Below are positions 1 to 59,398 of a stretch of 59,398 bases of DNA, piece by piece. The notes beneath the pieces were generated by a model. The model searched no databases and had not been told where the DNA came from. It saw only the letters and a list, made by a program, of their open reading frames with translations. How positions within the stretch are numbered: position 1 is the stretch's first letter; the number at the start of each line of letters is the position of its first letter. The stretch lies in IMG/VR virus record IMGVR_UViG_3300017985_000016, positions 1 through 59,398 of that record, one strand, 5' to 3'. The stretch is from a virus. Its lineage: Duplodnaviria; Caudoviricetes. Both the position numbers and the translations under genes were made by a program.

Positions 1-121
1 TGCGGTTCTTTAGGTTACCTTGCATAAAGATACCTTCGATAAAGAAACTCTTCTTACCAGTCTCTTCATTCAGTTCGGTAGAGACACCGATATCTTCTGT
101 GATTTCTGAGATCAGTTTCAT
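1..121 (-). CDS. gp21: Prohead protease gp21, 5' part (runs off the window)
   Basis: Not in the ORF track. Manual translation from ATG at 121 gives MKLISEITEDIGVSTELNEETGKKSFFIEGIFMQGNLKNR, the conserved gp21 N-terminus (IEGIFMQ...KNRNGR). It sits downstream of portal gp20 and is preceded by TATAAATA. Confidence 0.9.
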   Translation of the reverse strand, partial: MKLISEITEDIGVSTELNEETGKKSFFIEGIFMQGNLKNR

Positions 122-152
122 TGCTCTCGTTTCCTCTCGAATATTTTCTTTT

Positions 153-160
153 TATTTATA
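153..160 (-). promoter_or_regulatory. T4-type late promoter TATAAATA upstream of gp21
   Basis: Plus strand tatttata in the intergenic gap, about 30 nt upstream of the gp21 ATG. Confidence 0.8.
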
Positions 161-161
161 A

Positions 162-383
162 CTATTGTGCATCGTAATAGGTTTTGTCTAGTTCCCCAGT
201 ACTTGGGGGTTGACTAATTTTACGACACTTAATATATGTCTGTCTTGGGTTTGCACCAGACGTAGTGTAAGTTCTCACTCCACCACTGATAGTACCAGGC
301 GTATCTGAGTAAGTATCCGCTCCAGTTGCAGCGTTGTCATACTCCCAAATTCCACCAGTGCCTGGCACAACAACCCAAGCCAT
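162..383 (-). CDS. Small hypothetical protein (73 aa) in the prohead-core position
   Basis: ORF coupled to the upstream gene by a TAATG overlap at 383. It lies between portal and protease. No recognisable motif. Confidence 0.7.
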   Translation of the reverse strand: MAWVVVPGTGGIWEYDNAATGADTYSDTPGTISGGVRTYTTSGANPRQTYIKCRKISQPPSTGELDKTYYDAQ

Positions 384-904
384 TAGTCGTCACTCTCTAC
401 CGATTCACCGTAACCATAAGATGCAGCATAGTAGTCATAATCATCCGAATCTCTATAACCCGAATTCATACGTTTCGATCCCTCTGCATATGCGTGTAGA
501 GTTTTCATTTGACTGAACGCATATGCAAGTTTGTTTTGATACCATTCTTCTGGGTCACCGCCCATTTCAAGGTAATCCATGATTTCCTCGGCAGCATAAC
601 AAATGAATTCTAGTTGACGTTTCATCATAGGAACTTCTTCTGCAGGGTTCTCTTGGAGATCTTCAGAATTGTCTTCTACATCAACGTCTTCTTTATATGC
701 TACGTCATACGCTTTTTCGTCTTCACCCGCAACGTAATCGGAAAGTCGTTTAATTCTTGACTTGCCTGGAATGTCACCCGAAAACTGTTCTGGTTCCGCT
801 ACTGGATGGTCAATGACCTCAACAGTATGTTGATTCCAATGCTTTAGTTCTTCAGGGTTATTTGGCATTGCAACCTCTGATACTAAGTCCTTAAAAGATT
901 TCAT
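383..904 (-). CDS. Acidic putative prohead core/internal head protein (173 aa)
   Basis: Occupies the position of T4 gp67/gp68. N-terminus MKSFKDLVSE resembles the T4 internal-protein capsid-targeting sequence (MKTYQEFIAE). Very acidic. Confidence 0.6.
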   Translation of the reverse strand: MKSFKDLVSEVAMPNNPEELKHWNQHTVEVIDHPVAEPEQFSGDIPGKSRIKRLSDYVAGEDEKAYDVAYKEDVDVEDNSEDLQENPAEEVPMMKRQLEFICYAAEEIMDYLEMGGDPEEWYQNKLAYAFSQMKTLHAYAEGSKRMNSGYRDSDDYDYYAASYGYGESVESDD

Positions 905-935
905 TGTTCTGTTCCTATTAAATTTGTTGTAGTTT

Positions 936-944
936 TATTTATTA
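936..944 (-). promoter_or_regulatory. Late promoter variant (TAATAAATA)
   Basis: Plus strand tatttatta immediately after the gp20 stop, about 30 nt upstream of the next ATG. Confidence 0.55.
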
Positions 945-2468
945 CTATTCAAATTCGTCTTCGGCGTTACCAAAGATTTCCTTTTCGTCTTCAATTACCT
1001 GAAGTTCGTCCTTGAACTCTTCTTCAGACATTTGAAGGATATTTTTAACCACCCATTGACGTGAATAATAAACACCAACATGATCTTCAACGTCACGAAG
1101 CGTTGTCATACGTTCACGAATAATCTCTGACTGTTTAAGTTCTTCAAAGTAATTGTCTTTGACAAAGTCATAACGAATTTTGTTTTTAATCTCCGCAAAC
1201 TCTTCTGGACCCATGACGCCTTTGAAGATAAGTTGTTTCTCCAAAATGATGTTAAACAGGTTAGAAAAACGTGCACGGACACGACGAATGAATTTACCAA
1301 ATTTAAGTTCGTCACGTGTAATCTCAGAAGTACGACCAAATGTAGCCATAGTTTCTGGTTCAAGTCTTGAAATCGGAACCTTCAAAGACTTATAAACTTT
1401 TTTCAAAAAGTATTGCATGTTCTCATCAGTAGAAAGAACCTGTGCACCGCCACCTACAAGAGTATCAACCTCAGTAGATCTTTCACCGCCACGACGAGGG
1501 AACCAGAAGTCCTCTGTCATTGTCATCATCTTTTTTGCGTCTGTGATTTCGCCAGTTGCAGAGTTGTACTGCAACTTGTTTTTATGACGAACCATCATAT
1601 CACGCAAATATTGTTCTGCTTTTGCTTTAGGAAGGTTACCCACATCGATGTAAAATATTCTACGTTCTGGTGCACGAGTCAGTGCATAGATAATCGTAGC
1701 ATCTTCTAACATACGAAGTTGGTTCAATGGTTTGATTGCAGGATGCAAGTGACCAAGAACCATAGAGTTACTTTCATTCATAATGCCTGAAGTAACACGT
1801 GCAACAGCGTCTTTTGAAATTCTATGTTGGTTTTGTTGTCCGTTTCCGCCTAGTGTGTTTGAAGAATTTCCGAACCCCTGATCAGAGTACAAGAAGTATT
1901 CGTTCTTCACCTTCTTAGTTGGCACACCAGAAACGTCTTTTTCTTTTTTATCAATTTCTCTGACAAGTTTGATCTTGCGTGGATCTACATAACGTAGTTC
2001 TACAACGCCTTTTTTTAGATCTTCTTCGTCGATAATGATATGAAAGTTTAGTCTTCCATCAACATAGAATCTACTGAATAGATCATATGCATTATTTGTA
2101 AAGTCAAGAAGAGAAAGAACATTGTCAAACTCTTCTGTAATTTTTTCTTTAATTTTATCTGGAACATCATCAAGTTCGTCTAGTACAATTTCTACAACTT
2201 TATCATATACATCCACACTGATTGCTTCGTTGACCACTTCTTCTAACGCTTGAGCGATCTCAGGTTGTAAAGACATACTACGATATTTCGTAACAAGTTC
2301 AGATTCATTTTTGGCATTACTTTCCATGTCAAGCATGGTGCCATAAAACCCACCCAGTGCGTTACCAACTGTAATCGCACCGTCATCATTAGAAGGCTCA
2401 ACAAAGGAGACAGTCTTTGACTGCTCCTCGTTTGAGTCTCTTTTGATTTCAAAACCAAATAATTTCAC
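945..2468 (-). CDS. gp20: Portal vertex protein gp20
   Basis: Hallmark motifs LFGF, YVDGR, NQLRMLEDA..IY..TRAPERRIFYIDVGNLPK.KAEQYL, EDFW.PRR.G..TEV.TL, EITRDELKF.KF. Confidence 0.98.
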   Translation of the reverse strand: MKLFGFEIKRDSNEEQSKTVSFVEPSNDDGAITVGNALGGFYGTMLDMESNAKNESELVTKYRSMSLQPEIAQALEEVVNEAISVDVYDKVVEIVLDELDDVPDKIKEKITEEFDNVLSLLDFTNNAYDLFSRFYVDGRLNFHIIIDEEDLKKGVVELRYVDPRKIKLVREIDKKEKDVSGVPTKKVKNEYFLYSDQGFGNSSNTLGGNGQQNQHRISKDAVARVTSGIMNESNSMVLGHLHPAIKPLNQLRMLEDATIIYALTRAPERRIFYIDVGNLPKAKAEQYLRDMMVRHKNKLQYNSATGEITDAKKMMTMTEDFWFPRRGGERSTEVDTLVGGGAQVLSTDENMQYFLKKVYKSLKVPISRLEPETMATFGRTSEITRDELKFGKFIRRVRARFSNLFNIILEKQLIFKGVMGPEEFAEIKNKIRYDFVKDNYFEELKQSEIIRERMTTLRDVEDHVGVYYSRQWVVKNILQMSEEEFKDELQVIEDEKEIFGNAEDEFE

Positions 2469-2485
2469 TTTAATTCATCCTATAA

Positions 2486-3019
2486 TTATGAAGTAGAAAT
2501 ACCAGTCGATCCCTCTACTCTCCAGAAGTCGTATTGGAACGTAACGGTAAACTCTTCGATTTGATCTGTAGAACTCCAATCCAATGCAATTTCACTTACG
2601 TTAATTGGGTACATACCCTCAAAAATGTAAGTTCTAAGTGCGGATCCGTTCTTCGAATATTGTGTAATCAAACCATTAGATTTATAGTCTTGTGGAAGAG
2701 AACGAACGTTTGCATCATGTGATGCGATGCTGTTCATCCATGCTTCCATAGCATTACGCACAATAAAATCTTCGTCATTGATAATTGTAACTGTCCAATC
2801 AGCGAACGTTCTGTCCCCTGCATACTTAACTTCTCGACCAAAGTAAGGTACGGTATATGCCCCGATAGATGATTCGGGAATGCCCGCTGCCCTTGCCATG
2901 AATGGTACTTTGAAGTCCGCTGCAGGTACGACTGGGTTCGTGATCTGACATTGGAACAGGGTGGGACGTGCGCCCCCACCTGTCAGTTCAGATTTAAACT
3001 CGTTGATATTAAAAGCCAT
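2486..3019 (-). CDS. gp19: Tail tube protein gp19
   Basis: GGARPTLF, PYFGREVKYAGDRTFADWTVTIINDEDF, EEFTVTFQYD. Lies between sheath and portal, with SD AGGAGAGG. Confidence 0.97.
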   Translation of the reverse strand: MAFNINEFKSELTGGGARPTLFQCQITNPVVPAADFKVPFMARAAGIPESSIGAYTVPYFGREVKYAGDRTFADWTVTIINDEDFIVRNAMEAWMNSIASHDANVRSLPQDYKSNGLITQYSKNGSALRTYIFEGMYPINVSEIALDWSSTDQIEEFTVTFQYDFWRVEGSTGISTS

Positions 3020-3032
3020 ATCTTACCTCTCC

Positions 3033-5054
3033 TTAAGTCAACTGTCCAACGATCTCGTCGAATTCGACACCAGACCTTGTTGCGACAAATGTAAGTTCAA
3101 TTACGTTAATAGAACGTGCAGGTTTGATGAAGATACTCGCTTTAAACATGTTCGAGTCAATGACTTGTGGGGTATTGACAGTTTCATCTGACACCACACG
3201 GAAGTCAATGATACCACGTCTACCTTGAATTTCACGCAGGAACGGTTCAACAATATTGCGGAACTGTGTCTGTGTAAACTCGTCATTAAGTTCGAACAAG
3301 AACGATTGTGCTGCAGTTGCAATTGATTTTTCTATTGCAATGAACAATCTGCGAACATTGATGCGATCAAACGCACTTGCAAAACCTTGTCCAGTCTTAT
3401 CACCGAATAGCAAAATACCTTGACCTACTTGTGAAATAACTGGGTTGACATCCGAACTATAAAGTTGATCTCTTTGATCTTTGTTCGGATTGAATGCAAG
3501 TTTAATAACATTCTTAATCACACCCTTACGATAACCTGCAGGAGATTCAAATGGTTGTACACGTGAACACAACCCTGCCATGTCACCGTTCAATGGAGTC
3601 CAACGGTATACATCATTGTATTTGTCATAACGATATTTATACCCAGAGTCTAGAACCATGTAAGAACTTGATGTGAGTTTATTGCGGTATTCAATGACAT
3701 TAGTCAACTTAGTATTTGTTTTAAGTTCATCAACAACTGCTTCTTTTGAAGGCGAAACGAATGCAACGCAATCTCGTCTACTGTCTGCAATGTTGCCGAT
3801 GATATAGTTTGCGATCTGACCATTATCATCACCTTTACCCTGTAGGACAAACGAGATGTCAATTTCATTCGCACTTGCGAAGTTGTCATATGCAAGAGCA
3901 GTTGGTCCAAACGAAGCAGAACCTTCTGCAGTGCCATCTGCACCATTTGACATTGATTCGTATTCTGAAGTACCCGCAAGGAATGCAGCTGTATTTGCAA
4001 CATTAACCCAAGAACTTAGATTTTCGATCACTGTTTCATAGTAGTTAGTTCTACCATCTGAAAGTGTTGCTCCTGCAGTTGTTGAAATGTTTTCGAATTT
4101 TTCTAGTACAGTTCCTGCATCACCACTAACATCCCCAGTGCGGTCAATAACTGCAACGTGGTAGTTGTTTGTGTCTGGTGCTTTACCAAATAGACTTGCA
4201 TGTTTCCACTTACGCTTCATTGAAAGTTTATTCAACTCAGTTTCTGCAAGTGTATACTTCTTCTCGAAATTGATTGTGTATTGGTATGTTCCAAACAATG
4301 CTGTGTTGGATGCATCGTCTCCTGTTAGTACAGATCCATTCGAACCGATGATCTCTTTAGTGAACGACGAAACTACAAGGTTTTGATAACCTACCGAGTC
4401 ATTACCAATAGTAACAAGGTCACCATCACTTAGATCAGTGATGTTTGTTGCTACTGACTGGAATGTTGTTGTCTGAGTTGCAAAACCAATTTCTTGTGTT
4501 ACCTGTGCAGCGGGCGTACCATCTCCACCAAACAAAACAGTTTGATTTTCAATGTCGCCTGCATCAAAGATATCTGCCTCGTATGCGCCCGCTTTAACAT
4601 ATGCAACATCAATTGCATTACCAAGCGCACCCACGTACTTCGCTTCAAAAGCACCATAAGTAGAGTTTGCACTATCTACAGTACCAATTGATCCAGGCGT
4701 TACACCTTCGACATATCCGTTTGCAGATGTGTTTGCATATGCAGTATCTGCATCGAATAATACGATTGTGTCACCATCTGCTTTCGCAGATCCTGTTGTT
4801 TCTGCACGACGAACATACAATGCATTAGAATATGCAAGATAGTCGGACGCAGTAAACCAAGTTTCATAGTTGCTATCAGTTGGTTTGTGGTAACGATCCA
4901 CAAGTTGATTTTCTGATGTAATAAGAATTGTTTCGTCGGTAGGACCCCATCCAAACACCCCCGCAATTGCAGCAGGAGGCGTTGCAATGGCTGGGACGAC
5001 TTGGCTTGCGTCTACTTCACGAACGATTACTGAAGGACTTACGGAAAAAGCCAT
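3033..5054 (-). CDS. gp18: Tail sheath protein gp18
   Basis: SPSVIVREVD, FGWGP, KYRYDKYNDVYRWTPLNGD.AG, SPAG..KG, GDKT...SAFDRINVRRLF, FELND.FT, IKPARSIN.I.L.FVA. Confidence 0.98.
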   Translation of the reverse strand: MAFSVSPSVIVREVDASQVVPAIATPPAAIAGVFGWGPTDETILITSENQLVDRYHKPTDSNYETWFTASDYLAYSNALYVRRAETTGSAKADGDTIVLFDADTAYANTSANGYVEGVTPGSIGTVDSANSTYGAFEAKYVGALGNAIDVAYVKAGAYEADIFDAGDIENQTVLFGGDGTPAAQVTQEIGFATQTTTFQSVATNITDLSDGDLVTIGNDSVGYQNLVVSSFTKEIIGSNGSVLTGDDASNTALFGTYQYTINFEKKYTLAETELNKLSMKRKWKHASLFGKAPDTNNYHVAVIDRTGDVSGDAGTVLEKFENISTTAGATLSDGRTNYYETVIENLSSWVNVANTAAFLAGTSEYESMSNGADGTAEGSASFGPTALAYDNFASANEIDISFVLQGKGDDNGQIANYIIGNIADSRRDCVAFVSPSKEAVVDELKTNTKLTNVIEYRNKLTSSSYMVLDSGYKYRYDKYNDVYRWTPLNGDMAGLCSRVQPFESPAGYRKGVIKNVIKLAFNPNKDQRDQLYSSDVNPVISQVGQGILLFGDKTGQGFASAFDRINVRRLFIAIEKSIATAAQSFLFELNDEFTQTQFRNIVEPFLREIQGRRGIIDFRVVSDETVNTPQVIDSNMFKASIFIKPARSINVIELTFVATRSGVEFDEIVGQLT

Positions 5055-5105
5055 ATTTTTCTCCTTTGAATAAATTTATTTTTTATCAGTTCATATCACT
5101 GTTTT

Positions 5106-5113
5106 TATTTATA
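5106..5113 (-). promoter_or_regulatory. T4-type late promoter TATAAATA upstream of gp18
   Basis: Exact tatttata on the plus strand in the gp17-gp18 gap. Confidence 0.8.
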
Positions 5114-5124
5114 AAAACAAAAGT

Positions 5125-6753
5125 TTAAAATATCCAGTCGTCGTCACCATTCACAGGTTGGAATCCGCCTTGAGGCAAATCTTCCCCCACATCGATGAAT
5201 CCAAAGGGTAATAATCCTTCTTCAATTTCTTCATCTGTCTTCTCTCTCAACATCATCATGGTATTGATATCCGTCATGTCTTTAAAGTATAACTGATCCG
5301 TCAACCACGAGAAAATTACCAAATTCATTACCAAATCATCATGTGAACCAGACTCCGCTTCGTAAGAGCTTCCTTTTTTAGAAAAACGTGATAATTCCTG
5401 AATTGTATTAAAATCTTGTAAAATCAGTTGGTTCTGTTCTACCAACATTTTCAAAATAGAACATCCAACAGATTTTACACTTTTTGTTGTTCTTATGCCA
5501 TTGTCAACGCCACGGCCAAACCCCGCTGATATCCTCTTGCCCGCTCGACCTGCGTTCTCTGTATATAGAATGTTTTCATAACCATAATCCATTAATAAGA
5601 CATCTGAAACCTGTTCACCAATGTCATTAATTTCCACCAGTACTGCTGCTTCATGGTACAACATTCCTACTCTATATATAATTGAGGCGAAATCAACTGG
5701 TGTTATCATATTATCTCTAAAGACACAAACTTGTTTGTAAGGCATCTCAGTGATGTCAATAACACAGAATGTAGAATAGTCTAATCCTTTACCACGAGAA
5801 ACGTCACAAGTCATCACATATGTGCGACCTTCTTCTGGTCTTTCATACTGGAATAGATTGTCTTGTTCTGCAATAGGACGTGATGGTGCGAGTTCTTTCA
5901 ACTTTGCACCATTAACCAATGTACCAGAACTTCCCAGAAACTCACAACAGTATTCCTGTCTGAACTTCTGTTCGTCATAATCAAGAGCTTCCAAGGTTTC
6001 TTGGTGCCACTTTTCATCTCTGCCAGGCACGTCATTCCACATGACCTTGACAAATTCGTATCCGTTGGTTCCTTCTTCTGCACCCTTGCAGGTTTTCCAG
6101 AAGTGGTTCAAACCGTTTGGTGTGGATGTCATCAACAGTTTTGTCGACTCACCAGATGAGATTGTAGGATACACAGATGCGAAGAACTCATCATATCCTT
6201 CAATAAATGCAACCTCATCCAAATACAGGAAGTTAACAGATTTACCACGGATTGCACTAGAGGATGTTGTACCTGCGAGAATTTGACACCCATTCTCTAA
6301 TGCGATATTACCTTTGTTCCATTCTTCGACGCCCTGTTGCATCCACTTAGGTAACGCTTCGTATGCAAGTTTGACTCTCGCCATAACTTCTCGTGCAGCG
6401 TCACCTTTGTTTGCAAGGATTGCAACCGTCTTGAATTCGTTGAATAGAATGTAGTGAAGAATGACTGCAGTTGCAGTTGTTGTCTTACCAGACTGTCGTG
6501 CAGTTAGAACTGCGACACGTCTATGGTTAGCAATTTTATTTGCGATATCTTCTTGGTAATCATACATGTCAAAAGGCACGAGACCTTTGTCAACGTGTAC
6601 GATTTTGATATAATTCTTTGCGAAGTAGATGGGATCTTGGGCACACTTCATATACTCTTTGAGCATCTCTTGTGTGTATTCTATTTGTTCTCCAACCCTT
6701 TTAAGGTTGTTGTTACCAAGATACCCTCTCGTTAAGGCATCAATTATTGGCAT
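5125..6753 (-). CDS. gp17: Terminase large subunit gp17
   Basis: YLGN.NLK, Walker A RQSGKTT, AILANK, Walker B YLDEVAF, TSTPNGLNHF, nuclease DVSRG.GLDYS and HDDLVM. Start moved to ATG 6753 after GGTGAGG. No intein evident. Confidence 0.97.
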   Translation of the reverse strand: MPIIDALTRGYLGNNNLKRVGEQIEYTQEMLKEYMKCAQDPIYFAKNYIKIVHVDKGLVPFDMYDYQEDIANKIANHRRVAVLTARQSGKTTTATAVILHYILFNEFKTVAILANKGDAAREVMARVKLAYEALPKWMQQGVEEWNKGNIALENGCQILAGTTSSSAIRGKSVNFLYLDEVAFIEGYDEFFASVYPTISSGESTKLLMTSTPNGLNHFWKTCKGAEEGTNGYEFVKVMWNDVPGRDEKWHQETLEALDYDEQKFRQEYCCEFLGSSGTLVNGAKLKELAPSRPIAEQDNLFQYERPEEGRTYVMTCDVSRGKGLDYSTFCVIDITEMPYKQVCVFRDNMITPVDFASIIYRVGMLYHEAAVLVEINDIGEQVSDVLLMDYGYENILYTENAGRAGKRISAGFGRGVDNGIRTTKSVKSVGCSILKMLVEQNQLILQDFNTIQELSRFSKKGSSYEAESGSHDDLVMNLVIFSWLTDQLYFKDMTDINTMMMLREKTDEEIEEGLLPFGFIDVGEDLPQGGFQPVNGDDDWIF

Positions 6754-7330
6754 TACCCTCACCTTTAATCATACTTAGTAGGTCTGCAGTAGAGACGATC
6801 AAGTTATTATTCGTTACATTGGTTTCAGGACGGCCATACTGTTCTTCGTCTTTAACTAATTTCTTTTGGGAAGAAATATTTACAAACTCTTTGTTTGCAT
6901 CAAGTAATGTTTTCATAAGTGTCGAAACCACCTCGAATGCACGAGGTGATTCCGATTGTTTGGCGATCTCGACCATTTCTTTTACAGCATCATCGCCTAG
7001 TTCTATGATACTTTGGACGTTAGATCTGGCGAGTTCGATGTCATTTAAATTTTCATCGTTTGTCGTTGAAAGTGATCGTACCTCTCCTTCAACAATTTGC
7101 AGATCGTTCGCCTCCGTCTGCGATCCTTCTGTTTGCGAATTTTTCTCCAATTCAGGTTCCGCCAGTACCTGTGCGTTCGGTTGTCTATCCTCGTCAGTTT
7201 GACTTTGTTCTCCACTAGATCCGAGTCCTCGTAGAGATCCAACATTCTCATGTGGTTCTGTAGTGTCTTCTGCTTGAGTTTCTGCAAGTGAACGTACCCC
7301 CATTGATTGTGAAATTTTATCATCTATCAT
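6740..7330 (-). CDS. gp16: Terminase small subunit gp16
   Basis: ESPRAFEVVSTLMK and NVTNNNLIVSTADLL motifs, located between gp15 and gp17. Start taken at the ATGA overlap with the gp15 stop (7330). Confidence 0.9.
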   Translation of the reverse strand: MIDDKISQSMGVRSLAETQAEDTTEPHENVGSLRGLGSSGEQSQTDEDRQPNAQVLAEPELEKNSQTEGSQTEANDLQIVEGEVRSLSTTNDENLNDIELARSNVQSIIELGDDAVKEMVEIAKQSESPRAFEVVSTLMKTLLDANKEFVNISSQKKLVKDEEQYGRPETNVTNNNLIVSTADLLSMIKGEGNANN

Positions 7331-8148
7331 TCTGTATTCACCTCTATAAGATTGATGACTCCCCAATCGTCGTCAAATTCAATCTGTGTGTATGGTATAG
7401 TATCATCAATATCAGTTGTTGGTTCGCCGTTAGCGGTCAAACCAGGCTGTGTTGTGAATCTGGTTTCCCAGACCTCGTCAATATCGGCGGTTGGACTTGT
7501 ATTTTGTGTTAACTTTACATCTACAAATTTGATGACTGGTTTTGTTCTATTTGGTCCAAAGTACCACGCTTTCATAGTAAAACTTAAAGTATAAAGAACA
7601 CTCTGCCTTTCGGTGAAGTCTCCTTCATACACTTCCTCTGTGCTTACACTGTTTAAAACAAGAGGAACATCAATCGGTTCGAGATTATCCATCAACTTTA
7701 CCGTTGATGTGAAATCGGGGTTAAAGAAAGGAACAATCTGTTCCATAATTTTTGCAGCATCTTCTGAGTACTTAGTCATGATGTACAAAGAGAATTCCAA
7801 ATTATATGGAACACCTGCGTAAACATACCCACGACCATTTGAACCATCTTCAATGGTTTGTTTTCGGATCTTGGTTGTGGGATTAATTTTTCGTTCGCCA
7901 TCATATGTCATGCTGTTCAATTCGAATGACATGCGAGCCAAAGTGATTGCAGTTGGACGATCAAGATTTGCATCCTGTGTTATCCGTGCAAGAATTTTTT
8001 GGAAGGGCGCATAAGAAATAGGAACTATCATTTCCTGCTCTGTGTTAGCATCGATAGTTCTTTTGATTTTAAGTTGATTGAAATATGTCCCAAAAATTGC
8101 GACATACTTTCTTGTTGTTTCGTTGTAAAAATAATTTGCTATTGCCAT
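7327..8148 (-). CDS. gp15: Tail sheath stabiliser/tail terminator gp15
   Basis: YFYNETTRKYVAIFGTYFN, VPISYAP.QK, PYNLEFSL, QIVPFFNP, YEGDFTER, YTLSFT.K.W.FGP. Confidence 0.95.
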   Translation of the reverse strand: MAIANYFYNETTRKYVAIFGTYFNQLKIKRTIDANTEQEMIVPISYAPFQKILARITQDANLDRPTAITLARMSFELNSMTYDGERKINPTTKIRKQTIEDGSNGRGYVYAGVPYNLEFSLYIMTKYSEDAAKIMEQIVPFFNPDFTSTVKLMDNLEPIDVPLVLNSVSTEEVYEGDFTERQSVLYTLSFTMKAWYFGPNRTKPVIKFVDVKLTQNTSPTADIDEVWETRFTTQPGLTANGEPTTDIDDTIPYTQIEFDDDWGVINLIEVNTE

Positions 8149-8858
8149 TAGGTATTCGCCTTAGGTGGTTCATCATCTGCGAAATTGATCGTCTCACTAA
8201 ACGGATCCATTTCTGTGAAGTCAATGATGTCGTCTGCAGTTTTTTCGAAGAAGAAGTTGTCAGCAATTGGATCTGCGTTTGCAAGTGCCTCCAATGTATT
8301 TGTATTTGAAGTACCACCAACTCTTGTTGTGTAATCTTTAAGAATTTTGTCAATATGGTTGTAACCAGTTTCAATTCTTTCGTTACTGTACTCTAACAAT
8401 TCACAACGTAAGTCATATACTTGTAGTGCGCCACTTTGATAGAACACACTCTCATGTTCAACGTACATGACTTTAAATAGTTTACCATTGATTGGGAAGT
8501 AAATAATATCCCCTTCTAATGGACGTTGTCTTGTCGAATCTTCTTTAGTGACATATCTTTCAAATGTTCTAATAGCCACAGAGAAAGTAACTTGATCTCT
8601 GATCTGTAGTCCAAACTTAGACAGGAAGTCACCCTCTCCCTCAAATCCATCGACACTCTTGACATACATCTCCATCTTATATACAGTATTATATAGAGGT
8701 GTGTCGTCTTCGTTAAGGATGTTGTCTACGGACCCTGCGAAACGAGGCAAGTATTCAATGTCAACGCCATAGATTTTAATCGACTCAATAACTAAGTCGT
8801 CAATGAGTTGTTGTTCATTGAAATGTGTGGTGTTGCGGAAGAAGGTTGAAGTTGCCAT
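8148..8858 (-). CDS. gp14: Neck protein gp14
   Basis: EQQLIDDLVIESIKIYGVD..YLPR, GFEGEGDFLSKFGLQIRD, RPLEGDIIYFP, FYQ.G. Confidence 0.95.
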   Translation of the reverse strand: MATSTFFRNTTHFNEQQLIDDLVIESIKIYGVDIEYLPRFAGSVDNILNEDDTPLYNTVYKMEMYVKSVDGFEGEGDFLSKFGLQIRDQVTFSVAIRTFERYVTKEDSTRQRPLEGDIIYFPINGKLFKVMYVEHESVFYQSGALQVYDLRCELLEYSNERIETGYNHIDKILKDYTTRVGGTSNTNTLEALANADPIADNFFFEKTADDIIDFTEMDPFSETINFADDEPPKANT

Positions 8859-8861
8859 GTT

Positions 8862-9605
8862 TTAACCAATAAAGTTATATGTGAGTGGTTGAAGACTTTG
8901 AATTGCATCTTCTTCCATCTTTTCTCTTTCTGCACGAGCCTCTTGTAAAATTTGTTCTCCGTTAAATTGGACACCACCAACAAGTTGCATGTTTACGAAC
9001 TTAGTCAAGTTCAGTCCCCACTGTTCACGTACCAAAACAGATGCATAGTTCTGTAACCAACGGTCACCCCACACATCTGGATAAGTGCCAGCATCGATTA
9101 CATCGTATGCTTCGATGACAATATAATCACCAACAACAAACAAATCTTTAGTGATGTCAATGTGAAGTCTGTTGACGTGCTTGTTATATCTGACCATTGG
9201 TTGACCAACAAGCATATCTTGAAGAAGTTCTAGATGAGACATTGTCATGTAATAGTTTGCAACGTCATACCCTGTGATATCTGCAACGTTATTCAAAACG
9301 TATTGATAGGTTACATTGAATGCGCCTGATCCTGCAGAAATAGATGATTTCAAATCAAATACTTTTGAGATACCAAGTATATTTGCAGGAAGGGGGAAGT
9401 ATCCGTTATTGATGTCGGTTTGAGTGATTTGATGTTTTAGATATACAAGTTGACTACCATTGTAGTGATAGTCACGCCAAAAGGAAACCGCTTCGTCTAC
9501 ACGGTCTTCTACCTGATCGTCCGAAACGTTCACCTCTATAACTGGTGCACCAATTTTTCTTAGGATGTACTCTATAAATTCTTGTCTATTAACTGGCTGT
9601 GCCAT
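8862..9605 (-). CDS. gp13: Neck protein gp13
   Basis: YILRKIGAPVIEVNV.DDQVEDRVDEA, W..NY...L...QWG.NL.KF..MQL.GGV..NG. Confidence 0.95.
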   Translation of the reverse strand: MAQPVNRQEFIEYILRKIGAPVIEVNVSDDQVEDRVDEAVSFWRDYHYNGSQLVYLKHQITQTDINNGYFPLPANILGISKVFDLKSSISAGSGAFNVTYQYVLNNVADITGYDVANYYMTMSHLELLQDMLVGQPMVRYNKHVNRLHIDITKDLFVVGDYIVIEAYDVIDAGTYPDVWGDRWLQNYASVLVREQWGLNLTKFVNMQLVGGVQFNGEQILQEARAEREKMEEDAIQSLQPLTYNFIG

Positions 9606-9642
9606 GACGTGTTCCCTGTGAACTTCTAATTAGATTTATAGA

Positions 9643-9650
9643 TATTTATA
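9643..9650 (-). promoter_or_regulatory. T4-type late promoter TATAAATA upstream of gp13
   Basis: Exact tatttata directly after the stop of the cytidylyltransferase gene. Confidence 0.8.
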
Positions 9651-10409
9651 TCAACGCCGCTCTATGTCTTCTTCAGATAATTGATCTCCCATCCAAACCT
9701 CAATTACTTTGCACGGATAGTGCCCAACGTTTGACGCTTTGTGCCAAGTTTTTTTTGGAATGTCAATACTTTCTCCTGAAGTATAAATTTTTGTTGTTTT
9801 ATATCCATTTAAATATTCTAGATCCATTTGCAATTCGCCGTCAACAATGTGCCAGTGTTCGGACCTGTGAAAATGTCTTTGGTCACTTAGTGATGTTTCA
9901 ATTGAAAGTTCTTTTACCTTCCAATGACCGTTTTGATCTAAGTCTCGATATTTACCCCAATTTCTTTGGGTTGTGGGTTTCTCCCAGTTACTTAGTATCC
10001 ACGACGAAGAATTCTTTTTATCTTCGCCACCCACTCCGAATTTGAAAGATAAATTCGAAGCCGCAACTTCCATTTCAGGTATGTTGCCAGAATTTCTATC
10101 TCCACCATTAGCAAAGATAATCTCATCTTCTTGATTGTGCGCACACATGTATTCCAAAAATTTCTTACAACTATCATCACCATCCATCTCACTACTAAGA
10201 GGCACTACTGAATTAACTACTTCTAATGCACGAATGATTGACGCTCTTTCTTTTTGAGGCATGAAATATCTGCCCTTCTTACGTTGCAACCAATCATCAC
10301 TATTTACACCAACAACTAATCGATCACCTAAAAACTTTGCAGATTCAAAGTATGCGATATGTCCACTATGAAGTGGATCAAATCCCCCAGTAACCACAAC
10401 AATTTTCAA
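9651..10409 (-). CDS. Cytidylyltransferase-like (HIGH) domain fused to a type II mannose-6-phosphate-isomerase-like cupin
   Basis: TGGFDPLHSGH, LVVGVNSD.WL.RKKG, FANGGDR, GVGG..K.NSSS, then R.WG, LSDQRHFHRSEHW, IP...WH, IEVW.G..LSEEDIER. TTG start at 10409 follows SD AAGGAG. Confidence 0.85.
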   Translation of the reverse strand: MKIVVVTGGFDPLHSGHIAYFESAKFLGDRLVVGVNSDDWLQRKKGRYFMPQKERASIIRALEVVNSVVPLSSEMDGDDSCKKFLEYMCAHNQEDEIIFANGGDRNSGNIPEMEVAASNLSFKFGVGGEDKKNSSSWILSNWEKPTTQRNWGKYRDLDQNGHWKVKELSIETSLSDQRHFHRSEHWHIVDGELQMDLEYLNGYKTTKIYTSGESIDIPKKTWHKASNVGHYPCKVIEVWMGDQLSEEDIERR

Positions 10410-10411
10410 AC

Positions 10412-11638
10412 TTAGTCTCCTTTTCTCCACATTAAATAATCCCAGAAGAAATTCTTTTCAGAACCTCTATGCAGTTCATTTGGAATTTTGTCTATAATTG
10501 ATCGATGAACAAACCAATCTTCATATTCCATGTCTGGTCTAAAACAAAGATTCTGACAAACAATCTCATATCCATTGTCTTTCATTATCTGTCTTGCTTC
10601 TGCACGAATTTCATTACCAAGTCTATACGCATCATGTTCGAACTGGACGACATTAAATTTGTATCTATGGAAAGGCATATTTCTTAAGACTTGAATGGAT
10701 GTTTCATCTGTATCAATTTGCAAGAAGTCAATTGTGTTTTCCATACAGTGTTTTACCAAAAGATCTTCGAAGTCTATTTCTAACGCATTTGCATTAATGA
10801 TAGTATTAGATCTTCTTTGCGCAAAGTCATAAGCTAGATGTGCAGACCATTCAATAGAAATACCTTTCCAATCGAATTCCGTTTCCAATAGTGCAGTGTT
10901 ATTGTGAGTATATGGATTACCTGCGCCAATCTCTAAGTAAGTACCATTGCGTTTACCATTCAAACATGCAAGTACCCACATGTCTTGTAAATGTTTTGAA
11001 TAGTTTTTCTTAATGTTTTCTATACCATCAAATTGAACAGCAAACATACTCCTGTCTTCGCCCCTGTAAGGAACCGCATCAGGCCATCCAATCTTTTCGT
11101 TTAGAAGGGTTGTCACCCAGTTTGTAAAACTTTGTTCTGCTTTGAATTCTCTTCTATATATCAAATCAAACAACATTTGACGACCATGTTCAACACCAGA
11201 GATCTGCCATGTTCCAAGCGCTCTCATATACCAGAGTTCTTTTTCGCCAGGCCAATCAATACCAATATCGTTTTTGTCTCTAAACTCCAAACCAAGTAGT
11301 GCGTGATTTAAACAAATACGCCAGTCAGTAATCTTTTCTCCATGTTTCGCAAGAAAGTAATGAGCTTCTGGACGAGTTGGAAGAATACTAATCGCATGTT
11401 GCAACAAACCTGTCACTGTATAATTACGTCCACCCTGTCTATCATATGCAAGCGCACAATAAATCATACACTTATATTGGAGTTCTTTATCTTCTTCTTC
11501 GAGATCTGCACATCTAATGTAGAAAGATACTGCTGCAGCACCTTGTTCTAATTTATCATACTCACGTGCAAGATCAAACATTTTATATGTGTTTTTTGGA
11601 TCAAGTACGTGTTCATTTAATAGTTCTTGCAGACTCAT
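10412..11638 (-). CDS. TPR-like N-terminus plus FkbM-family SAM-dependent methyltransferase
   Basis: N-terminal helical repeats (LAREY...A.SFY.R.A; P.RPEAHY.L). C-terminal YS..LQD, GTYLEIGA......NNT.LLE...W.GISIE, IDFLQID, FEHD, EDW. Confidence 0.75.
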   Translation of the reverse strand: MSLQELLNEHVLDPKNTYKMFDLAREYDKLEQGAAAVSFYIRCADLEEEDKELQYKCMIYCALAYDRQGGRNYTVTGLLQHAISILPTRPEAHYFLAKHGEKITDWRICLNHALLGLEFRDKNDIGIDWPGEKELWYMRALGTWQISGVEHGRQMLFDLIYRREFKAEQSFTNWVTTLLNEKIGWPDAVPYRGEDRSMFAVQFDGIENIKKNYSKHLQDMWVLACLNGKRNGTYLEIGAGNPYTHNNTALLETEFDWKGISIEWSAHLAYDFAQRRSNTIINANALEIDFEDLLVKHCMENTIDFLQIDTDETSIQVLRNMPFHRYKFNVVQFEHDAYRLGNEIRAEARQIMKDNGYEIVCQNLCFRPDMEYEDWFVHRSIIDKIPNELHRGSEKNFFWDYLMWRKGD

Positions 11639-11639
11639 A

Positions 11640-12674
11640 TTAACCTCTACTCAAAAATTCTGTGAAGACATCGATAGGCAATTCAAGAATGAATGTTGCG
11701 TTGTCTTGCAGACCATAAGAAATATAAACTTTATTATTGTGGAACATCATACCAGTTGCGAACTCAATATGAAATTGATTTCCTGTTACCACATCAGTTT
11801 GAGTTCCCATAAAGTGAAACTCTTGTGTGTGATGTTGGATGTTCCAATCATGATCCCAAATAATTGCACGATGAACATAGTGTCCATCTTTTCTCCCAAA
11901 GAAGTCTCTTCCTAAATCAACCTCGTGAGTAATTGCAATCCTTTGATTTTCATTTAACTTAAGAACTTGTGTACCACCACGAATATCCCTAGGCAGAGGG
12001 ATCTTCTTACTCTCATCAAGTACCACCGTTTCTGTAGTGCCCTCTTCTATATTGAACTTAATTACTTCTGTAGGATTTGTCCATTTGACAAAATGGTATG
12101 GCATGTCAAGTACTGGAACCCAGTTCTTTTCGCAATACGTTTCGTTTGGTGGTGGTGCAGGAATTGGGTGACGTGCAACTTCTTTCCACTCATTATCAAT
12201 CCATTCAATCTCTTGCATTTCCATACGACCAGTGCCTTTGTCATCATAACAATCACGACGAACACCACAAAGGAAAAGTCTATTATCCCAAGAGAAAAGT
12301 CGCCCATCTTCAAGACCAATGAAGTTCCAAGTGGGTTCTGTATCTAGTTCAGAAGTATTAATACGCCCTGCATGTACAACATTCATATTCTCATCAAGTT
12401 CACACATGATGTTATATGTTGTGAGTGTCACATCGTTTTCTGGGTGGATGTATGCAAGTGGACCAAACTGGTGAGGCCACTTTTTCCCTTCACTGTGGTA
12501 AAGGGTATAATTTACATGACGAACATTCATAAGAATTTTTCCATTATGCATGAAAATGGAAGGGTTCATTATCCCTGTTTCGCCAGTAAGTTCTTTGGGG
12601 AGAGTTATGGGATGTATCTTACCGCCTCGCTTTAATGCAAAGGTTGCAAGCCCATAAAGATGCATGTCGTGCAT
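11640..12674 (-). CDS. Five-bladed beta-propeller glycosidase/phosphorylase-like protein (GH130/GH43-like)
   Basis: MNPSI, GLEDGRLF, EKNWVP, RGGT, IEFATG and ISYGLQDN motifs typical of GH130-like propellers. SD GGAGG upstream. Confidence 0.7.
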   Translation of the reverse strand: MHDMHLYGLATFALKRGGKIHPITLPKELTGETGIMNPSIFMHNGKILMNVRHVNYTLYHSEGKKWPHQFGPLAYIHPENDVTLTTYNIMCELDENMNVVHAGRINTSELDTEPTWNFIGLEDGRLFSWDNRLFLCGVRRDCYDDKGTGRMEMQEIEWIDNEWKEVARHPIPAPPPNETYCEKNWVPVLDMPYHFVKWTNPTEVIKFNIEEGTTETVVLDESKKIPLPRDIRGGTQVLKLNENQRIAITHEVDLGRDFFGRKDGHYVHRAIIWDHDWNIQHHTQEFHFMGTQTDVVTGNQFHIEFATGMMFHNNKVYISYGLQDNATFILELPIDVFTEFLSRG

Positions 12675-12707
12675 GACACCTCCATAATTAATGTTTCAAA
12701 TGCTAAT

Positions 12708-12736
12708 ATTATATCACGTCAATAGTGTCTTGTCAA
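12708..12736 (-). promoter_or_regulatory. Perfect sigma70 promoter TTGACA-N17-TATAAT with extended -10 (TGn)
   Basis: Minus strand reads TTGACA agacactattgacgTGa TATAAT. The -35 is at 12731-12736 and overlaps the stop of the upstream gene. The -10 is at 12708-12713. Confidence 0.85.
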
Positions 12737-13071
12737 GACCAAGGTACTTGTCTGACAATAGTATTTTTCTTGTCGATTCTTCTTTCGATGATATTGTCGA
12801 TTTTTAAGATTTCGCCTGCAGTCAGTTTGTTTTCAATCCATCCAACAACTGTTTCTTCTGTAAGACTAAAGAAGTTGATAAAATCGTCTACTGAAGTATC
12901 TGCAGATGTAAACCAAGAATTGCTTAGGAAACTGTGACTGGATCCTGTCTCATCTGTTCCTGTTCTTTTCCAAGTAACACGAACAACAGAGTTTTGAAGA
13001 ACGTCACCATTGGAATTGGTTTCATCCTTCGTCTCCATGTTCACAATTTCCCAAACATATGTAATGGCCAT
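12733..13071 (-). CDS. Small fibre-associated protein (112 aa), paralogue of the adjacent gene
   Basis: Shares TY...I....KDETN..G..L...V....W..TGT, F..F..LT...V.GWI and a PW motif with 13083-13520. Lies downstream of the S74 fibre. Confidence 0.7.
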   Translation of the reverse strand: MAITYVWEIVNMETKDETNSNGDVLQNSVVRVTWKRTGTDETGSSHSFLSNSWFTSADTSVDDFINFFSLTEETVVGWIENKLTAGEILKIDNIIERRIDKKNTIVRQVPWS

Positions 13072-13082
13072 TCTAGATTACC

Positions 13083-13520
13083 TTACTCTGGTGTTTCTTC
13101 TGCATCTGGAGCAGGATCGGGATCTTCCGCACCTCCTTCTGGTGCTTCAGGATCATCTGCAGTTTCCCATGGCAGCGCACTACCTTCTACTTCTTCAATA
13201 CCACCATATTCACGTTCGATTTCATCATCTAGACGTTCGTTGATGTGATCAAGATATCCTTGATCTGCTTCAACAATGTTACGAATCCAACCAGAAACGA
13301 TATCGTTTGTTAAGTCTTCGAATGCAACAAACGATCCTGCAGGCACATTAGCTGCAGACAAAGGTGTTGCACCTGACCAAGTTGCAGACTGACCTGCAGA
13401 GTTTGTTCCTGTAATAGTCCAGTATGTTTGATATACTGCACGGTTTAGTGTTACGCCTTCGTGATTTGTTTCATCCTTGAGTTTCACACTATTAATTTTA
13501 TACGAATATGTATATGACAT
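13083..13520 (-). CDS. Small fibre-associated protein (145 aa) with acidic Pro-rich tail
   Basis: Paralogous to 12733-13071. SD GGAG and an AATAAATA motif upstream. Confidence 0.7.
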   Translation of the reverse strand: MSYTYSYKINSVKLKDETNHEGVTLNRAVYQTYWTITGTNSAGQSATWSGATPLSAANVPAGSFVAFEDLTNDIVSGWIRNIVEADQGYLDHINERLDDEIEREYGGIEEVEGSALPWETADDPEAPEGGAEDPDPAPDAEETPE

Positions 13521-13554
13521 AAGTTTTTCTCCAATTTAATTTAAACTTTGCTGT

Positions 13555-16500
13555 TTATTTATTCAAAATCATCTTTTTCAATTCTGCGATTTCCTCACGA
13601 AGTGATGACACTTCTTCCTTATATTTATTATCAACATCCTTCACAGCTTCAATTAGAAGTGCAGTTATTCTTTCATAGTTTACTGTTAGGTACTTGTGAT
13701 CTGTACCCCACTCTAACATCTCATCTTTAGTGAGTTTTTCAAACTCTTCTTTGGCTTTTAGTGTATCCCACTCTTCACCATCACGTTCTTCTAGGTATTT
13801 CTTATACGCTTTACGACCCAGTTGCATTGTGTAGTTAGCATTAAATGGTGCTTCAACAACTACTTCTGGAAGTACTGCTTCTACTTCTTGTGCAATCACA
13901 CCAACTTCATGCATCTTAGTTGGGTGGAAATCATATTCTGATTCAATGTTTTCTACCCAGTCGTACTCAACACCACGGATCTTATGTAGTTTATCAAGCG
14001 CTTCAGTGATTGGTGTTACATTTTCTTTCAAACGTCCGTCTGAAGCATATGCAACCACGTTACCTGTACAAGAAACTGTACCATTTGAACCAGACAACTG
14101 AACACGAGCGTCACCGTCTGCAGAGACATAGAAACCCCAACCAGACTGACCAGACAGACTAAAGAAGGATGCGTTGGTGTGCGCATAACCATAACCATAG
14201 TGGTTTGACAGACCAGTACCAGATGGACGGTAACTGTAACCAATAGAGTAACCAGGCGATGGATACGCATCTGTGTTCAATCCACCTGAGTTAGAACCAT
14301 GACGACCAATGAAACCGCCACGAGATTCTGCGTTGGTTGCACCCCACTTAATACCACCATTAACTACTGCAGAAGTATCAGATGCACCGTTAAAGTAGTA
14401 ACCAGTGTTATTCAAGTCATAGAAGATAGGCGCACGTGACGAACGTTCTGATCTCCAATAACCTGAGTCTGCACGAGCCTCCCATCTACCATTATAGTAG
14501 ATATAGGTATGAGAGTTCTCATACATGTAAACTGCCCATTCACCATTCGCATGTTGTAAACCAAAGTGTTGTCCATCATCATCCCAGTAAATTCTACCAC
14601 ATGCAGTAGAGTTACTATCTCTAAAGATAATTTCACCATGGTCACTGTTGTTTGAACGGATCGACATTGTATCGGAATCGTCATCATAGATGTCGAAACC
14701 ATTGTCGAACTGAAGGAAGTTCATAGTAACGTTTGCAAGACGTGACGTACCGTTAGGATCTACATAATAACTAGTGTTGTTATTGTCGTAGAAGATACGA
14801 GCACGCATATCATATGCCCAGTTATCTCTATTGTTCAGAGTATAAACTAGGGATGCAGTTCTTGTGCGAGAAACATTTGAGAAACCATTTGAGTCAAATC
14901 CAATAACCCAGTCTTGACCCCATGCAGTTGAATAACCAGAATAACCAACATCAATCCACTGAACATGAACTTGTGGATAAGACCAACTAGAATTAGATTC
15001 ACCAATCCAAACAACATCTCTGTTACCACCAGAGAAGTTTTCTCTACCCCAACGAACTGTATAGGCTCCACGGTTATCATCTGTCAACTGGGTTGCAGAT
15101 TCGTTATACCAGTTGTTGTCTCCTGAGTAGTTGTAACCACCGATTATGAACTCATGCATTCTACCTGTTGAGTATTCGTAAACCGTAACCTTGAACTTCA
15201 TCATGGTTGCAGAACGATATCTACTTCTTGGTAGACCAATACGAATTGCACCAGTTACAGAACTTGATGTTGTAGTATATGTACCACCATTTGGTGAAGT
15301 GTATCTGCGTTCTTGCGAGTCATACAGGTTGTTAATTCTATGGTAGTTCGAACGTGAAGTCGACGCACCATCGAAGTAGTAACCAGTATTATTTGCATCA
15401 TAGAAGATTGGGGCACGAGATGAGCCAGGCGAATATGTGTAAGAAGTATACACATAGAATTCCGTGTTGTTGTTACAACGAAGTTCTAGTGGGTTGGTAC
15501 TTGTTCTAACACGAACTGCCCATGCGCCATCATTATCCAAAAGACCGTGTTCGCCACCGCCAGAACCATACCAGTAACCCTGAAGTTGACCTTGACTGTC
15601 GTAGAGGCGAACACCACCGCCACCTGTTGCACCATAACGTAGATCCAAATAGGTATCATCAGTGTAAAGGTGACCAGAAGAACCGCCGTCATCAAGACGA
15701 AGTCTGTTGATGAGAACAGTGTTCAAGTTCGAAGTGCTTGCAGGGTTTACATAGTAACCAGTATTGTTTCTATCGTAGAAGATAGGCGAACGAATATCAG
15801 AAATATGATCAAAGTAATCTGTGTTTAGACGAGCATACTTTGTAGTCTGATACCACCAACCCTGCATCTCTGAGTTGTCAGAAGAAGAAAGGTTTGAGTG
15901 AAGTTCTACACGACCTTGTAGACGAATGTAGTCCGAAGAACCTGTACCATCGTTATCAACACCAAGTACAAGTGCAGCGTTTTCACCAGTGTTGTTGAAG
16001 TCTGGATCAAACGTAATGTAAGCGTGGTCTGATGGTGCGTTAACACCAGAACGGAAGTAAATCGTTACAGGCGCATCGTTACCTGACCAGAATTCTGCTG
16101 CCACGTTGTTTAGATAGTCAGTACCTGTAACGTCATATGAAGAGTGAGATCCTGCAGAGTCATTTTGACGTGCATAGAAGTACGCTTTACCATAGAATTC
16201 TGCAGCATTCAATCTAGAAGTACTTGCAGGGTTCGTATAGTAGAACGTGTTATTCAAGTCATAGAAAATAGGTGCACGAGATGATCTTTCAGAACGCCAG
16301 TAACCGCTATCTGCACGAGCTTCCCATCTACCATTGTAATAAATGTAAGTATGGGCATTTTCGTATAGATATATACCCCACTCGTCATTAGCGTGTTTTA
16401 GACCGAAGTGTTGTCCGTCATCATCCCAATAGATACGTCCACATGCAGTGGAGTTGGAGTCACGGAAAATGATTTCACCATGATCAGAGTTGTTTGAACG

Positions 16501-19500
16501 AATACTCAGTGTATCAGCGTCATCGTCGTAGATGTCAAATCCATTGTCGAACTGTAGGAAGTTTGCAGTGATGTTTGCAAGACGTGAGGTGCCTGCCGGA
16601 TCTACATAATAAGCAGTGTTGTTCGAATCGTAGAAGATTGGCGCACGGAAACTGTATCCAGTGTAGACATACAATGCGTCACCATAAACATCAAACAATC
16701 CAAAGTTAGAAATTGTACCAGTTGCAGCACCATGACGACCAATACGGAAGTCTGCACCTGAACTGTTGTTATTGTTTGAGTCTAGGTTGATAAACAAACT
16801 ACCGTATGTGTTGATACGGATGTCATCCGAAGTACTACCACCACTATCACGAGATGCAATCCCATGATATGTTGAATCATCACCATAGAATGTGATCCAA
16901 TCACCACGATCAGCCATGTTAAACTGATCGGCAGTGACAACATTCATACGAGAAGTAGAAGCAGGATTTGTGTAGTATCCGCTGTTGTTTCTATCGTAGA
17001 AAACTTGAGCATAGATGTTGCGGTTAATTAGAGTATCACCATCGCCACGGATGATCATGTTCCACGTACCACTCAGACCACCATCCATAAATCTAATATC
17101 TTCGCCACCAGATGTTGCAAATTGGAAGTGGGCGTCATTGGATGAGGTTGCACGAATATAACCACGAATTGTTTGTTCACCATTACCTTCATTGGTGTAG
17201 AACAACATCTGTCCGCCATTGCGCATACGAAGTTGGTTGTGCCAACTATCATTCAATCTAGATGTGGATGCAAAGTCACCATAGTAGTTTGTATCGTTAA
17301 CATCATAGAAGATTGGGGATCTCATAGATCCTTTTGCTTCAGTGTAACCTGTGCGGATGATAAATCTTGTGTAAGCGTCTTGTGACCAACTTGTACCAAC
17401 ACCATAGTGTGGGTTTTCTTGGTTGTCATAGTAACCAAAGTCAAGTGAGTTCGCTTGATAGTTTGCAGTACCAATGTTCCAACGACGAACGTTGTTCGAA
17501 GAGTCACGTCTTGAACGGAACGAAATCACCCCACCGTGGTTCGTATTTGTACCCCAAGAACTTAGAGTAAAGTGTGGGTACGCATGGTTTGCACCAATTT
17601 CAATCTGTGGTCTGTTACCATCACGTGTTGTCTGCGTTGCTGCGTTCGAACCAACTTTCAAATATGAATCACCAGAACTCAAACGTAGGTGAACCATACG
17701 AGAAGTCGACGCAGGGTTTACATAGTAACCTGTATTATTGTAATCATAGAAGATAGGCGAACGAACGCCCGCACTTTGTGGAAAGTTAACTGCACTGTTG
17801 TCACCAATGAATTCTGCAAGAAGTGTACCTTCACTGTACCATGCACTACCAAATGCAGTGCCACCTCTCCAACGAAGTTGCATACGACCTGCACCAGTAT
17901 CGTTTGCACCCCAAACAAAGTGTTGGTCACCAGAAGAGTTCCCTGGCGCACTATCACTATATTCAAGTGCAGGATAGCCAGATGTCATAATCGAACGAAT
18001 ACGTGCATAACCATTTGACAAAGTAGGTGCAATGTCAATATTCGCAAGACGTGATGTCGAAGCTGGATTGATGTAGTAGTTCGTATTGTTACGATCATAC
18101 CCAATGTTAAAACGAATATCGTTCACATAAGAAGTAGATGCAGGATCTAGATAATAGTTCGTATCGTTACGATCATAGTAACGATCAGCAGTTACGTCAC
18201 CTGTCACAACAATATCATCACCACGCAAACGTCCATGATAGTTAGAACGTTTCAACATGATACCTGCATATTGACGCAGTGCACCACCGCCTGAATAGTT
18301 CATCAAAATACGAATACGAACATAATAACAGTTCGATGGAATCGTTGTATAACCTCTATAGGTACTCCAATTAGTGCTTGTATAGTTTACGTTACTTGCA
18401 ACAAAGTAAGTTGTACCTGAGTTACCTGCAATTGGAGATATATTTTGATCATAACGTTCAATACCGTAGTAAAGAACACCACCCGAACCTGAAATTCTAC
18501 GAACAGAAATCTCACCATAGAGTTCTTCGCCTGGTTCGACTGGAATATATGCAGAGTAGAAGTCACGGTAACCAGAAGTCTGAAGTACATAAGATCCTGC
18601 AAATGGTCCAGTTGTTGCACGAACAAACTCACTAGTCGACGTTGTCAAACTGTTTTCGTTAGGTGCAAGAGCTTGCGTAACTCGTTTGTCAAAATACTCT
18701 GTACCATCAAATAGTACCTGATCTGCATGACCAGAACCATATGCAGGTGAAAGGTTAAGGTTACCATTACCACCGTTTAGATTGATTTCTGGTGCAGTAA
18801 TAGATTTCGATGCTTTAAAGTTACCTGCTTTATCAAACCAGAATCTATCACCAACTGCGTTAAAGTGGAAAATAAGCGATTCACGAGCAGTTCCATCATA
18901 ACCGTTCCAGTTTTCGTTTACAAGCCAAGGATACTGTGATCCTGCAAGACTTGAACGAATTGCAAGCATATATCTATTGTTATGATACAAGGACATTGCA
19001 TAAGTGTTATTTGCAATTGCACCTTGGTTACCAACTGAGATAGAACTCATACGTGAATGAGACGCAAAGTCACCATAGTAACCAGTGTTATTTCTATCAT
19101 AGTAAATCGGCGAACGTGCCTGATTAGGCATGTCGAAGTAACCGTTTTGTGTCTGTGCTTGAACACCACCATTGTACATTAGTTCCAGGCGAGCGTTTCT
19201 GAAACCTTTCAAGATCCATTCGTTATCGGTATCATTGTAGATACCTACTTCGTTTGCACCGTTTGACATGAAGACATAGTCGTCACGGATTGCATATCCT
19301 GCCCAACCGTTCTTCGCACCTTCAACTCTAATCGAACCATAATCACCAGATGCAGTATCAATGTAGTAAGTAGATCCATCAACCTGATAACGGTTGGCTC
19401 TCATTATGTTGAATATCGATGTTGATGCAGGGTCTGCGTAATATGATGTGTTATTCGAATCGTAGAAGATAGGTGAACGCATCTGGTTAGGTGCAAACGC

Positions 19501-22500
19501 ATAACCATTTTCTGTACGGAATTGTTCTCCACCGTTATACATTAAACGCATTGCAGCGTTTCTGTCTGCGTACCAAATCCACTCGTTGTCTACATCGTTA
19601 TATACACCAACACGATTGTTATTATCATGCATGAAGACCATGCGGTCATTAATTGAGAAACCTTCGTATCCACCACGTGCTTGTCCAGTGATTGCAAATG
19701 AACCATAATCACCGTTTGGAGATCTTAGAACTACACCGTCATCAAGTTGAATGGTAGACATTCTAGACTGACCAGCGAAGTTACCGAAGAAAGCATCATT
19801 ATTGTGATCATAGAAGATTGGTGAACGCATAGATCTAGATGCGTATGCGTCACCACGATAGTTTACATAGAATGTTGTTGCGAGTGCACCTGCACCTGCG
19901 CCACCAGTACCTTCTGCAGTCTGAACGATGAAGTTACCAGAACCTTCTTTGTCAAGGTTATCTGAAGACGAACCATCGTTGTAACCAGTTGTTGCACCAA
20001 TTCTTACTTGTGGTGTGAAGTTTGCGTTGCTGTCTTGGAACTGGAAGTTGATCCACGACTCAGGTGTATCAATGTCACCTGTACCAGTACCGTTGTCAAT
20101 CCAAAGTGCATTGAAGTCGTCGCTTGGATCTCCTGTCTTTCTCAGACGAAGAGTATTCAGTCTTGACTCAGAGTTACCATCGATATAGAACGATGTGTCA
20201 TTTCTATCGTAGAAGACATTGCGATATGCAAGTGTTCCGTAATCAGCAACAAGGAAGTCTACTGAATCGTTATCGATGTTTACACGTTGTGCGTTGTTAG
20301 TGAAAAAACGGATTTGATCGTTGGCGGTAAATCCAAAGTATGTGGTTGTATCACCTCTATGACGAATGAAGTCGTCGATGTCGATACGAGACATATTTGA
20401 TGTAGATGCGAAGTCGCCGTAATATGCATTGTCATTTGAATCATAATAACGAGGTGCATAGACATTAATTGAGAAGTCTGCAGAGTTATTATCAATATTC
20501 AGACGTTGTGTACCATTTGTCCAGAAACGGATTGTATCGTTTGCTTCAAATCCAAAATAAGTATTGACATCTCCACGATGTCTGATATAATCATCAATGT
20601 CAATTGTAGAAAGAACTGAAGTACCATCTGGATCAACAAAGTAAGTTGTATTTGCAGACGACACAAAATTACCAGCTTGGATATCACCAGTTGAGTAGAT
20701 AGTTGCATTGTTTCGTACACGCAAATACGTTGCATCTGTTTGATACCAACCAGAACCCCATCCAAATCCTAGTTCTTCGTCTTTTAGGAATGATGAAGTT
20801 CCACGACCAAATACGATTGCGTCATTGTTTCCATTAAGTTGGATAGAACCATTTACATGTAGTCTATTGTTGGTAATACTACCCAGAACAGGAGTAGCAT
20901 CTGAACTTCCATAAGTTGCAGATTCACCACCGACAACAACTGCACCACCACCATTAATAGTGAATAGATTGTCTGCACTTGCGTTCCAGAACTTAACTGC
21001 AGTCGCATCTGAATCTGGTACAAAGTTAAGGTTACCAGTTGCGTCACCCGCAATCTTTTGAACACCAGTACCATCGTTATAGAAATGAATATATCTGTTG
21101 CTGTTATCGAATGGGTTGTTGCCCATATCGATACGGTTCATGTACATTAGTGCATATGCACCATTCGCACCAGAGATGGCGATAGATGGGTTGTTGTTTC
21201 CACCAAACCCATTGTAAGATGCAAGAGAAATACCACCAGTACCAGTGTTGTCGTTCCATCTGTCAACATCAGTAACGTTACCAATTTGGACACGACCATC
21301 AACCGCAAGAGACGTATTGTTTCCTGTGTTGTCTAGGTCTAAGTAATATGTTGTGCCAGATGCACCAAGGTATCTTGGTGCACGAACGTTATTGAAAGAT
21401 TGCGTGATTGCATCTGTAACATTCAGTTTAAGTGTACTACCAATCGTAACTCGCCAATCATTTGCAGCGGCAAATCCCATATAGTCATTGATTGATTGTG
21501 CATGATAGATAAAGTCGTCGATGTAAATACTCGACATGATCGACGCAGATGCAGGATTGACGAAGTAGTTTGAGTCATCTGAATCATAGAATGTTGGTGC
21601 ATAAACTCCTACAGTAAAGTCTGCAGAGTTGTTGTCAATGTTTAATCTTTCTGTACCACCAGTTTGGAAACTGATTTGATCCGCACCATCAAATCCCATA
21701 CGTGTGTCTGTATCACCATTATGGAAGATGTAAGTATCGATACCGATTGTATTCGCAACAGACGCTTTATCACCATCGAAGAAATATGTGTCATCGTCAT
21801 TGTCGACGAAACGACCAGAACGAATATCCTGATCTGCAACAATATTGTTCGCAGTGATATCACCAATGATTGCACTGTTCGCATTGATAGTCTGGGAGAT
21901 AATGTCGTCAGCGGTCAGATCATTGGTGATATACGCATTATTCGCAGTTAAGTCTTCAGTGATGTTTGCATCTCTACCTGCAGAGATGTCACGTGTTGCA
22001 ATAACGTCTTGTCCTGCAGTTACGTCACCTGCAGTTGCAGTCACATCGTTTGCAGCGGTAACGTCATTACCTGCTGATACATCATTCCCTGCAGTTACGT
22101 TTCCTGCAGTCGCATCGATATTACCAGTTGTTGCAGTAATGTTATTCTGTGCAGTAATACTGTTTCCTGCAGTTACATTACCTGTAGTAGCTGCGATATT
22201 ACCCGCATCTGCAGTGATATTACCATTAGTTGCATTGATATTATTGTTTGCAACGATATCATCATACGCAGTGATGTCGCCTTCTGAAATAATATTACCC
22301 TGTGCAACATTGTTACCAGATACAATCCAGTCTTCGTCTGAGTTTAGATATGCACCGTAGTTAAAGTTCTGTTTGAGGAAACCAATTTCCCCATTGTTTG
22401 AATACAGAGTATTATTAAGACCACTACCGTCAAAGAAAATCTGTGCAGCACCATTGTTGTCTCCAATAGTGATATCACCTTTAACATCAAGGTTTTCGGT

Positions 22501-23436
22501 TGCTTCTATACCGTCAGAGATACCTTTAAGTTTTGTCGCACTATTGTAAAGGATCTCACCCCAACCTTCGACACCAACTTTTGCAGATCTTAGACCTTGG
22601 TAGGAAGTACCATATCCGCCAGTGATGTTAACATTTGCACTACCTGAACTTGCAGCACGAAGAAGAAGATCATTATCAGCAACTGATCTAATCTCAATTG
22701 TTTCAAGTGCATAATCACCGATTGTCCACCAGTCTGCAGCTTCATTCCAAATGAAGGAAACATTTGTAGATGTTCCTCTTTCAATTTCAATACCTGCATT
22801 TTCAGAAGGCGTACCTGTAACATTACTATTCAACAATAGAATGTTATCTGCGATTGTTACTGTTTCAGAAGAGATGGTTGTCGTCGTACCGAAAACTGTC
22901 AAGTTACCTGTGATAATGTACGAACCATCCATTGTATCGTCTTCATCAGAACGAACAAACTGGATAGAGTCTAAACCATCAAGTGTTGCAGCGTCGAATG
23001 AACCACCATTACGTGCTTCGTCATCTGTCGTAATAATACGACGACCTTCGATATTTGTGGTTGACAATCCTGTGAAAGTTGTGTTACCATTTTCAATAGA
23101 AAGTCTTGCAACACCGTTTTGTTTGAAGACTAGACCATCATCACCGTTATGAAACTCAATACCATTTGTAGAGTTAAAGATACCGTAATCGTTTAGGGTT
23201 CCAAGGTTCTCAACATTCAATGCACCAGAAGGTCCAACGAATTGAATGATGGGTGCACCTGCAGAACCAGAGTCGTTCGTAACTTTTAAGGTAGGATATG
23301 AAGGAAGAGTGGCCTCAATATGAGTAGGACCATCTACTTGAAGTTTACTAACACCATCGTCAGTAGACGTACCAATGAGTACGTCTCCAAGAGTTTGGAG
23401 GCCATTTTTGACTATAAATTTCTTATCGTTTGCCAT
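13555..23436 (-). CDS. Giant modular tail fibre/adhesin (about 3293 aa) with C-terminal S74 intramolecular chaperone
   Basis: C-terminal AYA-SDGRLKENV..I..AL.KL..I.GV.YDW, GVIAQEVE.VLPEVV, V.YE....LLIEAVK. About 20 R(S/A)PIFYDxNNTxYY linker repeats, a GNVTA beta-helix at about 21850-22350, and a CBM-like insert at about 18250-18620. Start set at ATG 23436. Confidence 0.85.
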   Translation of the reverse strand: MANDKKFIVKNGLQTLGDVLIGTSTDDGVSKLQVDGPTHIEATLPSYPTLKVTNDSGSAGAPIIQFVGPSGALNVENLGTLNDYGIFNSTNGIEFHNGDDGLVFKQNGVARLSIENGNTTFTGLSTTNIEGRRIITTDDEARNGGSFDAATLDGLDSIQFVRSDEDDTMDGSYIITGNLTVFGTTTTISSETVTIADNILLLNSNVTGTPSENAGIEIERGTSTNVSFIWNEAADWWTIGDYALETIEIRSVADNDLLLRAASSGSANVNITGGYGTSYQGLRSAKVGVEGWGEILYNSATKLKGISDGIEATENLDVKGDITIGDNNGAAQIFFDGSGLNNTLYSNNGEIGFLKQNFNYGAYLNSDEDWIVSGNNVAQGNIISEGDITAYDDIVANNNINATNGNITADAGNIAATTGNVTAGNSITAQNNITATTGNIDATAGNVTAGNDVSAGNDVTAANDVTATAGDVTAGQDVIATRDISAGRDANITEDLTANNAYITNDLTADDIISQTINANSAIIGDITANNIVADQDIRSGRFVDNDDDTYFFDGDKASVANTIGIDTYIFHNGDTDTRMGFDGADQISFQTGGTERLNIDNNSADFTVGVYAPTFYDSDDSNYFVNPASASIMSSIYIDDFIYHAQSINDYMGFAAANDWRVTIGSTLKLNVTDAITQSFNNVRAPRYLGASGTTYYLDLDNTGNNTSLAVDGRVQIGNVTDVDRWNDNTGTGGISLASYNGFGGNNNPSIAISGANGAYALMYMNRIDMGNNPFDNSNRYIHFYNDGTGVQKIAGDATGNLNFVPDSDATAVKFWNASADNLFTINGGGAVVVGGESATYGSSDATPVLGSITNNRLHVNGSIQLNGNNDAIVFGRGTSSFLKDEELGFGWGSGWYQTDATYLRVRNNATIYSTGDIQAGNFVSSANTTYFVDPDGTSVLSTIDIDDYIRHRGDVNTYFGFEANDTIRFWTNGTQRLNIDNNSADFSINVYAPRYYDSNDNAYYGDFASTSNMSRIDIDDFIRHRGDTTTYFGFTANDQIRFFTNNAQRVNIDNDSVDFLVADYGTLAYRNVFYDRNDTSFYIDGNSESRLNTLRLRKTGDPSDDFNALWIDNGTGTGDIDTPESWINFQFQDSNANFTPQVRIGATTGYNDGSSSDNLDKEGSGNFIVQTAEGTGGAGAGALATTFYVNYRGDAYASRSMRSPIFYDHNNDAFFGNFAGQSRMSTIQLDDGVVLRSPNGDYGSFAITGQARGGYEGFSINDRMVFMHDNNNRVGVYNDVDNEWIWYADRNAAMRLMYNGGEQFRTENGYAFAPNQMRSPIFYDSNNTSYYADPASTSIFNIMRANRYQVDGSTYYIDTASGDYGSIRVEGAKNGWAGYAIRDDYVFMSNGANEVGIYNDTDNEWILKGFRNARLELMYNGGVQAQTQNGYFDMPNQARSPIYYDRNNTGYYGDFASHSRMSSISVGNQGAIANNTYAMSLYHNNRYMLAIRSSLAGSQYPWLVNENWNGYDGTARESLIFHFNAVGDRFWFDKAGNFKASKSITAPEINLNGGNGNLNLSPAYGSGHADQVLFDGTEYFDKRVTQALAPNENSLTTSTSEFVRATTGPFAGSYVLQTSGYRDFYSAYIPVEPGEELYGEISVRRISGSGGVLYYGIERYDQNISPIAGNSGTTYFVASNVNYTSTNWSTYRGYTTIPSNCYYVRIRILMNYSGGGALRQYAGIMLKRSNYHGRLRGDDIVVTGDVTADRYYDRNDTNYYLDPASTSYVNDIRFNIGYDRNNTNYYINPASTSRLANIDIAPTLSNGYARIRSIMTSGYPALEYSDSAPGNSSGDQHFVWGANDTGAGRMQLRWRGGTAFGSAWYSEGTLLAEFIGDNSAVNFPQSAGVRSPIFYDYNNTGYYVNPASTSRMVHLRLSSGDSYLKVGSNAATQTTRDGNRPQIEIGANHAYPHFTLSSWGTNTNHGGVISFRSRRDSSNNVRRWNIGTANYQANSLDFGYYDNQENPHYGVGTSWSQDAYTRFIIRTGYTEAKGSMRSPIFYDVNDTNYYGDFASTSRLNDSWHNQLRMRNGGQMLFYTNEGNGEQTIRGYIRATSSNDAHFQFATSGGEDIRFMDGGLSGTWNMIIRGDGDTLINRNIYAQVFYDRNNSGYYTNPASTSRMNVVTADQFNMADRGDWITFYGDDSTYHGIASRDSGGSTSDDIRINTYGSLFINLDSNNNNSSGADFRIGRHGAATGTISNFGLFDVYGDALYVYTGYSFRAPIFYDSNNTAYYVDPAGTSRLANITANFLQFDNGFDIYDDDADTLSIRSNNSDHGEIIFRDSNSTACGRIYWDDDGQHFGLKHANDEWGIYLYENAHTYIYYNGRWEARADSGYWRSERSSRAPIFYDLNNTFYYTNPASTSRLNAAEFYGKAYFYARQNDSAGSHSSYDVTGTDYLNNVAAEFWSGNDAPVTIYFRSGVNAPSDHAYITFDPDFNNTGENAALVLGVDNDGTGSSDYIRLQGRVELHSNLSSSDNSEMQGWWYQTTKYARLNTDYFDHISDIRSPIFYDRNNTGYYVNPASTSNLNTVLINRLRLDDGGSSGHLYTDDTYLDLRYGATGGGGVRLYDSQGQLQGYWYGSGGGEHGLLDNDGAWAVRVRTSTNPLELRCNNNTEFYVYTSYTYSPGSSRAPIFYDANNTGYYFDGASTSRSNYHRINNLYDSQERRYTSPNGGTYTTTSSSVTGAIRIGLPRSRYRSATMMKFKVTVYEYSTGRMHEFIIGGYNYSGDNNWYNESATQLTDDNRGAYTVRWGRENFSGGNRDVVWIGESNSSWSYPQVHVQWIDVGYSGYSTAWGQDWVIGFDSNGFSNVSRTRTASLVYTLNNRDNWAYDMRARIFYDNNNTSYYVDPNGTSRLANVTMNFLQFDNGFDIYDDDSDTMSIRSNNSDHGEIIFRDSNSTACGRIYWDDDGQHFGLQHANGEWAVYMYENSHTYIYYNGRWEARADSGYWRSERSSRAPIFYDLNNTGYYFNGASDTSAVVNGGIKWGATNAESRGGFIGRHGSNSGGLNTDAYPSPGYSIGYSYRPSGTGLSNHYGYGYAHTNASFFSLSGQSGWGFYVSADGDARVQLSGSNGTVSCTGNVVAYASDGRLKENVTPITEALDKLHKIRGVEYDWVENIESEYDFHPTKMHEVGVIAQEVEAVLPEVVVEAPFNANYTMQLGRKAYKKYLEERDGEEWDTLKAKEEFEKLTKDEMLEWGTDHKYLTVNYERITALLIEAVKDVDNKYKEEVSSLREEIAELKKMILNK
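14404..16638 (-). repeat. Dispersed 393-nt (131-codon) duplication inside the giant fibre: copies at 14404-14796 and 16246-16638
   Basis: Manual alignment gives 118/131 identical residues with heavy synonymous divergence. Confidence 0.9.
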
Positions 23437-23470
23437 TCGGTTCACTCTCCCCAGAATTAGGCAGTATTAT

Positions 23471-26400
23471 TTAATCTTTTATTAGAGTTGCAAAGGTTAC
23501 GAACTCCGTAGATGATGATTGTGATGGAGTAACCAAAACTTGAACATCGCTACCATTAATTATAACATCGTAAGTTGCAAGGTCAGTGTTTGTCACCACC
23601 TTACCAAACTCTGTTGCTGATGCAGTAGTGCCATCATGAACAATCAACATTTTTGTAATATGTTTATTTATTCCATTTTTACCAGTAATAATGAATTCAC
23701 CACCCATAAAATCTGCATGAGCGAAACTAAACAATACAGTTGGAGATGTTGTTGTTAGTGTTAATGACTCAGAATGGAATGCAGAATAATCTTGTGAGAT
23801 GACAGCTTGGACTTCCAAGTTCCCTGTCATCGTATCACCAGTTTCGTTTACATATCTATTATCTGCAGTTGCTTGGTCAAGATAAAGTCTGACTTCTTTG
23901 GAAACTCCAACAACGTGACCAAACTGATCTACGTCAACTGCAGAGATAAATTCTGGTGCAAGTGCAGTATTTGCGAATGCAACATTTGCTTGACTAGAAG
24001 TATCTGTATGAGATATTTCAACGTTCGCATTGATCGTTCCACCAACGATATCCAAACCATCACCAACACTGATTACAGTATCAGAAGATGTGAACATAGA
24101 ACCGTTTGCGAGGTTTACTAGATCTGTGAAACCGTTGACGAAACCATATAGTGTGATACGAGGATCACGGTTGATTGTTCCATCAATTATCACATTCTGT
24201 TCAAATGTAGAGTTACCAGTTACTGTATCACCTGTCAGATTGAAGTAACGTGAATCTAGTTGACCACCATCCAACTCTGCTTCAGTGTAGTATCTGTTAT
24301 CTAATTGACCTGCATCCAGTTCAGTTTCTGTGTAGTAACGGTTGTCAAGTTGACCACCATCCAACTCTGCTTCAGTGTAGTATCTACCGTCGAGATCCGT
24401 AGAAGAAGTTGTTTGTGCATGACCGAACTCATCAAAGGTAATACCAGTTAAAACATTTGGAAGTGACAAACTTGTGTTTGCAATACTAGAAGTGTCTGCG
24501 TGACCAACATCGAACGTAAAACTGTTTGCACTGTTTAAGTTAAATCTATAGTTGACATTTGTCGAATTAACTGTTACACCAGTGTTTGCATAGATGAATA
24601 CTTCACCGTCACCAATAAGGTTTTGTGCGTTGTTAGCAGACGCATCTAAGATTTCTTGTGCAGAGTATCCATCAACAGTGTCTGCATCAAGGCCTGATCC
24701 ATCCCCATCTACTGTCAGAAGAAGATTAAGGATCTCTGTTGCAGTTTGATCCCCTGTCGCCCCTGCTTCGATGTTGTCTAGTTTCGCACCATCTGCCGCA
24801 ATATCACGTCCGTCAACAGTACCACTTACAGTAACGTTTCCTGTGACATCAATGTCTGCACCGAAGTTTACAGTCTCATCAAATGAGTCAATCTTCTGTA
24901 GGAATACAGATCCGTCACCAGTGAAAATTCCTAGTGTGTTATTTGCAGAAGTGTAAACAAAGTCATCAACACCTGCGACTGCAGTGTTGGACATTGTAGT
25001 GATACGACCATCTGCAGCTACAGTGATAATTGGTATTTGGGAAGCAGTACCATAAACTCCTGCAACAACACCAGTGGTTGAGATGTCTGCAGTGACTTCG
25101 ACTGTACCGTTCGAAGATGTCGCAGTACCAGTCACATCACCAAGAAGGTTTACAGTTGTTTCGGTTCTTAGATGATATACTGATCCATCACCAGAAGACA
25201 ATGTGATTGTATTGTTAGCGGCATCATATGAGAAGTCATCGATACCACCTACCGCTGCGGTATTTGCAACAGTAATACGACCATCGTCATCAACTGTAAA
25301 CACTGGGATCTGAGATGCAGAACCATATGTACCCGCAGCAACACCAGTATCTTCAAGTTCTGTCGTTACTTGTACAGTACCGTTTGAAGAAGTGGCAGAA
25401 CCAGTAACCTTGCCAGTTAATTCAACTGCAGTTTCAGTAGCAATATGGAACTCTGATCCGTCACCTGTAATCAGTGTGATGGTATTGTTTGCAGGATCGT
25501 ATGAGAAACTATCGACACCCGCAACAGATGCAGTGTTTGCAAGAGTAATTCTACCATCAACATCAATTGTGATGACTGGGATCTCAGTAGACGAACCGTA
25601 AGTGTTTGCAACGACACCAGTGTCTTCTAGTTCAGTTGCAATTTGAACTGTACCGTTTGAAGAGGTTGCAGTTCCTGTTACTTTACCAGAAAGTTCTACT
25701 GTGGTCTCTGTCTGAATATGGAACTCAGAACCATCACCAGTAACGATAGTAATTGTGTTGTTCGAATTCTCGTAACTTACACCGTCGACGCCTGCAACTG
25801 ATGCAGTACTTGCAAGAGTGACAAGACCATGTTCGTCAATTGTCAGAATTGGAATTGCAGTAGAAGAACCGTAAGTGTTTGCAGTGACACCAGATGTTGC
25901 AAATTCTACGACACCGTTGGTCACTACAAAGTCTGCGTTCGCAAATGCAGCAATACCTCTGTTGTCATTTGACGCAAAGGCAGTAGCAAGTTCTGCAGAG
26001 ATTGTGATCGTATTGTTTGTGACTTCAGTGTTGATACCTTCACCCGCAGCAAAGGTAAGTGTCTCACCTAAATTGATATTTTCTGCAGGAGTATATTGTT
26101 CTGAAACAGTAATTTGACCAGAACGATCTGTATTGTTAATATCAATATAGTAATATGTACCAACCGTATCTGGAACAAATGTAAGTGTTTCACCACCTGT
26201 TGCACCTTGGTTTGTTACACCAAATGCCGCATCACCAGTACCAGATGTTTCGGAAGTTTTAATATAAAGTGAAATGGTGTTTGCACCACTTACTGCAAAA
26301 TTAAGTGTATCACCAATATAAACTTGAAGTGTTGGTTCTTCTGTGAAAGAATATGTCTCATCACGTAGAGTACCGTTTACTTGCCACTGATCACCATCAA

Positions 26401-29400
26401 ATAGTGTTAGGTTTGCAGTGACAAAGAATGGTGGAATTGTTGCTTGAGTTTCACCCGCAATAGTAATGTAAGGTGTTGCAATCTTCGCATTAGTGATACC
26501 ACCATCTTTAACACGAGTGATATCGTTAACGATTTCAAGAGTTGAACCATCGACGTTAACGTCAATTGTAAATGTGTTAGAAAGACTTGTACCTTCACCA
26601 CCTTGGATTGCAGCTTGCATAAATCCAAGGGTAACTGCATCGTGAACTTCAACTGGAATACCAACGTTACGAAGTTTTGCACCACCAAATTCGATAACAC
26701 CATTGTTTGCAGAGAAACCTTGTTGGTTTAGAGATATGTTATATCCAAACCATGCATGGTCTTCAACGTAGAATTTGTTTACGTTTGAGATGTCTGCAGG
26801 GTTGATAACAAAACTTGTATCTTGTGAGTCTGCAAACCCACCCGCAATCAAGTTACCAGTAACCGTGAAGTCACCAGTAGTACGGTTTGCAGATGCAAAG
26901 TAATTGAGTGAATTATCAACGAACCCAATAACGCCTGCAGAAGCATAGATGAATGATTTATCTGTGGGTAATGGACCATCAGACATTTCAATAGATGCAG
27001 TATTAGAACCAAAACCCAAAATCAAGTTTCTGATTTGCGATGTTTCAAATGGATCAATAAAGTATTCGATGTTTGCAGAGTCTGCAAAACGAGGAGCAAT
27101 AATTGTGTTGGATGCGGGGATTGTACCATCAGTACGAATATATTGAAGATCCAAGTTTGCAGAATTTAAAACAACAACGTGACCAAATTCATCGAACTCC
27201 AAGTTCTGAATAAACTCACCATCTGCATTATCAGTATTAGTGATAGGAGACGTGTTGTGTGAAATGTTGATCGTGTTACCAGCGTCATCGTAGTACACAT
27301 ACACACCAGTGTGTGTACCGTCACGGAACATCAGACCAGTGATGTCCATCGACACCTCTGTAAAGTCTGGAATCGCATTCGCCTGAAGTTCTACTGGAAG
27401 TTCTGTCGCAAAGTCAATACGACCATCTTCTGTAATACGAACACGAGGAACATAACCATCGTTACCGTAGATACCTGGCTGAACACCTGTCACATCAACT
27501 GCAAGTTCAAATGCAGTACTGTTTGCATTCTGTACTTCAAGACCTCTACCTACAGTCACCGTGGGAGATTGTAGAAGTGCAACTAAGTGAGTATTAGAGT
27601 TGTCTTTTAGAGTAAGTGTGGATGCAAAACCACCTTTTTCCAAATAATACTTCGTAACTGCATCTTGGTCATTGACAGGGTCTGCAAGATTTGTTATAAT
27701 AGTATTGCCAACATTGATAAAACCACCAGGCGCTTCAAGGAACATATTGTTCCCTGCTGGCACTTTGATGATACCATCTTCATCAATAGTCAGTCTTAGA
27801 TGACCTGCAGTATGGAAGTTCAGTTGGTCATTGTCTGCATTAGGAGACGTTTCTGCAGTGATCTTTGTATCCTGATCAACGTCAATAACTGATCCTGCAA
27901 GACCTGCCCAGATGTTTCCATCATATCCTTCAAAACGATTGTCATCCGTATTGAAACGAATCATACCTTCGTATGCAGGTGGTCTCTTAGCTGTTGAACC
28001 AACTGGAAGTGTTAGGGCACCTTCTGTTTCGATGATGACAACATTACTGTCATGACCGATTCTACCTGTGAATAGTTTGTACCAGTTCTTACCAGTACCA
28101 CCCAACATATATGTGTCGTTGTCATTTGGCAACAGGTTAGATGTAAAGTCTGCGACAACTTCAATGTTGTCAATCTCGTTATCACCAAGTCTGATGTTAC
28201 CACCGATAACAACGTTACCAGAAACATCCATGTTTCCATAGAAGTAAACATCTTTGTTTGCATAGAACTGTGCAACGTGGTTTCCACCCGCATAGAAGTT
28301 CAGTTCATCCTGATCTCCGCCTGGCGTATATTCTGCAGTAATCTTTGTGTCTTGATCAACGTCAACAACCCCACCAAGACCTTGCCAGTTATTACCATTG
28401 TATCCTTCGAACTGATCGTCTGAAGTGTTATAACGGATCATACCTCTACGGAATTGAGGAATTGCATCACGTTGTGCAGATGTGCCGTCTGGAAGTGTTA
28501 GTGCACCAGTTGTATCTAGATTGATGTCGACGTTTGCAGTGATTGCATATTGATCGATTGTCAGTCTGTTGACATCACCAGTATAGAATTTTAGTTGATC
28601 ATTGTCTGATCCTGCAGTATCTTCTGCAGAAATATATGTGTCTTGGTCTACATCGATAACACCGCCAAGACCTGACCATGCAGTACCGTCATAACCTTCA
28701 AACTGACCATCAGTCGTGTTATAACGAATCATACCTTGGATGTTACCAGATCTATCGTTTGTAGATCCTACAGGAAGAACAAGTCCACCTTCTGAGTCGA
28801 TGACGACTGTATTAGATACGATTGTAAGTGTCTCTAAGTCAAGAGACGTGATTGTTTCCAAATTTACATTTGAATTTAAAACAAATTCTCTACCATTGAC
28901 GAGTGTAAGATCTTTACCTGCAAAGTAGTTACCTTCACCGAAGAACTGAGTCCACGTGACTGCATCTTGGTTGATAGTAAATGTTTCAGCGTCTATAACA
29001 GTTGCAACAAATGCTTTGTTACCATTAACTGTACCATCAACGACAAACTCAAATGCGCCTGGCAGTTCCGAACTCTCATTTGCATATTCGGATCTTTTAA
29101 GAACCCATGGAACAAATGCGTTACCCAATTGAATAACATCATATGTACCATTTTCTGCAGGATTAGTCTGATCTTTAACAAGAATATTATCCCCAATTTC
29201 CCATGTAGTGACACCGTCGATGTTCATTACATTGTATGGGGGAAGAACAAGAGTATTATTTGCAGAGTTGAATGCACCTGCAAGATCGCCAGTCGTCGCA
29301 GCGAGTGCAGACGGTTTTACGTTTAGACCTTGTACGAGGTTGTCGACATACCGTTTGTTGGTGGCATCATTTGGACTTTGCGGATCTGCAACAAATAGAA

Positions 29401-30034
29401 GACCCTGTTCCAAATTGTCCAATGCGGTATCGATGTACGATTTTGTGACAGCATCGGTGTTCGCAACTGGTTCTGCAAGATCTGAAATACGTGCATTAGA
29501 AACAGAAATGTATGAGTTTGCACCAGTTTGGAATACAAGTTCTTCGCCTGTAGCGATAGTATTATTCGCTAAGGTCAGTTCACCAACAATAAGTGATGTC
29601 AGACCTTCAAGTGTAAAAGTATTTCCACTGTTACCAATAACAGTATTACCAATGGTGATATCATTTGTGAAAATGACACCATTAGATGCGTAGAACTGAT
29701 CTGGGTTGAATTCTGTGCCTGCAAAAACAGTAACGTGACCGAACTGATCGATTTCTACGTTTCTTACAAATTGTAAGACATCATTGTTTGTGCTAATTTC
29801 ACCAGAAGTGTTTGCGTGAACAATGGTAATATTTGCAGTTTCGATGTTGCGAGTATTTGCATCTTCTGGAAATAGAATAACACCATTACCAGAAGAGAGC
29901 GTGGCAACATAGGGACCAACCGTATCAACACCAAGTGTAACGGAATCTGGGGTGATGAGGGGTTTTTGTTCGCCTTCTAGAACCGTTGTGACGGATCTTT
30001 CTGGTGAGTCACCTACTACGACTTTAATTGCCAT
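23471..30034 (-). CDS. Large repetitive tail fibre/virion structural protein (2187 aa)
   Basis: Repeats include DA(V/T)(T/N)K.Y motifs, 3x LP.G....R....GMIR(Y/F)NT....FEGY.G..W.GL...DVDQDT, 4x GV.A..YG....IP......GR.T.....VAG, HxDTS...DQFGH motifs and an LDxRYYTE tandem array. Confidence 0.8.
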   Translation of the reverse strand: MAIKVVVGDSPERSVTTVLEGEQKPLITPDSVTLGVDTVGPYVATLSSGNGVILFPEDANTRNIETANITIVHANTSGEISTNNDVLQFVRNVEIDQFGHVTVFAGTEFNPDQFYASNGVIFTNDITIGNTVIGNSGNTFTLEGLTSLIVGELTLANNTIATGEELVFQTGANSYISVSNARISDLAEPVANTDAVTKSYIDTALDNLEQGLLFVADPQSPNDATNKRYVDNLVQGLNVKPSALAATTGDLAGAFNSANNTLVLPPYNVMNIDGVTTWEIGDNILVKDQTNPAENGTYDVIQLGNAFVPWVLKRSEYANESSELPGAFEFVVDGTVNGNKAFVATVIDAETFTINQDAVTWTQFFGEGNYFAGKDLTLVNGREFVLNSNVNLETITSLDLETLTIVSNTVVIDSEGGLVLPVGSTNDRSGNIQGMIRYNTTDGQFEGYDGTAWSGLGGVIDVDQDTYISAEDTAGSDNDQLKFYTGDVNRLTIDQYAITANVDINLDTTGALTLPDGTSAQRDAIPQFRRGMIRYNTSDDQFEGYNGNNWQGLGGVVDVDQDTKITAEYTPGGDQDELNFYAGGNHVAQFYANKDVYFYGNMDVSGNVVIGGNIRLGDNEIDNIEVVADFTSNLLPNDNDTYMLGGTGKNWYKLFTGRIGHDSNVVIIETEGALTLPVGSTAKRPPAYEGMIRFNTDDNRFEGYDGNIWAGLAGSVIDVDQDTKITAETSPNADNDQLNFHTAGHLRLTIDEDGIIKVPAGNNMFLEAPGGFINVGNTIITNLADPVNDQDAVTKYYLEKGGFASTLTLKDNSNTHLVALLQSPTVTVGRGLEVQNANSTAFELAVDVTGVQPGIYGNDGYVPRVRITEDGRIDFATELPVELQANAIPDFTEVSMDITGLMFRDGTHTGVYVYYDDAGNTINISHNTSPITNTDNADGEFIQNLEFDEFGHVVVLNSANLDLQYIRTDGTIPASNTIIAPRFADSANIEYFIDPFETSQIRNLILGFGSNTASIEMSDGPLPTDKSFIYASAGVIGFVDNSLNYFASANRTTGDFTVTGNLIAGGFADSQDTSFVINPADISNVNKFYVEDHAWFGYNISLNQQGFSANNGVIEFGGAKLRNVGIPVEVHDAVTLGFMQAAIQGGEGTSLSNTFTIDVNVDGSTLEIVNDITRVKDGGITNAKIATPYITIAGETQATIPPFFVTANLTLFDGDQWQVNGTLRDETYSFTEEPTLQVYIGDTLNFAVSGANTISLYIKTSETSGTGDAAFGVTNQGATGGETLTFVPDTVGTYYYIDINNTDRSGQITVSEQYTPAENINLGETLTFAAGEGINTEVTNNTITISAELATAFASNDNRGIAAFANADFVVTNGVVEFATSGVTANTYGSSTAIPILTIDEHGLVTLASTASVAGVDGVSYENSNNTITIVTGDGSEFHIQTETTVELSGKVTGTATSSNGTVQIATELEDTGVVANTYGSSTEIPVITIDVDGRITLANTASVAGVDSFSYDPANNTITLITGDGSEFHIATETAVELTGKVTGSATSSNGTVQVTTELEDTGVAAGTYGSASQIPVFTVDDDGRITVANTAAVGGIDDFSYDAANNTITLSSGDGSVYHLRTETTVNLLGDVTGTATSSNGTVEVTADISTTGVVAGVYGTASQIPIITVAADGRITTMSNTAVAGVDDFVYTSANNTLGIFTGDGSVFLQKIDSFDETVNFGADIDVTGNVTVSGTVDGRDIAADGAKLDNIEAGATGDQTATEILNLLLTVDGDGSGLDADTVDGYSAQEILDASANNAQNLIGDGEVFIYANTGVTVNSTNVNYRFNLNSANSFTFDVGHADTSSIANTSLSLPNVLTGITFDEFGHAQTTSSTDLDGRYYTEAELDGGQLDNRYYTETELDAGQLDNRYYTEAELDGGQLDSRYFNLTGDTVTGNSTFEQNVIIDGTINRDPRITLYGFVNGFTDLVNLANGSMFTSSDTVISVGDGLDIVGGTINANVEISHTDTSSQANVAFANTALAPEFISAVDVDQFGHVVGVSKEVRLYLDQATADNRYVNETGDTMTGNLEVQAVISQDYSAFHSESLTLTTTSPTVLFSFAHADFMGGEFIITGKNGINKHITKMLIVHDGTTASATEFGKVVTNTDLATYDVIINGSDVQVLVTPSQSSSTEFVTFATLIKD
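24241..24396 (-). repeat. 45-nt coding tandem repeat (about 3.5 units, LDxRYYTExELDxGQ)
   Basis: agttgaccaccatccaactctgcttcagtgtagtatct is exact at 24258 and 24348 (90 nt apart), with a diverged unit between them. Confidence 0.85.
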
Positions 30035-30038
30035 GCGT

Positions 30039-30377
30039 CTAGACCTCTGTTACTGTATCTACAACAAAAGCAAGTCCCTCAAGAATTTTAGACATTTCCC
30101 CAGATTGTTTTCGCATCAACACATCATATTGGTACTTCCCTGGCTTTAACGTTCTTGTTTGCGTATCAGTTAACACAAGTGTAACCAAACCCGCAACCTG
30201 AGTACTTTTTTCTACTGTAAAGCTTGTTAGTGGAGAGGACTCTGAATATACTTTACGAATATCCGCAAAGAAATCGAGCACAGAGATTGGAAGCGGATCG
30301 TCGTCACCATCGAATAAAGTTAATTCGACACGAAAATCCGTTCCTTTGTCTATGTAGATGTTTGCTGTTGAGGCCAT
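30039..30377 (-). CDS. Small virion/baseplate-associated beta-sandwich protein (112 aa)
   Basis: ANIYIDKGTDF, A.IRK.Y, G.VTL.LT..QT..LKPGKY.YDV, ILEG...V. This pattern is common upstream of fibre genes in T4-like phages. Confidence 0.65.
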   Translation of the reverse strand: MASTANIYIDKGTDFRVELTLFDGDDDPLPISVLDFFADIRKVYSESSPLTSFTVEKSTQVAGLVTLVLTDTQTRTLKPGKYQYDVLMRKQSGEMSKILEGLAFVVDTVTEV

Positions 30378-30398
30378 TCCATTACTCTTTTTTTATTT

Positions 30399-30406
30399 TA
30401 TTTATA
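30399..30406 (-). promoter_or_regulatory. T4-type late promoter TATAAATA
   Basis: Exact tatttata in the gap upstream of 30377. Confidence 0.75.
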
Positions 30407-30423
30407 TAATAGACTCAGAGCAA

Positions 30424-33400
30424 TTAAGTACCCCACACTACCGTTCCTGCAGAGTCTCTGATGATTAACGTTCTGTTTGATGGGTCTTGATGAGAACCAA
30501 TCAATGCACCCCCTGCAAAGAGGTTACCATCCGCAGTGATATTTTCCAAATATAATGTATCCGCATTTGTATTATAGAAGAAGTTCTGTTCGCCACCAGT
30601 GTTTGGACCAGTCGTTGCGTAGATAGTTCTTGCACCAGAACCGCCAGGCACAAATGTTACAAACATATTAGATGATTCTAAACCAGTACCATATATGTTG
30701 GCAACATCAACAGTTGCAGCAGAGTTACCTGGCCCTGCAGGGCCCTGCAAACCATCAGTACCTTGTGCGCCAATCGAACCAGTTGCACCTTGTGCACCAA
30801 TTTCACCTTGGATTGCTTCACCTTGAACACCTTGTGGACCAATTTCCCCGATATCACCTTGGAAACCACGTGGTCCTTGAATACCATCAGCACCCGAACC
30901 CGCTGGACCTGTGGCGCCTGTATCACCCTGAACACCTTGAACACCTTGGATACCCTGTGCGCCATCACCTGTAGGACCCTGTAGACCTACACCAGTTGGT
31001 CCTTGGAAACCACGTGGTCCTTGAACACCATCTGTACCAGTACCTGCAGGACCTTGGAAACCACCGTCCCCCTGAACACCTTGTACACCTTGGAAACCTT
31101 GAATTCCATCTCCATTAGTACCATCAGCACCTTGAATACCCTGAGTACCCTGTGGACCTTGGATACCTTGCAAACCGCCAGTACCTTGTGATACTGGTCC
31201 TTGTGTACCTTGTACACCTTGGATACCTTGTACACCAAATCCACCTTGAGCTGCTTCACCTTGTGTACCTTGTGGACCAACATAACCTTGAACACCTTGG
31301 ATACCAGTGCCGCCACCGCCACCTTGGAAACCTTGAACACCTTGAATACCCTGAGTACCTTGGTTACCTTGGTTACCAAATCCAGTCGCACCTTGGAAAC
31401 CAGATGTACCTTGTGGACCTTGGACCCCTTGTGAGCCGGGCGGTCCAGGCAAACCACCTGCACCCTGTGCGGTTGGACCTTGCGGGCCCTGTAAACCTTG
31501 CACACCTTGGATACCTTGTGGTCCAAGACCACCTTGCGCACCAGCACCACCAAGATCACCTTGGAAACCACGAGCGCCTTGGAAACCTGCAACACCCTGA
31601 GATCCTAGACCAGAAGGACCTTGGAAACCAACACTACCTTGGAAACCATCAGCACCCTGTGGACCTTGTGGGCCTTGAACCCCAGTCCCACTTGAACCTT
31701 GTGTGCCCAAACCACCTTGGATACCTTGAACACCTTGTGTACCTTGTTGTGCAATACCCTGCACACCTTGAATACCTTGTGCGCCAATAGAACCTTGAAG
31801 TCCGTCTGCACCAGTCGCACCCTGTACACCTGCACCAGTAGAACCACCACGTGTGAACGTAATTATGATGTCTTCGTTATCATTGAATGCAGCACCATTA
31901 CCAGTTAGGTAATTAACTTCAAATGTCCAGTAACCAGTACTGTCAGTAATATCTTCGTAATCAAAGACAAAGAAGTTGTTTGGATCTGCTTTACGCATGA
32001 TCTTCAATGTACCCTTGACAAGACCTGTTACAGTATCAAGAGATGCATAATAGTTGTCTAGGTTTGCAAAGTTATCGTCACGTTCGTCAATATAGATTTC
32101 TGTAACTGCAGAAGGAGTTGCGTTGTTGAATCTGATATCACCGACTGCAGTATTGATTGCAGTTGTACCAGAACCGTCGAATGTATAATCGAAGGTTGCA
32201 CCACCAAATCCGCCAGAATCACCTTGAATACCTTGGAACCCCTGTGTTCCTTGCGGTCCTTGTGGTCCTTGTGGTCCCAAATCAGAAATTGAAAGAATTC
32301 CAACCATACCCGCATGGTTAGAACATTGATAGTATAATGTGTCTGGTGCGTTGTATGGAACTCTAAATGTGATAAGACCAACATCAACACCGTTGTTTGT
32401 TACACCAGTAGTATATTGGTTACCTGTACCAGTACCTGGCGCAGTTTTGATGTAGAATGGGTGACCAGATGCATTGACGTTAAACGTGTATGTGAAACCC
32501 CTCAACAATTGTAGTGTTGGATTGTTGACGCCGTCTACTTCATATGCAATATTACCTACATTGGTAACTTCAAAGACACGAGATCCCTCTTGTCCCTGAA
32601 TACCTTGGAAGCCTTGGAAACCTTGTGTGCCCTGACCACCTTGAATACCTTGTACACCTTGGATCGCTTGACCCTGCACACCTTGGAAACCTTGTGTGCC
32701 TTGGACGCCTTGGACGCCTTGAATACCTTGCCATCCCTGCACACCTTGAATGCCTTGGAAACCTTGAATACCAGTTTCACCTTGAACACCAGTGTCGCCT
32801 ACTGGACCAGCGGGAATGAAAGAAACAATCGCTTCGTCACCGTATCGTGCAGTCGCATCTAACCAAGAGTTAGTGTTTGCGCCGCCCGCACCCAAGAATG
32901 ATTTTTCGATGAATGTAACATCAAACCAACCATTATCTTCATATCCAGTTGGTGGAGCCCATGTCCAGTCATTAATTTCGTAGATAATAACTTCGAAGTC
33001 ATTTGTTGCAGTATCACGTGGAGTTCTGATAACAAGTTGACCTTTTGGAGTACTTGGATTTCTGTCAATATAATTGAAGATATCATCTAGTCTTCTGTTA
33101 CTATCAGAAGGTTTATCGTCAAACCAAATTGTGTCAACTGCATAAACGTTTGCAGCACTTGGAGTGTTTCCTTCAGACAGACCAAATTTACCAACGCCTG
33201 GGAATGTATTACCAGAGGTTGGGTTCAATTCCCATTGGAATGTCAATCCACCGTAAGAACCTTCAAAACCTTGAAGTCCTTGAACGCCTTGCACACCCTG
33301 TACGCCTTGAACACCCTGAGAACCGCCATCGCCCTGTAAACCAGTCGCACCTTGAATACCAGTCGTACCTTGTGGGCCTTGACGACCCTGCACACCTTGT

Positions 33401-34329
33401 GTGCCTTGGACACCTTGAACACCTTGGGTTCCCTGTGGACCCTGAGTACCTTGAACGCCTTGCGTACCTTGGATCGCTTCACCTTGCCAACCCTGTGTAC
33501 CTTGTACACCTTGGAATGCTTGTGGGCCCTGAGTACCTTGAACGCCTTGCGTTCCCTGCACGCCTTGCGTTCCTTGAGGACCCTGTACACCCTGACCTGC
33601 GAATGCACCATCTGTACCTTGATTACCTTGTAAACCCTGCGTACCCTGTGGTCCTTGGGTCCCTTGGACGCCTTGCAAACCTTGTGGGCCTTGAGGACCC
33701 TGTAAACCTTGTGTGCCTTGATCGCCTTGTAAACCTTGGGTTCCTTGTACGCCTTGAATACCTTGGTTACCTTTATCACCTTGGATACCTTGGAAACCCT
33801 GTGTACCTTGAACGCCCTGAAGACCTTGGAATCCACGGAAACCACGGAAACCTTGTACACCCTTTGCACCTAAGTCACCCTGTGTACCTTGTGTTCCCTG
33901 TACGCCTTGAAAACCTTGTACACCTCTAAATGTACCAATGTTAATCCAGTTAACGCCGTCATATATCCAAAGTTCTTCATCCGCATCATCGATGACACCG
34001 TCACCAACACTTGCGGATGGGAATGCAGTATTAAGAGTTGCTTGTGGATCACCGCCCGCATCTACATCTGGTACAGAACCAATGATTGTGAAGCCTGGTC
34101 CATAATTACCTTGAACACCTTGTGTACCTTGGTTTCCTTGTATGCCAACAGCCCCTTGCACACCTGCAACTGGCAACCATGCCGTTCCATCCGAATATCG
34201 GATTTCGTCGGTAATCGTGTAAATTACCGAACCTTTAAATGCAGCAGGATCTAACTGCGCTGGATCTTGTGGGATACCATTACCAATCGTGTAACCACGA
34301 CCAGTAAAAGTGCGAAACCTAGTCGACAT
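30424..34329 (-). CDS. Collagen-like fibre protein (1301 aa) with Gly-X-Gln triplets, two paralogous globular inserts and a cupredoxin-like domain
   Basis: Long G-X-Q tracts at about 33250-33925, 32580-32810 and 30725-31850. GHPFYIKT...[11 protein letters not shown] at about 32281-32580. Confidence 0.88.
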
Positions 34330-34774
34330 CGTATTCCTCCGATTGACCTATCGTATATGACAAAGTTGCAGTAATTGCAAGGTTTGCACTACACCTGGCT
34401 TGTAACAAATCACCAGATGCAAAGAATTGACCATTGATAGGAATCGGAATAGTATCGTATGAGGGCACTGGTAATTGTTTAATTAGATCAAATGTTAATG
34501 AATTATCATATCTGTAAATTTGCACATCAACTGAAACCGTATTTGCACTAGTGTTGGTTAAAATGAGAGGGGAAATAACTTCCCCAATCCCTGGCTCAAT
34601 AGTTTCAGAACCACCAAACACAAGTTCGGGAACTCTAAATTGAGGCACAGTTATAATCGGAAAATATTCCGTTGTCAAAACTTTATTGAAACCAATAGGA
34701 TACGCATCGGGCGCCTGAGAGGTAACAATGACTGTTATACCAGTATTTGCATCTTCATATTGTGTAAATGACAT
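34319..34774 (-). CDS. Hypothetical beta-rich virion protein (151 aa)
   Basis: ORF between two giant structural genes, overlapping the collagen gene by 11 nt. SD AAGGAAAGAG upstream. Confidence 0.7.
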   Translation of the reverse strand: MSFTQYEDANTGITVIVTSQAPDAYPIGFNKVLTTEYFPIITVPQFRVPELVFGGSETIEPGIGEVISPLILTNTSANTVSVDVQIYRYDNSLTFDLIKQLPVPSYDTIPIPINGQFFASGDLLQARCSANLAITATLSYTIGQSEEYDVD

Positions 34775-34786
34775 TTCTCTTTCCTT

Positions 34787-37700
34787 TTATACTACGGCTC
34801 TAGAGTTCGAAGCACGTCTTGCGAGTTTACGAACCGAAGAGGTAAATGGTCTACCTTCAATTCGACCTGTTCTACCGTTAATTCTCAAACCTCTTGCGAA
34901 GTACTGGTTGTTCAATTCATCAGCACCCGACCATCTTACACGTCCACCGTCTTCTGAAAGAACCGAAGAAATCGCAGAAGTCGCAGGACCAAGGTTTCTA
35001 AAGTTCAGTGGCAACGCAGTTCTGTTAACACCTGCAGCACCACCGTTAAACTGGTGCGCAATTGATTCAACAAGTGAACCGAATGTCAACACATCTGGTT
35101 TCAAGACGTTGTCTTTCAGACATTCATCAAATAGAAGCGTAATCATTGCACTATGCTCTGCATCTGGTGAATAGTTCGCAATAATAAAGTCTCTCATCTT
35201 ATCCCATGATGCGTAGAACGCATATAGAAGATCCGTATTGTTTGGACCATCATCAACCCATGCACTTCCATTCCAATAGTATATAGTTCCTGCGTAGAAG
35301 TTGATATTTACATCATCAGAAACAATATATGCGTGATTCTTTTTCAAGGTCACATTTGGATTAGTCTGCAAATCATTACGAGCAGAAATACTTGGGACTG
35401 TTCCTTTGAAGATCAACCCTTGTGTCTGTGGGTTGAATACTGGGAACACGTGTTGTCCTTTTTGGTCAAATAGAGACTGCGAGAATGTTCTAGTCGCTTT
35501 TGTAGACCCTCTCTGACCTGTATTCGGATTAACGAATTTAACATCATTCACAATCGTCTGCAACAAGTTGCCCGCATCACGTCTAGTCAAGTTAATGTCA
35601 ACAAATTTATATTCTGCATTAACAAATCTAACAACATCATACTGCAAAGGACCACGTTTTGATAGCAAGATATCTGCTGCATCTCTAAAGGGTTTTTGAA
35701 CCCAACCATAATCTGGTTCATCAAGTTTTTGTAGTTCTTTTGTATCTTTATTTATCTGAGTTAGATAGAACATATTTGCAAGTCCGACAACTTTTGCTGC
35801 TTCGACCTCAGTCGCAGTTTCAGACTTAATTTTTTGACCATCATACTTACCTTGAACAATATCTGCACAAATCTTACCAAGATGACGATAAGACTTCGCA
35901 GTTGCAACACGTTGATCTTCTGGGATACGATATACTGAGTTCCAGAAGTAGAACTCTGCGTTCCAACGAGATGCAGTGTTACCACCGTAGTTCAAGTCAT
36001 AAGAGAATGCATCTACCAGATAACCAACATCACGACGACACTTAGACTTGTTATAGTCAAGTACATCAAACTCAGTGTTGATGAAGTGGATCATGTCATC
36101 TGCAAGTTGAACTGTATTGTCTTCAATCTCACCAAATGCAGTTACTACTTCACTGTCAACCCATGCAGTATTTGGAGACTGCAGTGTTGGGATTGGGGCA
36201 AGACTATCTTCACGGATCACATCTTCTACGATACCAATCAGAGATACAACTTCTGCACCTTCTGTTGCAGTCGCAGGTGTACCTGAGATGTCTTGTGCAG
36301 TAGAAGTGATTGTTGTGTTAGTTGTATCGATCTCTTGAACGATATCAGACATCAACAATTTCATTGTGCGATAAACATCTGCAGTCTGTCTGCGAGTATC
36401 TACAGGAAGGACACTGACGCCATTTTCAAAGTAAATTTGCGCAGCAATTCGAGATGCATAGTTTGTTTCGTACTGAACATCATGTGATGCAGCATCAACC
36501 AAGAAGCCCATGTCACGACGACACTTAGCACGTGGGAAGGACAATCCATTCCACTCACGTCCAACATATTCAATAACATGTTTGGAAAGAGTTTCTGATT
36601 CGTCTTGGATCAATGTTTTAGATGCAATATAGTTCTGTGGAGTCCAAGAAGTATCTGGTGCAACTCTTGCAGGGATCTTGGATGGATCTACATCATCTGC
36701 AGCATCCGCAATCATGTTTGCAAGTTTCATTGCTTCACCCTTAAGATCCGCACGTTCTGGATATACTGCAGGTAGATGACGTTTATCTTGATGGACAAAG
36801 TTACCTTCTACATGAACAATCGCATCGTACTGTGCAGATACAAATGTATGAACCCCAGTATAGTTGGTTGCAGCACCAACATTCATAGTGATTGTAGTTG
36901 CATCAACTGCAGTAATTACTACTGGTTTATTGAAGAACGGATCTGTCGCACGTGGGTGTGAAATGTTCACTGTAGCACCTGCAGGTGCAACACCACAAGA
37001 GAATGTGATCGATTCTGGTGCAAACATAATTGCATCACCAACTTTCAATTGGTGTGTACCAATAGTTGCGACAAACACACCAGTTGCAGGGTTGTATGTT
37101 GCAGTAGTTGGAGTAAATCTTGTCAACTTCTGAATAGTTGGTTCGACATCTACTCTCATCAAAATGGTTTCAATTGTTTCTCCAAGATGTTTGAACGCTT
37201 CACGTGTTGGTTTGCGTTGTGACATTGGAAGAACATTGATTGCATTTTCGAAGTATGCAAGTGCATTTTTATGAGTTGCAGAGTTACCATCGTATTGCAT
37301 ATCGTGCGCAATACCATCGATGATATGACCTAGATCACGACGACACTTAGTTTCGTTATATGCAAGACCGTTGTACTCTTCTGCAATGTGGTTCAAAATT
37401 GCACCCTGCATTGCACCCTGTTTCTTAGTGATAAGATCATACATTCTCTTATCTTGTGGGTTATTAGCAATTGCGAATGCATAGTTGTCTACGACTGTAG
37501 GTAGTTTGTCAATATCGTTTTCATCAATCGCATCTACTACGATAGACATCAAAGAACTCACACGTGCACCTGTTACAGCATTCGCTGCAGTGGTTGTTGT
37601 GTCTTGGTTCTGTGCGTTACCAGAAGTCTTAGTTACTGCAATGTTTTGAACGATCTCATCTGCGATTTCTGAAAGACGGTTGAATACGCCTCTTGTTGGT

Positions 37701-40700
37701 TCACGTTGATCTACAGGAAGAACACTTACTGCATTCTCAAAGTATAGTCTCGCAGTGTTTACAGAAGACTGGTTACCACCTTGTGAGATATCCCAAGAAA
37801 CTGCGTCTACGAAGTAACCGACATCTCTTGTACACTTAGCAGTATCAAAAGTCAATGAAGGATGGTTCAATGCCAACCATGCAAGAGCTTCTGCTTGTAA
37901 GAATGTTCTGTTATTTTGTAGAATAATTCTTGCATTTACTCCATCTGGATCACCACCCTGTAGGACTGATGGCCATACTGGAACTGGGTTAGACACTTCA
38001 CCAGTCATAATTGCGATGATCGTATCAAAGTTCGCTTTGATGTTATTTTCTACAATATATGTGTCATCATATGGAGACAGTGCAATCTCTTCAGTTCTTG
38101 CAGCTTCTACAAGTTGATCTCTGATATAACGCAGACCGCCAACCATCTCACTTAACTGTGCCCACTTGACTTCATTTGCACCAGTTGTACCACTTACATA
38201 TGCAAGACCAACTTGAATCAATGGTTGTGCACCGGCAATAGAACCAGACTGTTTAACCGCATCTAGAATAAACCCAGTGTCACGGAAACACTTGTCACCA
38301 TCGTATGTGAAGTATCTGTCGTTTAGATATGCAACAACTTCTTCGATCAAGAACTTACGGTTTGCATGGATCTGATCACGTGCGAATGTACGTAGAGGTG
38401 TATACTCAGGTGCACCAGAAATTGCAGGAATGTTTTCATCTGTACGATCATCTACAACACCAGATATAATCTTAATAAGATCTTCAATGCGTTGTCCGAC
38501 ACTTACAGATGTTGCAGTTCCAGTCTTGTCTTGTTTCAAGAAGTTTTTAGTAACTTGTTTAACTGCATCAGCATCCGCACTTACGAATGTATGAGATCCA
38601 GTGTAACCATTTGGAATTGTGAACCCTGTTACAGTGAATGTGGTTGCAGTTGTCTGAGTAACCTTGATTGGACGTTCGAATGCATAATCAGGTGTACCTG
38701 CACCACCCGCAGCACGAGGATGCGAGATGTTTGTTACTACAAGAGTGTCTGTGTTTGCGCAAGAGAATGTGATTGACTCTTCTTCAAACCAGACAAAATC
38801 ACCAACTTCAAGATCGTGAGATCCAACAGTAACTTCCATAACACCATTGTTTGCGTCATATACAACATCAGTTGGAGTGAAAGACTGTTTGAAGTGTGGA
38901 ATAACAGTTTGTTCAAGTGCAACTTTTTCTGCAGACACCGCAAGGTGATCAAACGCAGCCTTAGTTGCATCGTACTGATAATCTGGTAGTAGGTTGATAG
39001 AGTTAATGAAGTATGCTTGTGCAGCTTTGATTGTTGCTTCATTTCCACCATACAGAAGATCTTCAGTGATCGCATCAATCAGATATCCACTGTCACGAAT
39101 ACATTTTGATTCTACGAAACCAATACCGTTATATTGTTCGTTGATGTATGTTGTAATTTCTGTCTGTAGTTTTTCTGTCAAACCGTTGATGATACCAGTT
39201 GCAACTTGGAATTCAGAAGCATAACCAGTCTCGCCTGGTCCAAATTCAAATGGAGAGAACTTATCAGTTGGGTCTTCCATTTCTGGTCCACCAACATTGT
39301 AGGACAATAGACCCGACTGTGCACCTTCGACACCACCAGATCCGCCTTTTACAACACCTTCACGTGCAGTGGATCCACCACCAACGATGGTTCCTTTTGC
39401 AGATGTTTGATAGAATTCTGTACCAACATCATTTGGTTCAACTGGGTTTGGATATACAGGCGCATCTAGTTCAATTGCATCAGATACGATGTTGATCAAG
39501 TCTTCTACACGTTGACTCATGAAGTCAGAGAAGTATTTCTTAACCGCTCCTGCAGTTGCAGAAACAAATGTATGTTCTTCTTGATAACCATTTGCATCAC
39601 CAACATCCAACGTAATAGTATTTGCAGTTGATGCAAGAACCTTAATTGGTTTTTCATACGCAGGATCTGTTGTACGAGGATGAACGATATTTTGTGCAGG
39701 CGAACCACAAGACAATGTGATTGACTCAGGATCAAAGATGATGTAATCACCATTTGAGAATGAGTGAGTTGCACCAAGATCGATATTCATGATACCAGAT
39801 ACTGGATTGTAGTTTACATCGATTGGTGTATATTCTACATTAGTCCATGTTACAGGAGTTTCTACGTTACCAGTTGTAGGAGTGACAGTCTCATTACGTG
39901 CAAGTTTCTTCGCAACACTTGCGATATGCATGAACGCTTCTGCAGTGATTGCTCTTTGATCTGCAGGAAGAATAGAAACCGCATTTTCGAAATAAATTCT
40001 TGCGTTGTTAATAGACGCAACATTCGAACCATGTTGGATGTCAAATGATGCAGAGTCAACTAGGTAACCAACATCTCTCTCACACTTCGCAGCATCGTAA
40101 GTTAGAGATGGGTAGTTCGCAGTAATCCATGCAGTGATTTCAGCTTGTAGGAATGCTTTGTTAGACTGAAGAATACCACGAGTATTCAGTGCATCATTAG
40201 AAACATAAGAGTCACCGAAGTTAATTGTAGCTGCAGCGCCCGAACCATTTGTGATGATATCGATGATTTCATCGAATGCATCATTAGAACGAGTTAGTGA
40301 AGTACCAGATAGAGATACGGCGACCTGTTGTTTCAACCATGTATATGCACCGACAGTCTCAGTCAACTGTTCGTTAACAACATTGTCTGCACCTACTGTA
40401 CCAGAACGATACGCAAGTCCATTGAATACTGCGTTGTAGTTTGAACCAGTTAGAACGTCACGTTTAACTGCATCAATGATGTATCCTGTATCTCTTTCGC
40501 ACTTTTCTGAGTCGTAGATAAAGTAAGTATTCGCAAGATAACCAACTGTCTCGTTTGCAAGGAAGTCACGGTTTTTCTGCAGTGTTGCAGCAGCATTTAC
40601 TTCATCAACATTCGCAGTCATTACACCCACTGCATTGTCTGCACAACGGATGAATGTGTGAATACCACCAGTACCAACACCAACTTGTACTTGAATTGTG

Positions 40701-43700
40701 TTGATGTCTGGAACTGCAGTAATTGGCAGTGGTGTGCGATATGGTGGATCTGAAGGACGTGGATGGGAGATCTCTTGTAGGTTGTTGTCAGAACCACATG
40801 TGAATGTGAACGATCCTGGCATCAACTCAATACGATCATTTACCACCAATCCGTGATTTGGAATTGTGATTGAGAATACACCAGTCGCAACATTGTATGC
40901 GGCGGCAGTTGGTGTTTTAAATTCTGCATACTGTGCAGGATCTGAGTAGACGATCACGTCATCACGGATACAATCCGCATCCGCACTCACGAATGTGTGA
41001 GCTCCAGTGTAACCACCTGCATCACCTACATTGATTGTAAATGTGGTTTCTGTTGCAGCCTTGATCTTGATTGGTTTCTTATTGAAAGGATCTGTTGCAC
41101 GTGGATGAGTAATTTCTATTGTGTTTCCATATGCATCGTCGCAAGAGAATGTCATGCTTTCTGGTTCAAGTTCAACATAAGAACCGACTGCAAGGTTATG
41201 TACACCAACTGTAACCACCATGTCACCAGATACTGGATCATAAGTTGCACCAGTTGGAGTGTATGTATTTTTACGAGTTGCATTGTATACAGAAACCGCA
41301 TTGTCTTCTACACGATAGAAGGTATGAGTACCAGTGTAACCGCCAGCATCACCAACATTAAGAGTAATTGTTGTTGCAGTTTTTGCAGTAATTTCAACTG
41401 GTGACTTATATGCAGGATCAGTGCGACGAGGATGAGAGATGATGACATTGTTTGCACCATCTGTACAGTAGAAATGGAACGATTCTGGAGCAAGTAGAAC
41501 ATGATCACCAACTTCTAAATTATGTACTCCAAGAGTTATGACAAACTCACCATCAACAGGGTTGTATGTCGCATTTGTTGGGGTATACGAACGACCAGAA
41601 CCTTGCATGATGTGAATAATCTCATCAAATGCAGCATCTGATTTTGCAATTGCAGAACTGTCATGCGCAAGTAGCGAAACCGCATCATCTTGTGCAGATA
41701 CAAATGTATGCGCACCTGCATAACCGCCAGCATCGCCACCATTAAAGGTAATGGTTGTTGCAGTCACTGCAGTAATTGGGATTGGTCTATCGAACAGGGG
41801 ATCTGTCACACGTGGGTGAGAAATCTCAACTGTATCAGATGTTGTCGCATTCACACAAGAGTATGTAATACCTTCTTTTGCAATTTTGATAGACTGACCA
41901 ACTTGAATGTTGTGATCACCAATTGTTAGTTCAGTTACACCAGTCAGCGGATCATATGTAGAATCTGTAGGTGTGAATGTCGCACTAGATTGTGACTTGA
42001 CAAGATTTTTAAGTTCTGATACTGCACCAACTGTTTCTGGTAGTTGATCGCCAACAACTTCACTTGCAGTACCGAAGTAGTAACCTACACCAGTCTGTAC
42101 AGAGTTGAAGTTAGTACCAAGTACCATATCCTGTTGAACTGCAGGAAGAATGTGTTTCTGAACATCACGTGCACACTTTTCGCTGTCGTAGATGAAATAG
42201 TTACTATCAATCCAACCCATCATATAATCTTGGATATACTTCTTGTTAGATTGAAGTTGTTTACGTGCATTGATTTTGTCTGCAGAAATAGATGCGTTAT
42301 CACTAAATCTAATTCCTGTACCAACAACTTGAATTGAATTCTCTAACGTGCTCTCGTAAGAGTGTGCACCAGTGTATCCACCCGCATCACCAGAATTGAA
42401 AGTGATTGTGTAAGGCGTTGTTTCAAGAACCTGCGTTGGGTTTTTGAACAGAGGATCTGATGGGCGTGGGTGAGAAATAGAAATTGTTTGAAGCGTTACA
42501 TTGTTTGCACAACTATATGTGATACCATTTGGTGAAATCTCAATAAGATCGCCCACAATTATACCATGAGGTTGTTTAAATGAAACAACTGTTTCCCCAG
42601 TGGTTGGGTTGTATGTAGAACCAACTGGTGTGTAGCAATTCTCTTCCAGTCTTACCGAATCTGCATCTGCACTCTTAAAGAAGTGGATACCTCTGTAACC
42701 ACCAGCGTTACCAACCTGAACTGTAATAGATGTATCAGTTGTTTCGATAATTGGCAACCCTTTTTGTGCAGCTGGATCAGTTGGACGAGGGTGAGTAATT
42801 GTACCATCTTTACCAGACAGTCCACACTCAAATGTGAAACTTTCTGTTTCCAAAACAATTTTCTGATCTGTTACAAGACGGTGCGCACCAATTTCAATCG
42901 TCATAAGACCAGAAATTGGATCATACTCAGCAAAAGTAGGAGTGTAAGTATGACGTTTCTCTTCTAGTGCATCAATAATATTATCGAATGCATAGTCTGC
43001 ACGACTTGAACCGACATAAGATGTTCCATCGATAATTTCGTTTGTCTGTTCTTTCAGACGTTTATATGCAGCGATTGTCTCGTCACGTTGGTTGTTGACA
43101 ACCTTCGCAGCTGCATTCATGTAGTATGCATTACCTGCAGTGACAGAGTTATAGTTTGTATCCAATAGCATATCATGCGCAACTGCAGGAAGGATATATT
43201 CCTGAGTATCACGACGACATGTTGCACTATTGTATGCGAAGAACTCATCGTTATCTTCGATCCAGTCGATCAACTCATCTTGAATAAACGAACGATTGTC
43301 TTGAAGTTGCTTTCTTGCAGCAGTATATGCATCACTAACTTCAGAGTTTGAAACTTCTGTCCAGATGATTGGGTTTGCATATTCTTCTCCGTTTTCTAGA
43401 ATGTTTAGAAGTTCATCGTAAGAAGTATTTGCACGATCCAAGATCTCTGTGTTTGCGTTCGCAAAGATTGTTTCGATCTTATCTTGTAGGTAACGGTTTG
43501 CACCCAAAGTCTCTGTCAACTGTTCGCCAGGCACAACATATGAGATTGGTGAACGGTATGTAATACCACTCAGACGACCCCAGTAGTTAGAACCTGTTTG
43601 GATGTCTTGACCCAACTTGTCAATGATGATACCAGAGTCACGGTAACATTTCTGCGCATCATATCCTTGATAACCAAGTCCACCACTGGCAGTGTTAGAT

Positions 43701-46063
43701 GTTAGGTAATTAACCATGTCATCGATGATGTTGTTTGCATTCGACAAGATAGTATCACCGAATACAGTATTACCACCCGCATTTTCACTTATAGTTGAAG
43801 TTGCATCTCTTGGTGCGTAGAAGGTTGTAGTACCTTTCGCTCTCATAGAGATGTCACCGAATTGTGTACCTGAGTTGTTGAGTGTAACCTGACCACCGTT
43901 CAATGCGTAGAACGCACAACGTGTAAAGATTGACAACGAACCAATACCGTTAACACCCGCACCATCACGTGCAACGTAACCGATACCGTTCTGTGTACGA
44001 GGCGTGAAACCGAATGTTAGGATATATGTGTAAAGTGAATCTGGGTCAAGTGCTCGACGGTCAACAAGCACACAACCACCACCACGTCCCACAAGTGGGT
44101 TAGGGAAGTCGTCGATACCGATTGTTAGAATATTACCTGTACCACCAGATTCAGTGATGATAGTATCACCAACGTTGATTTCACCTTTTAGGTTACGGAC
44201 GTAGATACGATCATCTGTTGCAACGTCTTGATCCCAAGAAATGACACCACGTGCACCAGAACCGAAGTTAACTTCATCGCCCTCTACAAAATCACCTGCG
44301 TGACCTGGCTCCATGAAGATCTCACGACCAAGGTCTGCAAGAGTACCTTTGGAGTTAAATGGTTGTAGTGGTGGTTCAACGTCTGCACGAAGGAAGTTAG
44401 ACAACTGAGAGGAGTCACGAATATATGGTGAACGTCTTAGTTTTGCGCCGGGACGATATGCAATTGCGAAACCGCCTTCTGGATAGTCGAAGTTGTCAAC
44501 CTTCCAGTTAGTGTAAGAGAAACCTTGTACGTAACAACCAGAACCAACTAGAATTGCGTTGTTGAATTCGTAGCCAGGCAACGCTTCGATAACTGTTGCA
44601 TACTGACCAGATGTCGATGTCATTGAACAGTCATCTGGAAGTGCGATACCACCTTTGGTGTAGTATGTGCCAGGACCACAAGAAATGTGGACTGCGTTGT
44701 TCACATCGTTACGTGAGTAAACACCACCTGCCTTTTCAAGTGCAAGTTCTGCAGCACGTTCCAATGTCTTAACAGGTTGAAGAACTGTGCCTGGGTTTCT
44801 GTCGTCACCAGAAGATGCTTCAACGTGGACTTTAAGTGCTTTCGCAGTTGTTCTTGAAATCTCATCAAAGAACTGGCGGTATGTAATCTTTTCTGTTTCA
44901 CCAGTTTTAACATTTTTCAATGCGAAGTATGAGTCTTCATCGATGCGTGGTTCAAACGCATTGGTAAGGTCCATATCAAAGTCTGCAAGTTCAGAGCGGT
45001 TGATACGTGCGTCATTGATGTCTGTGCGTTCAATAGAACCACCTTCCATACGAGACTCACTGATGCCAGTGTTCGACATATTGGAAGATTCGATGACTGC
45101 ATCCTGCAGTGTAACACCAGATAGAGAACCTGTGAATGTTGAGTTGGCAATCTCACCATCTCTGAAAAGACCACGATCAATGGTAGTGTTCGCAAATACA
45201 TTATTGTTACCTGTACCATCATTGAACGCAGAGTCCGTAATAGTGACATTGTTTGCAGTACCATTGTAGATCGCACCATCAGTGAAAGTTGATGTGTAGA
45301 TCTCCATGTTATTTGCAATACTATCGGTAAGTGTGCCGTCTGCAAAAGATGAGAAAGTGATTTCGATATTGTTTGCAGTGGAATCAAAGATCTCTCCATC
45401 TGTGAACGTCGAAGAAGTAATTTCGATGTTATTCGCAGTAGAGTCAAAGATTGCACCGTTTGTGAAATCGGATTCTGAGATGTTTAGGTTGATACCATCG
45501 GAATCTCTAACAACACTATTAGAGATATCGGAGTCTGTCATAGTAATATTGTTCGCAGTTGAATCTTCAAGACTACCGTTAGCAAAGGTAGACTCTGTGA
45601 TATCTGTCGTATCAATAGTACCGTTTGAGAAAGATGTTGTGGTGATTTCAGAATTATCGATAGTGGAGTTAATCAGTGTAACATTGTTACCTGTAACGGT
45701 CTCCATTGTACCGAAGTCGAAACTAGAATTCGTGATCTCTACGTTATTCGCCGTACCATTATCAAAAGAAGAGTCGTCGATATCTGCACGATTGATGTCT
45801 GTATCATTGACCGAACCACGATTGAACTCGTTGTCGTTCATGATGTTGTCATTCATCACGTTTTCAAAGATAACAGTACCAGTTATCGAACCACCAGTGA
45901 TAGTGATTCGGTCAAATATTTCGTACTGAATTGCTTGAACGAGTTCTTTTCTGGTAATATTCTTCGTACCATCGTCACCTTGAACTAGGTTAACGATGAC
46001 AAAGAGGTCTTCTGTCCTAGTATTGGCACCAGTAATCGAACCTAATTCAGAAATTTTTGACAT
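34787..46063 (-). CDS. Giant virion structural protein (3758 aa): beta-solenoid and pectin-lyase-like N-part, 11-12 CxRD helical repeats and 9 His/Cys beta repeats
   Basis: Single uninterrupted ORF. Contains GDDRNPGT..PVKTLERA (beta-helix cap), repeated KCxRDxGYxxDA and repeated TPTxAxYxPxxG...HPRxTDP...GxHTF. Confidence 0.85.
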   Translation of the reverse strand: MSKISELGSITGANTRTEDLFVIVNLVQGDDGTKNITRKELVQAIQYEIFDRITITGGSITGTVIFENVMNDNIMNDNEFNRGSVNDTDINRADIDDSSFDNGTANNVEITNSSFDFGTMETVTGNNVTLINSTIDNSEITTTSFSNGTIDTTDITESTFANGSLEDSTANNITMTDSDISNSVVRDSDGINLNISESDFTNGAIFDSTANNIEITSSTFTDGEIFDSTANNIEITFSSFADGTLTDSIANNMEIYTSTFTDGAIYNGTANNVTITDSAFNDGTGNNNVFANTTIDRGLFRDGEIANSTFTGSLSGVTLQDAVIESSNMSNTGISESRMEGGSIERTDINDARINRSELADFDMDLTNAFEPRIDEDSYFALKNVKTGETEKITYRQFFDEISRTTAKALKVHVEASSGDDRNPGTVLQPVKTLERAAELALEKAGGVYSRNDVNNAVHISCGPGTYYTKGGIALPDDCSMTSTSGQYATVIEALPGYEFNNAILVGSGCYVQGFSYTNWKVDNFDYPEGGFAIAYRPGAKLRRSPYIRDSSQLSNFLRADVEPPLQPFNSKGTLADLGREIFMEPGHAGDFVEGDEVNFGSGARGVISWDQDVATDDRIYVRNLKGEINVGDTIITESGGTGNILTIGIDDFPNPLVGRGGGCVLVDRRALDPDSLYTYILTFGFTPRTQNGIGYVARDGAGVNGIGSLSIFTRCAFYALNGGQVTLNNSGTQFGDISMRAKGTTTFYAPRDATSTISENAGGNTVFGDTILSNANNIIDDMVNYLTSNTASGGLGYQGYDAQKCYRDSGIIIDKLGQDIQTGSNYWGRLSGITYRSPISYVVPGEQLTETLGANRYLQDKIETIFANANTEILDRANTSYDELLNILENGEEYANPIIWTEVSNSEVSDAYTAARKQLQDNRSFIQDELIDWIEDNDEFFAYNSATCRRDTQEYILPAVAHDMLLDTNYNSVTAGNAYYMNAAAKVVNNQRDETIAAYKRLKEQTNEIIDGTSYVGSSRADYAFDNIIDALEEKRHTYTPTFAEYDPISGLMTIEIGAHRLVTDQKIVLETESFTFECGLSGKDGTITHPRPTDPAAQKGLPIIETTDTSITVQVGNAGGYRGIHFFKSADADSVRLEENCYTPVGSTYNPTTGETVVSFKQPHGIIVGDLIEISPNGITYSCANNVTLQTISISHPRPSDPLFKNPTQVLETTPYTITFNSGDAGGYTGAHSYESTLENSIQVVGTGIRFSDNASISADKINARKQLQSNKKYIQDYMMGWIDSNYFIYDSEKCARDVQKHILPAVQQDMVLGTNFNSVQTGVGYYFGTASEVVGDQLPETVGAVSELKNLVKSQSSATFTPTDSTYDPLTGVTELTIGDHNIQVGQSIKIAKEGITYSCVNATTSDTVEISHPRVTDPLFDRPIPITAVTATTITFNGGDAGGYAGAHTFVSAQDDAVSLLAHDSSAIAKSDAAFDEIIHIMQGSGRSYTPTNATYNPVDGEFVITLGVHNLEVGDHVLLAPESFHFYCTDGANNVIISHPRRTDPAYKSPVEITAKTATTITLNVGDAGGYTGTHTFYRVEDNAVSVYNATRKNTYTPTGATYDPVSGDMVVTVGVHNLAVGSYVELEPESMTFSCDDAYGNTIEITHPRATDPFNKKPIKIKAATETTFTINVGDAGGYTGAHTFVSADADCIRDDVIVYSDPAQYAEFKTPTAAAYNVATGVFSITIPNHGLVVNDRIELMPGSFTFTCGSDNNLQEISHPRPSDPPYRTPLPITAVPDINTIQVQVGVGTGGIHTFIRCADNAVGVMTANVDEVNAAATLQKNRDFLANETVGYLANTYFIYDSEKCERDTGYIIDAVKRDVLTGSNYNAVFNGLAYRSGTVGADNVVNEQLTETVGAYTWLKQQVAVSLSGTSLTRSNDAFDEIIDIITNGSGAAATINFGDSYVSNDALNTRGILQSNKAFLQAEITAWITANYPSLTYDAAKCERDVGYLVDSASFDIQHGSNVASINNARIYFENAVSILPADQRAITAEAFMHIASVAKKLARNETVTPTTGNVETPVTWTNVEYTPIDVNYNPVSGIMNIDLGATHSFSNGDYIIFDPESITLSCGSPAQNIVHPRTTDPAYEKPIKVLASTANTITLDVGDANGYQEEHTFVSATAGAVKKYFSDFMSQRVEDLINIVSDAIELDAPVYPNPVEPNDVGTEFYQTSAKGTIVGGGSTAREGVVKGGSGGVEGAQSGLLSYNVGGPEMEDPTDKFSPFEFGPGETGYASEFQVATGIINGLTEKLQTEITTYINEQYNGIGFVESKCIRDSGYLIDAITEDLLYGGNEATIKAAQAYFINSINLLPDYQYDATKAAFDHLAVSAEKVALEQTVIPHFKQSFTPTDVVYDANNGVMEVTVGSHDLEVGDFVWFEEESITFSCANTDTLVVTNISHPRAAGGAGTPDYAFERPIKVTQTTATTFTVTGFTIPNGYTGSHTFVSADADAVKQVTKNFLKQDKTGTATSVSVGQRIEDLIKIISGVVDDRTDENIPAISGAPEYTPLRTFARDQIHANRKFLIEEVVAYLNDRYFTYDGDKCFRDTGFILDAVKQSGSIAGAQPLIQVGLAYVSGTTGANEVKWAQLSEMVGGLRYIRDQLVEAARTEEIALSPYDDTYIVENNIKANFDTIIAIMTGEVSNPVPVWPSVLQGGDPDGVNARIILQNNRTFLQAEALAWLALNHPSLTFDTAKCTRDVGYFVDAVSWDISQGGNQSSVNTARLYFENAVSVLPVDQREPTRGVFNRLSEIADEIVQNIAVTKTSGNAQNQDTTTTAANAVTGARVSSLMSIVVDAIDENDIDKLPTVVDNYAFAIANNPQDKRMYDLITKKQGAMQGAILNHIAEEYNGLAYNETKCRRDLGHIIDGIAHDMQYDGNSATHKNALAYFENAINVLPMSQRKPTREAFKHLGETIETILMRVDVEPTIQKLTRFTPTTATYNPATGVFVATIGTHQLKVGDAIMFAPESITFSCGVAPAGATVNISHPRATDPFFNKPVVITAVDATTITMNVGAATNYTGVHTFVSAQYDAIVHVEGNFVHQDKRHLPAVYPERADLKGEAMKLANMIADAADDVDPSKIPARVAPDTSWTPQNYIASKTLIQDESETLSKHVIEYVGREWNGLSFPRAKCRRDMGFLVDAASHDVQYETNYASRIAAQIYFENGVSVLPVDTRRQTADVYRTMKLLMSDIVQEIDTTNTTITSTAQDISGTPATATEGAEVVSLIGIVEDVIREDSLAPIPTLQSPNTAWVDSEVVTAFGEIEDNTVQLADDMIHFINTEFDVLDYNKSKCRRDVGYLVDAFSYDLNYGGNTASRWNAEFYFWNSVYRIPEDQRVATAKSYRHLGKICADIVQGKYDGQKIKSETATEVEAAKVVGLANMFYLTQINKDTKELQKLDEPDYGWVQKPFRDAADILLSKRGPLQYDVVRFVNAEYKFVDINLTRRDAGNLLQTIVNDVKFVNPNTGQRGSTKATRTFSQSLFDQKGQHVFPVFNPQTQGLIFKGTVPSISARNDLQTNPNVTLKKNHAYIVSDDVNINFYAGTIYYWNGSAWVDDGPNNTDLLYAFYASWDKMRDFIIANYSPDAEHSAMITLLFDECLKDNVLKPDVLTFGSLVESIAHQFNGGAAGVNRTALPLNFRNLGPATSAISSVLSEDGGRVRWSGADELNNQYFARGLRINGRTGRIEGRPFTSSVRKLARRASNSRAVV
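45230..45570 (-). repeat. 60-nt (20-aa) coding repeat, F..G.I.DSTANNIEIT
   Basis: Visible at both protein and DNA level (tttcgat..t.ttcgcagt.gagtcaaagat at 60-nt spacing, lines 45361 and 45421). Confidence 0.7.
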
Positions 46064-46096
46064 TCTAGTCTACCTTACTATAATATGTTTTCTTTT

Positions 46097-46105
46097 TATT
46101 TATTA
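46097..46105 (-). promoter_or_regulatory. Late promoter variant (TAATAAATA) upstream of the 3758-aa gene
   Basis: Plus strand tatttatta about 35 nt upstream of ATG 46063. Confidence 0.55.
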
Positions 46106-46117
46106 CAGACCATCATA

Positions 46118-47032
46118 TCAATCTTTTGATTTTTCAAGGGCCTCGACTTTATCATTCAATTCTTTGATTGCTTGAATCAACAAAGGGATGATATTATCGT
46201 AGCGAACAGCTTTGTGTCCTTTTTCATCTAAATCAAAAGTAACGCCAGGTAATACTTTCTCTACCTCTTGCGCAATTACACCCGAAACCCTTTCATCTGG
46301 TTTCGCAATATAGTTAAATGTATAACCATTAATTTGTTCTACTTTGTCTAACGCACCATCAATAATTTCAAGATTTTCTTTCAATTTAATATCAGATGCA
46401 GTATATGCAGTAACAACGTCACCAGTTACATAAGCACTACCAGTGACATACAAATCACCAGATAATACGTTATCACCGCCTGGACCTGACAAAGATCCAG
46501 TGTATGTAATATTGTTTGCAGTTATATCCCCAAAATTACCGAAGTTAAAGATTGCATTGTTACCAGAAGCATCTTCTGAAAGTACGAGATTAGTCGCATT
46601 AATCGTACCTGAAGGTGAGAGAGAAAATTTTCTTGCACCAACACCTGTGTCGATGATAAAGTTTGCATTGGTGGAATCTTCCATACCAATGTCCCAAGAA
46701 ATATTTCCATCTGTGTATCTGGTTCTACCACCACCCGCACCGAATGTGAATGTAGCGCACAACGCATCTGAGAGGGCATTGTGAACAGTAGGAGATCCAA
46801 ATGTTACACTACCACCGTTAGTAACTGCTTCAATATCGTCTGATTGTAGATCACCAATAAACTGATTTGCAGTGAAGTTACCTACGAGAGTTGCATTACC
46901 AGTCGTAGAGTCACCACCAGCCGAGGCAGTCACCGCTTCTGAACGAATGATACCTGCAATTTCATTTGTTTTGTCAAACCAGTTTTGAAAGGTTTGGGTT
47001 ACTACCAGATCGGCTATGGATGGTTTTGCCAT
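46118..47032 (-). CDS. Short fibre/spike protein (304 aa) with C-terminal S74 chaperone
   Basis: AYTA-SDIKLKENL..I..ALDKV.QINGYTF.Y, GVIAQEVEKVLP, V.YD..IPLLIQAIKEL. N-terminal TFQNWFDKTN. Confidence 0.8.
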   Translation of the reverse strand: MAKPSIADLVVTQTFQNWFDKTNEIAGIIRSEAVTASAGGDSTTGNATLVGNFTANQFIGDLQSDDIEAVTNGGSVTFGSPTVHNALSDALCATFTFGAGGGRTRYTDGNISWDIGMEDSTNANFIIDTGVGARKFSLSPSGTINATNLVLSEDASGNNAIFNFGNFGDITANNITYTGSLSGPGGDNVLSGDLYVTGSAYVTGDVVTAYTASDIKLKENLEIIDGALDKVEQINGYTFNYIAKPDERVSGVIAQEVEKVLPGVTFDLDEKGHKAVRYDNIIPLLIQAIKELNDKVEALEKSKD

Positions 47033-47223
47033 TACTCTTTTTCCAATTTAGCTATTCTCTCGCACATATATGAAAGAGTCTCTTGAATCTCAGTAACATC
47101 AGACTGAAGTTTATCAATTTTTCTATAATAATTTCTTTCCATCTTGTATTTATTAAGGGCTTGGGTATCCGTAGACAAAATTGCCTTCGAATTCGAATCC
47201 CTTATTACCCTTTCCTGTGTCAT
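47032..47223 (-). CDS. Small coiled-coil protein (63 aa)
   Basis: RD..SKAILSTD..AL..Y followed by a heptad tail. Coupled to both neighbours (ATGA and TAATG overlaps). A typical small gene following VrlC-like genes. Confidence 0.7.
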   Translation of the reverse strand: MTQERVIRDSNSKAILSTDTQALNKYKMERNYYRKIDKLQSDVTEIQETLSYMCERIAKLEKE

Positions 47224-50200
47224 GTCAATGCGATTCCTCTATAATCTTTCACAATTGGTGCGGAATAAACATTTGGTGAAAGCAATTCGATACGAACTGC
47301 GAATTTTCTAAACGTTTTAAATGCACCTGCGCTACTTGTATATTGATAAACTCCTAGTCCATCTTTGTTGGCGTCAGAAATTCGATATCTAAATTCACGA
47401 TAATCTTCTAGATTACCAGATGTTGAAAATGTTTCGACACCCTCAAAGAGTTCCAGTTCAACCCAATCTACATCAGCAAAGTCTTGACTATCAAATGTGT
47501 TTTGTGCACGAATGTATGTCTTAATCGTAGTACCTGCTGGTCTATGTGCAGAAAGAATTAATTGGAAATCTTCCGCATCAAAGTCTTCGGCGAGTTCTAC
47601 TGTTTTAGAAATGAAGTTTGCAGTTTCACCAGACACATTCGTTATATCGTATTTATAGGCAAGTAACTTGGATATTTCCACGTCAATAAATGGAGAAGAT
47701 GTAGAGTTACCACCGTTAGACATATTAACCGTCACGTCAAACTTCAAACTACCGTTTACGTTATTAGATTTACTGTAAACAACAACACCTTCTTTACTAA
47801 ATGTGTTGTTATCATTAAACTTCATTGGTAGATTATATGTCGTTCCAACATTTGCAGGCGGAATAAATTCACCAGCTAATGTAGTTTTGGATACACTGTC
47901 ATTTGCACGTTGAATAAATGGTTGAACATAACTTAAATTTATATTATCAATAGAAGTAATTTCAGCAGTAGAATTTGAGTCTGCACCAGTAATAGTACTT
48001 CCATTAGAGAATACAAATCCTGCTCTTGCAGTACTATTTTCTAGGTAAAGTGTATTTGGATCTGTGAGATCATAATGACAAACTCTACCAGCCACAATAG
48101 GAGTGACTTCAGAACCAGACCACACTTGACTAGATTGTTTACTTGTGGTAATTGTATCTGGTGTGACCCCAGTGACCTCAAATATATCTAGAACCCCAGT
48201 GTTCGCTGTTAGATTAATTTTAACAAAGTCCCCAACCGAATATATCGTATCAAATGCATTACCAGACAATCTAGTAATTGTGTTATTTGCATTTGCCATA
48301 CCTGCAGTCTGTGCAGCACCTACACTTTGATATACAACTTCATCATTTCTAAATGCACCCGCAAGATCCGTAAGTCTTAAGAACTCATGATCACGGTTTG
48401 TCATGGTAACAGAACCAATAGACTCGTTGAAGTCATGTCTGTATAGATTAAACTTAAGATCTTCGTCTTGATAAGACTTCCACGCAGAGTTGTTTGTCGA
48501 TGTGAATAGAACACCGTCACCCCAGTCTTGTACAACTGCACGACCCTGTGTCGCACCTGGCGTCAAATCATTACCACCAACCTTAGAAGTGAACACCAAG
48601 TAGCCTGGATCGTTCGCATCTGGTTGAATTACTACTGCATATTCTTTTTCCGTTTCAAGGTAAATAGGCGCATGGAATTCAACTGTTGTTGCAAGACTTG
48701 CATCATCCGAAATGTTAACTTCAGATGCTTGTAAGTGTACAGATGAGAATGGGATGATTTCAGAAGAAGGATATCCGTTAACGACTTCACGCAACATTAC
48801 AGTGACACCGTTGATACCACCGCCATTTGTCAGTGTACTAGTTGCCTTACGTTTGAAGAATACATCAATCTTCGACGCCATTACAGAATTACTTCCACGA
48901 CCCATACCCTTCTTAATAAAGAAAGTTTGTGCAAGTGGATCGCCTCGTGGTGGAGGCGGGCGGAATGTAACCGAACGGTTCGACGAACGTGTTTCTACGT
49001 TTGTACTTGGCATACGTGTTGAAAGACCAGTTTTTGTGACATCAAAACTGTATGCACGATATGCAACTGAAGCACGAGAAGTTGCACCAGATTCAATACT
49101 GTCGTAAGTATCAACATCGACAATCTCCAACATACGTTCACCAACAAAGAATGTCTCTTCTGGAATTTTGAAGACTGCACGAAGAACACCATTTTCATCA
49201 GATGTAACAGTCTGTCCGAACACACCTTGTCGACCTACTTGTCCTACAGAGTTAACATTTGTGCCTGGGATTATATGTTGATCCACCGATACTCTATCAA
49301 AGAAGAAATGATGAACAGTATTAGGTCTCAATCCTGTCACGTAAATAGACACATCTCTGGAGGCCATGTAAGGCATAAATTGGAAGTTAGACACGAAGTC
49401 ACCAACCAATTTTGTTTCGCTTCCAACGTTTATACTTCCAATAGTGTCTTTAAAAGTTACAGTACCACCATTCGCACGTGCACGGCGCAGTGCTGCCTGA
49501 TTTGCTGCACTAAACTCGTTCGTGTCAATTCTTACATCTGTCAATGGAATGAACTTTTGTAACGCTTCTGCAAAGTCTACAAAAGGTTTTTGAAAATCAA
49601 TTTCAACTGGGTTGACTGTTGTGTCGTAAGTTGCATCGTACTCTGGTGAAACCTGAGCTTTACCTTGATAATTGTAGAAGTTACTTACACAGTTTCTGTA
49701 CCCAGTTGCATAGGGTTGATTGATAATTGATACGTGTGCGTTACGACTTAGTGTTGCAGCCTTTGGTTCCTCTGTAGGAGAAGGTGCAGGGAATGCAGTT
49801 GCTCCACTAGATGTTTTATACTTAAGATCCAATGGGAATGTTTGTACGGCAGGCGTCATAACTCTCTGAGAGAAATGAACTGCCGCATTGAAGTTTGCAT
49901 CTCTTGTGTTTGCAAGAGACATATCATTGAAAGGATCTACAATGAAACCATTTTTAAATCTACTTAACCCATTTTCATCTAAAACTGTTAGATTATTTGT
50001 TTCTTGTTCCAATTGATTCAAAGATGTATAGTATACAAGTCTTTCAATCTTGTCTTCCAACGCTCCAATATCTTTCATAGTGTAACGTTTCGTACCTTTT
50101 GGTCTTGCACGAACTGCGTATTCTCTTTTACCTTGTTGTGAAGCTTCTTTAGGTGAAAGAATAGGTGCGCCAGGCACATAGATTTCAGAAATAACAAGTT

Positions 50201-52637
50201 GTTCTTCACCAAGTAAAGGTGGTCTAGGATTAATCTCTTCGGCACCTTTAACGTAGTTAAATTGACCATAAGAGTCAACCGTAATAACATCATAACGAGG
50301 CAAATAATATTCAATATCTGCAGACGCATACTGAGAAGTTGCAGGTAGAGTGTAAGTACCAGTAAATGATGGTGCTGCCGCATCAATCGTATTCTGAATG
50401 GCTACAGTCATGATAGGCGCAGATGCACCGCTAGTTTCAGTGTAACTCATTGTTGACTCTTTATCAACCTGTGGTCTGAAGTCTAAACAATCACGTAGAT
50501 TGTATTTGTATCCAGATTCTGAAACATATACAGGGATCTCACTCTCATCCACGCCTGTGTATGACGCAACGTGATAGAAACTTTCTGCACCAACTGGTTT
50601 AATGGTTTCAAAAACTTTAATGTTAATTTCAAGTTGTTCGTTGCCAGGACGTGGACGACCTTGAATATATTCAATATAAGAAAGATCGTAATATGCATCT
50701 TTTTGATTTGGATTCAAACGGAAAGACTTAGTAAAGTCGTCTCCTGCAGCGTTTTTAATCGAAACAATTTCATAAACATCTGGGAAACCCAAAGAAAACT
50801 TTCTACGAGTTGTAACGTGATCTAGGCGCAGCCAAGTATCTCTTGCAGACTTAGTGAATACTTGTGCATCAATTGCACGGTAGTCGTAGTAACAAATAAC
50901 GCTAACCCCATCTGATACTACACCATTTGGTAGAGATACAGTGAGGTTTGAACCACCCAAAGAAGTAGAAGTACCTGTAGGAGTAACCTTAGTACCTGTG
51001 GACGTAACCACCAAAATATTATTTTGATTAAGATTAAAGTCAGTGCCCACACCTGTTTGCGTTGTAGTAATAGTGAATTCGTTACTGGTCACAACGTGAG
51101 TAGACTGTCCCCTGATTGGAACAATTAAATCGTCTTCATAAACATCATACAGATAATCCATACCAGTGTCGAAAATATATGCACGTTTGTCCGTACCTTT
51201 TAGAGTACTACCAACCGAAATTTCACCAGTTGTTGCCCCATCTATCTTCGCAACATCTACAAATCCTTTACCTGCATTCATAGAAATACCGAAGAGATAT
51301 GCACGATCTTCTGTCAAGTTAGAGACAAAACACTCGCCAATCTTTGTGTTAGTACCATCAAGAAGATCTTGTGGTGATGATAGATCAATATTAACGTGTC
51401 CAGTAAACCCTGTAACATCAACATAGTTTCCATAGTTAAATGAAATTGGTTGTGATGTTTGGATTTCTGTATTAGATGGAGATTCTATTTCGAACGCTTG
51501 TGTGCCAACAGTCTCTGCACGATAACCTTTTACATATGCAGCGCCTGGATCTACTAGTACTTCCAATAATGCATTGTTGGCAGGGTTTCTTTCGACAGTA
51601 ACAGGAAAATCTCTTACGATATAGTTACCAGACTCTTCGTATGTGCGTCTTGCAGTAACATCACCAAGGACATTATACTGAGAAATGTCACGAATACGAA
51701 CTGCATTTCCGTTTTGATAACGAATTAGTGAGAAGAATGTGGAGTCTGCTTCAGCTTCTGCCGCCGTAAGTTTGGTTAGTATTGGAACGAGTTTAAGTCT
51801 ATCTGCGCCTGGCGCATTCTCGTTAGTTGAACCGTTTGCGTTATCATACAAGGTATCATCTTGAAGATATGAAATCAAAGATTCATTAATTCTAAATCCA
51901 ACTGATGCATCCGCAGGTTCATTGCTGTATTTTTCTACAACAAGAATTTGTTCGTCTGTATAAAGGAAATGTCCTTTTTGGAATAGAATGCCTGGCGAGG
52001 ATTGAATACCAAAAGAAGATCCTGTTGGGGTGTATGATGCACGTGCCACGTTGATTGAATCCACACCAGTTTCAACAGGAGTCAGTGGTTCGACTGTGCC
52101 TGCTTTATATGTGTATTTGTCAATACGGATTGTCTCACCTGCAGTAAATTCTTTCGCACTTCCTTCAGAGTTCAAGTATCTGATGAAGAAAGTGTTTAGA
52201 TTTGGTGGACGAGTTGTAAACCCTGCAGAAGCATCAATGACTTGTGCACTAACTTGCGAGGTTTGACCGTAAAGAACATAAACAATATCTACCTCAGTTT
52301 CAACTCCGCCTAAAGTATCTTTGGTGGTAGTTCTATTACTGATATACGATTCTGGATTGAAATAGGTTTGATTTAATGTTTCTGAAGCTTCACGATTTTC
52401 AACCTTTACAAATTTAAGATCACTTAGGTTTGTGAAAACACAACCTTTAACAATACTACCTTCTTTAAAGATGTTGTCACCAAATTGTTCAACTTGGTTT
52501 TGTAAAGAAGTTTGTAACTGTGTAAGTTCACGTGCCTGAACTGAGTAGCCAGGTTTGAACAACACACGATAGAATTGCTTTTCGATGTCAAAGTCATCGA
52601 AGTATGGTGATACATTTAGATCTGTATTAATAGGCAT
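47220..52637 (-). CDS. VrlC-like (DUF4815-type) large baseplate/virion protein (1805 aa)
   Basis: LNVSPYFDDF....FYRVLFKPG.SVQARELTQLQ..LQNQVEQFG..IFKEG, APGADRLK, ARRTYEESGNY, YTMKDIG.LE.RIE.L.YYTSL, RFKNGFIVD.F, DPLAQTF. Confidence 0.88.
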   Translation of the reverse strand: MPINTDLNVSPYFDDFDIEKQFYRVLFKPGYSVQARELTQLQTSLQNQVEQFGDNIFKEGSIVKGCVFTNLSDLKFVKVENREASETLNQTYFNPESYISNRTTTKDTLGGVETEVDIVYVLYGQTSQVSAQVIDASAGFTTRPPNLNTFFIRYLNSEGSAKEFTAGETIRIDKYTYKAGTVEPLTPVETGVDSINVARASYTPTGSSFGIQSSPGILFQKGHFLYTDEQILVVEKYSNEPADASVGFRINESLISYLQDDTLYDNANGSTNENAPGADRLKLVPILTKLTAAEAEADSTFFSLIRYQNGNAVRIRDISQYNVLGDVTARRTYEESGNYIVRDFPVTVERNPANNALLEVLVDPGAAYVKGYRAETVGTQAFEIESPSNTEIQTSQPISFNYGNYVDVTGFTGHVNIDLSSPQDLLDGTNTKIGECFVSNLTEDRAYLFGISMNAGKGFVDVAKIDGATTGEISVGSTLKGTDKRAYIFDTGMDYLYDVYEDDLIVPIRGQSTHVVTSNEFTITTTQTGVGTDFNLNQNNILVVTSTGTKVTPTGTSTSLGGSNLTVSLPNGVVSDGVSVICYYDYRAIDAQVFTKSARDTWLRLDHVTTRRKFSLGFPDVYEIVSIKNAAGDDFTKSFRLNPNQKDAYYDLSYIEYIQGRPRPGNEQLEINIKVFETIKPVGAESFYHVASYTGVDESEIPVYVSESGYKYNLRDCLDFRPQVDKESTMSYTETSGASAPIMTVAIQNTIDAAAPSFTGTYTLPATSQYASADIEYYLPRYDVITVDSYGQFNYVKGAEEINPRPPLLGEEQLVISEIYVPGAPILSPKEASQQGKREYAVRARPKGTKRYTMKDIGALEDKIERLVYYTSLNQLEQETNNLTVLDENGLSRFKNGFIVDPFNDMSLANTRDANFNAAVHFSQRVMTPAVQTFPLDLKYKTSSGATAFPAPSPTEEPKAATLSRNAHVSIINQPYATGYRNCVSNFYNYQGKAQVSPEYDATYDTTVNPVEIDFQKPFVDFAEALQKFIPLTDVRIDTNEFSAANQAALRRARANGGTVTFKDTIGSINVGSETKLVGDFVSNFQFMPYMASRDVSIYVTGLRPNTVHHFFFDRVSVDQHIIPGTNVNSVGQVGRQGVFGQTVTSDENGVLRAVFKIPEETFFVGERMLEIVDVDTYDSIESGATSRASVAYRAYSFDVTKTGLSTRMPSTNVETRSSNRSVTFRPPPPRGDPLAQTFFIKKGMGRGSNSVMASKIDVFFKRKATSTLTNGGGINGVTVMLREVVNGYPSSEIIPFSSVHLQASEVNISDDASLATTVEFHAPIYLETEKEYAVVIQPDANDPGYLVFTSKVGGNDLTPGATQGRAVVQDWGDGVLFTSTNNSAWKSYQDEDLKFNLYRHDFNESIGSVTMTNRDHEFLRLTDLAGAFRNDEVVYQSVGAAQTAGMANANNTITRLSGNAFDTIYSVGDFVKINLTANTGVLDIFEVTGVTPDTITTSKQSSQVWSGSEVTPIVAGRVCHYDLTDPNTLYLENSTARAGFVFSNGSTITGADSNSTAEITSIDNINLSYVQPFIQRANDSVSKTTLAGEFIPPANVGTTYNLPMKFNDNNTFSKEGVVVYSKSNNVNGSLKFDVTVNMSNGGNSTSSPFIDVEISKLLAYKYDITNVSGETANFISKTVELAEDFDAEDFQLILSAHRPAGTTIKTYIRAQNTFDSQDFADVDWVELELFEGVETFSTSGNLEDYREFRYRISDANKDGLGVYQYTSSAGAFKTFRKFAVRIELLSPNVYSAPIVKDYRGIALT

Positions 52638-52649
52638 TCTATCTGTTCC

Positions 52650-54284
52650 TTAAAATTCCATCACGAATTTAAATTCTTCTCGTGAGTTTTCTGTTCTTGG
52701 CAGTGGGAAGAAGTCTTCGAAAAAGTATATTCTTCCAGATCTTTGCACATAAGTTGGTTCTACTACGTTATTCGCTATAGGTGTATTTATTCTCATCAAC
52801 TGACCTGTTTCGTTGCGCAAATTCAAAGTCAAATCTAGTGAGTTACTTGAATTCGCAAGGTTTTGATAAGGACCCATGTATTCTGCGAGGAATAAAGTGT
52901 TACTTGAATAATCGATATCATGAACAGTTGCTTGGAAAACAACTTCGTTATCAGAGTTTAACTGTTGCACAGTACCGTTGACTTCTGTCTTATCATAGTC
53001 ATCAGTAGTAACTGCAATTCTATTATCGAATACTACTGGTGTGTTTGCACTTGGTATTACATTCCAATCAGAATCTCTAAATTCTGGATTCTTTACTAAT
53101 CCAATAGTAGAGTATTCATTATTTGCACCAATTAAAAGATTATCCTCTCCTGTTATATATGCATAAACTCCGAAGTGATGACAATGAAATTCATCGATCA
53201 AATCGTGTGCATGTCCATCAATTGGGGAAAGAATTGGTCTCAAATCAGCACGTGTATCTGTTCTTGTTGGATCGCTTGGATCAAAATCGTAAAGTGGATC
53301 TACAACTCGTGCAACAATACTGTTATATGAAGAACCACGGTTCAACAAAGTTGTACTTCTAATTCTACCTAAATTATCAATAACTGGAATTGCAGATGCG
53401 CCAGTTCCGTCTCCTTCGATTTTGATCTTTGGTAGGATTTGCCATCTTGCGTTTGCAGACACACCCGCAGCTACTGGATCTCTCTCAACTCTAAATTCAA
53501 CAAGACCAGTTGCAGTGTTATAACTGTAGTATTCAATGTCAAACAAATTTGTCACAGCGTTGTCATTGTTTGTGACATAAAGGGTTTGACCATAGTAATA
53601 ATAAAAGATTTGAGAAATATCTTCATCGTCTGGTCTACCAATCATCACACCAGAAGCGGTTGGTGCTTGATCAAGCGAACCTTCAACCTTTGTGTAACCC
53701 AAGTTATCGTCTAGGTTTGTCACAAAGATATCTGAGACTTCTCCACCAGTTGTGTTTGCAACAGGATCTACAACAAACTCACTACTTCTAATTGGAATGA
53801 AACCAAGTGCATTATAAGCTTCGAATTGCAAATCTGATAGATCATAAATGTACTTCCAAAGATATCCATCCGCCGTTTGATAAATCTGACTATCTGTGTT
53901 TGCATTCCATGCAGGTGGCGCTTGAACTGGTGCACCATCGTTGTTATACAGACATTTAAATATTCTGTAGTCACCAGTATCGTTGTTTGTTGGACCAACT
54001 ACTGCATAGAAGTTTTGGTCTTCTAAGTTAATTGCATCGTCGTACTGAGTATAGACCTGATCTCTCTGCCAAGGATAATACTTGATCATAAAGTGAACGT
54101 CATCAGGATCCACTTTTTTACCAAACAATATCTTTTCTTTGAATTCATTTTCTGAAAATCTTGAATTTTCAGCGTCGAGACGTTCGATACTAGAACACAT
54201 GATATAGAAGTCATTGGACTTGATGTCTTCAATGAACAATCTAGTAGTGTCAGATTTAAATTTTGTTGTTAAAATCTCTGCCAT
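52650..54284 (-). CDS. gp8: Baseplate wedge subunit gp8-like
   Basis: KK....V......W.....Y.QYDD, FY......Y..FKCL.N, DGYLWKY.Y, I.IEGDGTGA.A, P.DGH, GLVKNP, SG........P..R.....EEFK.V.EF. Confidence 0.85.
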   Translation of the reverse strand: MAEILTTKFKSDTTRLFIEDIKSNDFYIMCSSIERLDAENSRFSENEFKEKILFGKKVDPDDVHFMIKYYPWQRDQVYTQYDDAINLEDQNFYAVVGPTNNDTGDYRIFKCLYNNDGAPVQAPPAWNANTDSQIYQTADGYLWKYIYDLSDLQFEAYNALGFIPIRSSEFVVDPVANTTGGEVSDIFVTNLDDNLGYTKVEGSLDQAPTASGVMIGRPDDEDISQIFYYYYGQTLYVTNNDNAVTNLFDIEYYSYNTATGLVEFRVERDPVAAGVSANARWQILPKIKIEGDGTGASAIPVIDNLGRIRSTTLLNRGSSYNSIVARVVDPLYDFDPSDPTRTDTRADLRPILSPIDGHAHDLIDEFHCHHFGVYAYITGEDNLLIGANNEYSTIGLVKNPEFRDSDWNVIPSANTPVVFDNRIAVTTDDYDKTEVNGTVQQLNSDNEVVFQATVHDIDYSSNTLFLAEYMGPYQNLANSSNSLDLTLNLRNETGQLMRINTPIANNVVEPTYVQRSGRIYFFEDFFPLPRTENSREEFKFVMEF

Positions 54285-54312
54285 GGTGTCTCTCTAATAA
54301 TCATTTTTAATA

Positions 54313-54320
54313 TATTTATG
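54313..54320 (-). promoter_or_regulatory. Late promoter variant (CATAAATA) upstream of gp8
   Basis: Plus strand tatttatg about 30 nt upstream of ATG 54284. Confidence 0.55.
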
Positions 54321-54323
54321 GTG

Positions 54324-56267
54324 TTAACCAATACGTTTTTTTCTGCGTGGATATGATTGCTTTGTATCATTGTAATTATTATAATGGAAATTGGATCTAA
54401 ATGCAGAGGAAGCTCTTTGTTTAGTGTTTCTTGTTACAAAATATGGGACGAATATTCTTTTAGTTGTTGATCCCCAAAGATCCATTACTTCGTTACCACC
54501 GTTTTCGTATTGTCCCTCTTCAATTCTGTTGTAGGTTGATGCAGCATTATAGGTTCGTGGACCATAAAGTGCATTAGGTGGAGTAACACCCGCATTAGAG
54601 TAATCAAACTCATTAGTACGTGCTAATGCATCAGCAGCACTGTTGGTTGTGGTGGGTGGCAGATCAAGCATAACTTCTTTACCATTTTTTTGCATATAGT
54701 CTAAAAGTTGTTGATGTGTGGGGTATTCACCGAACGTATCAAAGTGGTAATCTACAAACAATGCGGCAGCACCCGCAGCTACTGGGGCAGCACAACTAGT
54801 TCCACTAAAGTAATCCCACTCTCCATCAGGAAGAGTATAGCTACCTCTTCCAGTTCCACCTGCTGAAGACCAAGTGTATGCACCAAACGCCCAAATGTCA
54901 ATATGTGGACCACGATTACTATAAGGATCTGGTACAGGATTTATAGTACTGTGATGACATGCACCAATACTGTAGTGATTTAGACTTCCTACAGTACGAT
55001 ATGTTTTTGTGTATCTTTGAAGATCTTGTGTTGTGTTAGTTTCGTATGTAAAATCATATAGTCCGTCAACATCTGTGAATGGACGGATCACATCGATATT
55101 CGCATCCATTTTAATGTAATCGTTCAGACGTGGATCACCAGCCTTAACAGACTGTGCACCACCAAAGTTACCTGCACTTTTAAAGTAGTATATGCTTCCA
55201 TCACTAACCCAATTTGTAAGCATAGAGTTATAGGTACTACTAGGTATTTGGTATGGACACGAAATCCACCACTCATTTTGAGCAGTGGTTTGGTCATACG
55301 CAATCCTTGGCATCAAACCTGCATTGACAAAGGGAGTCAAATCAGAACCCCATCCACCCACTGGTCTCTGAACTGTTGTTAACATTCCATCGTCATCATA
55401 GGAACCAATTTCATTGATGTCTTTAACTCTGTACATGTAGTTATGGTCTTCTCCACCATATCCCCATGCACCAGTGACAATGGTTGCATTTCTTCTACCA
55501 GTGGCTGGATTAACTGGTTTCGTTTGGTGCCATGATAATACTGCATTATGCACTGTGGTTACACCATCAGAAAGATATATGACACGTATACTTGAAACCG
55601 CAGCCCATCCACATGTCTTGCCCGCTGCAGTACTTATAACACCTATTGCGTGATCTGAAAATCGATTACTATTAGTTACTTGATTGTTTCTTGCATCATT
55701 TACAGAAGCACTAATATCAGACCAATCCATTCTAACAAACCTAGTGTTAGTAGTAGGAGTAGCGTCATCTTGAGAATCTGGGTGGTCTTCCCAAACATCA
55801 TTCGCTGCAACTGGCGTACCCGCTTCGATTGCAACGATGTCTACATATTCACCTGCATAGTTTCTAGTAATATTTTGATCTTCGAGATAAGCATCTTCAT
55901 TGAATGGACTAATTTGAAAAAATCCTATTGGACCTGTATTACCAGAAATCTCTTGGTCACTAGATAAAAACTTGAAAGTCGAAGTGATGTCTGCACCATT
56001 TTGTGAAGTGATCCCATATCTCGTAAGGTAATTAAAGTCAACATCAGTACGTACTGTATAAGTTTCTATAGGAACATCTTCTTTCTCTACTTCCATGATA
56101 CGGTCAGATGCACGTAATTCTTCAGCTTCTTCTTCAGTCAACATCATACAAACAAGACCTTCAAGTGCATCAAGTGTATCATACACTTCCATGTCACAAC
56201 ATTCTGTTTCCAAAACAGAATCCTGTTCTTCACAGTTGCAAAGGACGATGTTGTATCTAGATTTCAT
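54324..56267 (-). CDS. Subtilisin-family (S8) serine protease with I9-like propeptide
   Basis: LTEEEAEELRASDRI.EVE (propeptide), VDIVAIEAG, HAIGVISTAAGKTCGWA, SAGN (oxyanion Asn), YSNRGP.IDIWA.G, FSGTSCAAPVAAGAAAL. Confidence 0.85.
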   Translation of the reverse strand: MKSRYNIVLCNCEEQDSVLETECCDMEVYDTLDALEGLVCMMLTEEEAEELRASDRIMEVEKEDVPIETYTVRTDVDFNYLTRYGITSQNGADITSTFKFLSSDQEISGNTGPIGFFQISPFNEDAYLEDQNITRNYAGEYVDIVAIEAGTPVAANDVWEDHPDSQDDATPTTNTRFVRMDWSDISASVNDARNNQVTNSNRFSDHAIGVISTAAGKTCGWAAVSSIRVIYLSDGVTTVHNAVLSWHQTKPVNPATGRRNATIVTGAWGYGGEDHNYMYRVKDINEIGSYDDDGMLTTVQRPVGGWGSDLTPFVNAGLMPRIAYDQTTAQNEWWISCPYQIPSSTYNSMLTNWVSDGSIYYFKSAGNFGGAQSVKAGDPRLNDYIKMDANIDVIRPFTDVDGLYDFTYETNTTQDLQRYTKTYRTVGSLNHYSIGACHHSTINPVPDPYSNRGPHIDIWAFGAYTWSSAGGTGRGSYTLPDGEWDYFSGTSCAAPVAAGAAALFVDYHFDTFGEYPTHQQLLDYMQKNGKEVMLDLPPTTTNSAADALARTNEFDYSNAGVTPPNALYGPRTYNAASTYNRIEEGQYENGGNEVMDLWGSTTKRIFVPYFVTRNTKQRASSAFRSNFHYNNYNDTKQSYPRRKKRIG

Positions 56268-56268
56268 C

Positions 56269-57609
56269 TTATGCGTCTTCCAGTTTCAGTCCAGTAATAG
56301 TCACAGTAACTGTGCCAGTAGTACCAGAACGGTTGGTTACTCTCACAGGAATATCATTTTCTGTTGGTCTATTATCGACAAAACCGAAGATCGCTGGGGT
56401 GATGACGAATGTCTCCGCCGCCGTTGAAACAAATTCTGCAACGACTCCGTCACCCTCTACTGGATCTGTACCTATTGGACGACTTACATCTGCAGTACGT
56501 GCTGCATCGTCTTTATAAATTCTAACTCTTGCACCTTTGTCGACTTGAACACTATACAAACAGTATGATACACCCAAGTTTGCAAAATCAATGTTTGTTT
56601 CTGCATCATCTGCAATACTTGCAGAGGTTACTGCTTGTGTAACACGTGATGGTGTAAATCCACCAGACGCAGTTGAGTTGATTGTGATTGAGTCTGTGCC
56701 TGTATCAGTTTGAATTGTAATATTCGAACCTGCAACAAGGTTTAAAGTGTCTGCAGTAGAATCTGCAACAACACTAGGTTGACCTGCAACAGCAATAGTA
56801 GAGAATGTATTCGCAGCTCCACCAGTACCACCAGTCGCAGTAGATACGAATGTGATAGTATCATTTGCAGCGTCAGTGGTAATAGTCATACCAGTACCTG
56901 CAATAAATGTCAAGGTATCTGTTGTAGCATCTGCGACAACATCTGTTTGACCTGCGACACTAATTGTACCAAATGTATTTGCACTACCGCCTGCTGCAGC
57001 TGCATTTACCCATGCAGAACCATTGTAACTTAGAACTTCTCCACTTGCAGGAGCAGTAATAGTAACATCTGTAAGATCGTTGATTGCACTTGCGCCTAAA
57101 GAAATGTCTTTAAATTCAAATATTCCATTTCCATTGGCAGTAAGAACTTGACCAATAGTACCATCTGCAATACCATCAAGATCTAACAACCCAAACCCAG
57201 AATTGTTTGCATCTGTCAACATTCCAGTGTATGCAACGTTTGCAAGACTGTCTGCATATGAAGTTACATCGTTATTGGCATTATCAGTTAGAAGTTTGCG
57301 CCACTGACCGTGAGCATAGTAAAGTGCACCAGTCGAGTGAACGTGTGCGATACACCCATGATAAGTACCCGCACTTAGTGCATATAAATCCGCCTCAGTA
57401 TCAAGTAAGAAAGATATTTTGTTGTGAACATTAAGAACTTGAAGTTCCTGATCACTGTTGACCATATTAAGTAGTGTATCATTACCCAATCCACCCACTG
57501 CACGATAAATCTCATTCGTATTATCGTTAATTTTATCCATGGCGACACGTAACGGATCACCTGTTCCATCATTGGGTGCTTGACCTATATCTACTGTTTG
57601 CTTTGCCAT
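56269..57609 (-). CDS. gp9/gp10-like baseplate fibre-connector N-terminus fused to repeated adhesin-like modules
   Basis: MAKQTVDIG..PNDGTGDPLR.AMDKIN.N..EIY is the gp9/gp10 N-terminal motif. Also L.DV.I..P..G.VL.YNGS.WVN and 2x ANTF.TI.VAGQ..VVAD...DTL...AG. Confidence 0.7.
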   Translation of the reverse strand: MAKQTVDIGQAPNDGTGDPLRVAMDKINDNTNEIYRAVGGLGNDTLLNMVNSDQELQVLNVHNKISFLLDTEADLYALSAGTYHGCIAHVHSTGALYYAHGQWRKLLTDNANNDVTSYADSLANVAYTGMLTDANNSGFGLLDLDGIADGTIGQVLTANGNGIFEFKDISLGASAINDLTDVTITAPASGEVLSYNGSAWVNAAAAGGSANTFGTISVAGQTDVVADATTDTLTFIAGTGMTITTDAANDTITFVSTATGGTGGAANTFSTIAVAGQPSVVADSTADTLNLVAGSNITIQTDTGTDSITINSTASGGFTPSRVTQAVTSASIADDAETNIDFANLGVSYCLYSVQVDKGARVRIYKDDAARTADVSRPIGTDPVEGDGVVAEFVSTAAETFVITPAIFGFVDNRPTENDIPVRVTNRSGTTGTVTVTITGLKLEDA

Positions 57610-57636
57610 TTTTTCTTCCTAAAAAGTGTTTTTAAT

Positions 57637-57644
57637 TATTTATG
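57637..57644 (-). promoter_or_regulatory. Late promoter variant (CATAAATA) overlapping the gp7-like stop codon
   Basis: Plus strand tatttatg about 30 nt upstream of ATG 57609. Confidence 0.5.
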
Positions 57645-59398
57645 TAACTGTAATTGTATTGTTCATACTACCATGGTTTGCACACTGATAGTAATATGTT
57701 CCTGCAACTGCAGTCCACTGAAGAACTGCACCACCTTGTCCAGTTACATTTGGCAACTGGTTACCTGTTCCCGCACCTTGTGTCGTCTTCAGATAGAACG
57801 GATGAGAACTTTGTGTACCACTGTCAATGTTAAATTGAACCCTATCACCTACATTGAATACTAATGGTGGTTGTGCACCATTGATGTAGTTTGTGGATCT
57901 ATCTGCACCATTAATCACATAATCAAATATTGGTGTACTAATATTAATAGTGTGCGTTGGCGAGAAGTTCAATGATGTATCGTTAAGTGTATAATCTGGT
58001 GATGTATACACAACAGGACCAACACCGCTACCAGTTCTTAGTGTAACGTGCCAAGTTTCTGCGCCTTCCGTGAAGTTGTCTGCAACTGCAGCCACAGAGA
58101 AACCACCGACACCATTGTTCATGACAATATTACCAGATTGGAAGGAGAAGTCACTATCACGATCTGGTCTTGGACCAATCGCCCAATACAATGGAGTACC
58201 ATTTGGCCATCCAGGCACAGAGACACTAAATGTTTTTGTTGCACCCTCATCCAATGATGTTGAACCAATTGGAGTAACGGTGTAAGTATAACTACCACCA
58301 CCACTAACAGATGAGTCATTATCAGATGTGACAACTTCTGTATCTGAAAAGATATTAGAAAAGTCAACAGTTAAGTTGTTAATATCACCAATATCTAGTG
58401 GTGATGTAGACTCACCATCGTCATTAAAGATACGAAGGAATCTTTGTTTTACACCAGATTTTTCAGGACCTGCAGCAAACTTTCTTTGGTAATAGAATTT
58501 ACCAAACATTTTTGTACCCGCAGTATGCATGTTTTCTCTTAAGAAGTCCTCATATACAGGTTGTCCCAACATACTACGGATCTCGTAAGAATACTCTTGG
58601 TAGTAATCACTATCTTGAATTCTCATAGAAGAGTCAAAATACGCATAAGTATTTGCGCTATCTACTTCATAACCATTCAAGTGAGAAGTAAAGTCTGACC
58701 AATACCCCTCTGTAACACCTTGTGTTTCTGCAGTAATTGTACCCTTCGCAACACGAATATTGTTATTTGCAAGATATGCAGTTCCACCATTAACATATCC
58801 AAATCCTGAGTTGAATATTTTCGCAGATGCAATCTTACCTGTAGCGAACTGAACTTCCGCATCAATTTCTGCGTTGTCACCAAATCTTCTAGATTCGTAA
58901 TCTCTTTCAACTCCTAAGATATTAAATCTTTGAGCGTTAGGTCTGATGACATCGTTTGTTCCTGTAAATCCATAGTATGCATAAGGCGTGAAAGTAACCG
59001 AACCAACTTGGGTGTTACTACTACGAACAATACCTCTAACATTTGTGTTAGCTTCTGTGATAATTTCACCAATATTAAACGAACCTGCAGATGCAGGAGT
59101 AGTCAACTGAATAATCTGGTCCTTACGATCAAAGATCATCATCTGACTATCTTGTGCAATCGCCCAAACATCGTTAGTATAGTTTACGCCTGGATCGACA
59201 TTTCTAAAGATGTCAATTCTACCAATGTCGAAAGGTGTTAAGTCAAACGCTTCGTTCAATGGTGTTGCAAGTGTAACTGGATTTGCAGTACCAGACATTG
59301 CTTGTCCTGCAGGCGGAACATCGTTGTAGTTAGAAGAGTTAATTAAAACATTAACGAATGGTTGGATTGGATCTGTGATGAGAGAAACAGTTTCGACA
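57640..59398 (-). CDS. Baseplate wedge initiator gp7-like, 3' part, with appended Calx-beta-like and cupredoxin-like domains (5' end outside the window)
   Basis: The frame stays open to the window edge (VETVSLITDPIQPF...AMSG). Contains SGFGY, RIQDSDYYQEYSYEIRS and H.AGTK.FG (gp7-like), DEG..KTF.V...D..TEGAET..VTL (Calx-beta-like), and HPFY...YYYQCANHGSM. Confidence 0.75.
   Translation of the reverse strand, partial: VETVSLITDPIQPFVNVLINSSNYNDVPPAGQAMSGTANPVTLATPLNEAFDLTPFDIGRIDIFRNVDPGVNYTNDVWAIAQDSQMMIFDRKDQIIQLTTPASAGSFNIGEIITEANTNVRGIVRSSNTQVGSVTFTPYAYYGFTGTNDVIRPNAQRFNILGVERDYESRRFGDNAEIDAEVQFATGKIASAKIFNSGFGYVNGGTAYLANNNIRVAKGTITAETQGVTEGYWSDFTSHLNGYEVDSANTYAYFDSSMRIQDSDYYQEYSYEIRSMLGQPVYEDFLRENMHTAGTKMFGKFYYQRKFAAGPEKSGVKQRFLRIFNDDGESTSPLDIGDINNLTVDFSNIFSDTEVVTSDNDSSVSGGGSYTYTVTPIGSTSLDEGATKTFSVSVPGWPNGTPLYWAIGPRPDRDSDFSFQSGNIVMNNGVGGFSVAAVADNFTEGAETWHVTLRTGSGVGPVVYTSPDYTLNDTSLNFSPTHTINISTPIFDYVINGADRSTNYINGAQPPLVFNVGDRVQFNIDSGTQSSHPFYLKTTQGAGTGNQLPNVTGQGGAVLQWTAVAGTYYYQCANHGSMNNTITVT

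Follow-up and report, generated by a model that had tools for sequence, protein, structure and literature searches.

All CCWGG sites in a T4-like cyanophage structural module abut a flanking G:C pair, a possible footprint of restriction and of a protective DNA mark

We found that all 45 CCWGG sites in a 59,398-nucleotide stretch of virus DNA (hereafter the window) carry a G directly 5' or a C directly 3' (GCCWGG and/or CCWGGC). The first-pass annotation had estimated about 45 such sites, all in one of these two contexts; the exact count agrees, and the positions it listed were correct within one base. On balance, we favour as explanation a restriction-type selection combined with a protective mark on GCC/GGC (probably GCY), which would spare the flanked sites. 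By its gene content, the window is the structural module of an uncultured T4-like ocean cyanophage (a T4-like myovirus), since it holds portal, tail sheath and large terminase genes between positions 945 and 6762 (Table 1); the portal is at most 51% identical to those of cultured phages. The sites fall in several genes, for example 9 in 47220-52637, 7 in 34787-46063 and 6 in 30424-34329. No candidate writer gene was present within the 59-kb window, the sole part of this genome covered, and the public runs containing this DNA consist of assembled contigs only.

The flanked context was well above chance, as had been claimed: the trinucleotide background predicts a flanked share of 0.21, against 45 out of 45 seen (binomial p = 5e-31), and the 5' and 3' flanks were not independent of each other (Fisher p = 5.9e-5). 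Synonymous-codon shuffles (runs of 1000 and 300) gave 53.3-53.5 unflanked sites (sd 5.2-5.6, minimum 39-40) where none is observed, and 14.7-15.0 flanked sites where there are 45, a three-fold enrichment. A second shuffle, which also preserves the dinucleotides at codon junctions (60 runs), gave 48.7 +/- 4.3 unflanked sites (minimum 39), again against 0. Two-sided GCCWGGC was in 13-fold excess (12 observed, 0.9 expected). The constraint was limited to the single flank base, with position -2 and beyond free, and the orientation of W (A or T) bore no relation to the side of the flank. The first-pass annotation had named codon-preserving null models as the check on its claim; the bias persists under both (0 unflanked sites versus 53.5 and 48.7), so the claim survived its own test, and the depletion of HCCWGGD qualifies as palindrome avoidance.

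Table 1. Coordinates of the features discussed (window positions unless a record is named)
Feature	Position	Strand	Remark
CCWGG sites	295..59193	.	two-sided flank 12, 5' G only 15, 3' C only 18, unflanked (H..D) 0
Portal	945-2468	-	PHROGs match
Tail sheath	3033-5054	-	PHROGs match
Large terminase	5125-6762	-	PHROGs match
Giant structural ORFs (3296, 2187, 3758, 1805 aa)	13555..52637	-	hold 25/45 CCWGG sites
Collagen-like ORF (1301 aa)	30424..34329	-	Gln-Gly codon rule
CCGG sites, only 4 (16596, 31436, 38232, 44448)	16596..44451	.	all GCCGG or CCGGC
CGWCG sites, 49	1282..54177	.	all TCGWCG and/or CGWCGA
DruA-like gene	L068:2819-3925		relative's record, outside window; Pfam PF14236

Pro-Gly (CCN-GGN) necessarily spells CCNGG, and 43 of the 45 CCWGG sites coincided in frame with Pro-Gly codons in minus-strand genes. 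Pro-Gly had been described as written CCW-GGC or placed behind a G-ending codon, and indeed each of the window's 45 Pro-Gly pairs was flanked: the Gly codon was GGC in 29/45 cases after Pro versus 150/1763 elsewhere in the window, and a G lay directly 5' of the Pro codon in 29/45 pairs versus 63/626 other Pro codons. Because Pro-Gly cannot avoid CCNGG, the flanking codons are adjusted there, so that the survivors overlap GCC/GGC. Gln-Gly followed a related rule: over the whole window, CAA was used 45 times and CAG never after a C-ending codon, while CAG was used in 49/159 cases after other codons. The same choice, first noticed in the collagen-like ORF, was confirmed there (after C, CAA in 40/40 and no CAG; after non-C, CAG-GG in 37/122).

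We compared the window with a relative of about 75% nucleotide identity (~66-85%), a complete 211,557-bp genome assembled from two overlapping records (G001 and G006). Its plastocyanin, heme oxygenase and bilin reductase genes are cyanophage markers and only suggest a cyanobacterium as host. In this genome, 115/115 CCWGG and 22/22 CCGG sites were flanked, and CCATGG had the G flank in 7/7 cases (versus 15/36 and 7/19 in control genomes). None of the 111 CCWGG sites was unflanked at 18 partly overlapping loci with portal identity of at least 80%; two complete relatives without the rule served as controls, with 144/209 (69%) and 108/151 (72%) of CCWGG sites unflanked. Across 29 orthologous Pro-Gly positions, the flank solution had switched in 11 and all were still flanked, which argues that the rule is upheld by selection, beyond inheritance. 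The purged words did turn over between close relatives: GGWCC occurs 57 times in the window versus 0 in the relative, CGTACG 0 versus 22 times, and CCCGT/ACGGG is absent from the window and makes up 13/415 of the CCGT/ACGG words (both strands) of the relative's 119-kb record. This turnover fits shifting sets of host enzymes.

Other words were also affected. CCGG was reduced to 4 sites (41.0 and 19.5 expected under the codon and junction-preserving shuffles, respectively), with none unflanked (29.4 and 13.4 expected). We also detected a second, new flank-conditional rule at CGWCG, with a T/A flank unlike that of CCWGG: unflanked sites numbered 0 versus 33.0 and 23.4 expected, and only 25/49 sites contained TCGA. 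This T/A flank rescues CGWCG only, as CGCG (0 versus 71.7 and 46.7 expected) and CGATCG remain at zero. CGCG and GGWCC showed no flank escape. CCTAGG carried the rescuing G flank in 3/3 cases. Finally, AGCC and GGCC were as depleted as AGCT and GGCT, which makes it unlikely that RGCY-type cutters are blocked by a mark at the first C in GCC.

According to the explanation we favour, one or more DNA-cutting agents reading CCWGG and, separately, CCGG, CGCG, CGWCG and others would select strongly on the phage; these would most likely be host Type II-like restriction enzymes. Every CCWGG removable by synonymous codons is gone, and at Pro-Gly the preceding codon ends in G, or the otherwise rare Gly codon GGC is used, each surviving site thereby overlapping a GCC/GGC triplet. 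A saturating, post-replicative DNA modification would act on this triplet with roughly three-base specificity (GCC, probably GCY) and prevent cutting; modification of one side would suffice, and of two sides would protect more. Its putative writer is a DruA-family GNAT-fold gene that relatives carry within the replication gene block. In both the window and the relative, every survivor overlaps a single fixed short context, and the same G context rescues the unrelated recognition sequences CCGG, CCATGG, CCTAGG, CTGCAG and CTCGAG, albeit with small counts for the 6-mers. Because one flank rescues several unrelated palindromes, a mark overlapping GCC/GGC is the most economical cause. The first-pass interpretation is partly supported, namely for restriction-type selection, the neutralising flank and such a mark; the writers it predicted found no support: profile searches of the relative's complete 211.6-kb genome (G001 and G006) returned no match for the C5 methylase PF00145, the N4/N6 methylase PF01555 or the Dam-type methylase PF02086, and TGT/DpdA (PF01702) matched in 0/5 records, the complete genome included. 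QueC reached only 17.5 bits in the relative (cut-off 22), and the match also occurred in a relative that lacks the rule. PF00145 was also without match among 20 cultured phages, and Pfam scans of ORFs lying beyond the structural genes yielded no DNA methylase.

We then considered cultured cyanophages. S-SSM7 follows the same G rule at CCWGG (196/206 flanked), CTGCAG (27/27) and CTCGAG (5/5); it carries a DruA-like gene, yet has no CCGG, so rescue by the G flank does not extend to all CC..GG words in all genomes. Among nine CCGG-avoiding cyanophages with a DruA-like gene, eight kept survivors, with 40/40 flanked in samples of 40-80 kb, and whole genomes gave 37/37 flanked for S-CAM9 and 26/26 for S-8S56. 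Five cultured cyanophages without the gene had 0 CCGG in their whole genomes versus 262-363 expected for each (zero-order expectation), and none of their palindromes had a flank rule reaching 90%. The difference in CCGG survivors (8/9 carriers versus 0/5 non-carriers) gives a Fisher p = 0.003 that ignores phylogeny, the counts being small and phylogenetically clustered, with S-M1 and QB2 nearly identical. Unflanked CCGG was retained in six cultured phages with the gene. According to the records, the isolation host WH8102 is common to S-8S56 and the contrasting S-SSM5, and WH7803 to S-PRM1, S-T4 and S-SCSM2R and the contrasting S-M1. Escape thus tracks phage genotype, beyond the site alone.

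The sole correlate of G-flanked survivors was this GNAT-fold, Mom-like gene of the DruA family. The relative's protein matched DruA/DUF4338 (PF14236) at 31.6 bits (cut-off 27, E 1.3e-7) over residues 92-194 only, and a GNAT fold was predicted for it (pLDDT 91.7). VIA-align placed Mom (8bv8) nominally on top (Z 10.3, 182 aligned, rmsd 4.2), in a tie with typical GNATs (Z 9.8 over 141-147 aligned residues), and Foldseek ranked Mom 16th (E 0.014); the S-SCSM2R homologue carries the depositor annotation 'methylcarbamoylase mom'. The gene is not specific to the CCWGG rule: a sister clade of 33% GC has it at 76-82% identity, yet 362/498 of its CCWGG sites are unflanked, which could reflect an absence of CCWGG pressure there. 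The DruA (DUF4338) family also occurs in Druantia type I defence loci. We regard as tentative the wider proposal that a DruA-family Mom-like GNAT enzyme writes an undescribed three-base (GCC/GCT) mark in numerous marine T4-like phages, the present phage among them, and that its Druantia type I relatives would then be DNA writers too.

A rather improbable alternative, though the strongest, needs no mark: restriction enzymes would simply fail at sites abutting G:C, and their true targets would be the 7-bp words HCCWGGD and VCGWCGB. Cleavage falls directly ahead of CCWGG for EcoRII/PspGI-type enzymes and directly behind CGWCG for Hpy99I, so the flank base would sit at the scissile bond, while CGCG and GGWCC, whose cutters cleave inside the site, are the words lacking flank escape. 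The pattern is also that of an exactly symmetric 7-bp word in which either flank is enough and nothing further out is constrained, and the T/A flank confined to CGWCG looks specific to a single enzyme. The missing canonical writer in the relative's complete genome fits as well, as do partial CCWGG rules (2/14 and 2/15 unflanked) in lineages where neither CGCG nor CCGG nor AGCT is avoided. However, one G flank would then have to disable the enzymes for CCWGG, CCGG and CCATGG, plus those for CTGCAG and CTCGAG in S-SSM7, and cyanophages without the DruA-like gene hold zero G-flanked CCGG, although some of them come from the host strains of carriers with 26-37.

It is less probable still that the host makes the mark, through a methylase that recognises a very short sequence including GCC and would modify phage DNA at each infection. 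The motif data are blind to who writes, and the lack of canonical methylases in the relative's complete genome would agree with it, but phages from the same host strains differ in tolerating flanked survivors, and we know of no three-base host methylase. Slightly weaker is the idea that the phage's own nuclease, degrading GC-rich host DNA, forces the purge of its sites from the phage genome: CGCG is absent from 689 kb covering all 80 DruA-like-bearing loci, in two clades of differing GC content, which is unusually uniform for host-driven avoidance, and the relative has nuclease genes of the TnsA-like, PD-(D/E)XK and SNase types; however, the purged words differ between close relatives (GGWCC, CCCGT/ACGGG, CGTACG) and the flank rule would be left unexplained. 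That codon usage, amino-acid content or mutation bias produced the pattern, with the flank not under selection, is scarcely credible and was ruled out by both shuffles: deamination of methylated CCWGG would spare Pro-Gly, where C to T alters the protein, in line with the frame bias, but it explains neither the three-fold flanked and 13-fold two-sided excesses nor the switched solutions at orthologous sites.

The pattern and its proposed protective mark resemble several known systems in part. As in the palindrome avoidance of virulent dsDNA phages, short palindromes are purged synonymously and the purged set varies among relatives; unlike it, avoidance here depends on a single neighbouring base and survival is all-or-none, a combination for which literature searches returned no published description. 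Overlapping Dam or Dcm methylation protects restriction sites only where the flank completes a second, unrelated modification target, as would be the case here, but the putative target in these phages would have only three bases (GCC/GGC or GCY) and is read from an evolutionary footprint.

Short-context, near-saturating phage DNA marks are already in print (PMC12783734, PMC10484667, PMC13219725). CmoX-CmoA-CmoY of Synechococcus phage S-B43, likewise a T4-like cyanophage, places 5-carboxymethylcytosine at GC motifs (PMC12783734), a very short G-C-containing context with the cytosine marked; however, CmoX is a C5-methylase homologue, a family without match in the relative and the 20 cultured phages, and a plain GC mark would cover CGCG too, yet CGCG is absent here. 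DpdA inserts 7-deazaguanine at GA and GGC in phage CAjan and at GA only in phage iggy (PMC10484667), so the GGC precedent invoked by the first-pass annotation is genuine. These near-saturating contexts of two to three bases match CCWGG followed by C (GGC) and CGWCG followed by A (GA), and there, too, a context inside a site does not block every enzyme; but the relative has no TGT/DpdA match, its QueC-like match is sub-threshold, and GA rescues neither CCWGG nor CGCG. Mom of phage Mu is a GNAT-fold, Gly-tRNA-dependent N6-adenine modifier at SAS (PMC13219725; PDB 8bv8), thus with a three-base target. The DruA-like protein shares a predicted GNAT core with Mom, its nominal best structural match, but only 15% identity, and the Z is tied with that of ordinary acetyltransferases. 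Unlike Mom's adenine target, the protective context here holds no adenine; together with the indifference of W orientation to flank side, this means that the target base would be C or G.

If the mark is real, sequence alone would expose both a pressure from restriction and the precise bases around a hidden DNA modification, a cheap route to modified phage genomes in metagenomes, and the writer would be neither a methylase nor DpdA. The DruA (DUF4338) family, found in Druantia defence loci as well, would thereby gain a first clue to its function, and a three-base DruA-family mark would let phages keep unavoidable restriction sites. S-SSM7 offers a cultured test bed, with the rule seen at three unrelated sites. 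If instead no mark exists, the data would delineate unusual restriction enzymes whose 7-bp specificities are of a 'not-G' type. Finally, m4C has been reported at RGCY, CCWGG and GGWCC in marine Myoviridae-like genomes (PMC8919816), and these are the words avoided by this clade.

We scanned the window exactly for CCWGG and found 45 sites: 12 carried both a 5' G and a 3' C, 15 the G only, 18 the C only and none lacked both, against 21% of sites expected to be flanked from the trinucleotide background (p = 5e-31). The two flanks were negatively dependent across these sites (Fisher p = 5.9e-5). Unflanked sites (HCCWGGD) numbered 0 against 53.3-53.5 expected under a synonymous-codon shuffle (minimum 39-40 in 1000 and 300 shuffles) and 48.7 +/- 4.3 under a shuffle that also keeps codon-junction dinucleotides (minimum 39 in 60 runs). 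Flanked sites exceeded the roughly 15 expected from the synonymous-codon shuffle three to one, and the doubly flanked GCCWGGC occurred 12 times against 0.8 expected from the junction-keeping shuffle.

In-frame Pro-Gly pairs made up 43 of the 45 CCWGG sites. Since Pro-Gly is encoded as CCN-GGN, CCNGG is inescapable there, and all the Pro-Gly pairs of the window were flanked (45/45). The Gly codon GGC was used in 29 of 45 cases after Pro versus 150 of 1763 elsewhere, and a G directly preceded Pro in 29 of 45 Pro-Gly pairs versus 63 of 626. Gln-Gly was written with CAA 45 times and with CAG 0 times when the preceding codon ended in C; otherwise CAG was used in 49 of 159. Based on the shuffle deficit together with the Pro-Gly frame and flank-codon counts, avoidable CCWGG sites have all been removed and unavoidable ones have all been shifted into a GCC/GGC context. 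The first-pass annotation had described about 45 sites, all flanked where well under half would be by chance, with the same Pro-Gly and Gln-Gly codon solutions; the exact counts bear it out on every one of these points, and the unflanked deficit survives both codon-preserving null models, the check that it had named.

The window is one 59,398-bp contig with 40.7% G+C, 98% coding and with nearly all genes on the minus strand. Matches to PHROGs profiles (portal, tail sheath, large terminase, baseplate wedge and tail-fibre proteins), along with giant structural ORFs and a collagen-like ORF, identify it as a T4-like myovirus structural module. Portal identity to cultured phages reached 51% at most, and a DNA similarity search against the cultured-phage collection gave no near match. 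The host is probably a cyanobacterium, because a close relative encodes plastocyanin, heme oxygenase, ferredoxin-dependent bilin reductase and HSP20. Among the matches listed, 24 public runs contained window DNA, all as assembled contigs, and were labelled as salt-marsh and seawater metagenomes.

Relatives of the window were many in IMG/VR, and across the 18 loci whose portals were at least 80% identical, some of them overlapping each other, 0 of 111 CCWGG sites were unflanked. Two records, G001 (119,238 bp) and G006 (117,770 bp), shared sequence at either end (25,379 bp with 99.99% identity at one, 72 bp at the other) and closed into one genome of 211,557 bp (stretches L068-L073 and L156-L161), hereafter the relative, which is collinear with the window at a nucleotide identity of roughly 66-85%. 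All its 115 CCWGG sites were flanked, 60 of them on both sides. We could align 43 Pro-Gly sites of the window to the relative; 29 were Pro-Gly there too, and 11 of those 29 had a different flank solution with all remaining flanked, so the rule is actively maintained. In contrast, two complete and more distant relatives used as controls, G008 and G009, had 144 of 209 and 108 of 151 sites unflanked. A few intermediate lineages followed the rule partially (2/14 and 2/15 unflanked), with CGCG and CCGG not purged. The CCWGG flank rule is real, very strong and conserved.

Several other words were purged from the window. CGCG was absent (72 and 47 expected under the synonymous-codon and junction-keeping shuffles, respectively), as was CCCGT/ACGGG (32 and 25 expected), an asymmetric word that looks like one recognised by a Type IIS- or Type III-like system. 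CCGG was present 4 times (41 and 19.5 expected), each time G- or C-flanked, and CGATCG, GACGTC, GGTACC and CGTACG were absent with 7-13 expected each. RGCY words (AGCT, AGCC, GGCT, GGCC) were at 0.12-0.21 of zero-order expectation. The codons AGC, GCC and TGC were hardly used (2%, 4% and 12% of the codons for their respective amino acids). The relative had 22 of 22 CCGG flanked, 0 CGCG, and 0 GGWCC (210 zero-order) versus 57 GGWCC in the window. CTGCAG was strongly over-represented in the window (92 vs 36.7 +/- 5.1 by codon shuffling), with 88 copies in the single frame (Thr/Ser/Pro/Ala) NCT-GCA-G; TGCA was present 748 times (479 and 565 expected). Only 17 of the 92 CTGCAG were G/C-flanked, so this lineage does not avoid the word. 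The control G008 (L173-L184), which lacks the CCWGG rule, purged ATCGAT (0 vs 74), ACATGT (1 vs 74) and TTCGAA (4 vs 74); 337 of its 456 CATG were C/G-flanked, and it has a C5 methylase gene.

These genomes are almost certainly under restriction-type selection from which a flank lets sites escape, as the first-pass annotation had proposed. For the escape itself, the best-supported mechanism, and one that we consider somewhat probable from these sequence patterns, is a GCC/GCY-directed DNA mark, in which the GCC/GGC triplet would carry the protection. The competing explanation needs no mark: the enzymes would by themselves be unable to cut a site flanked by G. Against it, the G flank is effective for several unrelated words: in the window CCWGG and CCGG; CCATGG in the relative (7/7 G/C-flanked vs 15/36 and 7/19 in the controls); CCTAGG (3/3); and CCWGG (196/206), CTGCAG (27/27) and CTCGAG (5/5) in the cultured Synechococcus phage S-SSM7 (recorded host WH8109). 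Moreover, the escape varies with the phage. CCGG was purged in most of the cyanomyoviruses sampled, but most CCGG-avoiding carriers of a gene resembling DruA keep flanked copies whereas five non-carriers keep none. Eight of nine CCGG-avoiders with the gene retained a few CCGG, of which 40 of 40 in the samples were flanked, and the whole genomes of S-CAM9 and S-8S56 had 37/37 and 26/26 flanked. In the complete genomes of S-H38, S-RIM12, S-M1, QB2 and S-SSM5 (L245-L289), the five non-carriers, CCGG was absent, with a zero-order expectation of 262-363 each (8/9 vs 0/5, Fisher p = 0.003, without phylogenetic correction and with S-M1 and QB2 near-duplicates), and in none of them did any palindrome follow a flank rule at 90% or more. 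Isolation hosts were, according to the records, common to several of these carriers and non-carriers. A protective mark is favoured because one flank works for unrelated words and because the escape depends on the phage. About twenty 6-bp palindromes were at or near zero in the five non-carriers.

Other forms of mark fared worse. A phosphorothioate-like backbone mark at the cut bond, suggested by the cleavage positions of such enzymes, is a speculation only, and no dnd/ssp-like genes were recognised. A plain GC mark is unlikely given that CGCG is absent, and GGCC or RGCY methylation was rejected, as C or T precedes the protecting G in 78% of cases in the window. Mom-like (SASNY) modification of the central adenine was also rejected, because the orientation of W is independent of the protecting flank, ACCAGGC and ACCTGGC both being present in the window.

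We also detected a second rule, new in this analysis: all 49 CGWCG sites of the window were TCGWCG or CGWCGA (unflanked 0 vs 33 and 23 expected under the two shuffles), as were all 138 in the relative. No other CG-word is rescued by the T/A flank; the two flank rules may therefore have different causes, and the CGWCG rule may be intrinsic to the enzyme. TCGA methylation is ruled out, with TCGA in only 25 of 49 sites, and a general GA or CGA mark is unlikely, since CGATCG, GACGTC, TCGCGA and TCCGGA remain at 0.

Coordinates of the features discussed (L068, a DNA stretch of the relative)
Feature	Coordinates	Position	Contents
Island of the relative	L068:1900-9500	between DNA polymerase and sliding-clamp genes	DruA-like gene, four ORFs without Pfam match, cytidylyltransferase-like and UDP-glucose/GDP-mannose dehydrogenase genes
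DruA-like gene of the relative	L068:2819-3925	just downstream of the DNA polymerase gene	368-aa protein
CGWCG sites of the window	1282-54177

The modification enzyme that had been predicted, a methyltransferase or DpdA, did not materialise in the two records of the relative: PF00145, PF01555, PF02086 and PF01702 had no match, and QueC reached only 17.5 bits. Outside the structural block, Pfam named no DNA methylase among 50 + 84 + 22 ORFs, in scans covering ORFs from 90-125 aa upwards. One protein matched DruA (PF14236; 31.6 bits, cut-off 27), with at least 76% identity across the best 80 of 190 matching IMG/VR stretches, and with homologues (41-51% identity) among the clamp-loader genes of 31 cultured-phage records, one annotated by its depositor as 'methylcarbamoylase mom'. 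Its gene is absent from G008 and G009. The AlphaFold model was confident (pLDDT 91.7); Foldseek returned weak GNAT matches only, and the top VIA-align match was Mu Mom (8bv8; Z 10.3, 182 aligned, rmsd 4.2), with ordinary GNATs within one Z unit. A sequence search against PDB chains gave nothing below E 0.13. Mom itself belongs to the GNAT enzymes and, with Gly-tRNA as substrate, modifies adenine in a three-base SAS context (PMC13219725), which makes a short-context writer of GNAT fold plausible; by this analogy the DruA-like protein is a candidate writer. That a DruA-family GNAT enzyme writes the GCC/GCY mark is a tentative lead, and rather doubtful: the gene also occurs in a sister clade of 33% GC in which 362 of 498 CCWGG are unflanked, S-SSM7, whose DruA-like gene is SSSM7_173, has no CCGG survivors, and six carriers retain unflanked CCGG.

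Passages of published work describe CmoX marking GC in cyanophage S-B43 (PMC12783734), and DpdA marking >97% of its target sites (GA and GGC in CAjan, GA alone in iggy), a mark that blocks only some enzymes (PMC10484667). Among the papers listed in literature searches, none described flank-conditional avoidance, DUF4338 in cyanophages or S-SSM7 DNA modification. Methylation and avoidance look like two responses to the same pressure, since m4C has been reported at RGCY, CCWGG and GGWCC in marine Myoviridae-like genomes (PMC8919816).

The 33%-GC clade (L083-L153 except L089; 557 kb) had 0 CGCG, 1 CGWCG and 75 GATC (zero-order 1619). GGATC or GATCC accounted for 58 of these 75, and for 21 of 21 GATC in 40 kb of the Pelagibacter phage HTVC008M (L219-L220); this pattern is a G-flank rule on a different word. 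Finally, a large accessory block of G006 (L157-L161) encodes three radical-SAM proteins and two carbamoyltransferases, along with aminotransferases (DegT and class I/II), methyltransferases of the FkbM type, one sulfotransferase and an APS-kinase-like protein.
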